DNA of 64,000 bases from an uncultured cyanobacterium (GCA_963710605.1 CAVQBA010000005.1:128001-192000), one strand, 5' to 3'. Shown: positions 1-64,000, numbered from the stretch's first letter. The notes: a model not told the origin generated them from the letters alone. Program-made: numbers and translations.

Positions 1-528
1 AACAGTTTTTAGCTTGAATCCAGATTCAATATCTCTGGAGTTGTGAAACTTAAGCACGCCTAGTTTTGGCAGTTTAATTGTGCTTTCCACTAAGTTTTTA
101 TCTGGCACTTTGGGGAAGGTAAAGGTGCGATATCTAGCTTTATTTTTAAAGCGAGGTCGCCCACTTCTGTTGCCTTTTGAGTCTCCAGATTTGAATCTAT
201 CAAACGCTAAGTTAACCCTTTTAACGCAGTCTTGAAGTACCTGAGAATATAATTCTCGATACCAAGGTCGCTCCTGCTTAAGTTGAGGCAAGGTAGCTGA
301 CTGGCTGTGCCAATCGGGGTTGTTTCTTAACTCTCCACTGCCTATTTCACACCACCGAGCGCAATAGTTGCCTTGAGGAATTACCAGATTACAGCGATTC
401 ATTTGCCACCAGCGAAATCTATCAGCCAACAAATAGTTGTACTGATGACGTAACATATCCAACCATCGGTCAATTTCTTGACGCTGGCTAGCTGTGGGAA
501 TCAATTTGTACTGGTAGGTTTTTCTCAT
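1..528 (-). CDS. tnpB: IS200/IS605 TnpB RNA-guided nuclease, N-terminal part (runs off window; not in ORF track)
   Basis: Manual translation from ATG at 528: MRKTYQYKLIPTASQRQEIDRWLDMLRHQYNYLLADRF...LPQLKQERPWYRELYSQVLQDCVKRVNLAFDRF...GRPRFK...IKLPKLG; open to position 1. Confidence 0.95.
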   Translation of the reverse strand, partial: MRKTYQYKLIPTASQRQEIDRWLDMLRHQYNYLLADRFRWWQMNRCNLVIPQGNYCARWCEIGSGELRNNPDWHSQSATLPQLKQERPWYRELYSQVLQDCVKRVNLAFDRFKSGDSKGNRSGRPRFKNKARYRTFTFPKVPDKNLVESTIKLPKLGVLKFHNSRDIESGFKLKTV

Positions 529-1018
529 GGTAAGATACAGTTTATTATTAACTGTACATAAAAGTCAAGCTTTGAAAATTAACTATCGTAGTAGTCGTAG
601 AGCAGTGTTTAATTTAACCGTTCACATTGTTCTAGTAACAAAGTACCGACGAAAGGTGATTGATGCTGCTATGAAAACAGAATTAGAGCTTGTGTTCAAT
701 TCGGTATTAACTTCTTGGGACAGTGAGTTACTCGAGTTTAATTGTGAGTCAGACCACGCTCATTTAATCGTGTCATTCCCACCACACAAGCTTTTAAGTA
801 GTTTAATATCTAATTTAAAAGCCACATCATCAAAGACAATGTGGCGCAAGTTCGAGTCAAAAGTTTCTCCGTTCTACAGCAAGAGAGTTTTTTGGACGGG
901 TGCGTATTTTGTAGCAAGCTGCGGAGGAGTTACGATAGATGTACTGAAAAAATATGTCCAAAACCAAGATTCTCCACCACCCAAGCCAGCCCAAAATTCA
1001 TCCCATCACGGGACGTGA
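527..1018 (+). CDS. tnpA: IS200/IS605 TnpA Y1 (HUH) transposase; true start may be ~45 nt downstream
   Basis: HIVLVTKYRR, HUH motif DHAHL, FWTGAYFVASCGG, catalytic Tyr in KKYVQNQ. Confidence 0.95.
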   Translation: MVRYSLLLTVHKSQALKINYRSSRRAVFNLTVHIVLVTKYRRKVIDAAMKTELELVFNSVLTSWDSELLEFNCESDHAHLIVSFPPHKLLSSLISNLKATSSKTMWRKFESKVSPFYSKRVFWTGAYFVASCGGVTIDVLKKYVQNQDSPPPKPAQNSSHHGT

Positions 1019-1244
1019 GGATCTTCTTTTGGAAGAAAAGATAAATAATGATTAAATACAGTTTGGTTGCTTTGATTATACAAGTTTAGACAACTACAAA
1101 CAAAATTGTACCAAAATATAATACTTTTTACTTGTTGTTTAGAGATGGAGAGTAAACTCTACAATACAATCAAAATGAATCAAGTTTGATTATGTCAAAA
1201 TAGATGTAATACATATAAATGAGCTAAAAATTGATTATTAACTA

Positions 1245-1796
1245 ATGAATATTAATTGGGATAAACTAGCACAAGTACCAGAATTGCACTCTTATTTTGA
1301 GGAAGACTTTTCCGGGTTTAAAAATAAAATTGAAAAATACTTACAACAATGGTCAAATATCAGTGAGGAAGACTTAGATAAATTAGCCATATTAAGAGCA
1401 TTAGAAGTTACCAATGGTTGTACCCAATGGGCGCATCGTCGAGGAGATGAAGAGTCTTTATCTCTTGAGCAAACCCGTAAATGTATGAAGCTATCCATGT
1501 CTTCAATTAAAAATAAACAAATTGATTTAACTAATGGTGAATCGATTACTTTTTCGCCTCAAATGCAAGAGTTAATTGAAGATGGTAGAGAAATTTATAT
1601 AAATGCTTTTAAAAATAATGTACCAGATCAAGACCGAGAATTTTATGCCTTATCTGCCGCTCAATTTCTCACTTACGGTAAACCAAGAATGAAAAAAGCG
1701 TTTTTGCTCATTCGTGATAATTATGAAGATTATTTTACTGATTTCTATCTAGCAAAAGGAGTTAGTTATGTTGTACCTTATTTACAAGCAGTTTAA
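1245..1796 (+). CDS. hypothetical protein (183 aa)
   Basis: Clean ORF with protein-like composition; no motif recognised. Confidence 0.7.
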   Translation: MNINWDKLAQVPELHSYFEEDFSGFKNKIEKYLQQWSNISEEDLDKLAILRALEVTNGCTQWAHRRGDEESLSLEQTRKCMKLSMSSIKNKQIDLTNGESITFSPQMQELIEDGREIYINAFKNNVPDQDREFYALSAAQFLTYGKPRMKKAFLLIRDNYEDYFTDFYLAKGVSYVVPYLQAV

Positions 1797-1953
1797 AAAA
1801 TTAATCGTTGAACTTGAGAGATTTGATTTAACATTATTAAATAAACATCTTGCATATTTAACAAAACCTCAATGTTAGCGATTAATAACTAAACGATCGA
1901 TCTAATTAACTAATCGCTAACTAAAAAAACATAATAATTAATTACTTAATTAC

Positions 1954-2274
1954 TTAATTACTTTGACCAAATTGACGATCGTAAACCTCATCTTCTTTCC
2001 CTGTTTCCACCTTCAGATTCGATCGAGGATAAGAAACACATAATAAAGCATAACCCTCAGCCTGCAAATCAGGAGATAAACCCATCCCCTCACTTTGCTC
2101 AACTTCACCACTAATAATTTTCGCCGCACAAGTGGTACAAACTCCAGCATTACAAGAAGAAGGAAGAGGTAAATCTTGCTCTTGAGCAACATCTAAAATT
2201 TTCTTGTCTTCGGGGACTTCAATTGTATAATTTTCCCCAGCGTTACTAATTTCTACCGTATAAACCTGACTCAT
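1954..2274 (-). CDS. plant-type 2Fe-2S ferredoxin with short C-terminal extension
   Basis: SCNAGVCTTC...LLCVSYPRS; tail EDEVYDRQFG. Confidence 0.92.
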   Translation of the reverse strand: MSQVYTVEISNAGENYTIEVPEDKKILDVAQEQDLPLPSSCNAGVCTTCAAKIISGEVEQSEGMGLSPDLQAEGYALLCVSYPRSNLKVETGKEDEVYDRQFGQSN

Positions 2275-2431
2275 AAAATTTTTTTGATGCTTTCGTTATT
2301 AGATCACAAATCATGATTATACCTTAGATGAAGGATGAAGGATGAATAATTAATAGACCTCTTGCAAAAATACGAACAAAATGAGAGAAAATAAGTTAAA
2401 AGCTAATTTTAAATTATACCCACTTAAAACA

Positions 2432-3148
2432 CTATCTCAAAAAAGTACCGAAAAGATCGCTCAGATAATAACTTTTACTAGAAGTACGTTTATATATCAC
2501 AAAGATATACCAAAAAATAAAACTCAACACAAACATCTCACCACCATCTTCGGTTACGGCAAAAACTAAATCTAATATCGGATCTGACTTTACCATTGAA
2601 TGCAACATATCAACAACAATACCGAAAAAAGCTAAGACTAAAATCAGAAGACATAAATCTTGAGATATTTTCCTAAATACTTTTGTTCCATTTTTATAAC
2701 TCCAAACAAGAAGAAACAACAGACAAATACCAGCTATTGCGGTAGTTACAAGCTCACCAATATCTTGAAGACGTAACCCAAGTGGAGGAATAAAATCCAG
2801 TTTTTCGGCGATGACTTTACCTACTTTTTCGTGTATTTCTAGCGAGTCATCAGCAAGAAAGTAAATGAATATTATTTCCCAAGTAATATAACGAAGCGAT
2901 CGTTTTTTCCATGAGACAAGTGTCAGTAAAGCAATTATCCAGAACATTTTTAAATACTGAAATTTTTCTGGATAACCTCCATCTTTGGTAATCATGAATA
3001 CAGCACGGGTATCGCCGGGTGTGAAAACATCAACGCAATGTTTGATAATAAAAGCAAGATCGATACTTAAAAACAAAATTAAAAACAATGATGCAATAGG
3101 TATATTGAAAGCCTGTAAATATTTCCTAATTGAAATTACTTTTGCCAT
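2432..3148 (-). CDS. integral membrane protein of unknown function
   Basis: About 6 hydrophobic segments; DDSLEIHE and EDGGEM motifs. Confidence 0.7.
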   Translation of the reverse strand: MAKVISIRKYLQAFNIPIASLFLILFLSIDLAFIIKHCVDVFTPGDTRAVFMITKDGGYPEKFQYLKMFWIIALLTLVSWKKRSLRYITWEIIFIYFLADDSLEIHEKVGKVIAEKLDFIPPLGLRLQDIGELVTTAIAGICLLFLLVWSYKNGTKVFRKISQDLCLLILVLAFFGIVVDMLHSMVKSDPILDLVFAVTEDGGEMFVLSFIFWYIFVIYKRTSSKSYYLSDLFGTFLR

Positions 3149-3396
3149 GAATTGTAATTTTAACTAATTATTATCTGTGAGTTAAGGTCTGATTAAAAAT
3201 TAATAGGGTTATTGTATAGTAATGGCAAGATTATGTACACTGAATTGTTTATTATTTAATCTCTAATTCGTTTTTTAGTTAGTAATTCTGAAGCTTATTC
3301 ACACTAACTCGATCGTTATTTATTTTTTAAAAGCTAGATTCAGTAATACCTTTGACTCTTAATCAAATTAACTGGCAATAGGTTATATTCAGCTAT

Positions 3397-4179
3397 TTAA
3401 ATCGATCGATAAATAAATGCTTGGCAAACTACCAAACTTATAGATAGACAAATAACAAGTACAGAAGCAATCCAATGAGATGTTTTGACTTGAGCAGTTT
3501 TTCTGCCTGATAGAAATCGATATTGTTGCCCATATCCTCTTAATTTCATCGCTTGATATACCCTTTGTGAATCGTCATAGCTTCTAATAAGTAAACTACC
3601 AATCAAATTAGTCACGATCGTTAACTGCCGACTGTTATAATGATGTAAGCTAAAACCTTTGAGTCTTAAAGCTTTTTTCATCGTATCTAATCGATCGCTA
3701 AATTGTTCTAAATAACGATAAGTCAATAACATCATATCGGCAATTACAGGCGAAAGACCAAAAGAATTAAAACTTTTAATCAAAGTTAAAAAAGAAGAAG
3801 TAGCTAACAAAACCAAAGTAGTTGTCAGAATGCAAACAAAACGAGTAACTACAACTAACATCAAGATACAACCTTCTCTTTTGATATCTAAACCAGCCCA
3901 AGAAAAAATTACATCTTCACCCGTCAAAAACGGAAGCAAAATAACTACTCCTAAAATAAACATCCCTGGATAACGCAGACGATGAAACAAAAAACTCAAC
4001 GGTAGTTTAGAAAGCAGATAAATCAAAGCCGTAATAACAATAATAATCGGTAAAAAAGCTAACTGATTAATAAAAGTAAAACTAAAAATTAAAGCAATAA
4101 AAGCGATTAATTTAGGGCGACATTGCCAACGATGAAGACAAGAATCTAATTGTAAATATTTTTCTAAACCAAGTTTCAC
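3397..4179 (-). CDS. cbiQ: cobalt/nickel ECF transporter T component
   Basis: DSCLHRW..RPKLI, LTYRYL, LRLKGF, GSLLIRSYD..QRVYQAMKLRGY; start placed at GTG 4179 because the ORF-track extension is a heptamer repeat. Confidence 0.9.
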   Translation of the reverse strand: MKLGLEKYLQLDSCLHRWQCRPKLIAFIALIFSFTFINQLAFLPIIIVITALIYLLSKLPLSFLFHRLRYPGMFILGVVILLPFLTGEDVIFSWAGLDIKREGCILMLVVVTRFVCILTTTLVLLATSSFLTLIKSFNSFGLSPVIADMMLLTYRYLEQFSDRLDTMKKALRLKGFSLHHYNSRQLTIVTNLIGSLLIRSYDDSQRVYQAMKLRGYGQQYRFLSGRKTAQVKTSHWIASVLVICLSISLVVCQAFIYRSI

Positions 4180-4182
4180 GAT

Positions 4183-4231
4183 GATAGTTGATAGTTGATA
4201 GTTGATAGTTGATAGTTGATAGTTGATAGTT
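4183..4231. repeat. heptamer tandem repeat (GATAGTT)x7, cyanobacterial STRR
   Basis: Seven perfect copies read directly. Confidence 0.95.
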
Positions 4232-4306
4232 GACAATTAATATTTTTTACTTCTTACTTCATCCCTCATCCTTCATATTTCATCCTTTGCACGAGTGCTG
4301 TCGTTA

Positions 4307-4945
4307 TTAATTTTTGAGCATTTCGGGTTTTACTTTTGTTAGTAGATTAATTAACATGACAGTAAGAATACCTTCAATAATTGCCTGAATTCCATACCCG
4401 ATTAAAGAAGCTAAAATAGCAGTTTTCTCTGTATCAATATCTAAATCAGGTGCAATATTTGTCAAAGTAACAAATACAAAAATCAAAGCTGATAAAAAGA
4501 TACTACTTGTAGAAGAGATAAAAGCTAAAAGATTATAGAATAAAGGCTTTTTAAAAATAGCTACTTTTCGTAATGACCAAATATAATAAGCGATAATTGA
4601 AGGTACACCCATAATAATCGCATTAACTCCTAAAGTTGATAAACCACCGTGTTGAAAAAATATTGTCTGGAATAATAAACCAATCAAAATAGCAGGAAAA
4701 GCATAGTAACCTAAAATCATCCCCATCAATCCATTTAAAACTAAATGAATACTGAAAGGAGGGATAGGAATATGTATTAAAGAAGCCACAAAAAAAGCGG
4801 CTGTCAGTAAAGATGCCTTAGGTATTTCCTCAGGAGAATTAGAATGTCGATTTATTTGGCGTAGAGAAAACCAAGTTATTCCACCAGTAATTGCATAGCT
4901 AGAAATACAAACAGAAGGTGGTAATAATCCGTCAGGAATATGCAT
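4307..4945 (-). CDS. cbiM: cobalt/nickel ECF transporter S component
   Basis: N-terminal MHIPDG; FFQHGGLSTLGVN. Confidence 0.95.
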   Translation of the reverse strand: MHIPDGLLPPSVCISSYAITGGITWFSLRQINRHSNSPEEIPKASLLTAAFFVASLIHIPIPPFSIHLVLNGLMGMILGYYAFPAILIGLLFQTIFFQHGGLSTLGVNAIIMGVPSIIAYYIWSLRKVAIFKKPLFYNLLAFISSTSSIFLSALIFVFVTLTNIAPDLDIDTEKTAILASLIGYGIQAIIEGILTVMLINLLTKVKPEMLKN

Positions 4946-4951
4946 GAAAAT

Positions 4952-5509
4952 TTAATTAAGAGTTTTGTTTTTACGAGAAAAGAATAAAGCTGTACCCACA
5001 AATCCCCAACTACCCATCATTGCCATTAACAACTTTTGTGGTAGTGATAGCGGTGCTTTATTATCTGTTTGTATCGAAGAAGAATATGTATTTGTCTTGT
5101 TTTCTTCTTCTGAGGCTAGTTTTTTTTCTTCAGGAAGACTATCTGTCTTTAGTTGATTCGCTGATGAGGAAGACAGTTGTGATTGAATCGGGATATTGAT
5201 TACATTACCATGCCCTGCTGAACGAACTTTAACACTCCAGTTTCCTTCGTTATTATAGTCGGGAATAAAACTAAATTTACCTTGTTCATCGGTTAAGCCT
5301 TTTTGCCATGCCACAGAGGGTTTGTCTGGTGCATAAACTACTACTTGAGCATTTACCATTGGTTGCCCATTATCAAATTTAGCTTCAATTGCAATCGCTT
5401 CTGTCGCTTGATACTCAATAATAGTACTATGAGCCAAACTGGGGTTAGGAAAAACAACTGAAGTGATTATTAACCCCAAAGTAAATGCTGGTAATTGTTT
5501 ACGAATCAT
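4952..5509 (-). CDS. CbiL/NikL-like accessory protein (signal peptide, carboxypeptidase-regulatory-like domain, C-terminal TM)
   Basis: AH signal cleavage, AKFDNGQPMVNAQVVVYAP..W..GLTDEQGKF, AGHG, GSWGFVGTALFF; directly upstream of cbiM. Confidence 0.75.
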   Translation of the reverse strand: MIRKQLPAFTLGLIITSVVFPNPSLAHSTIIEYQATEAIAIEAKFDNGQPMVNAQVVVYAPDKPSVAWQKGLTDEQGKFSFIPDYNNEGNWSVKVRSAGHGNVINIPIQSQLSSSSANQLKTDSLPEEKKLASEEENKTNTYSSSIQTDNKAPLSLPQKLLMAMMGSWGFVGTALFFSRKNKTLN

Positions 5510-6354
5510 CTGTATTAGCTCCTTTGAACATTCTTTGTTTTGATTTGTTTTTGAATCTAAGGTATCAACAATGTAATTATTTTCAAATTTTTTTGAGACA
5601 TTTTACGATTAATCTATTATTTATTGTTACTCGAATTCTTTCTTCAAAAATTATTGCCACCTTGTTATCATACTCAAATAAAATTTGTTTTTTGACAATG
5701 CCCTCTTGGGGTATATTCTCTATTTTCCTTCTTTTTACAATTATTAAAACTATCTATTTTTATGACTGATATAAACATTTACCAAAATAAATTAATAACT
5801 ATTGATTTATTTGAAGAAAGGTAAATAAAATAACTGATTTTGACAGGTCAAAAGTAACTGATGTAACGTAATATCCTACAATTAATTTACTTGAAAATAT
5901 TAACTGCTATGATGATGATGATTAATAATAAATGTAAAGAATTATTAATTTGTTTGAATGATGATGAAAATCAAACCAGATGATATTTTATTGAAGGGAA
6001 AAAGCTTGATGGTATCTATCTAAGGGTAGATATTTGAGGTCAGATCGATCGATACTCAAGTATCAACTAATTAAGGAGAATCGGTTGTTAAATGTTAGCC
6101 TTTGATTAACTAAGCCATTACTTTGGCTTCTTTTTTGAGAGAAGAAAGAGTCAACTTAAACAGTTTTAGATGCTCATAAATCCTCTATATATAAGGAGAT
6201 ATTTTTATTTAAAGAATGTAGAGAATAATTTTATTGAACTTTGTTAGTAAAAAGAGATAGAGAAATTAAAAAAATACGATCGATTCTACTGCTTATAGTC
6301 AATAAAAGTAAGTAAAAAATATAATTTCCCGAAACAAAAAACTGTAAAATATGG

Positions 6355-6642
6355 TTAAATAATTTGAGCGATAATCTCTTCTAATTCCGACTTGTCTAAA
6401 CTGGTAATGATAAATACTTCTTGAACACTTTTACCACATCTAGCGATTAATTTATGTCCTCCATAAATTGGTACAGATACCTTTAATCTCATCTTAGGAG
6501 AATGCAATCGAGAACGACTCAACACCGCAGGAGTAATAGTTCTCACTTCATCATATTTTACTAGTTTTTCTAAAATCGGGATCAAACCATCAATATGAGT
6601 TGAGTGATTCCAAACTATTCTACCTTGCGATGGTTTATTCAT
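6355..6642 (-). CDS. DUF2103-like protein
   Basis: GRIVWNHSTHIDGLIPILEKL; ATGA overlap with the restored clpS stop. Confidence 0.8.
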   Translation of the reverse strand: MNKPSQGRIVWNHSTHIDGLIPILEKLVKYDEVRTITPAVLSRSRLHSPKMRLKVSVPIYGGHKLIARCGKSVQEVFIITSLDKSELEEIIAQII

Positions 6643-6945
6643 GCTTGCTCCAACGGTGCCATTGTCAATCCTTCTCTGCGTAATTGTTGGTGATACATTT
6701 CAGCTTGTTCTAATCGGCCCTGTCCAGACTAATGCTTGCCCATCAAAATGAACTTGATTGGTTAATTCCCAAGCTCTATCATCAGATACATTCGGGATAT
6801 ATCTCATTAAGCAATTAGAAACGTGTTCAAATGTATTAAAATCATCATTCAGAACAATTACTTTAAAATTGGGGTAAGTTTTTTTAATAACTTGGGGAGA
6901 TTTAGTTGGAGAAATGATACTAGTTGCCAAAATAGTCGCACTCAT
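6639..6945 (-). CDS. clpS: Clp protease adaptor ClpS (apparent +1 frameshift near 6712)
   Basis: KVIVLNDDFNTFEHV..HFDGQALVWTGP, then in the shifted frame EQAEMYHQQLRREGLTMAPLEQA*. Confidence 0.92.
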
Positions 6946-7061
6946 AACTTAATACAAATAAATTTAGTGATTAAAACTTGAAGATTTCGTTTAACCTTAT
7001 TTTTAATATATACCACATTTTATCTCAATTGTATAGACCTAATATTTAAAATCAGGCTAAT

Positions 7062-7388
7062 TTAAGAACAACTATTAGAACGAGTAGGAGACAATATTGC
7101 TGAGCGTCTAAATTCAGCTAAATACTGTTCTAGAAGTACTAATTGAGCTACATTTAAACTATAATAAGTCCAACGTCCTTGCTGACGGCTGTGAACTAAA
7201 TTAGTCTCACGCAAAGTTTTGAGATGGAAAGATAATTTAGACTGAGGAATATCTAAAATCTGAGTAATTTCACAAACACATAATTCTTTAGTACGTAATA
7301 AATCTAGTACTTGTAATCTAATGTTATCTGATAAAGCATGAAAACCCATTATCAGTAACTCTTGTTGGTTAATAGTAGTTGATGTCAT
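7062..7388 (-). CDS. ArsR/SmtB family regulator
   Basis: FHALSD..R, ELCVCEI, QSKLSFHLKTL, RQQGRWTYYSL. Confidence 0.92.
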   Translation of the reverse strand: MTSTTINQQELLIMGFHALSDNIRLQVLDLLRTKELCVCEITQILDIPQSKLSFHLKTLRETNLVHSRQQGRWTYYSLNVAQLVLLEQYLAEFRRSAILSPTRSNSCS

Positions 7389-7506
7389 CTGTATGCTTAT
7401 AAATTATAAATTGTCATCTAATTATAGAAAAATTAAAGTAATTATGTTGATTGAGCAAAAAAACTCAAGTCAACTTTAAATCAAACTAGTTTTTTCCTGT
7501 AAGCTA

Positions 7507-8160
7507 TTAATCTAGAATTGTACAAACTTTGGCACGATAAAGTAATCTATCTTGATGACGATAACCTAGATAACGAATTTTGACAGGTTGAGCAGATTCA
7601 ACATTAGAATCTGAAGAATAAATTAATTCATGTTCTTGAGGATTATAATCAACTATTTCTCCTACTTTACCAATCGGATAAACTTGCCAATCTAATAATA
7701 AGTCGTTTAATGGTGTTAGTAAAGGTATTAGTTTGCTAACGGGAATACGAGGATTTTTTTCTGAAACATAGATGAATGTTGGCAGTTGCAAGATTAAAGA
7801 CTCTAAGATAGACAATGCTTCTTGTTGATATTCGTATCTTCTGTTGTTTTCTTCTTCTTCTTTTGCTTCTTCCTTTACTTCTTCTTGTTGTAATAGTATT
7901 TGATCACGATCGTTATCTTCACTTAAACTATCAATTAAAGTATTAAGCGAAATTTGTAAACTAGCGGCAATTTTCTTTAAAATTCCCAAAGAAATACTAT
8001 CTAGTAAACCATTTTCCAGACGGTACAATTGTACAGGAGAAATATCAGCGATTTTACTCAATTGCTGATAATTATTAATTTTAGCTTCAGTCATCCATTG
8101 TTGTAAGACAGATGATATATAATTGTGATTACTATTTTTCATAACCAGTTTCTCATTCAA
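7507..8160 (-). CDS. XRE-type HTH protein with C-terminal GrpE-like domain
   Basis: QLYRLENG..LKKIAASL; IGKVGEIVDYNPQEH..VKIRYLGY..LLYRAKV. Confidence 0.75.
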   Translation of the reverse strand: MNEKLVMKNSNHNYISSVLQQWMTEAKINNYQQLSKIADISPVQLYRLENGLLDSISLGILKKIAASLQISLNTLIDSLSEDNDRDQILLQQEEVKEEAKEEEENNRRYEYQQEALSILESLILQLPTFIYVSEKNPRIPVSKLIPLLTPLNDLLLDWQVYPIGKVGEIVDYNPQEHELIYSSDSNVESAQPVKIRYLGYRHQDRLLYRAKVCTILD

Positions 8161-8304
8161 TTTAAATTACAAATAATTAATTCCTAGATTGTTATTAATC
8201 AAATATTATTTTGTCATTTATTAAGGCAAATATATCAGGGCGAATAAATTTGATCTAGTCTTTAACAAATATATATATTTTCTCTTATATTTTCAATATT
8301 ACTA

Positions 8305-9114
8305 ATGACAGAGTTCAATCAATTTCCTCAGATACCTATTTCACCTAGAGTATCGATTAACGAATTTTTTGGGATTAAGCAATATAGTTTATTCCACACT
8401 CTCAAAAAACCACAATTTACCGGTGAATTAAAGCTAATTTCCCCAAGAAAAGAACAATGGACTTTTTATCTTTATTTAGGAAGAATTATTTATGCGACAG
8501 GAGGAAAACATTCGGTAAGAAGATGGTGTAGAAATGTTAACAAAGTTGCCCCTAGTTTGGTTAATCAGTTGTCATCACTTAATAATCACATTTTTGAACA
8601 AACACAATTTAGACGTTATTGGGAATATGAATTAATTAACTATTTACTGACTCAAAATATGATTACCACTGTCCAAATTAATCAAATTATTCGGGGAATA
8701 CTTTTAGAAATTTTTTTTGATATTAGCCAACAAATGGAAGTTGTTTTTGAGCTAACCGAAAATAAACCTTTATCAACTCAATTAGTGTTTATTAATTCTG
8801 ATCAAATTATTCTAGAAGCCGCTGAAGTTTGGAATAAATGGACAGAAGCGAAATTAGCCGATCGTTCTCCTAATTTTAGCCCCATAATCCTTCAATTTCA
8901 AGAGTTGCAAAAACGGACTTCTGCTCATAGTTATCGAATGATGTTTGATTCATTTAATGGGAAAAAAACGCTACGTGATTTGAGTATTGAGTTAAATCAA
9001 GAAATCTCTTTTCTGACTAAAGTTATTTTACCCTACATTCAACGAGGTTTAATCGATTTAGTCGCAATACCTGATTTGCCTTGCCCACTTAAAAAGTTAA
9101 GAGTTAAAAGTTAA
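8305..9114 (+). CDS. PatA N-terminal (PATAN/DUF4388) protein lacking a receiver domain
   Basis: FTGEL, YLGRIIYATGGKHSVRRW, WEYEL, DRSPN, TLRDL; aligns by eye with the N-terminal part of 11479-12669. Confidence 0.85.
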   Translation: MTEFNQFPQIPISPRVSINEFFGIKQYSLFHTLKKPQFTGELKLISPRKEQWTFYLYLGRIIYATGGKHSVRRWCRNVNKVAPSLVNQLSSLNNHIFEQTQFRRYWEYELINYLLTQNMITTVQINQIIRGILLEIFFDISQQMEVVFELTENKPLSTQLVFINSDQIILEAAEVWNKWTEAKLADRSPNFSPIILQFQELQKRTSAHSYRMMFDSFNGKKTLRDLSIELNQEISFLTKVILPYIQRGLIDLVAIPDLPCPLKKLRVKS

Positions 9115-9149
9115 AAGTTAAGAAATTTACTATCTCTAACAGCTAAAAC

Positions 9150-10259
9150 CTAACACCTTAGTAAGTGTTGAATCAAAGCGTCATTTTCAGTTTTTGTACC
9201 AAGAGAAATTCTTAATCCTCCACCTGTATGTCTAATTAAAATACCTTTTGCTTTTAACTGAGCCAAAATCTGATTATGATTATCAACATTGGGATTATTA
9301 GCTAAACGCAAGTAAATAAAATTAGCATCACTTTGCCAAACTTGAAATTGTTCAGACGCATTTAATACGTCATATAAACGGTTTTTTTCAGCCATGAGTT
9401 GTTCTACACTAGGAAGAATAGCATGACGGTTTTCGAGGGCAAATTGAGCAGTTAGCTGAGAAAATGTAGGTAGGTTATAAGGTAAACGAATTTTTTCGAG
9501 AATATTAATTAGATTAGGATGAGCGATGGCATATCCGACTCGATGGGCGGCTAAACGAAAAGCTTTAGAAAAAGTACGTAATATCAACCAATTAGGATTA
9601 TCTGGTAATTCATTTACCAAAGTTTGTTGACTAAACTCATAATAAGCTTCATCAATGACAACTAAGATATCACGATCGAGATTTTTTAACCATTCAATTT
9701 CATCTATCGTCAAACAATTAGCCGTCGGTGAATTAGGATGCACCACAAACACAACCTTGACTGGAGGATTAGTTGTTTGTTTAATCATTTGATTGGCTTT
9801 ATCTATATCCCAACTAAAATCAGACTCTTTTCTGTCGATATTAATCACAGGAATACCCAAAGTCTGTGCCAAAATTCGATACATCGAAAAAGTCGGGTTA
9901 GCAACCATAATTGAACCGTTTTGATTTAAGCTAGTTGCCATCAAAAGCAATCGAATTAGTTCATCAGAACCATTACCTACTGAAATATTTTGATGATTAA
10001 TAATCTGAGTTAAGGATGCACTTTCATTCACATATTCAGCAATCAAACTTTTAAGGCGAAAGTGACTACCATCAGGATAACGATTAGTTTCTAAATTATT
10101 TTCGTAAAATAAAGCTAACTTAGTTTTTAATTCATCAGGAAGATTAAGAGGGCTTTCATTCGCATCTAAGCGAATTAATTTAGTTTGATTTTAATCAATA
10201 GGGGTAGGAGTATAAGCCGATAAACTTAATAAATCTTCCCTAATAAAAGATAAGTCCAT
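9150..10259 (-). CDS. hisC: histidinol-phosphate aminotransferase (in-frame TAA at codon 23, 10191-10193)
   Basis: MDLSFIREDL..AYTP..*..RLDANESP..NRYPDG in frame with GNGSDELI, PNSPT, DEAYYEF, RTFSKAFRLAAHRVGY. Confidence 0.92.
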
Positions 10260-10393
10260 AGGTAATAAATAATTAATAATGAATAATTAATAATGAAGAA
10301 ATTGAGTATAAGTATATTGATTCTCAATTGTGAATTATAAATTTAAAACCAAGAGTAAATTTTTAACTTTCTTAGAGCTTATAGCTGTAATAA

Positions 10394-11311
10394 TTAACTA
10401 TCTATCGCCACAACTATTTCGTTTTCTTCGATCAAAGTTTGAGTAAGTAAAGGAAAATCAAGACTTTCTCTTTGAGCGAGATATTGATGGGCAACTTCAC
10501 GAGCTAAGTTACGAATTCTACCAATATAACGTGTTCTTTCAGTTACAGCAATAACTCCTCTAGCATCAAGTAAATTAAAACAATGAGAGCATTTTAAAAC
10601 GTAATCAAGGCTAGGTAAAACTAAGTTTTTTTCGGTTAGTTGTTTAGCTTCCTCTTCGTATAGGTTAAATAACTTAAATAATAAATCGGGATTAGAAGCT
10701 TCAAAATTATAAGTACATTGTTCGATTTCTCCTTGCAAGAAAATATCGCCATATTTAATTTTGTCATTCCATTGAATATCATAAATTCAATCGACATCTT
10801 GTAAATACATCGCTAATCTTTCCAAACCATAGGTAATTTCGATCGAAACAGGTTGACAATCAATACCACCACATTGTTGAAAATAGGTAAACTGAGTAAT
10901 TTCCATTCCATCTAACCAAACTTCCCAACCAACACCCCAAGCACCAAGAGTAGGAGATTCCCAGTTGTCTTCTACAAAGCGAATATCATGATCTTCTGGG
11001 TGAATTCCTAAGGCTTTTAAAGATTCTAAATATAATTCTTGAATATTATCAGGAGAAGGTTTAATTAATACTTGATATTGATAATAATGTTGAACTCGAT
11101 TGGGATTTTCACCATATCGTCCGTCTGTTGGACGACGGCAAGGCTCTATATAAGCTACAGCCCAAGGCTCAGGTTCGATCGCTCTTAAAAAAGTATTATG
11201 ACTCATCGTACCCGCACCTTTTTCCGTATCGTAAGGTTGGGCAATCAAACAAGATTGATCACTCCAAAATTGATTTAAAGTCGTAATAATATTTTGAAAA
11301 TTAATAGTCAT
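10394..11311 (-). CDS. glyQ: glycyl-tRNA synthetase alpha subunit (in-frame TGA at 10787-10789)
   Basis: [70 protein letters not shown]; both ORF-track pieces are in one frame. Confidence 0.96.
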
Positions 11312-11478
11312 GAAATCAGATATTTAATTATAAAGTAACTGTAAAGTTGATCTCAAAATAGAGAATTTTAACTAGAATAAGAATAGTTACGCAAACAAGC
11401 AAATTAAAAAATAATATAGAAGTCATTTTTTATATTATGATTAATTAAACTTTTGCTCTCATTACTTCTAATTTATCA

Positions 11479-12669
11479 TTGATGGATACGTCCTACCAAG
11501 AAAACTATAACGTACCGATTAAAGGGTTTGTGGGAGAGAAGCAAACTTATATTTTCAATGTGTTTAAACAACACAAATTTAGTGGTGAAGTAAAATTTGT
11601 CTATCATGATCATGCTCAATGGCGTTTTTATCTGTCCATGGGGCGTTTAGTTTGTGCCACAGGAGGAGAGCATTCTGTTAGACGTTGGCGACGAAATTTG
11701 GTAATTTATCTACCAGAAATTGCTCAAGATACTGCTTATTTACAGGCACAAATCAAATCGATTAATGCTGATAACGTTAGATTTTGTTGGGAGTATGAAT
11801 TATTACGCCGTTGGGTAATAGAAGGTAGAGTCAATCGAGATGCGGCTGTCAAAATGATTGCCAATATTATGAGTGAGATACTTTTTGATCTTAGTCAATC
11901 TTCAGAAATTACTTTTCATATGGACAAAAATATAGTTGTACCAATTGATGAGCAAATTTGTTTATTTGACTCTCAAGATATAATTGCTTCTGCTTGGCAA
12001 AACTGGCGACAATGGCTTAGAGTAGGTATGAGCGATCGTTCTCCTAATAAAGCAGTTGTCATTCGTTTAGCAGAACAATTACAACAAAAAACTACACCCA
12101 AAACCTATAAAATTTTCACCAAATTATTTAATGGTAGATCGACACTTAGAGATTTAGCTATCAAACTTAAAAAAGATGTTTATCGCTTAAGTGCTTCACT
12201 GTTACCATATATTCAAGAAGGATATATCGATTTAGTATCCATACCTGATTTACCATCACCGATAATACCTCCTACTCCCGAAACATTATCTTCTAAAGAA
12301 TTTCTTCCTTTGATTGTTTGTATTGACGATAGCCCGATGATTTGTGAAACAATGGGTGTTTTACTAGTCAAAGCAGGTTACAAGTTTGTCGGTATCACCG
12401 AACCATTGAAAGCAATTTCTCAGATTCTTACTCTCAAACCTGATGCTATTTTTCTAGATTTAATGATGCCTAATACTAATGGTTACGAAATCTGTTCTAA
12501 TTTGAGAAAATCATCGGCTTTGAAAAATACCCCTATTATTATTCTTACTTCAAATGATGGCATGATTGAAAGATTAAGAAGTAAAATTACTGGCGCTTCG
12601 GATTTTATGGCAAAACCAATCAATGCTCAAAAAGTCGTGGCGATGATTAATAAACATTTACACAATTGA
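11479..12669 (+). CDS. PatA-family response regulator (PATAN + REC)
   Basis: ATGGEHSVRRW; REC domain CIDDS..FLDLMMP..GYEIC..KP intact. Confidence 0.9.
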   Translation: MMDTSYQENYNVPIKGFVGEKQTYIFNVFKQHKFSGEVKFVYHDHAQWRFYLSMGRLVCATGGEHSVRRWRRNLVIYLPEIAQDTAYLQAQIKSINADNVRFCWEYELLRRWVIEGRVNRDAAVKMIANIMSEILFDLSQSSEITFHMDKNIVVPIDEQICLFDSQDIIASAWQNWRQWLRVGMSDRSPNKAVVIRLAEQLQQKTTPKTYKIFTKLFNGRSTLRDLAIKLKKDVYRLSASLLPYIQEGYIDLVSIPDLPSPIIPPTPETLSSKEFLPLIVCIDDSPMICETMGVLLVKAGYKFVGITEPLKAISQILTLKPDAIFLDLMMPNTNGYEICSNLRKSSALKNTPIIILTSNDGMIERLRSKITGASDFMAKPINAQKVVAMINKHLHN

Positions 12670-12754
12670 CAATTATGACTTTCATCAATCCGAATTAAGG
12701 TTATAATCCAGAAAATACTAACATCTAATGCTTAACGCCTAACACCTTATTTAC

Positions 12755-13363
12755 TTGGGAAATAAATTGTTTAACTCTTCTTTCTGTATTTTTTTTGTTT
12801 TTGTTTCTGGATTTATGTTGACTTTGTCAGGATGTGATCATTTTCTTCTCCAAAAAGATAACACGACTATACCAATAATATCTGCGGAGGAAAAAACTAA
12901 AATTACCACAGAAGTTGAGCAACAAAAAAAGAATTTAAGTCTGTGTAATCAAGAACAAGATCAAGCCTTATCAGGTGATGCAGTTAATGTTTATTATCTC
13001 AGTGAAACTAAATATTTGGTAGAAATTCTTTGTTTTTTAGGTGCTTATCAAGGAAATTATCAATATTTATTATTAAGTAAACCCGAAAATAATTGGCGTA
13101 AAATAAATTTTTCCACATTTGATTTTCAAGCACAAAATTTTAAATTAGCTAATACCGATACATTAGTTGGTTCGATCGATTTTGAACCCGTAACTCAAGT
13201 TTTGACAGTAGAAACTAAATCTAGAGGTTTGGGTGATTGTGGTAGCTATGCTCAATATCAATGGGTTGACAACTCTCAGTTTGAATTAAAAGAATATCGT
13301 TATAAAGCTGAATGTGATGGTGTCTATCTTCAACCAGAAAACTATCCTTTGATTTATCCGTAA
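12755..13363 (+). CDS. DUF1176-like lipoprotein
   Basis: Lipobox LSGC; CFLGAYQ, KSRGLGDCG, KAECDG. Confidence 0.75.
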   Translation: MGNKLFNSSFCIFFVFVSGFMLTLSGCDHFLLQKDNTTIPIISAEEKTKITTEVEQQKKNLSLCNQEQDQALSGDAVNVYYLSETKYLVEILCFLGAYQGNYQYLLLSKPENNWRKINFSTFDFQAQNFKLANTDTLVGSIDFEPVTQVLTVETKSRGLGDCGSYAQYQWVDNSQFELKEYRYKAECDGVYLQPENYPLIYP

Positions 13364-13406
13364 ATAATTAATAATGGCTTTTTTGCATTCGTAATAATTT
13401 GCTTGA

Positions 13407-13689
13407 TATAGCAACAAATAAATTAGTTAAGACATTTTGATTAAGTTTCCCCCTTTCACTAAGGCAGGGCTGATTCATTCTTAAATTTTGTAATTTCTAC
13501 AACTAAGAAATAACAGTAAATGTAGCTGTTTTTTTCTAATAGTAAAAACACAATGTAACCAAATCGTTCAATCGTATAGTAATAATAGCTTCTAGCTATT
13601 TTCTTCTTCCGAGAATGAAACAGCCCTGCTTTCACTAAGCGGGATTAAGCGGGATCGTAACGTTCTAAATACAAAAGTTTAATGCGATA
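13407..13689. repeat. TATAGC-type dispersed palindromic repeat, interrupted by the MITE
   Basis: First 28 nt match 44272-44299 at 24/28; central CCCCCTTT...AAG(C)GGGA hairpin split by the MITE. Confidence 0.65.
13464..13629. mobile_element. 166-bp MITE with 18-bp TIRs and 10-bp target-site duplication
   Basis: GCAGGGCTGATTCATTCT...AGAATGAAACAGCCCTGC (1 mismatch); TTTCACTAAG at 13454-13463 and 13630-13639. Confidence 0.9.
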
Positions 13690-13815
13690 GGTAATTGTTG
13701 ATTGGACACCTAAAACAAATCAAATTTAGGTTGCTCAAAAACACTTTATCTATAAGTTTTATACAAAATTACTACACATATACAGACTAACGATCAAAAT
13801 AAACTAAAAATATTT

Positions 13816-13833
13816 GTTACAAATCTTAACAAA
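13816..13833 (+). promoter_or_regulatory. candidate HLR1 (RpaB) box upstream of the GH13 gene
   Basis: GTTACAAA-TC-TTAACAAA versus (G/T)TTACA(T/A)(T/A)-N2 direct repeat, 1 mismatch. Confidence 0.4.
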
Positions 13834-14074
13834 AATTTTAATAATAGTGGTATTACCTAGGACAGATTATTTTATATATTCATAAAGGAGGATGAAGATT
13901 ACAAAGGTTTTTTGTAACCTAGAAGTTACATTATATTAACTATAAACTGAACGAATTTACTAGAGCAAATTACCCGTAATGCTTAGTGTTTAGCGATCGT
14001 AACATTATGGGTAAAAAATAAATAAATTCTGACTAATTATAAAAAACATTAACCTTGGCAGACAAAATAATTAT

Positions 14075-15727
14075 ATGACTAATCCGATCGAATTTCAACT
14101 AACAGCACCTTACAATAAAGAAGCGGCATTAATTGGCTGTTTTTCTGATTGGGAAAAAATACCCATGAAAAAAGGCGAGGATGGTATTTTTAGAACAACA
14201 GTAGATTTAGAAGATGGTATTTATCAATATAAATTTAGTGTTCGTTCCAAAAGTTGGTTTTTTGAACCAGATGAATGGGTAGAAGTAGTAGATCCGTACG
14301 CAACAAATATTGATGACCCAACTCAAAACGGTGTTATTAGAATTAAAGATGGTGAAAAGATAGTTGATACTTATGTTTGGAAGAATGACGATAAACCCTT
14401 ACCAGCAGATCATGAATTAGTCATTTACGAAATGCACATTAAAGATTTTTCTGGTGGAGAAGATGATGATAAAGAAAGAGGAAAATATATACACGCTACT
14501 GAAAAATTAGATTATCTTTCTGAATTAGGAGTTAATGCCGTTGAATTAATGCCGATTAAAGAATATCCAGGTGATTATAGTTGGGGATACAATCCACGTT
14601 ACTTTCTTGCCACAGAATCAAGTTATGGCCCGACTGAAGACGTTAAAGAATTTATCGATGAGTGTCATGGTAGAGGTATCAGAGTCTTAATGGATGGGAT
14701 TTATAATCACTCTGAGGCTTCTAGCCCATTGACTCAAATAGACCACGATTACTGGTATCACCACGATCCCCAAGATGCTGAACATAACTGGGGTCCAGAA
14801 TTTAATTACGAAAAATACGACGAAAATTACGGTACTTTTCCTGCCCGAAAATTTTCCATTGATTGTATTTGTTTTTGGGTTCGTGAATATCACATTGATG
14901 GTATTCGTTATGATGCGGCTAGACAAATTAATAATTTTGACTTCTTGTACTCTGCGGTTGAAGAAGCTAAGAAAACAGCAGGAGAAAAACCTTTTTATAA
15001 TACTGCCGAATATATACCCGAAAGTCCTAGTGTAACTAACTTCGATGGTCCGATGGATGGTATCTGGCACGAAAGTTTTTACCAAGTACTTTTAGATACT
15101 GTTTGTGGCGATCGTTTTGACATGGAAGAATTAAAAAATATTATTGATTGTAAACGTCAAGGATTTTTAGGTAGCACTAATGTAGTCAATTATAATGGTA
15201 ATCATGATCATGAGCGTTTGATGGTATCTTTAGCTAATCATGATATTTTTGATGAGCATGCTTTTAAAAGAGCTAAACTAAGTGCGGCTATTACAATGAC
15301 TGCTGTGGGTATTCCGATGATTTGGATGGGCGAAGAATTTGGCAGTTATCAACCATTAGATCCAGAACCATCTAAAATTGATTGGAAACTACTTAAAAAT
15401 GATGAAAATCGTAATTTAAAAGAACATTATCGAGGATTAATTAATTTACGCAAAAATAATCATGCTCTTTATACAGCCAATATTGATTTTTTCCACGAAG
15501 ATTCAGAATCTCAAGTTGTAGCTTATACTCGTTGGAATGATGAAGGTTCAAGAGTTGTGGTAGTAGCAAATTTCTCAGGTAACTACTTAGCTGGTTATTC
15601 TGTGCCTAATTTTCCGGCTAATGGTACATGGCATGAATGGACTGGTAACTATGATATTGAATCAGGAGACGATAAGATATTAATCGATTTACCCGAATAT
15701 GAAGCTAAAGTTTTAGTTTTTAGTTAA
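14075..15727 (+). CDS. GH13 alpha-amylase family enzyme with N-terminal CBM48 (branching enzyme/MTHase-like)
   Basis: VIYEMH, WGYNP, DGIYNH, DGIRYDA, AEYIP, GNHDH. Confidence 0.9.
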   Translation: MTNPIEFQLTAPYNKEAALIGCFSDWEKIPMKKGEDGIFRTTVDLEDGIYQYKFSVRSKSWFFEPDEWVEVVDPYATNIDDPTQNGVIRIKDGEKIVDTYVWKNDDKPLPADHELVIYEMHIKDFSGGEDDDKERGKYIHATEKLDYLSELGVNAVELMPIKEYPGDYSWGYNPRYFLATESSYGPTEDVKEFIDECHGRGIRVLMDGIYNHSEASSPLTQIDHDYWYHHDPQDAEHNWGPEFNYEKYDENYGTFPARKFSIDCICFWVREYHIDGIRYDAARQINNFDFLYSAVEEAKKTAGEKPFYNTAEYIPESPSVTNFDGPMDGIWHESFYQVLLDTVCGDRFDMEELKNIIDCKRQGFLGSTNVVNYNGNHDHERLMVSLANHDIFDEHAFKRAKLSAAITMTAVGIPMIWMGEEFGSYQPLDPEPSKIDWKLLKNDENRNLKEHYRGLINLRKNNHALYTANIDFFHEDSESQVVAYTRWNDEGSRVVVVANFSGNYLAGYSVPNFPANGTWHEWTGNYDIESGDDKILIDLPEYEAKVLVFS

Positions 15728-15736
15728 TAGCTAAGT

Positions 15737-15903
15737 TATACCAAATTCAAAAAAGAAAAAGACAATCAATGAGGACTAAATCCCCCTACGTCTGAAGCCT
15801 ATGAGCCTATCCCCTATCCCTCTTTAGTAAGGGGGTAGGAGACAAGAGACTGGAGACTTGCCATAGTCGGATGAAAATCTTACTCATCTAAAAACGGGGT
15901 ACA
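15737..15903. repeat. dispersed cyanobacterial repeat with CCCCCT/AGGGGG hairpin between convergent genes
   Basis: TCCCCCTAC...GTAAGGGGGTAGGA; starts with TATACC. Confidence 0.5.
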
Positions 15904-15916
15904 AACTTCATCTTTT

Positions 15917-17542
15917 TTAATCTTGATTATTTTCTTTGTTTTTTCCCTTCATAATTCGTCCGATAATTCCGGCAAAAATAGTACCCATAATAGTTAGTGG
16001 TTCAGGTACGGGTTGACTATTATTGGGAGAAAATGCGATCGTAATTTGCTGATAATTAGATGTTTGTAAAATTGAATCTAAATCATCATTGCCTGTAATT
16101 GAAATTAAATTAGTTTCACATTCTGTAATATTACCTTCATAATAATAAGGCTGAATACTTCCTAATTTTAAACCTCCTCCACTCGTACAAATATCTTCTG
16201 AAGAGGCATAATAAAGTTCTATGTCTTCATCAACAGCAAAACTAGATGTTATGTAACCTACAAGAGCGTGTTCGTAAGAATGGAAGCCACTTTTAAACTT
16301 CCATTGCTTTCTACCGCTAGTTGTCGAACCATCTGCACTAACTGTTTGATAAATTCCTTTATTTATTGTTGTTTCGTCCACCATATTGTCGAAAAACCAA
16401 TTAGCTGTATTTTCTAAATAATTATCACAAAAAGAGGCTTCATCTAAACACATCGTACCTGCCATTTGATCTAACTCCTGATAAATCCACCAAATTTTAT
16501 TCAAATCTTGAGTAAAATTACCATCAGAATCTAAATAAGGATCGTTTGCCCAACTCCCAGAAGGTTCATGATATGCTTCAGCTAGAAGTTTAGTCGCATT
16601 ACTTTCAGCAAAATCAACTAAATTAGAATCTTGCAAAACTTCCCCTGCTTGTTGGAGCATCCATAATGATTTAATGGAATGTCCGTAGTCTGTATTTCCT
16701 TCTAAAAGTCGATCGTCATCTACATTTCCCTGTCTGAGCCAGAATACATTATGTTCGGGGCTATAAAAATTATCGACAAGAGATTGACTTAAGTTTTCTA
16801 AATCTGTTTCAAAAATTGATTTATAATTGTTTGGTACGATCGGAGCTAAAAGTAATAAATAGGTATTTAACTGATCTAATGTTGCTGTTAGCTGTAATCG
16901 AGAATCAATAGTATCTGTCGGACGAAACTTCATTATATTTCGAGAACTATCGTAGTAAGTTTCAAACAAATCATCTTTAAGATCAATAATATTATTTAAA
17001 ACTGTTTCATCCCTAGTTAAATAATAATAAAACGCTAAACCTTGTAAACCATACGCTTGTTCTTGACTAGTACGACGGTTGAAGTCAGAATCTGGTGTAT
17101 TACCAGGTTGTGATAAGTATTTATAAGTTCCTCCCAAAGTTCGATCGATACCATTATCCTGTATCCAATCAACTCCTGCTTTCGCCAAACCCAAAAATTG
17201 CGACTCACCTGTTAAATGATAAGCTACACCATAAGAAAATGTTTGACGTGCTTGAGCAACAAACTCATTACGAGGGTTGATAGTAGGATCAAATAAACCT
17301 GTATTTCGTCTTCTCGTGGGGAAATTACCAATCGGTTCACCCCAAGCGTCTTCTAGTTCAAAAAAAGGATTTAAGTCTTCTTCAACATGAGTTAACCATC
17401 TTTCACCAGTTATTGTTCTCGAATTGGATGCGATCGCCATTTTACTTCCATCGAGAGTAGGAAGTATTAAACCTAAAAATAAGAAAAAAAATCGAACGCC
17501 AAACCTCTTACTAAATAGAGTAGCAAGTAAATTATTCATCAC
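15917..17542 (-). CDS. PEP-CTERM-anchored AGE (N-acylglucosamine/cellobiose 2-epimerase) family protein
   Basis: N-terminal signal; QARQTFSYGVAYHLTG, DYGHSIKSLW, WWIYQE, FKSGFHSYEH; C-terminal VPEP + TM + basic tail. Confidence 0.75.
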   Translation of the reverse strand: MMNNLLATLFSKRFGVRFFFLFLGLILPTLDGSKMAIASNSRTITGERWLTHVEEDLNPFFELEDAWGEPIGNFPTRRRNTGLFDPTINPRNEFVAQARQTFSYGVAYHLTGESQFLGLAKAGVDWIQDNGIDRTLGGTYKYLSQPGNTPDSDFNRRTSQEQAYGLQGLAFYYYLTRDETVLNNIIDLKDDLFETYYDSSRNIMKFRPTDTIDSRLQLTATLDQLNTYLLLLAPIVPNNYKSIFETDLENLSQSLVDNFYSPEHNVFWLRQGNVDDDRLLEGNTDYGHSIKSLWMLQQAGEVLQDSNLVDFAESNATKLLAEAYHEPSGSWANDPYLDSDGNFTQDLNKIWWIYQELDQMAGTMCLDEASFCDNYLENTANWFFDNMVDETTINKGIYQTVSADGSTTSGRKQWKFKSGFHSYEHALVGYITSSFAVDEDIELYYASSEDICTSGGGLKLGSIQPYYYEGNITECETNLISITGNDDLDSILQTSNYQQITIAFSPNNSQPVPEPLTIMGTIFAGIIGRIMKGKNKENNQD

Positions 17543-17671
17543 AAAATATATTTAAAGAGTTAATAATTTTTAGTCAACGTAACACTAATGTCATTGAGGT
17601 TATTATAAATTATCGATTAAGATCAAACATTGCGTTTTGTTACAAAACTCTCTATTTAGCCTGATTTTTAT

Positions 17672-19039
17672 TTAGGTTAGTTTAACTTTAGTAGCACGGT
17701 TAGCACCTGCATTTTCTGCCTCTCTAACTTTCTTACCACGCCAAATCAAGCGAATTGGTGTACCTTTAAATCCTAATTGTTGACGGAATTGTCCTTCCAT
17801 ATAACGACGATAGTTATTATCAAGTCTTTTAGGATCATTTACAAACAAAGTAATAGTAGGTGGTTTAGCGGCAACTTGAGTACCATAATAAACTTTACCT
17901 TGTTTACCTTGTCGGCTAGTAGGAGGAGAGTGCCAACTGACTGCTTCTTCGATCACTTCATTAATAACTGATGTACTAACTCGTTTGCTATGTCCTTCAG
18001 CGGCGTTATCAACTAAATCGAGAATATTTTCGACTCTTTTACCTGTCATAGCGGAGATAAAAATTCTCTCTGCCCAATCCATAAAGTATAATCGATCGTC
18101 GAGCATTTTTTGATATTCATAAATGGTATGAGAATCTTTTTCCACCGCATCCCATTTATTAGCGATAATTATACAAGCCCTACCTTCATCAATAATTCTA
18201 CCTGCTAGTTTCAAATCCTGTTCGGTGACACCATCTAAAATATCAATCACAAATAAAACGATATCAGCTCTTTTAATTGCTTTAAAGGCACGATTAATAC
18301 TAAAAAATTCAGCACCATAATCGACATTCTTTTTCCGTCTGATTCCTGCGGTATCGATTAGACGGTAAGTTTTATCATTACGCTCAACTAACATATCAAT
18401 CGTATCACGGGTTGTTCCTGAAATAGGAGAAACGATCGCTCTTTGTTCACCTGTTAGAGCATTCAAAAGGCTAGATTTCCCTACATTGGGGCGACCAATA
18501 ATAGCAACTTTAATTTCTTCAGTATCTTCTAACTCATCCATCGATGGGATGTATTCAACTAATTTATCTAAAAATTCTCCAGTACCATTACCATGAATTG
18601 CTGATAAACCATAAGGCTCACCTAAACCTAAATTCCAAAATTCGGCTGTTTGAATTAAACCTTCTTTTTCTGATTCGCACTTATTAACAGCCAAAACAAC
18701 AGGTACATCTTGTACTCTTAACCAACTAGCTATCTCTTCATCAGCTACAGTCAAACCCATTTTACCGTCAACAACCATAATAGCGGTAACAGCTTCAGAC
18801 AAAGCGGCTTGAGCTTGTTCACGAATATAAGGTAAAAATTCAGTTTCATCATCAAAAACTAAACCACCTGTATCAACTATTTGAAATTCTCGATCTTGCC
18901 AAAATGCTTGTTTATAAGTACGATCTCGGGTAATGCCGGGTTCATCAAAAACGATCGCATCTTGTTCGCCAGATAAACGATTAACTAAAGCCGACTTACC
19001 AACATTCGGACGACCTATAACAGCAACGATGGGGAGCAT
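17672..19039 (-). CDS. der: ribosome biogenesis GTPase Der (EngA)
   Basis: Two GRPNVGKS G-domains plus KH-like C-terminus. Confidence 0.98.
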
Positions 19040-19367
19040 GATAAATTCTATACGAGTTCAATTCAGAACATAAATTAATATTCCATCATAACTCATTTAT
19101 TTTTAAAATTACCAAAACAAGCTTAATTAAGTTAATAATTATTAAGATAAATGCAACTATTATTTTTACGATTACGTCAAAAAAAAGAATATTGTCAACT
19201 GTTAACTGTCAATTGTCAATTTATACTGAGCAGTTCTAAAGGCTCACTGTATCACCTTAGTCGAAGTATTGTTAAAGCGTCAACCATCAATTTTACTAAT
19301 CACGTATTATTATGGTTAATAATTCATCAGTTAGATTAAAAAACTGTAAAAGGAGAATATAGAGAAA

Positions 19368-21056
19368 ATGTTATCTCAAATTTATCCCCGTATGATTGAT
19401 AAAGTCGGTAATTGGAATCCTCAATTATTTCGAGAAGTTAAAGGTAGATTAAATAACAAAAATGTGGCAATCGTTGCTTTTGCTTCTATAATCGGACAAG
19501 GATTATTATATCTATACTTTAATAGTCTATTACCGACAGTAGAAACTCGCTACGATCGTCGTTATTGTGCCAGTGTTGATTTTGAAAAATACTCACAAAC
19601 TTATGGTAAATGTACTCAAGACTTACTTGGTAACGTTCAATTAATCAAAGAATTATGGTGGTTAGACTTGTTTACCACTATGAGTATTATCGGTATTTTT
19701 GTTTTGTTAGTCGTCGGTAGTTATATGTTGATGGCTGACATCACCAAAGAAAAAAGTAGAGAGACACTTAACTTTTTACGTCTAACACCACAATCAGCAA
19801 TGACTATTTTAAGTGGTAAAATGTTGGGAGTACCAGTCTTAGTCTATTTATTCGGTATTCTTGCTATTCCGTTACATCTAATTGCCGGATTAAATGCTAA
19901 TATTTCTTTTCCTTTGATACTTGCTTTTTATGGTGTTTTAGTTGCTAGTTGCGTCTTTTTTTATACAGCTAGTTTACTATTTAGTTTAGTATTTACAGGC
20001 TTAGGTAGTTTTCAGGCTTGGTTAGGTAGTTTGATTGTCTTCTTCTTTGTAATGACAATGATGGGTGTCTGTTTAGAAGGAAATCAGTGGACAGAAACTA
20101 GTTTTGATTGGGTAATATTGTTTTATCCGGGTAATTTTTTAGCTTATTTAGTTAAATCAACTTTCCTCTCGCCAAAGACGATAAATTATTTATCTATGGA
20201 CGGTTTAGATTCTGTCAGTTGGTATGGTAATTATTTATGGCATAGCCCTATCGGCGGTTTTATGTTTGCGATAGCTAACTACTCTATCGCTACTTTTTGT
20301 TTAGTGCAGGGTATCAAACGTCGTTTTCATAGCCCTAAAGATGTAGTTATTACTAAAGTGCATAGTTATATCGTTACGACTATTTATGTTGTCGTATCTT
20401 TCGGATTCACTCTACAAAGTTTATATCACCGAAGCTACAATGATGAAAGTTTGGTAGTTTTATTTATCCTGAATTTTATTTTTGCTGTTTTGTTAGTCGG
20501 TGCTTTAACTCCTCAACGACAAACTTTACATGATTGGGCTCGTTTTCGTCATGAGAATAAGCAACGTATGTCAGGGATGAAAGATTTATTAGTAGGAGAT
20601 AAAAGCCCTGCTATAACTGCGATCGTTGTTAATATGATGATTATGACTTTATATGTACTCCCAGCATTATGGTTGTTACCTGATTTTGAGCAGAAAATAG
20701 GTTTATCATTAGTCTTATTATTAAGTGCCAGTATTATTGTTATCTATGCCACGATTTATCAATTGACTTTGATGTTAAAAACCAAAAAAAGAAACTATGT
20801 GGCAACGGCAACTATTACCGGGTTAGTTTTTAGTCCAGCATTAGTAATGGTATTTTTAGGTGGTAACCACACTTTCTTACCTAATTTAGCTTTATTCTCA
20901 GCCTTACCTTTCGTTGGATTGCATGATTTATCTAATGCTACTTTTATGGGTACATTAATCACTCAATTTACAATGATAGTAATGGCTAATTATCAACTCA
21001 AAAGAGTATTGAAAAAAGCAGGTATTTCTGAAACTAAAGCATTGTTAAATAGTTAA
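19368..21056 (+). CDS. multi-pass ABC-2-permease-like membrane protein
   Basis: WNPQLFRE, ETLNFLRLTPQS..GKMLGVP; more than 10 TM segments. Confidence 0.7.
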   Translation: MLSQIYPRMIDKVGNWNPQLFREVKGRLNNKNVAIVAFASIIGQGLLYLYFNSLLPTVETRYDRRYCASVDFEKYSQTYGKCTQDLLGNVQLIKELWWLDLFTTMSIIGIFVLLVVGSYMLMADITKEKSRETLNFLRLTPQSAMTILSGKMLGVPVLVYLFGILAIPLHLIAGLNANISFPLILAFYGVLVASCVFFYTASLLFSLVFTGLGSFQAWLGSLIVFFFVMTMMGVCLEGNQWTETSFDWVILFYPGNFLAYLVKSTFLSPKTINYLSMDGLDSVSWYGNYLWHSPIGGFMFAIANYSIATFCLVQGIKRRFHSPKDVVITKVHSYIVTTIYVVVSFGFTLQSLYHRSYNDESLVVLFILNFIFAVLLVGALTPQRQTLHDWARFRHENKQRMSGMKDLLVGDKSPAITAIVVNMMIMTLYVLPALWLLPDFEQKIGLSLVLLLSASIIVIYATIYQLTLMLKTKKRNYVATATITGLVFSPALVMVFLGGNHTFLPNLALFSALPFVGLHDLSNATFMGTLITQFTMIVMANYQLKRVLKKAGISETKALLNS

Positions 21057-21065
21057 TAGTTTAAT

Positions 21066-21093
21066 GTAGAGACAAGGCGTGCCTTGTCTGCTA
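21066..21093. repeat. GTAG-type REP-like palindrome, possibly also the terminator
   Basis: GTAGAGACAAGGC-GT-GCCTTGTCTGCTA followed by a T run, 10 nt after a stop codon. Confidence 0.7.
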
Positions 21094-21348
21094 TTTTTTT
21101 ATGTGTCGTGAATAGCTTCTATCTTTGAAGGCGAAACTATTCATGATAACAAGAAATACTTTCTTTCTTTTTTCGGTTTAAATAGTTTTTGGTCAACTAA
21201 TTTCAGATTGGGAAAGTGGTTATACTCTTTATTAAATAGCAGTTATACCATTGATATTATATAAACATTAATACGTAGTGCTATAAAAGACTAAGGGGAT
21301 ACAGAAGACGAGTGAGGGGTTAATGTGTGTAATCATAAACTCATTCTG

Positions 21349-22413
21349 CTATATATACAATTGCTCATATTGACGGATATATTTGTCAACCATATTTTCA
21401 ATCGAAAAATGAAGCGATCGTTCAAACCCATTTTTTCCATAAGTATTACGAACATTAGAATCTAAGAAAAATCTGACAGATTCGGCAATTTCTTCAGGAC
21501 TATCGGGTGAAATTAATACGCCACAATTGTTGGGAATATCAACAATTTCCTTGAGTCCGGGTACGTTACTAGCAATAACAGGCAAACCTGTATTCATCGC
21601 CTCTACTGCGGCTAACCCGAATCCTTCCCATAACGAACAGATAACAAAAATATCTGCTTCAGAGAAAAAATTGGATATATTTTCCACATAGCCACAAAAA
21701 TTTACTTTTTTATTTAGTGATAGTTTGGAACATAATTCTTTTAAAGAATCTTCTTTTTCTCCTAATCCAGCAATACGGTATTCAAAATCAATGTCTTTGA
21801 GTAAACTTAATCCTTTGAGTATGGTTTCATAATTTTTTACCTTGTGTAATCTACCCGCAGAAACAATAGTTAACTTTTTTTTGTTTAGCCTCGGTTGAAA
21901 AGAATTGAAGGGTAAAACAGTGCCATTTTCAATAACCTTACATTTATCTTTTTGTGAAGGTATCCAATTTCCCAATGCCTCTTTAGTACCTTCACTAATA
22001 CAATAAATTTGATCGTAATAAGGATAAATTTGTCGATCAATCGATTTTCCTAGTTGAGTTCCTCTCCTACGATTGCTTGTGCTATGTTCTGTCATGACTA
22101 ATTTTCCTTTCCATCCTAAAATTCTACAACTAAGGCCTACGTAAAAAATAGCGGGAAAGAGATGAGCATGGATAATATCTGTACTGTGACAATTATTCTT
22201 AATATATTGAAATACGGAAAAAAAACTTGTTAGATTGTAAACTGAAGGCTTCATAAAAGAACGAGCAAAATCAATCTCATCTACTTCTCCACATAAAGCA
22301 ATAATAGAAGAATCTATGCCCGCTCTTAGTAAACCTTGATGGAGATATATTGCTATTCGCTGTGCACCACCATTTTTTAGAACGATATCATCAATAATAT
22401 GGTGTATTTTCAA
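21349..22413 (-). CDS. GT4 glycosyltransferase
   Basis: GGAQR, AGRLHKVKN, EGFGLAAVEAM. Confidence 0.92.
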   Translation of the reverse strand: MKIHHIIDDIVLKNGGAQRIAIYLHQGLLRAGIDSSIIALCGEVDEIDFARSFMKPSVYNLTSFFSVFQYIKNNCHSTDIIHAHLFPAIFYVGLSCRILGWKGKLVMTEHSTSNRRRGTQLGKSIDRQIYPYYDQIYCISEGTKEALGNWIPSQKDKCKVIENGTVLPFNSFQPRLNKKKLTIVSAGRLHKVKNYETILKGLSLLKDIDFEYRIAGLGEKEDSLKELCSKLSLNKKVNFCGYVENISNFFSEADIFVICSLWEGFGLAAVEAMNTGLPVIASNVPGLKEIVDIPNNCGVLISPDSPEEIAESVRFFLDSNVRNTYGKNGFERSLHFSIENMVDKYIRQYEQLYI

Positions 22414-22417
22414 TTTT

Positions 22418-23548
22418 TTACAAGCTCCTATATATATTCGCTATACTCTCTGCCGTATCTTTCCATTGAAAGTTTTTAACTCTTTGTAAACCCAGATCTG
22501 GATATTTTTGTCTTAAGGGTTCATTTAAAGCAAAGTTTTCGATCGCTTCTGCTATATCAGTAACAGAAAATGGGTTTATAAGACAAGCGGCATTACCCGC
22601 AATTTCTGGTAAAGAAGAAATATTAGAGGTAATTACAGGACAACCCGCCGCCATCGCTTCTAAAACAGTTAAGCCAAAACCTTCAAAAAGAGATGGATGA
22701 ATATAAAAATCAGCACTTTGATAGAGTGCTTTAAGTTGTTGTTCGCTGACATATCCTAAATGATGGACTTTTGACGAGCAGTTAGAATCTTGTAATTTGT
22801 TAAAAATTGCTTCAGAGTCCCAACCTTTTCCACCAACCAAAGCTAAGTGATGAGGGATTAAATCGTGGACACGACTAAACGCTTCTAAAACTCTACCGAT
22901 ATTTTTACGAGGACTCATTGCACCAGCAGAAAGAAAAAAAGGTGTATTTTGAGGAGGTAGATTATTTAACTCTTGGTATAAATCGATCGAAACAGGAGTA
23001 GTAAAACTATCTTCAACTCCTTCATGAACAACAAATATTCTTGATGATAAATGTTCCCCTCCATATTCTACCACTTCATCCGCTGTTGCTTGAGATACAC
23101 AGACAATCGCATCAGCTTGATTAGCCATCTGCTCAAAACTACGTTTAAATAGATATGCAGGAGAATCGGAAAAATAACTCGGATGAGTGAGTGGACCAAT
23201 ATCATGGACTGTTACAACCAACTTTTTGCGGGTGGCAACAGGAAAACCCAAAGCAAGAATATGAGTTATATCAATGGAATCTTTTAGTAAATATTCAATG
23301 GGAGGATTATTTAGTAACAACCATGCTAAAGGAGTTAGCTTTCTACCTCCAGGTACAATTTTTAACTGATTTTCTTTTTTGAATTTGTTTAATTCATTAG
23401 TCGAGCAACTACTCCATGTTGTAGTAGGAAAAAGATTTAGGTCAGAAAAATTAGTCAGTTCTTGAGAAAGCTGACGAGCATAACGGGCTGTACCATGACC
23501 ATCAGTAAGGCTAAGACCATAATTGTTAGAAAATAAAATTACCTTCAT
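22418..23548 (-). CDS. GT4 glycosyltransferase (MtfB/mannosyltransferase-like)
   Basis: VTVHD, PRKN, PSLFEGFGLTVLEAMAAGCPV. Confidence 0.92.
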   Translation of the reverse strand: MKVILFSNNYGLSLTDGHGTARYARQLSQELTNFSDLNLFPTTTWSSCSTNELNKFKKENQLKIVPGGRKLTPLAWLLLNNPPIEYLLKDSIDITHILALGFPVATRKKLVVTVHDIGPLTHPSYFSDSPAYLFKRSFEQMANQADAIVCVSQATADEVVEYGGEHLSSRIFVVHEGVEDSFTTPVSIDLYQELNNLPPQNTPFFLSAGAMSPRKNIGRVLEAFSRVHDLIPHHLALVGGKGWDSEAIFNKLQDSNCSSKVHHLGYVSEQQLKALYQSADFYIHPSLFEGFGLTVLEAMAAGCPVITSNISSLPEIAGNAACLINPFSVTDIAEAIENFALNEPLRQKYPDLGLQRVKNFQWKDTAESIANIYRSL

Positions 23549-24117
23549 GAGAAAAATAGCTTGATTATTATGATTGTTTTAATTACAAAAAAACTAATTA
23601 TTTTGATTTAAGTTAACTTTCCTTTTTTAAAGATAGTTGATAATCTTTCTTCTAAAAAAGTAAAATATAGCTGACCAAATATTACTGAAAAAAATACGAG
23701 TAACGCAACAAAAAAATATCTAAAATTATTAAAATTAGCTGGTAAATATATAAAATTAGGTTAATTATATATTATAAAATATGAGTTCAATAGACCTTTT
23801 TTATAATTAGTTACTTAATATAATATGGGAAATACTATTAAATTTAATAAAATAATTAAAATTACTCAAAAGTAATACCACAATGTGAAATTAGTTTTAC
23901 AAAAGTTTAACACCATATCATGTAAACTGAATTAACTTACTTATAATTTTTTATTTCTGAAAACGTAGCCTAAAAATATTTATTATTAATAGAAAATAAA
24001 TATTTGGACGACTGTATTTTAGTAAGATAAAAGAGCTGAAAACATTTATTAAACATATTAATAAATTATTAAACATTTTAAATATGTAAAACAATACTTA
24101 TTATTGAGAAAAATTTT

Positions 24118-24966
24118 ATGAAATATAAACCAAATTTCTTAGGTATTGGAGCTGTTCGTAGCGGTAGCACGTGGTTACACAATATTCTTTCCTCACATCC
24201 TGATTTTTTACTTCCTTCTAGAAGAAAAGAAATACAATTCTTCACAAAATACTGGGATAAAGGAGTTGATTGGTACTATGATATTTTTACTGAAAATTTA
24301 TCAACAAATGAGAGTAATTTTAAATATATCGGTGAAATTACACCTGGTTATCTAATTGCTCCTCAAGGTCCTTCAAGAATTGCAAAACTACAGCATTTTG
24401 AAAAATTTGTTTTAATTCTTAGAAATCCTGTCAATCGAGTAATTTCTCACTATAAATGGCATTTAAGAGTTACAGGAGAGAACCCCTCTTTTGAAGATTT
24501 TTGTCATTCTTTAAAAAGAATATCAATTGAAAACAGCCTTTACTATACACATCTCAAACGTTATCTTGAATATTTCGATCTTGACCAATTTTTGATTCTC
24601 ATTTTTGAAGAAGTAACAACTTCTCCAGAAGTTGCTTTTGGTCAATTAGGAGATTTTTTTAATGTAGACCCATCATTGTTTTCATTACCAGAAAAAACTA
24701 ATTTAAGTACTATACCTCGATACAGAAGTCTTTTTAAAATAGCTCATAGATTTACCGAAACATGCCGTAGGAATGATCTAGATTGGATTCCTAATTTACT
24801 AATCGAAATAGGGGGAAAAAAATTGTTAGAGAGCAAAAAGACTAAACAACTTGAAGTAGAAATTTCCCACGAGCAGAAAGAATTAGTCTATCAAAATTTA
24901 ATAGGTGAAATTTTGATGCTTGAATCGCTTCTCAAAAGAGATTTATCAATCTGGAAAAATAATTAA
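24118..24966 (+). CDS. sulfotransferase
   Basis: PAPS loop IGAVRSGSTWL, KEIQFF, GEITPGY, LRNPVNRVISHY. Confidence 0.92.
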   Translation: MKYKPNFLGIGAVRSGSTWLHNILSSHPDFLLPSRRKEIQFFTKYWDKGVDWYYDIFTENLSTNESNFKYIGEITPGYLIAPQGPSRIAKLQHFEKFVLILRNPVNRVISHYKWHLRVTGENPSFEDFCHSLKRISIENSLYYTHLKRYLEYFDLDQFLILIFEEVTTSPEVAFGQLGDFFNVDPSLFSLPEKTNLSTIPRYRSLFKIAHRFTETCRRNDLDWIPNLLIEIGGKKLLESKKTKQLEVEISHEQKELVYQNLIGEILMLESLLKRDLSIWKNN

Positions 24967-24992
24967 TTAATTAAATGCAATTAATTTAATTT

Positions 24993-26006
24993 TTAATGAC
25001 TTTTAATTGCCAAAAATGTAGCCCCAAAAAATTTGTTCCAAATAAGGTGGAGCGATCGTCGTGAATCTCTGGGAAGTAACATTCCCAACAAGGCAGCATA
25101 ACTGTCAAAAACAAACGGCCAGTTAATGATAGCTAGTATTTGATACTTAAAAGCTTGAACGATCGAGATCTGATGATGGAAATATACACGTCCTATTCGG
25201 CGGTAGAAAGAAGCTTTTGCCGCTTGCCTGACGTTAAAAGGACATTGTTTACGTAAGTGAGCATATTTTTTCACGATCGTTTTATAAGCATCAATTTCTT
25301 TTTGAGGATTAGATGCGGTGCGTATTCCACCATGTACTCGATAATCTACTAATATTTCAGGAACTACCCCAATTTTAGTGTAAGAAGCTAAGCGAATCCA
25401 CATATCCCAATCCTGACGTGCTAACAAATCCTCATCAAAAACTCCTACTTGCTCAAATACTTGCGATCGTATTATATATGTAGAAGTTGGAGCTGTTACA
25501 TCATGAATTAGCATTTGCTGTATTAAATCACCACTAGGATAGTCTCTTGGAGAAGCCGTTTCTATTAGTTGTTCTTTTTCGTGAATTAATACTTGCTGTA
25601 ATCCACAATATACCCCACCAATATCTCGATCGTTTTCAAATACAGCCATCTGTTTCTCGATCTTATCTAAATGCCAAAGATCATCACTATCTAAAAAAGC
25701 GACAAAATCTCCTGAGCTTTCTTTAATACCTTGATTACGTGCTGGGTTCCCACCTTTATTTTCTTGATATATATAGCGAACGCATAAATCTTTATCTTGG
25801 TTGCACTCATCTATCCAATTTTGTACTACTGTCTCAGTATCATCTGTTGAACCATCATCAACCACTATTATTTCTAAAGGTCGATAACTTTGCTTATAGA
25901 TACTATTTAAGGCATCAACAATTAATGAGGCACGATTATATGTAGGTACAATAACCGAAACTAACTTGTTCTTATCTACCATTACTTTTTCCTCTACTTT
26001 TCCCAT
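24993..26006 (-). CDS. GT2 glycosyltransferase
   Basis: VSVIVPTYNR, DDGSTD, FLDSDD, QDWDMW. Confidence 0.92.
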   Translation of the reverse strand: MGKVEEKVMVDKNKLVSVIVPTYNRASLIVDALNSIYKQSYRPLEIIVVDDGSTDDTETVVQNWIDECNQDKDLCVRYIYQENKGGNPARNQGIKESSGDFVAFLDSDDLWHLDKIEKQMAVFENDRDIGGVYCGLQQVLIHEKEQLIETASPRDYPSGDLIQQMLIHDVTAPTSTYIIRSQVFEQVGVFDEDLLARQDWDMWIRLASYTKIGVVPEILVDYRVHGGIRTASNPQKEIDAYKTIVKKYAHLRKQCPFNVRQAAKASFYRRIGRVYFHHQISIVQAFKYQILAIINWPFVFDSYAALLGMLLPRDSRRSLHLIWNKFFGATFLAIKSH

Positions 26007-26821
26007 TTTTCTTTTAATTGTATTTCGAGATTATCGCGAGGAATTCTATTTTGTTCGTCCCAAACCAACGCACAAGCTCTAAACATCGCATCCGCAGAAT
26101 GTATAGCAAACATTAGTCCTAATGTTCCATCTAAATAACCTTGTTTTAAAAATAGCTTACGTATAAATTCGATCGTTGGTAATAACAAGAGATGAAACCA
26201 AGCTATCTCGTTATATTTATTAGCAATTCTTTGACTCTGTTCTTCAGAATAGTTAAAACTCTTTTTCATACGAGATTTGTAGGAAGAATCATTTAAATGC
26301 CACATTTTTGCTTGCAATTGACCGATACGTTCGGGGGAAGAGTCGAGAACACATTCTTCGTGAAACATTCCTTCAAAATGAAAAAGATGACGACGAGCTA
26401 AATGAACCAGATTCCAGTCCTGCCAACCACCACCTTTCATCGGACGGTGAAGAAAAAAATTTAATCTTCGGTATCGATAACCATCTTTTGAACTATCCTC
26501 AATTGCACTCATAATTTCTTTAGCCAATTCTGGCGTAACTCTTTCGTCGATATCCATGTGTAATAACCAATCACTTTGAGCATTATTAATTCCTTTATTC
26601 CTCTGTTGAGCATAGTATTCTCCTTCTTTACGAGGAGAAACAATAAACTTGACTTTTTCGTCAAAATTTGTAGCTATTGATAATGTTCGATCGGTAGAGC
26701 CATCATCCATAATCACAATTTCATCTACCCATGAGACTAAATTACTTAAAAAACCGGGCAAATCTTGCTCTTCATTATAAGAAATTGCTACCACACCTAA
26801 AGTTACTTTATTAGTAGTCAT
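25994..26821 (-). CDS. GT2 beta-glucosyltransferase (KdtX/WaaE-like)
   Basis: NEEQDL, DDGSTDRT, QRN, MDIDE, GYLDGTLG. Confidence 0.88.
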   Translation of the reverse strand: MTTNKVTLGVVAISYNEEQDLPGFLSNLVSWVDEIVIMDDGSTDRTLSIATNFDEKVKFIVSPRKEGEYYAQQRNKGINNAQSDWLLHMDIDERVTPELAKEIMSAIEDSSKDGYRYRRLNFFLHRPMKGGGWQDWNLVHLARRHLFHFEGMFHEECVLDSSPERIGQLQAKMWHLNDSSYKSRMKKSFNYSEEQSQRIANKYNEIAWFHLLLLPTIEFIRKLFLKQGYLDGTLGLMFAIHSADAMFRACALVWDEQNRIPRDNLEIQLKEKWEK

Positions 26822-26897
26822 AAAAGATATTTTGTATATATAACGATCGAATTAATTGTATCTAAATTTCAAGATTAAAAAAATCAAGTAAATATAT

Positions 26898-27845
26898 TTA
26901 TTCTAAATTGTTGCTTTTAAAATTATTTTTTGTTTGTAATATTTTGGGGGTTATAATTCTATCTTTGAAACGAGAGACGAACAATTTTAATTGGTTTCTT
27001 AACTTTTGTTTAATTCTCATACTTAAAGGAGGCAAAGGTTTTACAGGATTAACGATCTCAATATCGCTATATGCTAGTCTGTAAGCCATTTCTTTTACCT
27101 CTTGAGCTAGTTGAAGTCTAAAAAATGGGTCACTCATCCATTTTTCGATAGAATAAGCATTAACTTTATCTCCTACCAAAGTGCTTTCTTCTACACCAAT
27201 AAACTGGCATATTTCTTTAAATTTATCAATAGGTTGTTTGATTATATCTTCATAACGGCAAAGCATAAATTGATCGGGAGCAAGATATTCTTTGAACCGA
27301 AAAAGATTTTGATGTAGTTCTAACCATCCGTACTGGCGTTTTTCTGGTGCAGTATGGAATAATTTTTGTGCTGAATACATAACCGAGAGCGGATTTCTGA
27401 CTAAGCCGATAATCTTAACTTGAAAATTGGTCTGAGCAATCCACTCTAATATTAATTCTAAACATCCCCAATGAGCAAGAAACTGTGGTGATTTTTCAAA
27501 GAAAACTGGTTGAGCAAATTTTTCACATAGCTCTTCCCAACCCTGAAAAACTAATTCTCGATCGTCTTTCGGTATTTTAAAATTCGGTACATTTCTTACA
27601 ATCAAATCTTCGGTGTAGATTCGTGCATTAGTTCTACTTCCATATCCTTCGTAAACTTTGTTACCACTAAAAAGAGATGGATCTAGACTAAGCATAACTG
27701 CTCCCTTTAACCAATGATGAGTTTCTAAATAGGTATGAGGAGAATAGGAAACAGTCTGAATTGCAGGGTGACGACATAACTCTCTTTGAAACATTGTCGA
27801 GCCCGATCGTTTGTCAGAAAGTAAAATAACTATTGTTTTTTTCAT
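26898..27845 (-). CDS. sulfotransferase
   Basis: KRSGSTM, FEKSP, VRNPLSV, RYEDII. Confidence 0.88.
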   Translation of the reverse strand: MKKTIVILLSDKRSGSTMFQRELCRHPAIQTVSYSPHTYLETHHWLKGAVMLSLDPSLFSGNKVYEGYGSRTNARIYTEDLIVRNVPNFKIPKDDRELVFQGWEELCEKFAQPVFFEKSPQFLAHWGCLELILEWIAQTNFQVKIIGLVRNPLSVMYSAQKLFHTAPEKRQYGWLELHQNLFRFKEYLAPDQFMLCRYEDIIKQPIDKFKEICQFIGVEESTLVGDKVNAYSIEKWMSDPFFRLQLAQEVKEMAYRLAYSDIEIVNPVKPLPPLSMRIKQKLRNQLKLFVSRFKDRIITPKILQTKNNFKSNNLE

Positions 27846-27900
27846 AAAGTTTAAAGCCGCTAAATAACTAATTTAAAAATATGGGAAAATCTTCAATCTA

Positions 27901-29331
27901 CTAATTAAATTTATTTTCTTTCACTTGATTAAGCAAGTTTTCTTTCTTTTCCTGAAATTGAATTTGATAAATATTTTCGCATGCTAGTAAGATGCCCAAA
28001 AAGAGAAAAAAGACAGCGGCACCACGTGGTGCTGAAACAATACCATGACCAAAAGCCCACCAAGGTAGCAAACCAAACCATGCTGTTAACAAAGCTTGCC
28101 AAATTCCAACCATCGGAATTTTCCATCTTTTTGTTTGATGTAAGCGTTTATATATTAGATTAAAAGATGAAAACATGAGTATTATCTGGCACAGTGCCCC
28201 TCCTACTCCATAAGCATAATAAGCCATACCTGGTATAGCGTGGTTCGCAGCTACTGCTTCTGCATATTTATTACCACCCCATCGGCGTTGAGTGATGCCC
28301 GAACCGGCAATTAAAAAAGAAGGATAAACAAGAACATGATCAAAAGGTTGAACGTATGCTAAAAATCTTTCCTGTTCTGAGCTTCCTTCTAATGGTTTGT
28401 CCAAAGTAACTTCAGTTTTAGAAACTATTCTGTTCACCAATGGAAGATTAGATGATATTGACTGAGTATTAAGCAATCCGCCAAAGAAAATGAGAAGTAA
28501 CATCATTATAATTCCTAAAATTTTTGCTTTAAATTTTTTTTCACCCCAAAATAATGTAGAGAGAATGATTAATACGACACTCAACCAAGCAGTACGTCCA
28601 TAGGTAGCCAAAATACCTAAAGGAATTATCATAATTGACACTCTGTGAATATTTCGCCACAGTTTTTCCCCAGAAAAAAATTGTGAACCCATAAATAACA
28701 TTGGATAAAGAGCGGCTATAACTCCTGAAGAGAAAGTAGATGACCCGATTAAAGTCCTACCTCTGTAAGCTCCATCATATACATTGTCATAAAATTCATC
28801 ACCATCCACTAGTTGCTCGGCTGCAGGTTCTAAAAAAGGTATTGAAAGAAAAAAATTAACAATTCCTCTAGTAAATGGTATCGAATATAAAATAGAGAGA
28901 AGTGAAGAGAGTAATAACCCTATATATAATCCTTTCATGACTAACTTTAAATCCTCCAATTGAGTAATTAGTTTGGGTATAAGTTTACTAATAGATACCA
29001 CGAGAAAGAACCGACAAATTAAATATATGTGTTGAGAGATAAAACCATATGTAATAATACCTCTACATTCTCCAAGGATAATAAAACATAAATAAATACC
29101 AATTACTTTAATGATAAAACGACCATTATGTGAGTAAATAGGTAATATTGATTTTTTAGTTTTTAATATTAAGTAAAATAGAATAATATCGATCGCATAC
29201 AATGGAAAACCTAATTTAACGCTTAACTTTGGGATACCACTTATCAAAAATATTAGAAGGGTTAATGTTCTTAATAACCTTTGTTTTTTTTCGTACGTTT
29301 TGGTGTTATTGATAATCCCGGTAAATTGCAT
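27901..29331 (-). CDS. Wzy/O-antigen-ligase-like membrane protein
   Basis: About 11 TM segments; ATYGRTAW, periplasmic loop with R, HAIP..YGVGG. Confidence 0.75.
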   Translation of the reverse strand: MQFTGIINNTKTYEKKQRLLRTLTLLIFLISGIPKLSVKLGFPLYAIDIILFYLILKTKKSILPIYSHNGRFIIKVIGIYLCFIILGECRGIITYGFISQHIYLICRFFLVVSISKLIPKLITQLEDLKLVMKGLYIGLLLSSLLSILYSIPFTRGIVNFFLSIPFLEPAAEQLVDGDEFYDNVYDGAYRGRTLIGSSTFSSGVIAALYPMLFMGSQFFSGEKLWRNIHRVSIMIIPLGILATYGRTAWLSVVLIILSTLFWGEKKFKAKILGIIMMLLLIFFGGLLNTQSISSNLPLVNRIVSKTEVTLDKPLEGSSEQERFLAYVQPFDHVLVYPSFLIAGSGITQRRWGGNKYAEAVAANHAIPGMAYYAYGVGGALCQIILMFSSFNLIYKRLHQTKRWKIPMVGIWQALLTAWFGLLPWWAFGHGIVSAPRGAAVFFLFLGILLACENIYQIQFQEKKENLLNQVKENKFN

Positions 29332-29366
29332 TTTGTTTATTAAAGTTTTCAGAAATTATATTGAAA

Positions 29367-30629
29367 TCAATAAGATGTTTTTTTTATATAAACCAAGTAT
29401 TTTTTTAGGATTACCTTTAGTGGAAGAGGAAGATAACTTTTCCAAGTTTTTCTATAAGTTGGATCGATTTCAAACTCAGACCAAGGAATTGGTTCAAATT
29501 CGGGTAAAGATAAGTTCATCACCTGCTCAAATAAATTGGCATAGTTTTTAGCGGCGATCGATGAACTAAAATGCTCGTGAGCTTTTTTCAAGGTTGCTTT
29601 TGATATTTGCTCTAATATAGTTGGATTATTCTCCATTTTGGCAACGTATCTAGCAAAAATTTGACAATCACCCATAGGGGCAATAAAGCCTGTACGATCG
29701 TGATCTAAAACAAAATCTGTGATGCCTTCGATTAAAAAAGCGACAGGAGTACAACCAGCCATCATCGCTTCTAATAATGCATTAGGACACCCTTCAAAAT
29801 GAGAAGTAAACAGAAAAATATCGGTAGATTTAAGAAAATCTGGCACTTCGTCTTTCATAATAGCACCCAGAAATTCTACTTCTTTCGATCGTACGTAGGG
29901 TTTGAGTTCTTTTTCTAAAAGCGATCGATGTATTCCTTTACCCGCAATACGAAGATGGAAATTTACTCCTAACGCTTTTAATTCTTTAACAATCTCAGGA
30001 AGGTAAAGTACTCCTTTTTGCTTATGTTCTAATCGTCCTAAAAATCCTAATTGGATTAGTGAATTTGGTTTACAAAGACGAGGTAAAGCATCGGCAAAAT
30101 TGCGGGGGTCGATGCCGTTAGGTATGAGATGAATCAAATTAGGGTCAGCATCATATTTTTCTACCAAATCTTTTTTTAATCGAGGAGTTAAAGCAACGAT
30201 CGCCATTAAACGTTCTCGCCCAGACATAGTAACTCGATAACCTTGGTCAAAAGCATTAGCACAACGGGAAATAACACGAATCGATTTTGGTAAATGAGGT
30301 AAAGCAGAAAGAATAGCAATAGAATTAATTGCCATTACTATATCTATATTATTTTCTTGGCACCACTGAGTAAATACGATCGCTTGCTTTTTTATATCAT
30401 TTGTTTTTTCTGCTAAAAAGACACAACCCTCATCAACATATTCTTTTTCTACTAAAGCCATTTCTCTTTTACCCACAGTTACACAACGTAAATCTATTCC
30501 GTAAAGTTTTAATGCTGGTCTTAGATTGCGGTAAAAAGTAAAAGTACCACCATCTTTAGGAACAGAACCAAATGCAACTGTAATTGTTTTTACTTCCATA
30601 TAAGTCAATATTTTTCTATTGTTACTCAA
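29367..30629 (-). CDS. GT4 glycosyltransferase
   Basis: GRLEHKQKG, EGCPNALLEAM. Confidence 0.9.
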   Translation of the reverse strand: MSNNRKILTYMEVKTITVAFGSVPKDGGTFTFYRNLRPALKLYGIDLRCVTVGKREMALVEKEYVDEGCVFLAEKTNDIKKQAIVFTQWCQENNIDIVMAINSIAILSALPHLPKSIRVISRCANAFDQGYRVTMSGRERLMAIVALTPRLKKDLVEKYDADPNLIHLIPNGIDPRNFADALPRLCKPNSLIQLGFLGRLEHKQKGVLYLPEIVKELKALGVNFHLRIAGKGIHRSLLEKELKPYVRSKEVEFLGAIMKDEVPDFLKSTDIFLFTSHFEGCPNALLEAMMAGCTPVAFLIEGITDFVLDHDRTGFIAPMGDCQIFARYVAKMENNPTILEQISKATLKKAHEHFSSSIAAKNYANLFEQVMNLSLPEFEPIPWSEFEIDPTYRKTWKSYLPLPLKVILKKYLVYIKKTSY

Positions 30630-30634
30630 TCAAT

Positions 30635-32431
30635 TTATTTGTTAGATGGCGATATCACCTCTTCGTAGGAACCGACTCGAACAATCTCACCCCGATCGAA
30701 TTTAATGACTCGATCGCAATTTTCTAAAGTACTCAAACGATGAGCTATCAAAATAATTGTGAACTGATTACTAAGATTATTGATAGCTGCCATAACCTCT
30801 TTTTCCGTGTCATTATCCAAAGCACTAGTTGCTTCATCAAAAACAATTACTGATGCTTCTTTATACAATGCTCTAGCAATACCAAGACGTTGACGTTGAC
30901 CTCCTGATAATCTCATCCCGCCCTCACCTACAGAAGTATTGTATTTTAAGGGTAAAGTTTCAATAAATTCATCAATTTGAGCCAATTGTGCTGCTTTACG
31001 AACACGAGAGAAATTAATCTGTTCGGGGTGTATTCCAAACGCAATATTTTCTAGAATAGAAGCATCGCGCAAAAAAATCTGTTGGGATACGTGGGCGATA
31101 TTCTTCTGCCATTGACGTAAGCTTTTTCCTTCAATAGTTAAGCCATCAACACAAATATACCCTTGATTAGGTTTTAAAAGCCCTAAAATCAAATCTGCTG
31201 TAGTACTTTTTCCACTACCAGTACCACCAATAAATCCGACAGTAGTTTTTGCTTTAATTGTAAAACTCAAATTTTTAAGTATCCAATCGCCATCATCACT
31301 ATAACGAAACCAAACTTTTTCAAATTGTAGATTTGTGTCAAATTTCAATCCTTCTTCAGGAATCCATGTCACTAGAGGATTAACAGGACGTTGTAACTCA
31401 ATTAAAACGTTAACTAAAGAATGTCGGCAAGATTGAATTTGATTAAAACTAGAAAAAATTCTTTGAATAGAAGGAAGTATTCGGATAGCACCTAAAGTAA
31501 CAGTTCCCATTAGTGGTAAAACTTGACCGAAATCATCAGTCTGTAACAAGAAAACCAAGGCTATGATGATTACAAAAATCATCAATAATCCTTGAATGAT
31601 AGCTAAAGGTGATTGAGTAATGATAGAATTTTGAGCTTGGGTATTACAAACAATTTTATCTATATTGCGATGATTTACAAGAAATAAATCTTGAATTTCA
31701 CCAATTAAAATCTCTTTAATTCCGCCAAAGGTTTCTTGAATTATCTGAATCATTTCTTTATTTTTCTCTACCAAGATTTTGCTATTTCGCATTAGTTGTT
31801 TTTTACGAAGGTGATATATCCCCCAGAAAATTACGCCCAAAATCATACCGATAAATAGAACAAAACCACCTTTAGCAAGATACAAACCAGTTGATAAAAT
31901 AAAAAGTAAAATTAGACTATTAAGGATCGAAAGAAGACTATTTAAAACTCCTCCTGCTATTTTTCGAGAATCTCCCATTAAAGAATTAATTAAATAACTA
32001 CTATTATGGAGTAAATAAAAATTATAGTTTTGTTGTAAAAATATATTATATATTTGACGGCTTATAGTATTAGAAATACTTGCCATTAAATTATTTTGTT
32101 TATAGATAAGAAATATTCTTAAACCAGTACTAATGAATATTATGAAAACCCAAGCTGTACTCAAAGCTAGAATTAACCCAAGTGAAGTTTGAATATAAAA
32201 AAAATCTAATGTTGGCTTAAAGGTTGGATTATCAGCTATAAAGGATGGATTGCTCAGAACGGTTAAAAAAGGCAGGGTAGAACCCAAACTTACAACTTCT
32301 GTAAAAGAAGAAACTACCATCAAAATTAAGAGAATAATTAACTGATAGCGATGATAACTACTTAAGTATTGAAATAATTGCAGTAATTGTTGAAATAAAT
32401 TTTTACCAATTATCTTTGTCTGTTTAGGCAT
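30635..32431 (-). CDS. ABC exporter, fused permease/ATPase (HepA/PglK-like flippase)
   Basis: GGTGSGKST, LSGGQRQR, DEATSALD; N-terminal TM domain. Confidence 0.92.
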   Translation of the reverse strand: MPKQTKIIGKNLFQQLLQLFQYLSSYHRYQLIILLILMVVSSFTEVVSLGSTLPFLTVLSNPSFIADNPTFKPTLDFFYIQTSLGLILALSTAWVFIIFISTGLRIFLIYKQNNLMASISNTISRQIYNIFLQQNYNFYLLHNSSYLINSLMGDSRKIAGGVLNSLLSILNSLILLFILSTGLYLAKGGFVLFIGMILGVIFWGIYHLRKKQLMRNSKILVEKNKEMIQIIQETFGGIKEILIGEIQDLFLVNHRNIDKIVCNTQAQNSIITQSPLAIIQGLLMIFVIIIALVFLLQTDDFGQVLPLMGTVTLGAIRILPSIQRIFSSFNQIQSCRHSLVNVLIELQRPVNPLVTWIPEEGLKFDTNLQFEKVWFRYSDDGDWILKNLSFTIKAKTTVGFIGGTGSGKSTTADLILGLLKPNQGYICVDGLTIEGKSLRQWQKNIAHVSQQIFLRDASILENIAFGIHPEQINFSRVRKAAQLAQIDEFIETLPLKYNTSVGEGGMRLSGGQRQRLGIARALYKEASVIVFDEATSALDNDTEKEVMAAINNLSNQFTIILIAHRLSTLENCDRVIKFDRGEIVRVGSYEEVISPSNK

Positions 32432-32482
32432 TATTAAATAATAATTTATTTTGTTTTATTATAGATACTTTTGATAATTAAA

Positions 32483-34654
32483 TCATTTATTAATTTCTAA
32501 TTGATTAGTTTCTAATTGATAATAATAATTATGGGATTCTTTGGGTGAAACCTTTCCATTAATAACCATTCCTAAAACTTTTTGTTCTGATTGTTGTAAT
32601 ATATATTTAGCAAGATTAGCATTTTCATAATCAAGTAATTCAGTTCTTGCTACTAACAAAACTCCATCAGCGATCGATGCTATATTAACAGCATCTACAA
32701 ATAAGTTCAAAGGAGGAGTATCAACAAGAATGTAGTCATAATCGTGAGAAATATCTTTTAGAAAAGTCTTTATTTGCAAATGACGAGCTTTCATTTTATT
32801 ATTCTCATCGATCGATCCTGGTCTGAATAAATCAAGTTCTTTTTCTACTTCTACTATTGCTTTTCGAGGATCTATCTTATTCTCTGTAGTATCATCTAAA
32901 GTCATATTTTCTTCAACATCCCAAATTTTATACTGAGAAGCATGCCGAAAATTCCAATCAACAATTAGTACCTTAAGCCCTAATTGATTTATTGCCATCG
33001 CTAAATTAGCTACTACTGTGGATGTACCTTCTCTAGGAACGGAGCTAGTCACTACAATAAACTTGTTCTGAGAATCTGAATGTTTTAGTTTTAAATTAGT
33101 AAAAAGAACTTGGTAGGATTGACTAATAAAAGAGTTTGGATTTTCTCTAACAACAATTTGAGGAGTCGGTTGTTTCAAAGTAAAATGGGTATAAGATTTA
33201 TTGACAAATGGAATCAATCCTAATATAGGATATCCAAATAAATTTTTGGCTTGTTCTGCGGTTTTAATTGATTTGTCAATGGCTTCCAAGGCAATTATGG
33301 TTAAAAAACCAGAAACTATAGCGAACAAAAAACTCCTAGTTATATACTGATTTCTATTAGGAGAGAAGGGTCGCTCTGGAACTAAAGCTTTGGACATCAA
33401 ACTAACATTTACCAGATTCTGGTTCTCTTCTATTCTAATTTCTTCAAGTTTTTGTAAAAGCGAAGTATAACTTGACTGAGCAATTTGTAATCGACTTTCT
33501 AATTCCCTTTCTTTTTGTTTTAACTGAGGAATAATTGTTAACTTTGTCTCATTGTCAACTTTTTTCTGAGATAAAGCCTTTATTTGACTTAACAAACCCA
33601 AACGTTTGATTTCTAATTGAACCAACTGTGAGGTAAGATCTTGTTGCAGTTGTCCGAATTGTTGAGAATTTTTAGATTGTGACTGTCCTGATGAAGGTAC
33701 ACCAATTGCGGCTAATCTTTCGTTTAATAATTCTTGTAATGCTTGTCGCTTATTTTTTAAATCTATAATTACAGGATTTTCTTCTGTAAAAATTGTTCGG
33801 TTTACTTTTAGTTGTGCTTCTGTTTGTTGAAGTTCTCCGAGTACTCCTTGAATACCTGGGTTTTGAGTAATAATTGTTGCTGTTACAGATTCTTTCACAT
33901 ACATTTCCAATTGTTTTTCAATTGCTTGTATCTGAGTATTAGTTTCTGCTAGAGCTATTTGGGCTTGACTAATCTGTTGCTGTTGTTGACTCAAAGCTGA
34001 TAATTTTGAAGTTGTTTCTGCGGTTAAATCAACAATCTGATTATCATTTTTAAAACGACGTAAATTTTCTTCGGCTTTGATGAGGTTTGCCTCTAGTTCG
34101 GGTAACTGATTTTCAATAAATTCTTTTCCTGTTGATGTTTGAGAACGCGTAAGTTCTTGATTTTTTTCTAGGTAAATTTCAACTAAATTATTAACTGCTG
34201 AGGCTACTTTTTGTGGGTCAGTACCAACATAACTTACTTCTAAGATATCAGTACCTGCTAAAGCTTGGATTGAAAAATTTCTGCGGAATCGCTCGTATTC
34301 ATTATTGGTTAACTCAGTATTGTTACCCGATCGTAATTGATTTTGCTTAACCACTTCTTCAATTATAGGAACAGCAAGCATCTTTTCGGATTCAGTTGTT
34401 AAAGGACTTCCAACTAGGTTATCTACTTGTCCTATTTCTTCACCTACTCCCGTAATTGAGGCGGTGGGGTCTTGTTGTTTAACTAAAAGCTTAGCATTAG
34501 CTCTATACAAAGGAGTTTCTAAAAACAAACTTAAGCCAGATAGCACAAAAACAACGATAGAAATACCACTAGCTGGTAACCAATGACGTTTTAAAATAAC
34601 TAAGTATTTGCTGATATCAAAATATTGTGATTCTTCGTTAAAATTTTCTATCAT
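32483..34654 (-). CDS. wzc: Wzc/GumC-like polysaccharide co-polymerase with degenerate kinase motifs
   Basis: Two TMs around a coiled coil; VTSSVPREGTST, VDWNFR, LVDTPP, C-terminal NYYY. Confidence 0.88.
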   Translation of the reverse strand: MIENFNEESQYFDISKYLVILKRHWLPASGISIVVFVLSGLSLFLETPLYRANAKLLVKQQDPTASITGVGEEIGQVDNLVGSPLTTESEKMLAVPIIEEVVKQNQLRSGNNTELTNNEYERFRRNFSIQALAGTDILEVSYVGTDPQKVASAVNNLVEIYLEKNQELTRSQTSTGKEFIENQLPELEANLIKAEENLRRFKNDNQIVDLTAETTSKLSALSQQQQQISQAQIALAETNTQIQAIEKQLEMYVKESVTATIITQNPGIQGVLGELQQTEAQLKVNRTIFTEENPVIIDLKNKRQALQELLNERLAAIGVPSSGQSQSKNSQQFGQLQQDLTSQLVQLEIKRLGLLSQIKALSQKKVDNETKLTIIPQLKQKERELESRLQIAQSSYTSLLQKLEEIRIEENQNLVNVSLMSKALVPERPFSPNRNQYITRSFLFAIVSGFLTIIALEAIDKSIKTAEQAKNLFGYPILGLIPFVNKSYTHFTLKQPTPQIVVRENPNSFISQSYQVLFTNLKLKHSDSQNKFIVVTSSVPREGTSTVVANLAMAINQLGLKVLIVDWNFRHASQYKIWDVEENMTLDDTTENKIDPRKAIVEVEKELDLFRPGSIDENNKMKARHLQIKTFLKDISHDYDYILVDTPPLNLFVDAVNIASIADGVLLVARTELLDYENANLAKYILQQSEQKVLGMVINGKVSPKESHNYYYQLETNQLEINK

Positions 34655-34744
34655 GGTTTGCGATATTACTTACAAATATTTTTAATTATTAGGAAAATAG
34701 TAAGCTTTTAACTAGTTCAACGCTTACCAGATAAAATACAAATA

Positions 34745-35734
34745 TTAATTTTCATAATTTTTTGTGAGATAAATTTCACCTAAGACTATCATTATTATAA
34801 CTATGAGTAGGCTAATCCATGCTCCTAAATTATTATTACCTAAATAATAAGTAATAATAACAATTAATAAATTAACTAAAATATAGATGTTGGTTATTTG
34901 AGCGTAAGTTAAATTTGATTTTCCTAGTCTCTGATATAAATGTTCTCTGTGTGCTTGAAATAAATTTTTTCCATTTAAAAAACGGCGTACTAAAGTATAA
35001 ATTGCATCACCAACTAAAGGTAAAATAATCACTAAGGCTGACCATGCTTTATTTGGTTCACCATCATGATTCAATAAAGCGATCGTAATTATTGCTCCAA
35101 GAAATGTACTACCAACATCTCCCATAAAAATTTTGGCTGGAGACCAATTCCAATACAAAAACCCGATTAAAGCCGCGACTAGTAACCAGAGTAAAGGTTG
35201 ATTAAAATAAATTGCTAAAAAGCATAGTTGTATTACACTACATCCAGCTACCAGACCATCTATACCATCCATAAAGTTATAGAAATTAATCATCGCAGTT
35301 ATGCCAATTATGGTTAAAGCGATCGCAATTATGTGTCCTGCTAATCCTAATTGCATTAACCAAGGTTGGGGAAAAGCTCCGAAATAGGCAACAATAATAC
35401 AAGCACAACTAAATTGAGATAGATAACGAGTTAATGCTGGCATACCTTGAAGATCGTCTAATATCCCCACTACAATCAAGGGAATTAAAGCGATCCAAAA
35501 AAATAAAGATGGAATAATCGACTCGATAAAGCAAAAACCGATCGTGCTAGTAATAGCGAAGGTAATGATAAATCCTAAGCCGCCTCCACGAGGAATGGGT
35601 TGGCTATGAGAGCTTCTTTCATTGGGAATATCTAACAGTGTTTGACTGAAGTATTTTTTAATCGCAAATGTGAGCCAAATACTAATTAAAAAACTACTTA
35701 TTGCTAAAACTAGTAACCGTGTTGTTAATGTCAT
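34745..35734 (-). CDS. MraY/WecA-family (WbpL-like) polyprenyl-phosphate HexNAc-1-P transferase
   Basis: PNERSSH..PRGGG, NFYNFMDGIDG, KIFMGDVGS, AHREHLYQ. Confidence 0.92.
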   Translation of the reverse strand: MTLTTRLLVLAISSFLISIWLTFAIKKYFSQTLLDIPNERSSHSQPIPRGGGLGFIITFAITSTIGFCFIESIIPSLFFWIALIPLIVVGILDDLQGMPALTRYLSQFSCACIIVAYFGAFPQPWLMQLGLAGHIIAIALTIIGITAMINFYNFMDGIDGLVAGCSVIQLCFLAIYFNQPLLWLLVAALIGFLYWNWSPAKIFMGDVGSTFLGAIITIALLNHDGEPNKAWSALVIILPLVGDAIYTLVRRFLNGKNLFQAHREHLYQRLGKSNLTYAQITNIYILVNLLIVIITYYLGNNNLGAWISLLIVIIMIVLGEIYLTKNYEN

Positions 35735-35820
35735 ATCGATCGATAAACATACAATTATGAACTTTTAAAAAATATATTTAAACTAAAATTACTGTCAACC
35801 AGATTGGATTTTTTTATAAT

Positions 35821-36732
35821 TTAAAAAGTGGGAGATATTATTTTTTCTTGTTTGAGGATTTCAATTTCTTGATCAACTCCAGTTTCCAAACTACGGGGAT
35901 AAAAATCTAAATCTGTTTGAGCACTATCATGAGGATAAGCTTTATCTTCTCGTAATCTAAGAATTTGTTCCTTTCTTACAGGCGATCGTTTTCCTAGTAT
36001 TGTTTCTAAAATAGTAGCAGAGTAAACTCCCAATCTTAAGGGAATTTTTAATTTATAAATCGGTTTTTCGAGAATCTTTTCAACTATTTCTAATAATTCC
36101 AAAAAATTAACAACACTTTCACCTGAAATATTATAACAACCATTGATATTTAGCTTTTGTAGGCAAGTGAGAATAACCTGAGCTAGATCTTCAGCGTGAA
36201 CGGGTTGTAGTAAACTTTTTCCATCACCAAAGACAAAAAAGAAACCATATTTATCACAAAACTTAATTAATTTGTGTAAATTTTTATCTCGATGAGAACC
36301 GTAAATCATGGTCGGTCTTAATAAGCAATATTCTCCTCCATAATTAGATAACTGTGATTCGATACTTTTATAAATAGAAGAGTATTGATTATATTGAGAA
36401 TAAACACCAGTTGTCCCGATAACAATTAATCGAGGATTTTGTTTGACTTTTGCTAAGCTTTGGAGAATTTCAGGAATATGACGAATAGAAGCAATATGAA
36501 TGATAGTTTGTGGAGTATAGTTTTCTAGTATGTTGTTCCAAGTATTACTGGTTGAACTATCACCGATAATATAATTGAGGTTAAGATTCAGATTATCTAT
36601 TTGCGAACAATTACTCGTAGGTTGAATCAAACAGTAAATTTTTTTTTGCGGTGCTATCTTTGCTAACTGTTCTAAAAAGAAAACTCCTTGTAGTCCAGTT
36701 GCTCCCGTCATCAAAATCTCAATTGGTTTCAT
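35821..36732 (-). CDS. NAD-dependent epimerase/dehydratase (atypical SDR)
   Basis: TGATGLQG, LRPTMIYG, QPVHAEDLA. Confidence 0.85.
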   Translation of the reverse strand: MKPIEILMTGATGLQGVFFLEQLAKIAPQKKIYCLIQPTSNCSQIDNLNLNLNYIIGDSSTSNTWNNILENYTPQTIIHIASIRHIPEILQSLAKVKQNPRLIVIGTTGVYSQYNQYSSIYKSIESQLSNYGGEYCLLRPTMIYGSHRDKNLHKLIKFCDKYGFFFVFGDGKSLLQPVHAEDLAQVILTCLQKLNINGCYNISGESVVNFLELLEIVEKILEKPIYKLKIPLRLGVYSATILETILGKRSPVRKEQILRLREDKAYPHDSAQTDLDFYPRSLETGVDQEIEILKQEKIISPTF

Positions 36733-37837
36733 GATATATTTTCCTTTTAGCTAAAATCTTTTGATACAAGTTAAAAGTTTTTGCAAACATTTGATCAAAA
36801 GTAAATTCTTCTTCATACCTTGTTCTTGCTTGTTCGCCCATTTTTTGACGTAGTTGATCATTGGCAACCAATTCACAAAGTTGTTTTCGTAAAGTGACGA
36901 TGTCACCTTGAGGAACACAATATCCTGTAATCCCCTCCAAAATTGCCTCAGAAGCACCACCAACATCGGAGACAATTACGGGCAATCCTGCTCTCATTGC
37001 TTCAATAGTAGTACGAGGAAAACCTTCCCAATTAGAAATTAAAACAAAGATTTGAGCTTCTGATAATATTTCAGCTACATTAAAACAATGACCCCTGAAG
37101 CGAACTCGCTCGGATAAACCTAAATCTTGAACTAAATTTTTAATTGATTCTATGTTAGAGCCTTCACCGACTAAATCTAATTGTACCCCCTCAATATTTT
37201 GTAATGCTTTAATCAAAGTTAGATGATCTTTTTGCTGTTCAAAACGAGCAATCATAACTATTTTTACTGGGTCATTTTTGCTTGGATTAGCTTTCAACTG
37301 TTCTGAGATATTGGGCATTCCGTTATGAATAGTTAACAATCGATCCTCAGACATACCTATTTTTAAACCAATTTGACGATCGTGATTAGAAACACATACG
37401 ATTTGCGTTGCTAAATTTTCAGTTAATTTTTCTATATTTTGGTAAATAATACGTTGAGGTTGTGGTACACCTTCAGTAAAAGCCCAACCATGAGCTGTAA
37501 AAATACATGGAGTACCTGTTAATTTAGCGGCTAATCTTCCCAAAATACCTGCCTTACTAGAATGGGTACTAATTAGATCTGGTTGAAAGTTTTTAATTGT
37601 ATTAGTTATAAAATTAAAAGTTTGCCAATCTTTGATCGGATTAAGATTCCTGATGAAAGTAGAACAGCATAAGTGCTTAACCTTATTCTGAGCCAAATTT
37701 TCTGTGTAAGGACCACCAGAGCCTGTCAATATTAATACTTGGTGATGATTTTTTTGGAGATGAATTGCTAAATCTCTAACATGAACTTGTGCTCCACCAA
37801 TAGTATCTGCTCTTGTAATGATAAATAGTATTCTCAT
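36719..37837 (-). CDS. GT4 glycosyltransferase
   Basis: GGAQVHV, HSSKAG, ARFEQQKDH, EGFPRTTIEAM. Confidence 0.92.
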   Translation of the reverse strand: MRILFIITRADTIGGAQVHVRDLAIHLQKNHHQVLILTGSGGPYTENLAQNKVKHLCCSTFIRNLNPIKDWQTFNFITNTIKNFQPDLISTHSSKAGILGRLAAKLTGTPCIFTAHGWAFTEGVPQPQRIIYQNIEKLTENLATQIVCVSNHDRQIGLKIGMSEDRLLTIHNGMPNISEQLKANPSKNDPVKIVMIARFEQQKDHLTLIKALQNIEGVQLDLVGEGSNIESIKNLVQDLGLSERVRFRGHCFNVAEILSEAQIFVLISNWEGFPRTTIEAMRAGLPVIVSDVGGASEAILEGITGYCVPQGDIVTLRKQLCELVANDQLRQKMGEQARTRYEEEFTFDQMFAKTFNLYQKILAKRKIYHETN

Positions 37838-38041
37838 TGATGATAGTAAAATGAATAAATTTTTGAACAGGAAAAACGTTTACAAGTACAAATTTTAAGA
37901 GAATAATGTTAAATAGTATCGACTATTGTATCTGTTTTAGATTCAATTGTAGTATAAAAACAAGAATCTTAAATTATCTATTCTGCTGCTTTTATTCATT
38001 TATCAAACTTAATTACTAAACTTTACTTTATTCGGTAGTTT

Positions 38042-38664
38042 TCACGAGTAATCTTTGAATTTGGTCATGGTAGCATGATTTGGATGAGAAATTCCTTCTC
38101 TTTGTAAAACTTTGACCACAGTTATTAGCAAAATCTTAAAATCCAACCAAAGACTCCAATTATCTATATACCAGACATCTAGTTTCAATTTTTTTCCCAA
38201 TTAAGAGCATTACGACCATTTACCTGAGCCCAACCAGTTATTCCAGGTAGAACATCGTGTCTGCGTGCTTGTTCTGGATTATATCAATCGAGGTATTCTA
38301 CTAACAAGGGGCGAGGACCAACTAAACTCATCTCACCTTTAATTACATTCCCAAGTTGTGGAAGTTCATCTAAACTTGTTTTGCGTAGAAATTGACCTAA
38401 AGTAGTAAGACGTTGTTTGTCAGGAAGAAGATTTCCCGCTGAATCAGATTTACTATTCATACTACGGAACTTATAGAAGTTAAAAATTTGGCTCTGTTTA
38501 CCAGGACGAGGTTGAACAAACAAAACTGGGCTACCCATACGCAGTCTAATTACGATCGCAGTTACTAGCATGACAGGAAAGAAAAGTATCAAAATAATCA
38601 AGGATACTAGTCTATCTGCGACTATCTTGATTATTTTTGCTAAGGTATTTTTACTATTTTTCAT
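38042..38664 (-). pseudogene. PglC/WcaJ-type phosphoglycosyl transferase with in-frame TGA (38284) and -1 frameshift in an A7 run (~38190); possibly artefactual
   Basis: [48 protein letters not shown] / LDVWYIDNWSLWLDFKIL. Confidence 0.88.
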
Positions 38665-38740
38665 CTCTTTAAAATCAATTATTATTAATAGATAAAGTTA
38701 GTTTATTTTTCTACAATGGTATCAAAAATAAGTTAAATAT

Positions 38741-39604
38741 ATGTATCAAGAAAATTTAGATAAAACTACTGTTATCTCAATAAGTGAAGAGGAATTTGCT
38801 CAATATCATCATCATCATAAGATAAAAATAATTAAACATAACGATCGCTATTGGGAAGAAACATTTATAGGCTTCTATCAACCAATACATTGGATGAGTC
38901 GCTTAACTCCAAAACAAGCAACCTGTCCGACACAACGATGGTACTGGGGATTTCGATGTGCTTTAGAGGAGAAATACAGTAACATTGCTAATGGTTCTCT
39001 TCCAGTTCACTTATTAACAAATATTAAAAATTACGACGGACAAAACCTTTCATCTAACCGTAGAAATCACTTAAGAAGATGTCATCGTCGAGCAAAAATT
39101 GTCGAACTAAAAGGAACAAAATTATTAATCGAGCAAGGATATGATGTCTATCATTCTGCGATTGTCAGAACTAATTATCAGAAGCCTCTTTCTCAACAAA
39201 AATATCGAAAACAGCTCACAGCTAAACAGAACAACACCGAAAAATGCAAGTGGTTAGTCTTAGCAGGTTTGATAGGTGATAAGTTAGGTGGTTATCTGAG
39301 TGGCTATGCGGTCAATGGTACGGCTTATATTCCTGAAGTTTATATTGCGACTGAAGCTTTATCGACTTATATGGGTACGGGGTTAGTTTTTGAGTTTATT
39401 CAAGCTTGTCGTCGTTCAGGACAAATTCATGAGATTGTTTATGGTTTGCACTCTAGAGAAGATAAAGCTTTATGTACTTTCAAAAAAGGAATGAAGTTTG
39501 AAGTCAAAAATATTCCTGCTAAAGTGAAAATGAATCTGGTGCTAAAAACACTGATACGCTTGAGATACCCACATAAATATTATCGATTAACTGGTCAAAA
39601 GTGA
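38741..39604 (+). CDS. GNAT/FemAB-like fold protein
   Basis: LSSNRRNHLRR helix and L..FK..M.F C-terminal motif typical of FemAB/Acetyltransf_6 proteins. Confidence 0.55.
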   Translation: MYQENLDKTTVISISEEEFAQYHHHHKIKIIKHNDRYWEETFIGFYQPIHWMSRLTPKQATCPTQRWYWGFRCALEEKYSNIANGSLPVHLLTNIKNYDGQNLSSNRRNHLRRCHRRAKIVELKGTKLLIEQGYDVYHSAIVRTNYQKPLSQQKYRKQLTAKQNNTEKCKWLVLAGLIGDKLGGYLSGYAVNGTAYIPEVYIATEALSTYMGTGLVFEFIQACRRSGQIHEIVYGLHSREDKALCTFKKGMKFEVKNIPAKVKMNLVLKTLIRLRYPHKYYRLTGQK

Positions 39605-39608
39605 GTAT

Positions 39609-40692
39609 ATGAATTGTAAAATCATTAGTGTTAACGATCCTTTATGGATATATTTATTAAAAACTATTCCTCATGATATTTATCACTTACCCCATTATGT
39701 CTGGTTAGAAGCACAGAGAATTAAAGCTATTCCTAAAGCTATCGTCATTTTAGAACAAGAGAAAATTTTCTTTTTACCTTATTTACAGCGTAAAATTGAG
39801 CAATTATCGGCAGAAAAATCAAACAGTCTTGAATTATTTGATGTTATTTCACCTTATGGCTATCCGGGAATATTATTAAATGAGCCAGCAAGTAAATGTT
39901 CTCAGTTTTTAAACTTAGCTATCGATAAACTAATTAATGAGTTATCTCAAAAGAATATTTGTTCGGCATTTTTGCGTTTGCATCCACTTCTTAATTGTAA
40001 TTATCACAAAATTTTTTCTCCTCAAATTTGTCACTTGGGTGGAGAGACTGTATCGATCGATCTTACTTTAGAAAAAGAGCAGATTCTTACTCAAACTAGA
40101 TCTAGGTTTCGCACTCAGATTAATAAATCTATTCACGACGGATTTGAAGCAAAAATGGTGAGTTTTCGAAATTATTTAGATGAGTTTAAAGAAATTTATC
40201 ACCAAACCATGACACGTCTTCAGGCTAATGAACTTTACTTTTTCGATTGTATCTACTTCGTTAATCTTCTCAATTTAGACGAAAATATTCATTTGTGTAT
40301 TGTTAAATTAAAAGACGAAGTGATCTTGTGCAGGATTATTCACTGAATGTTGTGGAATAGTTCAATATCATCTTGGAGGAACAAAAGATAAGTTTGTTAA
40401 ACAATCTCCTAGCAAGCTAATGCTTCATTATGTTCGCTTTTGGGCGAAAGAACGTGGCAATAAAGTATTACATTTGGGTGGTGGATTAGGTGGTAGATCT
40501 CAAGACAGCTTGTATCATTTCAAATCTGGCTTCTCGAAGCAGACAAATAATTATTCGACTTTTAGGCTCATTGTCAATCAAGAAAAATACGATCGTCTGC
40601 TTAATTCAACTGCCAAATATTTAAATCTTGAACCAAAAATAATTATTGAATCTGGTTTTTTTCCTAGCTATCGTTATCAAATCGACCCTTAA
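39609..40692 (+). CDS. FemAB-like GNAT protein (apparent +1 frameshift near 40326)
   Basis: HDIYHLP, SPYGYPG, FLRLHP; shifted frame CAGLFTECCGIVQYHLGG..LHLGGG..SLYHFKSGF. Confidence 0.82.
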
Positions 40693-40765
40693 GGGAACAT
40701 ACGTACGTATAACATCAGAATAGAGGCTACATTAATAAGTTTTTAACAGGTCCGTCTAGTTTAGA

Positions 40766-41503
40766 TTAGGTATTTTGATTACGAGCATTTTTAGAAATAC
40801 TAATTAATAAAATTCCAGAAATTAATGCTCCTAAAATCCATTTAATCGAGTTTTCTAACAAAGTAAAACGTAAATTAGAAAGTGTCTCCCTTCCTCTAGC
40901 CCGTATATTTGTTTCTTCAACATCAATTGATAACAAAAGCTCTTTTTTAATCTCTTCTACCTGTTGGGTATTTTTAATTTCTGGAGCTTGGCTGTTTTGA
41001 TTGAGACGACTCAGAAGTTCTTGCATTTGTTGTGTATTGGTTACTTGTCCTACTTGGGAAGAAGCATTTTTTACCACTTCTATTTGTTCATTTACTTGAG
41101 CCGAAATATTTTTCTGATTTTGCTTGTCAATACGTATCGTATTGAAAATCCCCAAAGGAATAAAAAGAAGTAGTACCAAACCATAAATAAAAGCTATCCA
41201 AGCCAAAAACTTGACTATAGGAAGTTCCCATTTAGCTCTGGCTTGTTGACCACAGAAAAATACTAAGGCAAATCCTAGTACAGGAACAATAACCTTCTCA
41301 ACCATTTGCCCTAAAAGTTGTAATTCCCAAGTAGGGTTAAAAAATTGGGGAGGATACAATATCGTTACAAAATCTAATAAGGTTAATATTAAAAAAAAAT
41401 AACCAATTCTTCGCAAAATATTTGCTGATTTTAACAAGCTAGAATTACTTTGGTTTAAATTTTCTACTGAGTCAATTAATTTGTGCTGATCTGATGTAGG
41501 CAT
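40766..41503 (-). CDS. HpsJ-family membrane protein (cyanoexosortase-associated type)
   Basis: IGY..L..LD..LYPPQFFNPTWELQ..GQMVE..VP.LG, LLENSIKW..GALISG. Confidence 0.75.
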   Translation of the reverse strand: MPTSDQHKLIDSVENLNQSNSSLLKSANILRRIGYFFLILTLLDFVTILYPPQFFNPTWELQLLGQMVEKVIVPVLGFALVFFCGQQARAKWELPIVKFLAWIAFIYGLVLLLFIPLGIFNTIRIDKQNQKNISAQVNEQIEVVKNASSQVGQVTNTQQMQELLSRLNQNSQAPEIKNTQQVEEIKKELLLSIDVEETNIRARGRETLSNLRFTLLENSIKWILGALISGILLISISKNARNQNT

Positions 41504-41864
41504 AGTTACAATATATTTTTAACGGATATTTTGAATGACCTATCGGGTTTAGCTAAATTGGTAGAATTTTAATTTTCGTAAAGACAAAACAAAAACAGAA
41601 AGTATTCAGTTGATATTATCCTACCAATTAGGTGATTATAGGCAATCGTCACAGAAGGTATTTTTGCTCTACTGATTAAAACATTTTCAGAAATCGGCAG
41701 ACAAAAACCGATCAAATTTTTGGCATAACCTAGTTTTTTCTAATATTACAAAATAAATTTTTATTACTAACTATTGTTGAAAATTTATCTTGATATCAAG
41801 AATTAAAAGTTAATGGTACTAGAATTAGCTGGAAAACTGCTTGAAATGTTTCAAAATTTTAATA

Positions 41865-41897
41865 AAATATCTAAAAATATTAGTTTTTTAGATATTT
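41865..41897. promoter_or_regulatory. perfect 13-bp inverted repeat in a divergent promoter region
   Basis: AAATATCTAAAAA-N7-TTTTTAGATATTT. Confidence 0.4.
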
Positions 41898-42219
41898 AAA
41901 TATTGATTTTTTTAAATTAATTCAATTTATTAAGTATTCTCTAAGGTTTAGTTGACAAAAAATAATTATTTAGTTAGGATCACCTAAGTAGGCTGTAACC
42001 TTTTGTGACAGCAATAGTACTACTTTTGTTGTCTTGTTAATATTACGTAGAAAGAACCAAAAAGCATTATTGCTATTTAGATTGAGATTGAATTCAATCT
42101 TCTTCGGCTAATACTTCAACTATAAAATTCAACATAAATTAAGTAAATATACGAGCGAAATAAGAAATATATCTACTCCCCCCTAAGACACTAACAGTTT
42201 ATATGGATAGCAAAATATT

Positions 42220-44233
42220 ATGAATTTAAACTTAAAAAGCACCAGCATAAGAAATCGTCATTTTTTCGCAATGGATATACTAATTAATTGTCTGACCACA
42301 TCAATTGCTTTATTTCTTAGATTAGATAGTATTTCTGTTCATCATATTTCTGGTTTAGTTGTAGCTACAATTCTATTTTTAATTATCAAACAGACTGTTT
42401 TTTATAAATTTGGCTTATATAAATGTTATTGGCGTTATGCAAGTATTGATGAAGCAGAACAAATAATAAAGATGGTTTTTGCTTCTACATTATTACAAAC
42501 TGTTTTATTCTACGGTTTATATTATTCGCCTTATGCCCCCATTCGCGAGCTACCAAGATCTTTGCCTATTCTTGATGGGATGGTGACACTTATTTTACTT
42601 AGCTTACTCCGGTTCAGCCTTCGTTGGTTCGATCGAAAAAGCAAGACTAAGAAAAGAGCGAACTCTCCACACAACGGTAGTCGAGTGTTAGTGGTTGGTG
42701 CGGGAAATGCAGGTATTGCGATCGTTAAGAGGATGCAAAGTATTCCCGAACAAGATTTGCTTCCGATCGCTTTTATTGATGACGATCCTGAAAAACTGGG
42801 CTTAAATATTCAAGGAATTCCTGTCTTGGGCAACCGTAATTTAATTTCCCAAATAGTTATTCGGGAAAAAATTAACAAAATTTTGATTGCTATGCCTTCG
42901 GTTTCAGGGGAAATAATTAGAAATATATTTGATATTTGTCACGATACAAAAGTAAAAACAATAACTTTACCTAGTCTTGACGAACTAATTGATCGCAACG
43001 TACACTTGACGAGTATTAGAGAAGTAAAGATTGAAGATCTCCTTAGAAGAAAAACTATCCAAACTAACTTAAAAAATGTCACACCATTTTTCAAGAAAAA
43101 AATAGTTCTTATTACTGGAGCGGGAGATATCTATTGGTAGTGAAATATCCCGTCAAATTCTCAAATCTATGCCAGACGAAATTATTCTTTTAGGTCATGG
43201 TGAAAACTCTATCTTTTATATCGAGCAAGAGTTAAGAAATATTCTTAATAAAAATCCTCATTTTCAGGCAGTTAAACCTCGTTTGATAACCTATATTGCT
43301 GACATTCGTTGCAGAACACGTTTAGAAAAAGCTTTCAAACAATTTCGCCCCGATATAGTTTTTCATGCGGCGGCTCACAAACATGTACCTTTAATGGAAT
43401 TAAATCCAGCAGAGGCAATTACTAATAATGTTAGGGGAACAAAAAATTTACTGGATATGGCAGTAAAATACGACGTAGAAAATCTGGTAATGATTTCTTC
43501 AGATAAAGCTGTTAACCCAACTAACATAATGGGTGCCGCTAAAAGAGCCGCAGAGATGCTTGTTTTAGATACTGCCAGAAAGCAAAATAAATCTTTTGTG
43601 GTGGTTCGTTTTGGTAATGTTTTAGGTAGTCGTGGTAGTGTCATACCTACTTTTAAATCACAAATTGCGGCGGGAGGACCGGTTACTGTAACTCATCCTG
43701 AGATAACTCGTTATTTTATTACTATTCCCGAAGCAGTTCAACTAACTTTACAAGCATTATTGATGAATAACATGGGTGAAATCTTTATGCTTAATATGGA
43801 AGAATCTGTAAAAATTCTCGATCTGGCTAAAGAAATGATTCGTCTGTCTGGTTATAAATCAGAAAAAAATATCAAGATCGAATTCACGGGGCTTAGACTT
43901 GGAGAAAAGTTATATGAAGAGATGTTTCATGAAGATGAGGATTACTTACCGACTGACTCGAATCAAATTTTTGTTTGCTCTAAAGCCAGACATTTAATTC
44001 ATCCAGATTTAGATCTCATTATCCCTGAACTTTTTGATGCGGCATTTATGAACAATACTCCATTAATTATTACCTTACTAAAAGAATTAATACCAGGATA
44101 TAGACCTAATATACCTAATCAGGAACAAGAGAAAGTTTCTACTTATTCACATGCGTTTAGTCGAAAAAACATATTGCCGAATATAGATATTTCTCAGATT
44201 TTTACCCACAGTAATATCAAAATCCAAAAATAA
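42220..44233 (+). CDS. CapD/PglF/WbpM UDP-GlcNAc 4,6-dehydratase (apparent +1 frameshift near 43127)
   Basis: TM N-terminus, VGAGNAG, IEDLLRR, ITGAG/(G)SIGSEI, HAAAHKHVP, SSDKAVNP, VRFGNVLGSRGSV. Confidence 0.92.
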
Positions 44234-44271
44234 GTATAGACCATCTGAAAAAAATGAATAATATTTACAGC

Positions 44272-44318
44272 TATAGCAACAAACAAGTCAGTTAGGACAC
44301 CTCGAATCGAGTCCCCCT
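44272..44318. repeat. half copy of the TATAGC repeat abutting truncated ydcF
   Basis: 24/28 identity to 13407-13434, ending in GTCCCCCT. Confidence 0.6.
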
Positions 44319-44738
44319 CCTTACAAAAGTATCTGCCATAGTTGTAAAATTACCAACTGTATCTATTGCTTGTATATCAAAATATACGTTTTGCCGAGGA
44401 ACGCTCATCTGTCTAAGAATGGTGGGGTTTGGCTCTATATTACTCGTACATCCAGAAATCCAAATATCTAAATTAGAGTGCGATCGCCAAAATTTTCCCG
44501 CAAATCTAACTCGCTCGGCATTACCGTCTAAAACGAAAATTGCTTTTGGGGTAGGTACTTGTATCAAAGTAATGGCAAGACGTAAAGGAATAATACTACA
44601 CAAAGCGATCAATATTATTAAGCTTAAAAATAACAATGATTTCCCAAATTTAGATTTACGCAACCAATATTTTCTAGATCGTCGATCGTCATTTTTGTTT
44701 GCTATTCGACGATATTTGTACTTGTTGTACTTAGACAT
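44292..44738 (-). pseudogene. YdcF/DUF218 family protein, C-terminally truncated
   Basis: AIFVLDG..R..FA, WISG, AIDTVGNFT; lacks the downstream TS.YH..RA motif. Confidence 0.75.
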
Positions 44739-44920
44739 GATGCTGATAGAAATTTATACTTTACAAGTTTTCAAATTGATTTTGGGATCATTACCTCAAA
44801 CAGTTATCTATTATATTAAGAGGAATTAAGATTAAATAAGTCATCTTATTTGAAATAAAAATTTAAAAGCTCAAATTCTAATAGTGTGGAGATCAAAATA
44901 CCGTTGAAAATATTTTAACC

Positions 44921-46075
44921 ATGAAAATCTTGCATATTTGTGCTTTGGGAGGAACAGCAAAGTCGCTTTTGCTACCTCAAATAGATTACTTTTTATCTCG
45001 TGATGTATTGGTAGAAATTGCTTGTTCCCCAGACACCGAAGTTACAGAATTACAAGAGCAAGGATACATCATCCATCCTATCCAAATCGATCGTCGTATC
45101 TCTGCTTTTTCTAATCTAAGAAGTATTTATCAGTTAAAAAGATTAATCCAACAAAATGATTACGATCTCGTTCACGTCCACACGCCCATAGCCGCAGTTT
45201 TAGGTCGGATTGCGGCTAAACTAGCTGGAGTTAAAAATATTGTTTATACCGCTCATGGTTTTCCTTTTTATGAGCTATCTTCTCCTCTTCAATACACTGT
45301 TTATTTCCAGATAGAAAAATTTGCGGCTTCATTCACAGATCTTATTCTTAGTCAAAATCATGAGGATGTTGCTACTGCTAAAAAGCTCGGTCTTTGTTTG
45401 CCAGAAAAAATACGCTATCTTGGTAATGGAATAGATATCGATCGTTTTAACCGTAATCGCCTTGAACGATCGCATCAAATTGAATTAAAACAATCTTTAG
45501 GAATTCCTGAGACAGCGAAAACGATTGTAGGCACAATCGGACGTTTGACTCGTAAAAAAGGTAGTGGGTACCTAATTGAAGCGATCGCTAAACTTAAACC
45601 CAAATTTCCTACCCTTCATGTTGTCATTATTGGTAGTCAACTTAGTACAGACCCCGAACCATTTTACTTGGAATTAGTCGAAAAAATTCGCATTTTAGGG
45701 ATTGAGGAATCTGTTACTTTTACTGGAGAACGCAATGACATACCAGAACTTTTAGGTTTGTTGGATATTTTTACGTTACCTACTTTCACCCACGAAGGTT
45801 TGCCTCGATCGATTTTAGAAGCGATGTCAATGAGTTTACCTGTTGTAACAACAGATATTAGAGGTTGTCGAGAAGCTGTAATCGATGGTGAAACAGGATC
45901 GATCGTACCACCACAAGATTCACAAAAGTTAACCGAAGCACTGAAGAATTTGTTATTAAATTTAGAACTAAGACAAACTTATGGAAAAGCAGGTCGCCAA
46001 AGAGTTGAGAATGAATATGACGAACGGTTTGTTTTCCAGCGTCTTAAAAAAATTTATCAAAAATTAGAATTCTGA
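44921..46075 (+). CDS. GT4 glycosyltransferase (CapM/PglA-like)
   Basis: HVHTP, YTAHGF, GRLTRKKG, EGLPRSILEAM. Confidence 0.92.
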   Translation: MKILHICALGGTAKSLLLPQIDYFLSRDVLVEIACSPDTEVTELQEQGYIIHPIQIDRRISAFSNLRSIYQLKRLIQQNDYDLVHVHTPIAAVLGRIAAKLAGVKNIVYTAHGFPFYELSSPLQYTVYFQIEKFAASFTDLILSQNHEDVATAKKLGLCLPEKIRYLGNGIDIDRFNRNRLERSHQIELKQSLGIPETAKTIVGTIGRLTRKKGSGYLIEAIAKLKPKFPTLHVVIIGSQLSTDPEPFYLELVEKIRILGIEESVTFTGERNDIPELLGLLDIFTLPTFTHEGLPRSILEAMSMSLPVVTTDIRGCREAVIDGETGSIVPPQDSQKLTEALKNLLLNLELRQTYGKAGRQRVENEYDERFVFQRLKKIYQKLEF

Positions 46076-46116
46076 ATTGTAACATCTTTCTAAAGATTAA
46101 AATTTATTTATTTCTT

Positions 46117-47103
46117 GTGTCATACAATGATGACAACGAGCAAGCTAAAAAATTTTATTACTTGTTCAAAGAAAAACTAATGATTTACAAATCTTTCAAA
46201 CTAAAAAAAGAATCATGGATGTCTAAGACAAGAAAAGAGTCGATCGTTTTTTTTACTCAATTTTCTCCTAATAAACCACCACGACAAAAACAAGTGAATC
46301 ATAAATTATTTAATGTCGTCCAAATTGAAACTCATAATACTTGTTCGCAAAAGTGTTGGTTTTGTAAATTTGGTCAAGAAAGACAAGATCCTGAAATCAT
46401 GTTCATGAGTGATGATATTATATCGACAATTGCCAATGGTTTACATGAATTAGAATATTCAGGTCGTATTTCTCTTTATGGTATCAACGAACCTTTATTA
46501 GAGCCTCGATTGTTGGATTTGATAGCATTATTTAAGTTGAAATGTCCTCGATCGTTTATTACCATCAACACTAATGGCGATAAATTAACAGAAGCTTTGT
46601 ATCAAAAACTTCTGACTGCTGGATTAGATTGCTTGATTATAAATATATATAACAATTTGGCCATGAAAAGATTAAAAAAATATGGAGCTTATAAAAAAGT
46701 AGCACTAAAAGATTTACGAACACCAAATAGTAAGATAAATAATCGAGGTGGCTCAATTCAAATTAATCACGATCGATTTTTTCCCCAAAAAAAAATTAAC
46801 TCAAACTGTTTGCGTCCATCTAATATGTTACAGATTCGTCCCAATGGAGAGGTTAATCTTTGCTCTAATGATATGTATGGAGATGTGATTATGGGCAACG
46901 TGACAATTCAAAGCTTAGAGCAAATATGGAATTCAGAAAAATTTCAATTATATCGCCATGAATTAGTCCAAAATGGTCGAGCTAATTTAGAATTATGTAA
47001 AAATTGTAGCCATAATGGAACAACCTCTAGAAGAAATTCCTATAACCTAATATATTGGCAGATGAAAAGAAAAATTACTAAAGTCTTTGGGCTATCTAAG
47101 TAA
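46117..47103 (+). CDS. radical SAM protein with SPASM/twitch domain (start uncertain)
   Basis: CSQKCWFC, NEPLL, NTNG, CLRP..NGEVNLCSND..GNV..IWNS..CKNC. Confidence 0.9.
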   Translation: MSYNDDNEQAKKFYYLFKEKLMIYKSFKLKKESWMSKTRKESIVFFTQFSPNKPPRQKQVNHKLFNVVQIETHNTCSQKCWFCKFGQERQDPEIMFMSDDIISTIANGLHELEYSGRISLYGINEPLLEPRLLDLIALFKLKCPRSFITINTNGDKLTEALYQKLLTAGLDCLIINIYNNLAMKRLKKYGAYKKVALKDLRTPNSKINNRGGSIQINHDRFFPQKKINSNCLRPSNMLQIRPNGEVNLCSNDMYGDVIMGNVTIQSLEQIWNSEKFQLYRHELVQNGRANLELCKNCSHNGTTSRRNSYNLIYWQMKRKITKVFGLSK

Positions 47104-47183
47104 GTTAATACTTTAGAGTTTAGAAATAAAAATATTGAAATAAATAGAAGTCAGGGAATAATTGACCGATTTATTATTATATT

Positions 47184-48311
47184 TTATACATCCATTAGTT
47201 TAGCTAATAACAGGGCTTGCTGTTTAGCTTCGTATTTATCAATTACATGTTGACGCCCAGCTTTGCCCATTTTTTCTTGAAGCTCAGGATTTTCTAAAAT
47301 TTGAATCATCCGTTGTGCCATTTCATCTACATCTTTTTCCTCTACCAGAAATCCAGTTACTCCATCAACAACAGTCTCAACAAAACCGTTATGTCTAGTT
47401 GTAACAACAGGAACCTCACAAGCCATCGCTTCTAAAAGCGAAACACCCAAACTTTCGGTATCTCCATTAGATGCAGTGACAGAATGTTGAACAAATAGAG
47501 CGGCTTGAGATACTCTATTTTTAACAAAATCATGATCTTTTGCTCCATGAAAAATAACTTTGTTCTCAATTCCAAGTTCAACAGCTTTGGCTTTAGCTCT
47601 TTCCAATAGTGGTCCATCGCCAATTATTTCTAGTCTAGAATGACTAATCTTCTCTTGTACTTTAGAAAAAGCTTCTACGGTTAAATGAGGAGCTTTTTTT
47701 TCAACCATTCGACCTACCGCAATAATTAGGTTCGGTTCTCTATCTCTATATTCATTAGGTGAAAAGTTATTTATTTCAAGACCATAGGGTGCGATATATA
47801 TTTTATTTTGAGAAATACCTACAGTAGCAACTTTATTGGCGAAAAATTTAGTTGCTACAAATATTTTTCTTGCATACTGTCCCATACGCCAATAGCTATA
47901 CTTATTTTTTAAACTTCGTCCCCCAGTACCCGCATCATGACCATGAAAAAAAGCATACAGAGGAATTTGGACTTCTTGACAAACTGATTGGATTTTACAG
48001 GCAGTTTGACCAAATTCAGCTAAAACACAAGTAATATTGTTAGTTTTAAAAAAATTGATTACTGTTTCTTTTTCTTTACCTACTAAAGCTCCACTGTATC
48101 CCATTGTAATATAGTTGATTGTTCCCCTAATTTTTCGCTCTATAAAATTTGTTTTTGAATTATCTATTTTTAAATTCGGACAATCTTGTACTGATAGACC
48201 ATTTCCTTCAAAATAAATTACAGCAGTATTATTAGGAGTAATCAATCTAATATGTTGTCTGATAAAAGTTTCGGCGATTGAGTCTGGATTAGGGGTAACA
48301 ATAGCTAACAT
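47184..48311 (-). CDS. GT4 glycosyltransferase (WcaL/AmsK-like)
   Basis: ETFI, FHGHD, GRMVEKK, GDTESLGVSLLEAM. Confidence 0.9.
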   Translation of the reverse strand: MLAIVTPNPDSIAETFIRQHIRLITPNNTAVIYFEGNGLSVQDCPNLKIDNSKTNFIERKIRGTINYITMGYSGALVGKEKETVINFFKTNNITCVLAEFGQTACKIQSVCQEVQIPLYAFFHGHDAGTGGRSLKNKYSYWRMGQYARKIFVATKFFANKVATVGISQNKIYIAPYGLEINNFSPNEYRDREPNLIIAVGRMVEKKAPHLTVEAFSKVQEKISHSRLEIIGDGPLLERAKAKAVELGIENKVIFHGAKDHDFVKNRVSQAALFVQHSVTASNGDTESLGVSLLEAMACEVPVVTTRHNGFVETVVDGVTGFLVEEKDVDEMAQRMIQILENPELQEKMGKAGRQHVIDKYEAKQQALLLAKLMDV

Positions 48312-48514
48312 AATAAAAACTATAACTTATTTAGTTACTTTTAAAAGATAAATTTAGTGATAATCATTCATTTTTTAATATTAATACACTTTGTCTGAAT
48401 AATAATTTGTATCAAGTGTATTCACTGTTTTCAAAACACAAAATCTTTTTCCATTACCACTCCAGATTGTGTAATTGCGACCAACTATTAAGATTTAAGT
48501 CCGATAAAATTTAC

Positions 48515-49375
48515 TTAGATATTTGTTTCAATTTGACATAAATTATTATAAATAATTTTGCATTCTGATAAAGTGTTTTTAGATATATCTAAATCAACCG
48601 ATCTGTTAATGCTGTTAATTCTAGCATCAGTTTTAAAATCTCTCCATATACCTGGCATTTTTGCTTTTTTCATAATCGTGTCTATTGCCAGATTAGGAGA
48701 CTTTACAAAACTGGGATAACTCAAAAAAATTATTCTACGATCGTTTTTTATTTCTGTCATCAAAGGAATTTTATTGCGTTCAATCCAATATCGAGCATAC
48801 AATTCAGCTAGAGAAGGTTTTACTGCTGAATTTTCATCCAAAGAAGTTTTAACTTTTTGACAAAGTTGTTCCAAACGCCAGAAACCACTTTCATCACTCT
48901 CATTTTTTTTACTAATTTCAAAAAAACGATTGTCCCACTTGCGGAGCATTGAATCAACAACATGAGGACAATCTCTAAATAACCACACACCCACACTATT
49001 AGGGAATAGATCGAGTAATTCTATCGCCCTATTCGATTCAAATAACGGTCTTATTACTGCGTAACGGGCATTTTTTTGAAGAACTTGTGTTTGAACTATC
49101 TCCAAATCATTAAGAACAGTTTTGTCTTTAGCTATCGTTAGTTCGCTAAATTCACCAAATACAGCCGAATCTAAATCTTGGCGGAAAATATTTTCTAAAA
49201 AAGTTGTTCCAGAACGTTGACATCCAAAGATCCATATTACAGCCGTTGGGTTACCTAAATCGAGAATCTGCGATCGCCATTTTTTGATTTGAGCTCGCCA
49301 TTTAATTTCCGAGTTTTTTTTACGACCTAAAATAGATTTTTTAATTCTTGTTACCGAATAATTTATTTTATTCAT
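48515..49375 (-). CDS. sulfotransferase
   Basis: IFGCQRSGTTFL, FRD..VVDS. Confidence 0.8.
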   Translation of the reverse strand: MNKINYSVTRIKKSILGRKKNSEIKWRAQIKKWRSQILDLGNPTAVIWIFGCQRSGTTFLENIFRQDLDSAVFGEFSELTIAKDKTVLNDLEIVQTQVLQKNARYAVIRPLFESNRAIELLDLFPNSVGVWLFRDCPHVVDSMLRKWDNRFFEISKKNESDESGFWRLEQLCQKVKTSLDENSAVKPSLAELYARYWIERNKIPLMTEIKNDRRIIFLSYPSFVKSPNLAIDTIMKKAKMPGIWRDFKTDARINSINRSVDLDISKNTLSECKIIYNNLCQIETNI

Positions 49376-49440
49376 TTTTTTTGTCGGGCGATAAAATACT
49401 AACTAAGTATATAAGAAGATATCTAATTTTATTTTAGAGT

Positions 49441-50565
49441 TTATTTAATAATGTTAGAACGTAATTTATTAATCAGTTCACGCAAAACTTTTCTCGAAAA
49501 ATTTTGCTTTTGGTATAAATAAAAATAACTTAATATGGAGTAAAAGAATGAAATATACAGCTTAGGTTCGAGCAAAGATTTTTGATTTGAAATCTGTCTA
49601 ATTACTCCTTCTAATTGTTTTGCTCTCAATGCCGGATCATAATTTTTTAAAATTTGCTTGCGAGCTACTGAACCTATACTATTACGAAGAGCTTTATTTT
49701 CAATTAATGATTGAAGAATAGATTGCCATTCCATTTGTTCTGCAAGAAAGCCATTAATTCCATGATTAATTATACGTTTATATGTATCTGTTGGGGAAGC
49801 AACGGTAGGAATACCACAAGCTCCAGCTTCCATGTACTTTAGTTCGCTTCTTCCGTGGGCAAATTCCGAATAAATATCAAGGGGAGCAAGGTTAATATCT
49901 ACTTGCTTATAAAGATTAATGTAATCATAGTAAGGCATAAATTCATGGTAAATAAAACGATCTCCAAAATTAAAAAATTTGTCTGAAAATTTTAGTTTAC
50001 CAGCCAAAATTATTTTAACACTTGAATTATTATCTAATAAGTTTAAGAGAGTATCTTGAATGACCAAAAAATCTTTGTCATGTGTTTTTGAGCCAGAAAG
50101 ATAGGCAATTGTTACAAATTTAGTTTGATAATTTTTTCTTTCCTCATATATAGAGTTAGCTATATTTAAATATTTATTGGTCAAAGCATTTCTGATGACA
50201 TAAGAGTTTTCGATAGTTGTTGGTAATCTCTTTTGCAAATATTCTGTTGACACAGTTACAGCATCACATAATTCGAGAAAATGCCCATTATCAGAGCTTT
50301 CATCAAAAGTTAAATCGTCTGTGTCATAGATAATAATATTACCTAAGCTTTTCGCATATTTTCCAAAAGCTTTTGTAAATCTGTCGTAAGCTGTCCTATG
50401 AAAAAATATGATTCCTGACTTAATTGGAGTAGCTTCTTTTATATTACAAACTTCTACATCCCAATCAATTGCTTTTAAATATTCAGCAGGTTGTAAGCAT
50501 CTGAGTTGTACCGTCCCAAAGTAGTTTATCGGTTTTGAACAAATGAACTGAATTTTTGCTTTCAT
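49441..50565 (-). CDS. GT-B (GT4-like) glycosyltransferase
   Basis: YDTDD, SGSKTH..D, DINLAPL..RSELKYMEAG. Confidence 0.85.
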   Translation of the reverse strand: MKAKIQFICSKPINYFGTVQLRCLQPAEYLKAIDWDVEVCNIKEATPIKSGIIFFHRTAYDRFTKAFGKYAKSLGNIIIYDTDDLTFDESSDNGHFLELCDAVTVSTEYLQKRLPTTIENSYVIRNALTNKYLNIANSIYEERKNYQTKFVTIAYLSGSKTHDKDFLVIQDTLLNLLDNNSSVKIILAGKLKFSDKFFNFGDRFIYHEFMPYYDYINLYKQVDINLAPLDIYSEFAHGRSELKYMEAGACGIPTVASPTDTYKRIINHGINGFLAEQMEWQSILQSLIENKALRNSIGSVARKQILKNYDPALRAKQLEGVIRQISNQKSLLEPKLYISFFYSILSYFYLYQKQNFSRKVLRELINKLRSNIIK

Positions 50566-50643
50566 TGTCTTTATTTTGACTATCGAGTGTACAGTGATGG
50601 GAAAACGAATCGTAAAGAATCAAAAACTAAATTACTCAGTTAG

Positions 50644-51762
50644 TTAAACTTTAGCAAAGAGAGCATCTTTAGTCGCCTTCAAATATCCACGGCCCCATTG
50701 CTGACAAGGTTCTAGGTGGTTACCCTCAGCCCATTCATTCCATGCATTGATAAATATAAACTTGTCTTGATCGGAATTATTTACCACTTTTGTAACAATA
50801 TTTTCTAGCCAATGATTATATAGTGAAGGAGTAGAACCATGCAATATATTCGCTTTTTTTCGACGACGAGCTGTGTTGTCCCATGATGGAGTAATACATG
50901 GAAATCTTTTATAAGGAGGAATTTCTTGATTAATCATCTGTTTCATCAAAAGTGAATAATCATAGATTCTGGGAAACTCAATACTTAAATGATTTAGATT
51001 GATTTTTCTTACTATTTTGTTATAATATTTTCCTAAGTTTTTGCTTATTTGTTTTTTTTCAGACATTCCATTTAACTTTGCCCAATCTGGCTGAAATTCT
51101 ACTGCCGCATCAAAGCCTAAGGCAACTGGATCGGTTTGCTCGCTGGGATAACTTTCCACTCTACATAGATAAAGTTCGCCAATTCCCAAACGATGAGCTT
51201 CTTCTCTCCAAATCTCAGTAGTTTTGACTGGATTAGGAATTTCTGAAGCTCGATAGACCAAGAAAAGTGGTTTTCCATCAATACGAATGTAACGCTCATC
51301 TTGAAAAGCTTTTGCAAGCCATCTAATATGCTCCTTATCATCTTCAGCACTATAATTTTGTCCGATTAAAATTTTTCTATCTTGACCATACCAAATACGA
51401 GTCCAGTTCTCGTTAGCCCAGCACAGACAAAATGGAAAAGACGGTTTACCACTATTAAGTACTTCATTAAAAGGACGTTCTAAGATTCTTTTACCATTAA
51501 ACCAATAATGATAGTAACAAAAGCCATAAATTCCATATTGTTGAGCTAAGTCTGCTTGAGCTTCTCTAGTTTCAGAAAGTCGTAAGTCATAAAAACCTAA
51601 ATCTGCTGGTAGGTGGGGTTGATAATGTCCCTGAAATAATGGTTTGGCTTTGGTGACATTTGTCCATTCTGTAAATCCTTCTCCCCACCACTGATTATTT
51701 TCAGCAATGGGATGGTATTGAGGAAGGTAGAAAGCAATAGGTTTTATCTTTGATAACTTCAT
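50644..51762 (-). CDS. WbsX / GH99-like protein
   Basis: AFYLPQYHP..WWGEGFTEWTNV, CWANENW, WDNTAR, NAWNEWAEG.HLEP. Confidence 0.9.
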   Translation of the reverse strand: MKLSKIKPIAFYLPQYHPIAENNQWWGEGFTEWTNVTKAKPLFQGHYQPHLPADLGFYDLRLSETREAQADLAQQYGIYGFCYYHYWFNGKRILERPFNEVLNSGKPSFPFCLCWANENWTRIWYGQDRKILIGQNYSAEDDKEHIRWLAKAFQDERYIRIDGKPLFLVYRASEIPNPVKTTEIWREEAHRLGIGELYLCRVESYPSEQTDPVALGFDAAVEFQPDWAKLNGMSEKKQISKNLGKYYNKIVRKINLNHLSIEFPRIYDYSLLMKQMINQEIPPYKRFPCITPSWDNTARRRKKANILHGSTPSLYNHWLENIVTKVVNNSDQDKFIFINAWNEWAEGNHLEPCQQWGRGYLKATKDALFAKV

Positions 51763-51831
51763 TGTTTTTTTGTTTTTATATCAAATATAATAGAGTGTAA
51801 AACTCATTGTTGCTCGACTCTTAAGCTATTC

Positions 51832-52794
51832 TTATTTAGGAAAAATGTTGTTGAATTCTACTCCTGCCAGTAGCTGGTACATAATTCCTCCTAGCCTTCC
51901 TAGCTTAAAAGCTAAATAACGTCTCTTACCAAGATTATTTAACTTAACATCAAAACTAGATGCAATCTCACCACAACGTTTACCTAAGTCTTTCCAACCA
52001 GTGGCATTACAACGAAAACCTAAGGCGTACATTCGAGAAGCAAATTCTTGCTTTAGTTCATAACTAATATCATCTCGATCGCGGATTGCATTAGCTAAGC
52101 GTTGCTCGCAGTAAATCCGCCATGTACGACCTTCATAACTACGAAGTTTGTCACTAATTCTAGTGCTACCTCCTCGACGAGCGCTGGCAAGTATATCACG
52201 AATGGCAACAGTTTTTTGAGCATTAACTACTGCCCGCTCTACATATTCGCGATCCTCAAAACAAGTCATTTCGGTTTTCCAAGGTTCGATACGCTTTACT
52301 AATTCTGTTCTAAAAGCAGAACGAAGGGTATTAGCCCACAGAAGACCTCTTATAGCTAACTCAAGTTGATCTTGATTATGTCTCCCATAAAGAGTTTGGA
52401 TAATTTCACCAGTTTGCGCATCAAAGCCTTCAAAACCAGTTTGGATAAAGTCACATTTTTCTTTCTCAAAAGTTTCAGCAAGTCGTTGTAGTCGCTCTGG
52501 ATAAAGACGATCGTCTGAATCGAGAAACTGAACATACTCGCCACGAATTTCCTCAATCCCTTTATTACGGGCAGCACTGACTCCTGCATTTTCTTGGTAA
52601 AAGTAACGTAGAACTAAATTTTTCCCTTCATCGTTCTCTTTTTGCCATTTTTCTACAACTTGCTTGGTATTATCTGTTGAACCATCATCTACTAAAATGA
52701 TTTCGATCGATCGATATGTTTGAGCTTTTACACTTGTTAAAGTTTCTATGATAAAGTTTGCTCGATTGTAGGTAGGTATAATGATAGAAAACAT
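51832..52794 (-). CDS. GT2 glycosyltransferase (type B, intact copy)
   Basis: SIIIPTYNR, DDGSTD, FLDSDD, FEDREY. Confidence 0.92.
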   Translation of the reverse strand: MFSIIIPTYNRANFIIETLTSVKAQTYRSIEIILVDDGSTDNTKQVVEKWQKENDEGKNLVLRYFYQENAGVSAARNKGIEEIRGEYVQFLDSDDRLYPERLQRLAETFEKEKCDFIQTGFEGFDAQTGEIIQTLYGRHNQDQLELAIRGLLWANTLRSAFRTELVKRIEPWKTEMTCFEDREYVERAVVNAQKTVAIRDILASARRGGSTRISDKLRSYEGRTWRIYCEQRLANAIRDRDDISYELKQEFASRMYALGFRCNATGWKDLGKRCGEIASSFDVKLNNLGKRRYLAFKLGRLGGIMYQLLAGVEFNNIFPK

Positions 52795-52831
52795 AATTTA
52801 CAACATAATTAGTGAAAAGTCTTAAAAATTT

Positions 52832-53815
52832 TTAAGCAGTTTTTTCAAAACGGTTGAATAATCTACGAAATTTCTTGTATAGTATTCTAATAGTGCTGCC
52901 TAACCAACCCCACTGAGATAGTAACAATTCAATTCTTAAAGAAAGAGTCGGATTAATTTCTTTAGACGCAACTGTTGCAATAGATTTATATCTATTCGCT
53001 AAATTAATTTGATTTTTTAGGCGTAATCTAAAATATAACCTAACCATTTGATGGACTAGTAATCTTTTCAAACTCATCGAAATATCTTCTTTATCTAAAA
53101 TCTGCTTTACAAAATTTTCTTTACAATAAATAGCCCATTCTTGATCGTAATCAAAGCTTCTATGATCGCGGCTGCCTCTTCTTAAACTAGCCACAACATT
53201 CTTTATTCCAATCGGATTTTTAGCTTTACATAATGCTCTTTCAATAAAATCCGTGTCTTCAGACATTGTCATAATTTCATTCCATTTCCCCACTTTCTCA
53301 ACGAGCGAACGATCGTAAAAAACTCTTAATGTGATCGCCCAAATTTCTCCTTTAATCAGATGTTCAATTTGTTTTCTATCCGAGTAACCATAAACAGTTG
53401 AAGTTATGGAGTTATCTTCATGATTAAAAATATCGTATCCAGTCAAAATTAAGTCTGCTTCATCATTTTCAAACACTTTATTGACAGTTTCTAAAGCGTG
53501 GGGATAAATACGATCGTCTGAATCTAAAAAATAAATAAAATCACCTGTTGAAGAATCATATCCTCGATTTCTGGCTGAAGCTACTCCCGAATTATCCTGA
53601 TAAATGTAATTGATGATTAATCGATCGGGTTCGGCATTTTTTACTTTCCATTCTTGGATAACTTCTGAAGAGTCATCTGTAGAACCATCGTTAACGATTA
53701 CTACTTCAATGGGACGATATAATTGTTGTTTAACTGAATCGAGAGTTTCTTGAATTAGGTTGGCTCTGTTGTAAACTGGAATAATAATTGAGTATAGTTT
53801 ATTTGTGGGAGACAT
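52832..53815 (-). CDS. GT2 glycosyltransferase (type A, copy 3)
   Basis: IIPVYNR, FLDSDDRIYPHAL. Confidence 0.92.
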   Translation of the reverse strand: MSPTNKLYSIIIPVYNRANLIQETLDSVKQQLYRPIEVVIVNDGSTDDSSEVIQEWKVKNAEPDRLIINYIYQDNSGVASARNRGYDSSTGDFIYFLDSDDRIYPHALETVNKVFENDEADLILTGYDIFNHEDNSITSTVYGYSDRKQIEHLIKGEIWAITLRVFYDRSLVEKVGKWNEIMTMSEDTDFIERALCKAKNPIGIKNVVASLRRGSRDHRSFDYDQEWAIYCKENFVKQILDKEDISMSLKRLLVHQMVRLYFRLRLKNQINLANRYKSIATVASKEINPTLSLRIELLLSQWGWLGSTIRILYKKFRRLFNRFEKTA

Positions 53816-53859
53816 CTTGATATTATTGTATTGATAATTAGTGCTTGAAAAACGTTAAG

Positions 53860-54078
53860 TTAATTTCTTTTTTTCTTGTCTCCAAGAAAAATAAGTGTTG
53901 TGTTATCTGCAATGTTGTTCTCTTTTTGGCATTTTTCTAAAACTTGCTTCGTATTATCTGTTGAACCGTCATCTACTAAAATGATTTCGATTGAGCGATA
54001 GGTTTGAGCTTTAACACCAGTCAAAGTCTCCGTAATAAAGTTTGTCCTATTATAAGTGGGTATAATGAGAGAAAACAT
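53860..54078 (-). pseudogene. truncated copy of type B GT2
   Basis: First ~55 aa nearly identical to 51832-52794, then stop. Confidence 0.88.
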
Positions 54079-54116
54079 AGTGAGTAATAATATTAGTAAA
54101 AAGTCTTGAAAAATTA

Positions 54117-55100
54117 CTAAGTCAGTCTTTGAAAACTATTGGATAATTTACGAAATTTATGCAAAATGGAGAATATAATACTACCGAACCATCCCCACTG
54201 ACAAAGTAATAGCCTTATTCTTAAAAAAAGAGTAGGAGTTACTTTTTTAAACCCAGATGTTGCGATAGACTCGCATTTATCAGCTAATGCAATTTGATTT
54301 TCCAGTCGTAGATTACAACATACTTTAGTCATTTTACAGAATAAGAATCGTTTAAAATTCATCGAAACATCATCTTTATCTAAAATATGTTTGAGAAAAT
54401 TTCCCTGACAATAAATAGCATCTTCTAAATTATCAACCAAACTTCTATGATTTGAATTTCCCCTCCTTAAACTAGCAATCACATCCTTTATCCCTATTGG
54501 ATTTTTAGCCAAACATAATGCTCTTTGAATAAATTCAGTATCTTCATGCATTTTCATTGTTTGATTCCATTTTCCCGCTCTATTTAGGAGCGAACGATGA
54601 TAAAAAACTCTTAATGTTATTACTTTAATTTCTTTTTTGATAACATGTTCTATTTGTTTTCTATCCGGATAACCGTAAACAGTAGAAGTTATGGAGTTAT
54701 CTTCATGATTAAAAATATCATATCCAGTTAAAATTAAGTCAGCTTCATCATTCTCAAACACTTTATTTACAGTTTCTAGAGCGTGAGGATAAATACGATC
54801 GTCTGAATCCAAAAAATAAATAAAATCACCACTCGAACAGTCATATCCATTGTTTCTGGCTGAAGCTACCCCCGAATTATCCTGATAAATGTAATTAATA
54901 ATTAATTTTTCGGGTTCGGCATTTCTTGTTTTCCATTCTTGAATAACTTGTAAAGAATTATCTCTAGAGCCATCATCAACAATTACCACTTCAATAGGAC
55001 GATATAATTGTTGTTTAATTGAATCAAGAGTAGATGCAATTGTACCAGCTCGATTGTAAACTGGAATGATAATTGAGTATACTTTGTTTGTTAAAGACAT
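54117..55100 (-). CDS. GT2 glycosyltransferase (type A, copy 2)
   Basis: Close paralogue of 52832-53815. Confidence 0.92.
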   Translation of the reverse strand: MSLTNKVYSIIIPVYNRAGTIASTLDSIKQQLYRPIEVVIVDDGSRDNSLQVIQEWKTRNAEPEKLIINYIYQDNSGVASARNNGYDCSSGDFIYFLDSDDRIYPHALETVNKVFENDEADLILTGYDIFNHEDNSITSTVYGYPDRKQIEHVIKKEIKVITLRVFYHRSLLNRAGKWNQTMKMHEDTEFIQRALCLAKNPIGIKDVIASLRRGNSNHRSLVDNLEDAIYCQGNFLKHILDKDDVSMNFKRFLFCKMTKVCCNLRLENQIALADKCESIATSGFKKVTPTLFLRIRLLLCQWGWFGSIIFSILHKFRKLSNSFQRLT

Positions 55101-55139
55101 TTTGACATTGTTAATAATTAATATTAAAAAATGTTGAGT

Positions 55140-55359
55140 TTTTTTTTTCTACTTTCAAAAGAAATAAGTATTAGATAATTTAAAACATTGTACCTTTTCT
55201 TTTTAATATTTTTCTGTAAATTATTTAGTCTTATTTTTTAAACCATTATCTACCAAGATGATTTTGTTTGATAAATCTGTAGGTTTGAACTTTCACACTC
55301 AGTAAGATTTCTGTAATAAAATTTGCCTGATTATAGATAGGTATGCTGATAGAAGACAT
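55140..55359 (-). pseudogene. eroded remnant of type B GT2 (not in ORF track)
   Basis: MSSISIPIYNQANFITEILLSVKVQTYR/(frameshift)IILVDNG followed by stops. Confidence 0.8.
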
Positions 55360-55395
55360 AATTTACAACATATTGATAAAAAATATTAAAACAAC

Positions 55396-56382
55396 TTAAG
55401 TAAGTTTTTTCTTTTTACTATTAAATAATTGGCGAAATTTGTATGGAATCATGAATAATATACTGCCTGGTATTCCCCATTGGCAAAGCAATAACCTTAT
55501 TCTTAAAGAAAGAGTCGGAGTAACTTTGTTAAACCCAGACGTTGCTATAGATTCACATCTATTCGCTAATACACTTTGATTCGCTAGACGTAGTTTACAA
55601 CTTAATTTAGCCATTTTACTAATTAGTAATCTTTTAAGATTAATTGAAATATCTTCCCTATCTAAAATGTGTTTAAGAAAATTTTCTTTACAATAAACAC
55701 TTACTTCTAAAGAATGACCAAAACTTAAATGATCTGAATTACCTCTTCTCAAACTAGCAACTATATCTTTTATTCCTATCGGATTTTTGGCTAAACATAG
55801 TGCTTTTTGTATAAATTCAGTGTCTTGTCCTGATTTTATTCTTCGATCCCATTTTCCCACTTGCTTGAGGAGCGAACGGTGATAAAAAACCCTTAATGTT
55901 ATCACAACAATTTCTCCTTTAATAACATGTTCGATTTGTTTTTTATCTGAGTAACCATAAACAGTTGAAGTTATGGAGTTATCTTCATGATTAAAAATAT
56001 CGTATCCAGTCAAAATCAAGTCTGCTTCATCATTTCCAAACACTTTGTTGACAGTTTCTAAAGCGTGGGGATAAATACGATCGTCTGAATCCAAAAAATA
56101 AATAAAATCACCCGTCGAAGAATCATATCCCTTATTTCTGGCTGAAGCTGCTCCAGAATTGTTTTGATAAATGTAATTGATGATTAATCGATCTGGTTCC
56201 GCATTTTTCGTTTTCCATTCTTGAATAACTTGAGAAGAGTTATCGATCGAACCATCGTCAACAATGACTACTTCAATGGGACGATATGATTGTTGCTTAA
56301 CTGAATTAAGAGTAGCTTCAATTATATTAGCTCTATTATAAACGGGAATAATAATTGAGTATAATTTGTTTGTTGGAGACAT
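55396..56382 (-). CDS. GT2 glycosyltransferase (type A, copy 1)
   Basis: Paralogue; start set at MSPTNK by comparison with the other two copies. Confidence 0.92.
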   Translation of the reverse strand: MSPTNKLYSIIIPVYNRANIIEATLNSVKQQSYRPIEVVIVDDGSIDNSSQVIQEWKTKNAEPDRLIINYIYQNNSGAASARNKGYDSSTGDFIYFLDSDDRIYPHALETVNKVFGNDEADLILTGYDIFNHEDNSITSTVYGYSDKKQIEHVIKGEIVVITLRVFYHRSLLKQVGKWDRRIKSGQDTEFIQKALCLAKNPIGIKDIVASLRRGNSDHLSFGHSLEVSVYCKENFLKHILDREDISINLKRLLISKMAKLSCKLRLANQSVLANRCESIATSGFNKVTPTLSLRIRLLLCQWGIPGSILFMIPYKFRQLFNSKKKKLT

Positions 56383-56828
56383 TTTGACATTATTAATTAT
56401 TAATACTAAAGAACACTTGAATATTCGTATCAATTTTATATTCTATTGTATGTATTATACTTAAAACTGAATAAACTATTGACGGCTAATTTTTAATACC
56501 TTCTCTTACTAAATATGATTATTCTGGGAAAGGGATAAAATGTTTTTATCAAAATAGTACTCCGATTGCATCATTTGATAAAGCGAAGAAAGATTTATCC
56601 TTGCCATTCTTTTTATCTACCGAATATGGCAAACTAGGGCTAATATACATTTAAAGAATCAGAAATCAAGATTAAGTCGGTCTGCATTGATAAATGAAAT
56701 TATCTTTGAACTTAATTCAGATAACAAGTTTACTCTTATCCATAAACAGAACTTTGTTTTTGACCAAAAATAATGAATCAATCTTCACGTTTGAGAAGAA
56801 AAATTATAGATTATCTCTAATTGTGTTT

Positions 56829-58034
56829 TTACTTTAGTAACAAATAATATAAATCTCCTGTCCAATCTACTAATCCTGCTTTGGTTTTAGCTACATCTCC
56901 TGTACCAAAAAATATATCCACTCTTCCTGCCCCTTTAATTGCACTACCTGTATCTTGATCTAATACATAACGACTAACAATTGGTGTCTCTACTTGTGAT
57001 TGCTGATTAATTTGTGGTATTTGGGTGTTGATTAAAGCTAAAGCACCGGGGGGCATAATACTTTTATCAGTAGCGATCGATCTTTCGTCCGTTACAGGCA
57101 CATTAAGGCTACCATAAGCTGGTCTGCCACCTGTTTCTTTAAAAAAGATAAAACGTTTGTTACGGGGTAAATAGATACTTAATTCGGCAGGATGCTCTTC
57201 TAAGTAACGAGTTAAGCGAGGCAAACTCATTTCCTCAGCAGGTACTTTACCATCTTTAATTAATTCTTTGCCTAAACTACTGTAAGGATAATCAGTCGCA
57301 CCATTGTAACCGATTGTCATAATTGTACCATCAGTTAATTCTAGTTTTGCCGAGCCTTGCACTTGGATTAAATATGCCTTGAGACGATCGTTTAACCAAA
57401 CTAATTCATCACCACGTATGGTACTATTAAAACCTAATCCGTCCGTACCTTCTAAATCACGACGAGTAGGGTGAGGTGCTTCCCAAGTTTCAAAATCACT
57501 AGGTTTTCTAAATAAGGGGTAACGATATTCAGCAGTGGGATAACGACTAGCTTTATATACAGGTTGAAAATATCCAGTAAAAGAGACTGTGCCTTGATTG
57601 TCATGCCCGACAGATTGATAAAAAACAAATTCTCTTTCGACGGCTTGTTGTAACTGTTGCGGAGTTTTAGAAGTAAATAATAAAGTGCGAAAACGTCTTA
57701 ATGAAGCAATAACTTTTTCACGACTAAACTCAGTCATCTGATAATCTTGATATGCTTGTTTAGCTTTAGCTGTGTTTAAATAAGTCAAACTATAATCAAT
57801 ACCTTTGATTAATTCTGATTTATCTTTGGTAAATAATTGTTCATCAATAATAGAAACCGAAGGTGTATCAATTCGCTGAAGAGGAAAAGCATCAAGCCGA
57901 ATATTATTAAATACCGTCAAATTGAGACTACAAGCTAATAATGAGCTATATACAATCTGATTAGACTTAAGGTTAAAAAATTGCTTCATATAAGAAGTTA
58001 ATTGGTTATTCATTTTCATCTTCTTTTTGCTCAA
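56829..58034 (-). CDS. mltA: membrane-bound lytic murein transglycosylase A
   Basis: FTGYFQP, IQVQGS, RSIATD, QDTGSAIKGAGRVDIFFG. Confidence 0.93.
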   Translation of the reverse strand: MSKKKMKMNNQLTSYMKQFFNLKSNQIVYSSLLACSLNLTVFNNIRLDAFPLQRIDTPSVSIIDEQLFTKDKSELIKGIDYSLTYLNTAKAKQAYQDYQMTEFSREKVIASLRRFRTLLFTSKTPQQLQQAVEREFVFYQSVGHDNQGTVSFTGYFQPVYKASRYPTAEYRYPLFRKPSDFETWEAPHPTRRDLEGTDGLGFNSTIRGDELVWLNDRLKAYLIQVQGSAKLELTDGTIMTIGYNGATDYPYSSLGKELIKDGKVPAEEMSLPRLTRYLEEHPAELSIYLPRNKRFIFFKETGGRPAYGSLNVPVTDERSIATDKSIMPPGALALINTQIPQINQQSQVETPIVSRYVLDQDTGSAIKGAGRVDIFFGTGDVAKTKAGLVDWTGDLYYLLLK

Positions 58035-58304
58035 CTGTTTTGATTGTATATACTAACGAAAAAAATAGACTCTAAAACAAGGGTAATAGTTTCCTTAGCC
58101 CAATTGATTAATCAAAACAAATTAACAGTAATTGATTAGTTAGTTAAAACATTTAACCGCTTCTAATCCTAACTCTCTAGTAATAAAAAAGAAAGTAATA
58201 AGCATAAAAAATAAACGATCGATTAAATAAATTTAATTCTTCACTATCAGTCATTTTCCTTGATTAGTAAGACAAAAAACGTTAGACTAGTAATATTGCT
58301 TTTA

Positions 58305-58387
58305 GCGGATGTGGCGGAATTGGTATACGCGCACGCTTGAGGGGCGTGTGGTCTTAGACCTTGCGAGTTCGAGTCTCGCCATCCGCA
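58305..58387 (+). tRNA. trnL: tRNA-Leu(GAG), CCA not encoded
   Basis: GCGGATG/CATCCGC acceptor stem, CACGC-TTGAGGG-GCGTG anticodon arm, long variable arm, GTTCGAG T-loop. Confidence 0.96.
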
Positions 58388-58529
58388 TTGTCTATCTTTA
58401 CCAGTTCGTATAGTCTTCAGAGTTTTAAGTAAAGTTAGATAAGCTGAATTGATACATTTTTGATTAGCTTGAAATAATCTACTTTTTAAAATTAAAGTCA
58501 AGTAATATTTTCATTAGCCAATATATTAA

Positions 58530-59103
58530 TCAGTTATCGATCGTTTCCTCAACAATATTACCTGAATCATCGTCAAATCGTTCAATAATTTCTAATAATT
58601 TAGCGACAACTCGATCGTATATTTTTTTACGCTGTAATAGTTTGGGTTTTTGGTTACAGGCATTGAGTACTGTTTCTCGTAAGGGTTCTTTACCTGTAAA
58701 ATGATAGGTATTAATCATCTTATCGATCGCTCGCTTCTTGGTTAAGATTTTCTGTTTGACAAAGTTCTTTTACTGCTTTAATTCGCTCTTGATGCCAAAA
58801 TTCATTAAAAATCTGTTCTAGTTTTTCCTCAGGTTCAATTTGAGGCATACGAGTATTAATAAATTTGGTAATAAGACCTCGTTTTTTTCGTAATTGGCTT
58901 TCTTTATCGAGTAACTTAAGAATAGAGTCTTTTTTCTGCTGATATTCTTGGTTTTTATTCTCGTCTTTACTTTCTTTTTGCAGTTGAGCTAATAGTTTGA
59001 GGATATAAGTTATATTGATTTCATCCCTTTGAATTAATTCTAGTTCAAATTTACCCGAACCTGTAGGATACCAAATATAACCGTGTCTCGGCTTTCTCCA
59101 CAA
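58530..59103 (-). pseudogene. hsdR: type I restriction subunit R remnant (internal deletion plus frameshift near 58730)
   Basis: GYIWYPTGSGK (helicase motif I-like) joined directly to FELELIQRDEINITYILKLL (EcoR124-type C-terminus). Confidence 0.8.
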
Positions 59104-59235
59104 TACAACGCACCAAATCGATCGATTAGTTACACATTAGCAATTCTTACTTCAAAATTGGAAAATAATAATAATAAAAATAAAAACTCTTAATTTGTTA
59201 TAATTTAACTACTAAATTTTGAGACATTAACTCCC

Positions 59236-61545
59236 TTGCAATCTGCTCTTGATTATTTACCAAATATCGCCGATTTACCTTTAATTCTCGCAGGGACAAT
59301 TTTACGCCGTACCGAACCAGATAAGGTCACAGTTTGGTTAGCATTAAAAGAGGCTCGATCGCTTCGCTTAGAAATATACGCTACTAAAGATCGAGGAGCA
59401 ACGATCGATACTGTACTACTAGAAGGTAATACCGATACGATTCAATTAGGCAAACATCTACACGTAGTTACCATAACCGCCTTTGCAAAGAATGATGTTT
59501 TACTTCAACCAGGAGAAATCTATGCTTATAACGTCTATTGTACCGACGATGGTTATAGTTTGATTGACGATACTCGGATTCACAAATATAATTTAAGTTA
59601 CTTTTCTCACCAACTGCCGACTTTTTGCCTACCGCCAGATAATTTAAATAATCTGAAAATCGTTCATGGCTCTTGTCGTAAGCCCCATGGCGGTGGAAAA
59701 GATAGTTTGTCGTGCTTAGATAATCTAATTGATGATTCATTTTGGGATGCCAATAATCGACCCCATCAGCTATTTTTAACAGGAGATCAAATATATGGAG
59801 ACGATGTCGCCGATGCAATTCTCTGGTTAGCACAAGGTGTTAATCAGCTTCTATTTGGTTGGTCAGAAGAATTACCCTTGCTCCTCGGAACAATTCGTGC
59901 TGATGACTTGCCTCCTGGTAAACGGACAGAAATTGCTCGCATTGAAGGCGGATTGACTGCCATGTTAGCAAATTCACCAGAAAAAGCGAAAAGTCATTTA
60001 TTTAGTTTTGGTGAATATGCGGCAGTATATTTATTATCATGGTCGCCAGTATTTACGCCTTCTAGTTTTCCTTCGGGTAAAAGTTTATTTAAAGATAATA
60101 AACAATCTCGCTATTGGGAAGAAGAAATAGAGGAAACAAAGAGTTTTATCCAAGATTTAAGCCGTGCGAGAAGGGCTTTAGCTAATATTCCGACGTACAC
60201 AATTTGTGATGACCACGATGTTAGTGATGATTGGTATCTCAACCGTACATGGTGCGATCGTGTTTTAGGGAAGCCTTTAGGAAAAAGAATCGTACAAAAT
60301 GGCATTTTGGCTTACGCTTTATTTCAGGCTTGGGGAAATACACCTAAAAAATTTGCACCTGGAACAGGAGGTGAAAAATTGCTACAATTAGCTTCTCGCT
60401 GGTTAGTATCCGAAGGTAACGATACACGAGCAAAAACCGAATGCGATCGTTATTTGGGTATTCCTGCTGTCGATAATACCACTAAATTACCCTTATTAGA
60501 AGAAGATGAAGATGTTTTGATTCTTCAACGGGACGATCGAGCCATTCCTTGGTATTATACCGTTTATGGTAGTAAACACCAGGTGGTTGTGGTCGATACT
60601 CGTGCTTGGCGAGGTTATCCTCAGGGTAAAGATGAAGGATTATTACCGCCGATGTTATTGTCTCCTAAGGCATTTAAACAGCAACTAGAAATCCCCTTAA
60701 GTCAAAGCCCATCGCACATCGAAGCTACCTTTGTTGTTTTACCAACTAATCTAGTTACCTTAAAGCTTATCGATCGAGTTCAAGAGTTTGAATTGAGTCG
60801 TAACCGAGTATTCAATACCGATGTAGGAGATTCGTGGAACTTTAATACTTCTGCTTTTGCTCGACTATTAGTTAGTCTTTGTCAACGAAATAGACCAAGA
60901 AATAATAGCGTAAGAGATAATAGCGTCATTATTCTTTCAGGAGATATTCATTATAGTAGTGCGGTACGAATAACTCATTGGTTTCACGACACTTTAGAAA
61001 CTAATGTCTTAGTTCAATTAACTTCGAGTGCGATTAAAAATTCGGAAACTTCAGCTCGCATTGCTCATACTAAATTCAAATCGTTATTTCGAGAAAAAAC
61101 GCAATTTTGGGTAGGATGGGAGCAACCTTTAAAGCTTAAAAAAGTAAACAAGTCTTTGGGGTGGCGAAAAAAAACTGATTTCAACTCTAATCGATCGCTT
61201 CCTGATTGGCAATATCGCATTGAATGGTGTAAAAGACAACCTGCACAGTCATTATCTTGGCAACAGTCTTCTTTTTCAGAAGAAGAGCAAAATAATCTGT
61301 GGCAAAAAACGATCGAGAAGTTAATTAATTGGTTATGGCGTAATCGTTGGTTACAGGAAGGTTCAGAAGTTGTCGGTAGAAATAACCTCAGTTTAGTAAG
61401 GTTTGAATGCTCGACAACCAAAACTGTTATTCAGGAAACTTACTGGCATCCCCCTTGGAATAGTACTAGTACTGTCAAAAGTCGTTATGAAATTTCTCTT
61501 GAGTCAGATGCTTTACCACCTTTAAAGAAAACCGATGTGATATAG
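59236..61545 (+). CDS. PhoD-like metallophosphatase
   Basis: HGSCRKPHG, TGDQIYGDDV, DDHDVSDDW, LSGDIHYS; no evident signal peptide. Confidence 0.85.
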   Translation: MQSALDYLPNIADLPLILAGTILRRTEPDKVTVWLALKEARSLRLEIYATKDRGATIDTVLLEGNTDTIQLGKHLHVVTITAFAKNDVLLQPGEIYAYNVYCTDDGYSLIDDTRIHKYNLSYFSHQLPTFCLPPDNLNNLKIVHGSCRKPHGGGKDSLSCLDNLIDDSFWDANNRPHQLFLTGDQIYGDDVADAILWLAQGVNQLLFGWSEELPLLLGTIRADDLPPGKRTEIARIEGGLTAMLANSPEKAKSHLFSFGEYAAVYLLSWSPVFTPSSFPSGKSLFKDNKQSRYWEEEIEETKSFIQDLSRARRALANIPTYTICDDHDVSDDWYLNRTWCDRVLGKPLGKRIVQNGILAYALFQAWGNTPKKFAPGTGGEKLLQLASRWLVSEGNDTRAKTECDRYLGIPAVDNTTKLPLLEEDEDVLILQRDDRAIPWYYTVYGSKHQVVVVDTRAWRGYPQGKDEGLLPPMLLSPKAFKQQLEIPLSQSPSHIEATFVVLPTNLVTLKLIDRVQEFELSRNRVFNTDVGDSWNFNTSAFARLLVSLCQRNRPRNNSVRDNSVIILSGDIHYSSAVRITHWFHDTLETNVLVQLTSSAIKNSETSARIAHTKFKSLFREKTQFWVGWEQPLKLKKVNKSLGWRKKTDFNSNRSLPDWQYRIEWCKRQPAQSLSWQQSSFSEEEQNNLWQKTIEKLINWLWRNRWLQEGSEVVGRNNLSLVRFECSTTKTVIQETYWHPPWNSTSTVKSRYEISLESDALPPLKKTDVI

Positions 61546-61715
61546 CTAAATGAGTTGTAATCAGGGAATAAAGACAGTTTCAATATTTTGATATTCGTTA
61601 TTAATAATTTGTAAAAATTAAATGGGATTTATTTTGAAATAGTACTATTTAGGTTAGTATGCGATGGAAAAAGTTGGTATTAAGCTATCGATCATTATTA
61701 AGCATTGATATTGTT

Positions 61716-61823
61716 TATAGCGTTTCTCATGGTTATGAAGTACATTTACAATTTACAAGTCCCCCTTGAGAAGGGGGATAGGGGGAGCTTTCTTTGTACT
61801 TCATAATACTAATAATTGCTATA
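61716..61823. repeat. TATAGC...GCTATA palindromic MITE-like repeat
   Basis: TTATGAAGTACA/TGTACTTCATAA perfect IR around TCCCCCTT-GAG-AAGGGGGA hairpin. Confidence 0.8.
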
Positions 61824-62003
61824 TCTCAAAAATAATTTGGTAGTTAAAAATTTTTGAGAATCAGATACAATCAAAAAATAAAAAAACAGATTAAGCATAG
61901 ACTAAATCCCCCAATTTTGGTGGACTTACTAACAGTAACTGTTGCAAATTTTATTTGAACTGATATTAGATACAATCAAAAAACTAAAAATAATAAAATC
62001 ATT

Positions 62004-62228
62004 ATGAGTTACCAAAATATTATTACGATAGAATCGGGAAAGCGAAGTGGAAAACCCTGTATTCGAGGAATGCGTATAACTGTTTACGATATTTTAGAAT
62101 ATTTAGCAGGTGGAATGACAGAAGCAGAAATTCTTGAAGATTTTTCAGAATTAACCCGTGAAGATATTAAGGCTTGTTTGGCTTTTGCGGCGGATAGAGA
62201 GAAAAAATTATTTATTGCATCTTTATGA
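62004..62228 (+). CDS. DUF433 antitoxin
   Basis: GKPCIRGMRITVYDIL..EIL.DF.EL..EDI.ACL.FAA. Confidence 0.92.
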   Translation: MSYQNIITIESGKRSGKPCIRGMRITVYDILEYLAGGMTEAEILEDFSELTREDIKACLAFAADREKKLFIASL

Positions 62229-62557
62229 AATTATTATTAGATGAAAATTTATCAGATCGAATTATTAATAAAATCATTGATTTGTATCCCAATTCTCACC
62301 ACGTCAAAACTTTATCACTCCTCAATACTGATGATTCTCTGATCTGGGAATTTGCCAAATATAATGATTTTGTAATTGTTTCTAAAGACTCTGATTTTCA
62401 CCAACGTAGTTTATTATATGGTCATCCACCAAAGTTTATCTATCTTCGTATTGGTAATAGCCCTACTTCAAAGATTATAGAAATTTTAAGGAGTAATTTT
62501 TTAATTATTATGGAATTTTATAATAGTGAAACAGAAAGTATTCTCATCTTAAGTTAA
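62225..62557 (+). CDS. DUF5615 PIN-like toxin (VapC45-like)
   Basis: MKLLLDENLS, DD..IW, SKDSDF, PPK; ATGA overlap with DUF433. Confidence 0.9.
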   Translation: MKLLLDENLSDRIINKIIDLYPNSHHVKTLSLLNTDDSLIWEFAKYNDFVIVSKDSDFHQRSLLYGHPPKFIYLRIGNSPTSKIIEILRSNFLIIMEFYNSETESILILS

Positions 62558-62654
62558 TTGAGAGCGTTTTTGGGAAGGGCGATCGATCCCTATATAATCT
62601 GGTATATAAAGCAGGAGATAGTTTTCTCAGTTCAGTTTTTATCGCATCAGGATA

Positions 62655-62945
62655 TTATTTTTGTAGTTGTAACCAGTTTTGTCTATTTTGACGATCGATC
62701 GTTATGGTTGTTACTTTTAACTCTATAGCAGTTGCCCTTAATCCTAACTTTTCGTTTTCGACTAAATCTTGTAATTTTTTATGCCACTGTTCGCCATAGC
62801 TAATAATTCGATTCGGTTTATAATTATCTGAGTTGGATGATTCTAAAATAGTTCGACTATAAACCATGCTACAACTACAAGTAAAAGTACCTAAAAGTTT
62901 TTTATTATCCAAACAATGAGTTAAATCTAATTTAATGGTAACAAA
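62655..62945 (-). pseudogene. tnsD: fragment resembling the C-terminal region of Tn7-like TnsD
   Basis: THCLDNKKLLGTFTCSCSMVYSR..RIISYGEQW..KL..L..LGLRATA.EL.V..TI.R. Confidence 0.6.
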
Positions 62946-63132
62946 ACAGAGGAAGTGAGAAAGTTAGATTTGTCTTAATAATGTAATTATTACTACTTTT
63001 TGTCTAGAAAATAATCTTCCTCTTCTATGTTCTGATCAAGATTTTAAACCTTTTGTTAACTACTTAAATTTGATTTTTGCCTAAATCAATTATATAAGTA
63101 AGGCGATGCACCGCCTACCTCTTTTGTTACTA

Positions 63133-64000
63133 TTATCTTTGAATAACTTTTTCTCTTTGGTAAGACAACACCGCTAAATAATAAAATAAAAAAGTAGCCC
63201 ACACTAACCACAGTATATTGATAAAAATGTAACTATTATTTCCATCATTTATTATAGATTCTACTAAGTTTCGATAATGATAAAAAGGCAATAATACTAA
63301 TAAATCTGCTAACCAAGAAAATTTATCGGGAATAGGTATAGGTAATAACCAACAAAAAATGGGAACTAATATTAATGAATATCCTAAAAGAGAATCTGCA
63401 CTTTTTGTTTCGAGAACAAAACCTAATGTAATTCCTAGTAGCCCGAAGGGAATAATGCCAATGATTAATACTAAAATAAGAGCAGATAAATTACTGGTAA
63501 TTTCAATATGTGCTACAGAAGTTATTAAAGAAAAATAAACTACCGTAAAAACTCCACAAATCAGACTAATTGCTGTTAATTTTGCCCCAATATATATGGT
63601 AGGTGCTAATGGGGTTGCTTTGATTAAATTTAACCATTTTTCCGATCGTTCTACCACAATTCTTTTTGCTAATCTATCAATAACAATAGTGAACAAAAAA
63701 ATCCCACAAGTGGCAGTTAATGGTAAACTTAAATCTTCCTTAACAATTTCATTTCCTGATAATTTAAGTAAAAATGGAATTAAAAAAGCAATAAAAAATA
63801 TTCCTAATAAATATAAAGGGGTGCGTAAAATTTGTATTATTTCAAACTTTATTTGTTTGAACAATATCTTTAAATAAGAAGGTGGTTTTACATCATTGAC
63901 AGACTCCAAAGTAGTAATTTCTGTTAATAATGTATCCTCAGAATTTTCAGTTAATTGACTATTGTCTGAGACTTCAGAGTATTTAGTTAAAGTAATAATT
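63133..64000 (-). CDS. ABC-2 type permease; frame stays open past the window edge
   Basis: ER..KW..LIKATPL..YI.AK, IPF..LG..LG; 30 further sense codons upstream of 63909. Confidence 0.8.
   Translation of the reverse strand, partial: IITLTKYSEVSDNSQLTENSEDTLLTEITTLESVNDVKPPSYLKILFKQIKFEIIQILRTPLYLLGIFFIAFLIPFLLKLSGNEIVKEDLSLPLTATCGIFLFTIVIDRLAKRIVVERSEKWLNLIKATPLAPTIYIGAKLTAISLICGVFTVVYFSLITSVAHIEITSNLSALILVLIIGIIPFGLLGITLGFVLETKSADSLLGYSLILVPIFCWLLPIPIPDKFSWLADLLVLLPFYHYRNLVESIINDGNNSYIFINILWLVWATFLFYYLAVLSYQREKVIQR

Follow-up and report, generated by a model that had tools for sequence, protein, structure and literature searches.

Lesions at (C)GATC(G) motifs in genes of an uncultured cyanobacterium are most probably consensus errors of long-read sequencing

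The lesions that break genes at (C)GATC(G) motifs in the stretch of cyanobacterial DNA analysed here (64,000 nucleotides, called the window below) are, with high probability, errors of a long-read consensus at methylated sites, the most plausible source being native-DNA nanopore sequencing, and not mutations. The clpS, hisC, glyQ, sugar transferase, FemAB-like and capD genes are thus most likely intact in the organism. We consider this the best reading because the changes resemble a published class of R10.4.1 errors and because the genes that are hit carry one or two lesions and are otherwise well conserved. What the data show directly is the association with the motif, which bases are changed and how, and that the genes are conserved; the sequencing platform, the methylation of (C)GATC(G) in this organism and the intactness of the genes are what we infer from them. 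A first-pass annotation, made from the sequence alone, had proposed such a methylome footprint, with genes that are probably intact. Our analysis supports this proposal, as the resolved substitutions are transitions at the bases where such errors have been described. All eight lesion sites that it quoted are present in the window as described. The truncated proteins of the window are found in the protein collection (P0121, P0241), which indicates that the lesions belong to the deposited assembly.

The window has a GC content of 32.5% and comes from a cyanobacterium of the Geminocystis/Cyanobacterium group, Geminocystis being the closest named relative. CGATCG occurs 110 times between positions 1 and 64000, against about 5.1 copies expected from base composition; of the 224 GATC sites, 110 are part of a CGATCG. 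Among 8-mers, TCGATCGA is the most frequent (17 copies), and TCGATCGT, ACGATCGT and GCGATCGT are present in 16, 15 and 14 copies, respectively; the canonical HIP1 sequence, GCGATCGC, is rare (5 copies). The pattern is of the HIP1 type, with a GC-rich palindrome containing CGATCG that is over-represented many-fold. As for the words one base away from it, TGATCG and CGATCA, with 8 and 7 copies, show no excess, and CAATCG is found 21 times on the plus strand, with 10.8 expected. CGATCG/GATC methylation is known in other cyanobacteria (PMC6105098; PMC4390886). No methyltransferase gene was found among the 65 ORFs and 88 gap ORFs scanned in the window, which counts against an artefact. The genes affected by the lesions in question are as follows.

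6642..6945, minus strand: clpS with a +1 frameshift; the first piece matches positions 2-55 of 80 of the Pfam ClpS profile
9150..10259, minus strand: hisC, histidinol-phosphate aminotransferase (Pfam Aminotran_1_2), in a single frame throughout
10394..11311, minus strand: glyQ, glycyl-tRNA synthetase alpha, in two pieces matching positions 1-170 and 189-278 of the Pfam tRNA-synt_2e profile
38042..38664, minus strand: bacterial sugar transferase (Pfam Bac_transf)
39609..40692, plus strand: split FemAB-like gene, the second piece matching positions 311-399 of 406 of the Pfam FemAB profile
42220..44233, plus strand: capD/pglF-type polysaccharide dehydratase with a +1 frameshift (Pfam CoA_binding_3 and Polysacc_synt_2)

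According to the Pfam matches, each pair of fragments at the quoted sites represents one split gene. Three of the lesions are in-frame stop codons that follow a GAT codon. In the sugar transferase gene, TGA at 38284-38286 (CTC-GAT-TGA, inside CTCGATTGA) occupies a column in which 108 of 119 homologues have Arg, which strongly supports a change from CGATCGA to CGATTGA and the restoration of Arg. The TGA of glyQ at 10787-10789 (GTC-GAT-TGA, inside GTCGATTGA) probably arose by the same change. The homologues support an Arg (CGA) codon at this position, since five of the eight closest ones have Arg, a residue found overall in only 6 of 120 (the others being Ala in 54, Ser in 41, Thr in 17, Gly in 1 and Glu in 1). 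Two related loci with an AGT Ser codon opposite the stop count against this reconstruction. In-frame GAT-CGA sites number 13 intact and 2 broken. As for hisC, the TAA reported in GAT-TAA is indeed present at 10191-10193, but its restoration to GAT CAA is ambiguous. The column holds Glu in 79 of 119 homologues, Lys in 15, Asp in 10, Asn in 6, Gln in 4, Ala in 2, Ser in 2 and Thr in 1, and among the 10 closest homologues Glu is found in 7 and Gln in 2. The ancestral residue may thus have been Glu or Gln. Gln would imply a transition, Glu a G-to-T transversion without a GATC, and the preference of the homologues for Glu counts against an artefact at this site.

Missense changes are found at the same motif. 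The first-pass annotation had noted a change from IGPEP to IEPEP in GlyQ, which we confirm: Gly46 is invariant in 120 of 120 homologues, and the Glu codon that replaces it (GAA at 11174-11176, in GCG-ATC-GAA) has its changed base directly after CGATCG. In columns with a conservation of 95% or more, G46E is the sole departure of GlyQ, a protein with 93-94% identity to its closest homologues. The organism is expected to need both glyQ and hisC. In HisC, 118 of 119 homologues have Ser at position 105, and the replacement of this residue by Leu (TTG at 9948-9950, within ATT-CGA-TTG) was predicted from the protein alignment before the DNA was inspected, and was then found to lie in CGATTG. S105L did not figure in the first-pass list.

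These substitutions are associated with the motif far beyond chance. For the three genes with sets of homologues, we counted nine substitution anomalies, namely the three stops and six unique departures from columns with at least 95% conservation. Four of them, the glyQ stop, the sugar transferase stop, HisC S105L and GlyQ G46E, lie in or adjoin a restored CGATCG, and CGATCG together with its two flanking bases takes up 1.36% of the positions in the window (binomial p = 4.6e-6). Four anomalies away from the motif are conservative replacements (C111S, T68S, T70N and D111E). If the stops arose by C-to-T changes, the occurrence of all three after GAT is similarly improbable (p = 6.7e-5), as only 39 (4.1%) of the 959 CAA, CAG and CGA codons in the genes of the window are preceded by GAT; when all single-base routes to a stop are considered, 65 of 8716 fall within a GATC. 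The resolved changes, whose ancestral base is fixed by the homologues, are all transitions on the coding strand (three C-to-T and one G-to-A) and affect the C or the G of GATC or the base immediately outside CGATCG. All four are in minus-strand genes, which is uninformative given that 33,396 of the 48,453 coding bases are on that strand. Transitions concentrated at a methylation motif beyond chance are what nanopore methylation errors look like. In an AT-rich genome, however real mutations arise, C-to-T changes are the most frequent among them, an observation that counts against an artefact.

The small indels are more varied. In the FemAB-like gene, one extra base directly 3' of GATC (40322-40325) yields TT at 40326-40327, and none of the 25 sequences listed, from an alignment of 40 full-length homologues, has an extra residue at the junction (..EV[I/A]-CAGL..). 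This supports a reconstruction in which one base would be removed after GATC and agrees with the location of the lesion at a GATC put forward in the first-pass annotation. In clpS, the four bases ATTA (6711-6714, minus strand), inside CCGATTAGAA, replace one Ile or Leu codon, with the frame switching between ...VWTGP and EQAEMYHQQL...; the first piece can be aligned with a ClpS protein of the PDB as far as residues 73-74, the second piece being too short to place. In capD, GATA (43126-43129) takes the place of one Gly codon in the Rossmann motif TGAG-G-SIG. Its first piece aligns to residues 2-38 of PDB entry 5bjx, with an Asp of the window opposite Gly38, and its second piece to 5bjw from residue 39, the two entries representing the same PglF/WlaL protein. 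At both the clpS and the capD junctions, two bases sit where a possible GATC would have its G. The first-pass annotation had placed these two lesions on GATC; they are present and their junctions fit, but the restored sequences are not unique, as each putative GATC reconstruction takes two edits and is matched by routes of the same length that involve no GATC.

The one point lesion that had been set apart as a misfit is a second lesion of the sugar transferase gene, a -1 frameshift in a run of seven A (A7) at 38189-38195. The run is present, and the consensus of the homologues (...W.EKFKLDVWY) requires A8. Miscounting of homopolymers is a classic long-read error.

Genuine decay is nevertheless found in the window, where we identified two remnants in addition to a GT2 fragment limited to positions 1-51 of a 168-position profile.

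58530..59190, minus strand: hsdR remnant, matching positions 104-206 (first piece) and 204-260 (second piece) of the EcoR124_C profile
62547..62963, minus strand: TnsD remnant, matching positions 138-223 and 253-278 of 355 of the Pfam TnsD profile

In the hsdR remnant, the stretch of helicase motif I (..PTGSGK..) is fused to the C-terminal domain by an internal deletion. The remnant also contains GCGA-GCGA-TCG at 58724-58734, with a 4-base tandem duplication (58727-58734) by a CGATCG (58724-58729). The first-pass annotation had counted this duplication among the lesions at GATC. The duplication exists, but in a gene that is also internally deleted and is a true pseudogene, a genuine mutation explains the frameshift better than an artefact does. 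A 4-base duplication is not a typical basecalling error. The TnsD remnant has an in-frame TAA at 62655-62657 with no GATC context, a counter-example that the first-pass list did not include. Truncation, several lesions or loss of conservation mark hsdR (deletion and duplication), TnsD and the GT2 fragment, which are real remnants outside the artefact. In contrast, glyQ, hisC, the FemAB-like gene, capD and clpS are full length, with one disabling lesion each and good conservation otherwise. Together with an IS200/IS605 element in the window, the three pseudogenes indicate that there is some real decay in this genome, which counts against an artefact.

How might the errors come about? In a genome with so many copies of a HIP1 derivative based on CGATCG, both strands of these sites would be modified, with m5C at the first C and m6A within GATC, as is normal in cyanobacteria. 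The altered pore signal might lead the basecaller to read the G of GATC as A, which appears as C read as T on the other strand, and sometimes to call this G as two bases. Where the wrong calls win the consensus, the outcome would be set by the reading frame: CGA would become TGA, a stop; TCG would become TTG, replacing Ser with Leu; ATC would become ATT, a silent change; and small indels would cause frameshifts. Both modifications, taken as established for cyanobacteria in the first-pass annotation, are documented in Synechocystis, as m5CGATCG and Gm6ATC, but the m5C is the first C of CGATCG and not the C that is changed here (PMC6105098). The changed base, on the other strand, would lie between m5C and m6A, a placement that suits an artefact of the signal.

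We regard it as unlikely that the lesions are real and recent mutations, produced at a CGATCG hot spot by cytosine deamination linked to methylation or by damage that a methyltransferase causes, in a lineage undergoing gene loss or propagated under relaxed selection. Such a process would predict the association with the motif equally well, and the C-to-T or G-to-A nature of the resolved changes is a signature of deamination. The true remnants and the IS200/IS605 element point the same way, and the sugar transferase, FemAB-like and capD genes are part of a single polysaccharide cluster, which may not be needed in culture. However, glyQ and hisC would have been knocked out by a single disabling change each while otherwise conserved. 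That m5C in Synechocystis is on the first C and the changed base is elsewhere, at position 5, also speaks against real m5C deamination (PMC6105098). Furthermore, TGATCG and CGATCA are not in excess, and a hot spot destroying about one in 10 sites is at odds with a CGATCG count 20 times above expectation. Deamination also leaves unexplained the complex indels of clpS and capD, with a net change of one base, and the insertion of a base behind GATC in the FemAB-like gene.

A still less probable explanation is coincidence, with unconnected random sequencing errors and mutations falling by accident close to a motif that is very frequent. GATC-like words abound in this AT-rich genome (GATT 442 and AATC 474 copies in the window), three of the eight reconstructions are not unique and the pattern was chosen by its reader after seeing the sites. 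Against this stand the concentration of four of nine anomalies in so small a fraction of positions, the scarcity of GAT before CAA, CAG or CGA codons and the prediction of S105L from a protein alignment before its CGATTG was seen. Finally, we give almost no credence to the possibility that the DNA is correct and that functional products are made by recoding, frameshifting or transcript-level repair, for which the sole support is the apparent conservation of the genes before and after each lesion. It would have to deal with two different stop codons and with both +1 and -1 shifts, in a window whose ordinary genes (n = 50) end in TAA (35), TGA (8) or TAG (7). To our knowledge, no recoding supplies Arg or Gln/Glu, the residues expected at the stops, and recoding cannot explain the missense changes G46E and S105L at the same motif.

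Errors at methylated sites in nanopore consensus sequences are thus the reading that we compare with known systems. According to one report, assemblies of native DNA based only on R10.4.1 reads retain C2T and G2A errors where the DNA is modified, with GATC as the dominant motif; the G and C of GATC are called less accurately, and the errors are strand-specific in reads and disappear after whole-genome amplification (PMC11610603). In the window, the changes are alike in type and fall on the corresponding bases of this motif. Likewise, PCR-based sequencing eliminated purine/purine and pyrimidine/pyrimidine ambiguities that had been reported close to methylation sites (PMC11610573), and in a preprint, 28 of 28 SNP calls specific to native DNA fell in motif units, nine of them in GATC (10.64898/2026.01.14.699587). 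Unlike the published cases cited here, which concern heterotrophic bacteria with Dam-type GATC methylation, the window has mostly CGATCG sites, where both m5C and m6A are expected, as well as small indels beside substitutions, and its nanopore platform is presumed. Homopolymer-length consensus errors resemble the A7-for-A8 lesion of the sugar transferase gene, which looks the same as true slippage, but this class covers only one of the seven point lesions in full-length genes. Hot spots of m5C deamination share with the window C-to-T transitions tied to a methylation motif; they differ in that position 5 of CGATCG is changed here and not position 1, the m5C of Synechocystis (PMC6105098), that essential genes are hit and that indels occur at the same sites. 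As in genomes rich in HIP1, GCGATCGC, or its derivative TCGATCGA, the hyperabundant palindrome of the window is built on CGATCG. In Geminocystis herdmanii PCC 6308, this derivative reaches 705 copies per Mb, with an observed/expected ratio of 70 (PMC4390886). In contrast to these systems, the excess in the window sits in the 6-mer CGATCG itself, with varied flanks, and its density, 110 per 64 kb, exceeds the value given for the 8-mer in G. herdmanii.

Every lesion sequence quoted in the first-pass annotation is present in the window at the position assigned to it, and Pfam assignments bear out the view that the fragment pairs are single genes, namely clpS, hisC, glyQ, the Bac_transf sugar transferase, the FemAB-like gene, the capD/pglF-type dehydratase and the C-terminal domain of hsdR. 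As the window's truncated proteins are found in the protein collection, the lesions belong to the deposited assembly. The proposal that the sugar-transferase stop comes from GAT CGA is upheld: Arg occupies this column in 108 of 119 homologues (Leu 9, Ile 1, Tyr 1), and the TGA thus derives from CGA, the site being CTCGATCGA. The same origin was proposed for the glyQ stop, where the 120 homologues have Ala (54), Ser (41), Thr (17), Arg (6), Gly (1) or Glu (1). Arg is thus a minority residue, but it is present in five of the eight closest proteins, which read QDVDRIYDIQW. Two related loci retrieved by a genome scan (L001 and L002) have an AGT Ser codon opposite the stop; we did not retain this as a contradiction, since closer protein homologues have Arg. 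An Arg ancestor, and hence GTCGATCGA, appears to be the best-supported reading, albeit not a certain one. As for the hisC stop, restoration to GAT CAA is possible, with Gln in 4 of 119 homologues and in two of the ten closest (the others Glu 7, Asp 1), but the counts favour Glu (79/119, followed by Lys 15, Asp 10, Asn 6, Ala 2, Ser 2 and Thr 1).

The frameshifts vary in how closely their original sequence can be defined. For the FemAB-like gene, we aligned 40 full-length homologues of 335-390 residues taken from the 78 best matches. In the 25 rows listed of these 40, no residue separates ..EV(I/A) from CAGL.., and the lesion is therefore one surplus base directly 3' of the GATC at 40322-40325, as first proposed. 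In capD, PDB entry 5bjx aligns with the first piece over residues 2-38, the window's Asp lying opposite Gly38, and 5bjw, which is the same PglF/WlaL protein, aligns with the second piece from residue 39. The four-base GATA thus takes the place of a single Gly codon in TGAG-G-SIG; the suggested GGATCT fits as one possibility, but GGTTCT needs equally few edits. In clpS, ATTA replaces one Ile/Leu codon between ..VWTGP and EQAEMY... The second piece had no Pfam match, and its PDB matches, all to designed repeat proteins, were spurious, so that this junction is drawn from the reading frames alone. The proposed CCG-ATC-GAA is possible there, but it calls for both a substitution and an insertion, and there are simpler routes by insertion of one base. 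Viewed on the plus strand, clpS and capD both have two bases at the position that the G of a GATC would take. The second lesion of the sugar transferase is an A7 run (38189-38195) where the homologues require A8; like the hsdR duplication below, this change may be genuine.

The four-base duplication in hsdR (58727-58734) is corroborated by the abutting profile coordinates of the two pieces, 104-206 and 204-260. Nevertheless, the remnant (within 58247-59190) fuses a helicase motif I stretch to the C-terminal domain, which amounts to an internal deletion. hsdR is thus a genuine pseudogene, whose frameshift may be real. The minus-strand ORF listed at 58247-58501 was rejected as spurious, as it only overlaps the adjacent tRNA gene:

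58305-58387, tRNA-Leu(GAG), beside the hsdR remnant

The stretch at 62004-62963, about 4 kb from this tRNA gene, holds a fragment of the Tn7-like protein TnsD with an in-frame TAA and, next to it, a DUF433/DUF5615 gene pair. A Tn7-like element may have inserted close to the tRNA gene and then decayed, leaving this end behind; the TAA in the TnsD fragment has no GATC context. The 25 gaps between genes total 8,469 bases and contain 88 frames of 30 residues or more from stop to stop. Three of these frames had family matches, one to a 5' fragment of a GT2 gene and two to pieces of the TnsD remnant, and the scan revealed no other full-length gene that is broken.

We also looked for missense anomalies, defined as positions at which the window alone deviates from a column at least 95% conserved in the GlyQ, HisC and sugar-transferase homologue sets. 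The aligned part of GlyQ has one departure, the Gly-to-Glu change noticed in the first pass (G46E). Gly is found there in 120 of 120 homologues, and the GAA codon is immediately 3' of GCGATCG. HisC has two. S105L (9948-9950; Ser in 118 of 119 homologues), absent from the first-pass annotation, was predicted from the protein alignment ahead of DNA inspection; the codons read ATT-CGA-TTG, and CGATCG would give Ser. The motif is absent around C111S (Cys in 119 of 119). It is likewise absent around T68S, T70N and D111E of the sugar transferase, and K159N of that protein is part of the homopolymer frameshift. G46E and S105L on the one hand, and C111S, T68S, T70N and D111E on the other, indicate that destructive changes are on the motif and conservative ones off it.

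The association between motif and lesions is real and significant. The genes of the window contain 959 CAA/CAG/CGA codons, of which 39 (4.1%) come after GAT; all three stops do so (p = 6.7e-5). Positions within CGATCG or one base on either side make up 1.36% of the window. Of nine substitution anomalies, four are in or adjoin a restored CGATCG (p = 4.6e-6) and three are strictly inside it (p = 9.4e-5), the hisC stop being scored as a miss in both counts. On the coding strand, the resolved changes are three C-to-T and one G-to-A, affecting the fifth base of CGATCG or a base that immediately flanks the motif. The motif itself is abundant: at a G+C content of 32.5%, the window has 110 copies of CGATCG where about 5 are expected from base composition, a roughly 20-fold excess, and these account for 110 of its 224 GATC sites. 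The flanks vary, with TCGATCGA, the top 8-mer, in 17 copies, TCGATCGT in 16, ACGATCGT in 15 and GCGATCGT in 14, and the canonical HIP1 GCGATCGC in only 5.

Variants differing from the motif by one base were considered as well. The window has 21 CAATCG (10.8 expected) and 13 CGATTG (10.3 expected), an excess that is no more than suggestive. Most such variants are not errors, as GlyQ Asn71 and two GT2 Asn residues encoded at these sites match conserved residues; judging from the alignments, these three are genuine. At five CAATCG sites (window positions 311, 6505, 11832, 24432 and 31284), restoring CGATCG would alter the protein, and these are candidate hidden errors:

Candidate hidden errors at CAATCG
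TnpB, W73 to R
DUF2103 protein, L46 to S
Response regulator, N119 to D; relatives have Asp or Glu
Sulfotransferase, N106 to D; PDB relatives have Thr
ABC exporter (ABC transporter), W383 to R

The sulfotransferase Asn106 is encoded by AAT in GTCAATCGA. A lost Asp was suspected, but the PDB alignments show Thr, and the three sulfotransferase paralogues align too poorly with one another to be informative.

Several loci provide the setting for these genes:

1-1018, IS200/IS605-type element
1-528, minus strand, N-terminal part of a TnpB-like protein that continues past the window edge
527-1018, plus strand, Y1 transposase of the same element
8305-9114, DUF4388 paralogue beside the hisC-glyQ pair
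11479-12669, DUF4388 paralogue with a receiver domain, on the other side of that pair
21349-56433, polysaccharide locus with many GT2 and GT4 glycosyltransferases, three sulfotransferases, a Wzy-like protein, an ABC exporter, a radical SAM/SPASM protein and WbsX
32483-34654, Wzz/tyrosine-kinase-type protein of the polysaccharide locus
52832-56433, three tandem GT2 paralogues of the polysaccharide locus
53863-54135, 5' GT2 fragment accompanying these paralogues

The polysaccharide locus spans some 35 kb and probably serves the synthesis of a sulfated exopolysaccharide. In the 687 bases that separate capD from the next glycosyltransferase (44234-44920), each strand has a long ORF, one of 177 and the other of 153 residues from stop to stop; the two overlap, and Pfam matches neither.

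Were the lesions genuine, they would point to a targeted hot spot at the internal C of CGATCG, created for instance by methyltransferase or repair activity through which this base is deaminated or wrongly repaired; many genes would be knocked out at once, with intact chromosome copies sustaining the cells beside a mutated majority. Cyanobacteria do have many chromosome copies, and it would be remarkable for a mutator directed to a motif to strike essential genes. The evidence is against this reading, however, and we regard it as very improbable. GlyQ and HisC are expected to be needed for growth, and in each affected gene one disabling change stands alone in a sequence that is conserved elsewhere. 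The C that is altered differs from the m5C of the Synechocystis-type system, whose deamination products TGATCG (8) and CGATCA (7) are not in excess in the window, and deamination does not produce indels. Furthermore, two in-frame GAT-CGA sites are broken and 13 are intact; together with the one CGA-TTG, this gives a loss of about one site in ten, and a class losing its members at such a rate could not remain 20-fold over-represented. As for recoding or read-through of the stops, it is excluded for practical purposes, because TAA, TGA and TAG terminate 35, 8 and 7 of 50 ordinary genes in the window; missense anomalies at the same CGATCG motif also argue against it.

The lesions are thus very likely a known kind of methylation-linked sequencing artefact rather than a biological feature, as the pattern across the alignments suggests. 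The main importance of this reading is for genome quality. If it is correct, about one tenth of the CGATCG sites in detectable reading frames are miscalled in the assembly, the essential genes glyQ, hisC and clpS as well as the polysaccharide cluster are misannotated as pseudogenes, silent and missense errors escape notice, and pseudogene counts, dN/dS and strain SNPs drawn from this genome are biased. Cyanobacteria of the HIP1 type, whose doubly methylated sites number in the thousands, can be expected to be exceptionally susceptible to such artefacts, and the issue is worth flagging for cyanobacterial assemblies made from native nanopore reads alone. Our literature search, which was not aimed at proving absence, found no report of the artefact at cyanobacterial CGATCG/HIP1 sites specifically.

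The nearest named proteins in the homologue search are from Geminocystis and Cyanobacterium, with identities of 93-94% for GlyQ and up to 77% for HisC. The genome scan found L001 and L002 at 60% protein identity, one of them in a Geminocystis MAG. The glyQ/response-regulator neighbourhood is conserved in both, and of the genes concerned these loci keep glyQ but neither clpS nor hisC. The window's palindrome resembles the HIP1 derivative that Elhai (2015) lists for Geminocystis herdmanii, the same TCGATCGA at 705 per Mb (PMC4390886), and its heavy CGATCG load is thus a known trait of the Geminocystis group. In Synechocystis, methylation is described as m5CGATCG and Gm6ATC (PMC6105098). Viewed on the other strand, the altered base would be the G between the expected m5C and m6A, a configuration in keeping with a signal artefact. 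In assemblies of several bacteria from R10.4.1 nanopore reads only, C2T/G2A errors are reported to persist at modified sites, mostly GATC, with reduced accuracy at its G and C; they are strand-specific in reads and gone after whole-genome amplification (PMC11610603). Elsewhere, ambiguity of the purine/purine and pyrimidine/pyrimidine kind is described close to methylation sites, and PCR-based sequencing removed it (PMC11610573); a preprint places 28 of 28 native-DNA-specific SNP calls in motif units (10.64898/2026.01.14.699587), and earlier work linked consensus errors to methylation motifs (PMC6591954). The window's lesions are like these published nanopore errors in kind, base and motif, a match that supports the signal artefact and, with it, the interpretation offered in the first pass.
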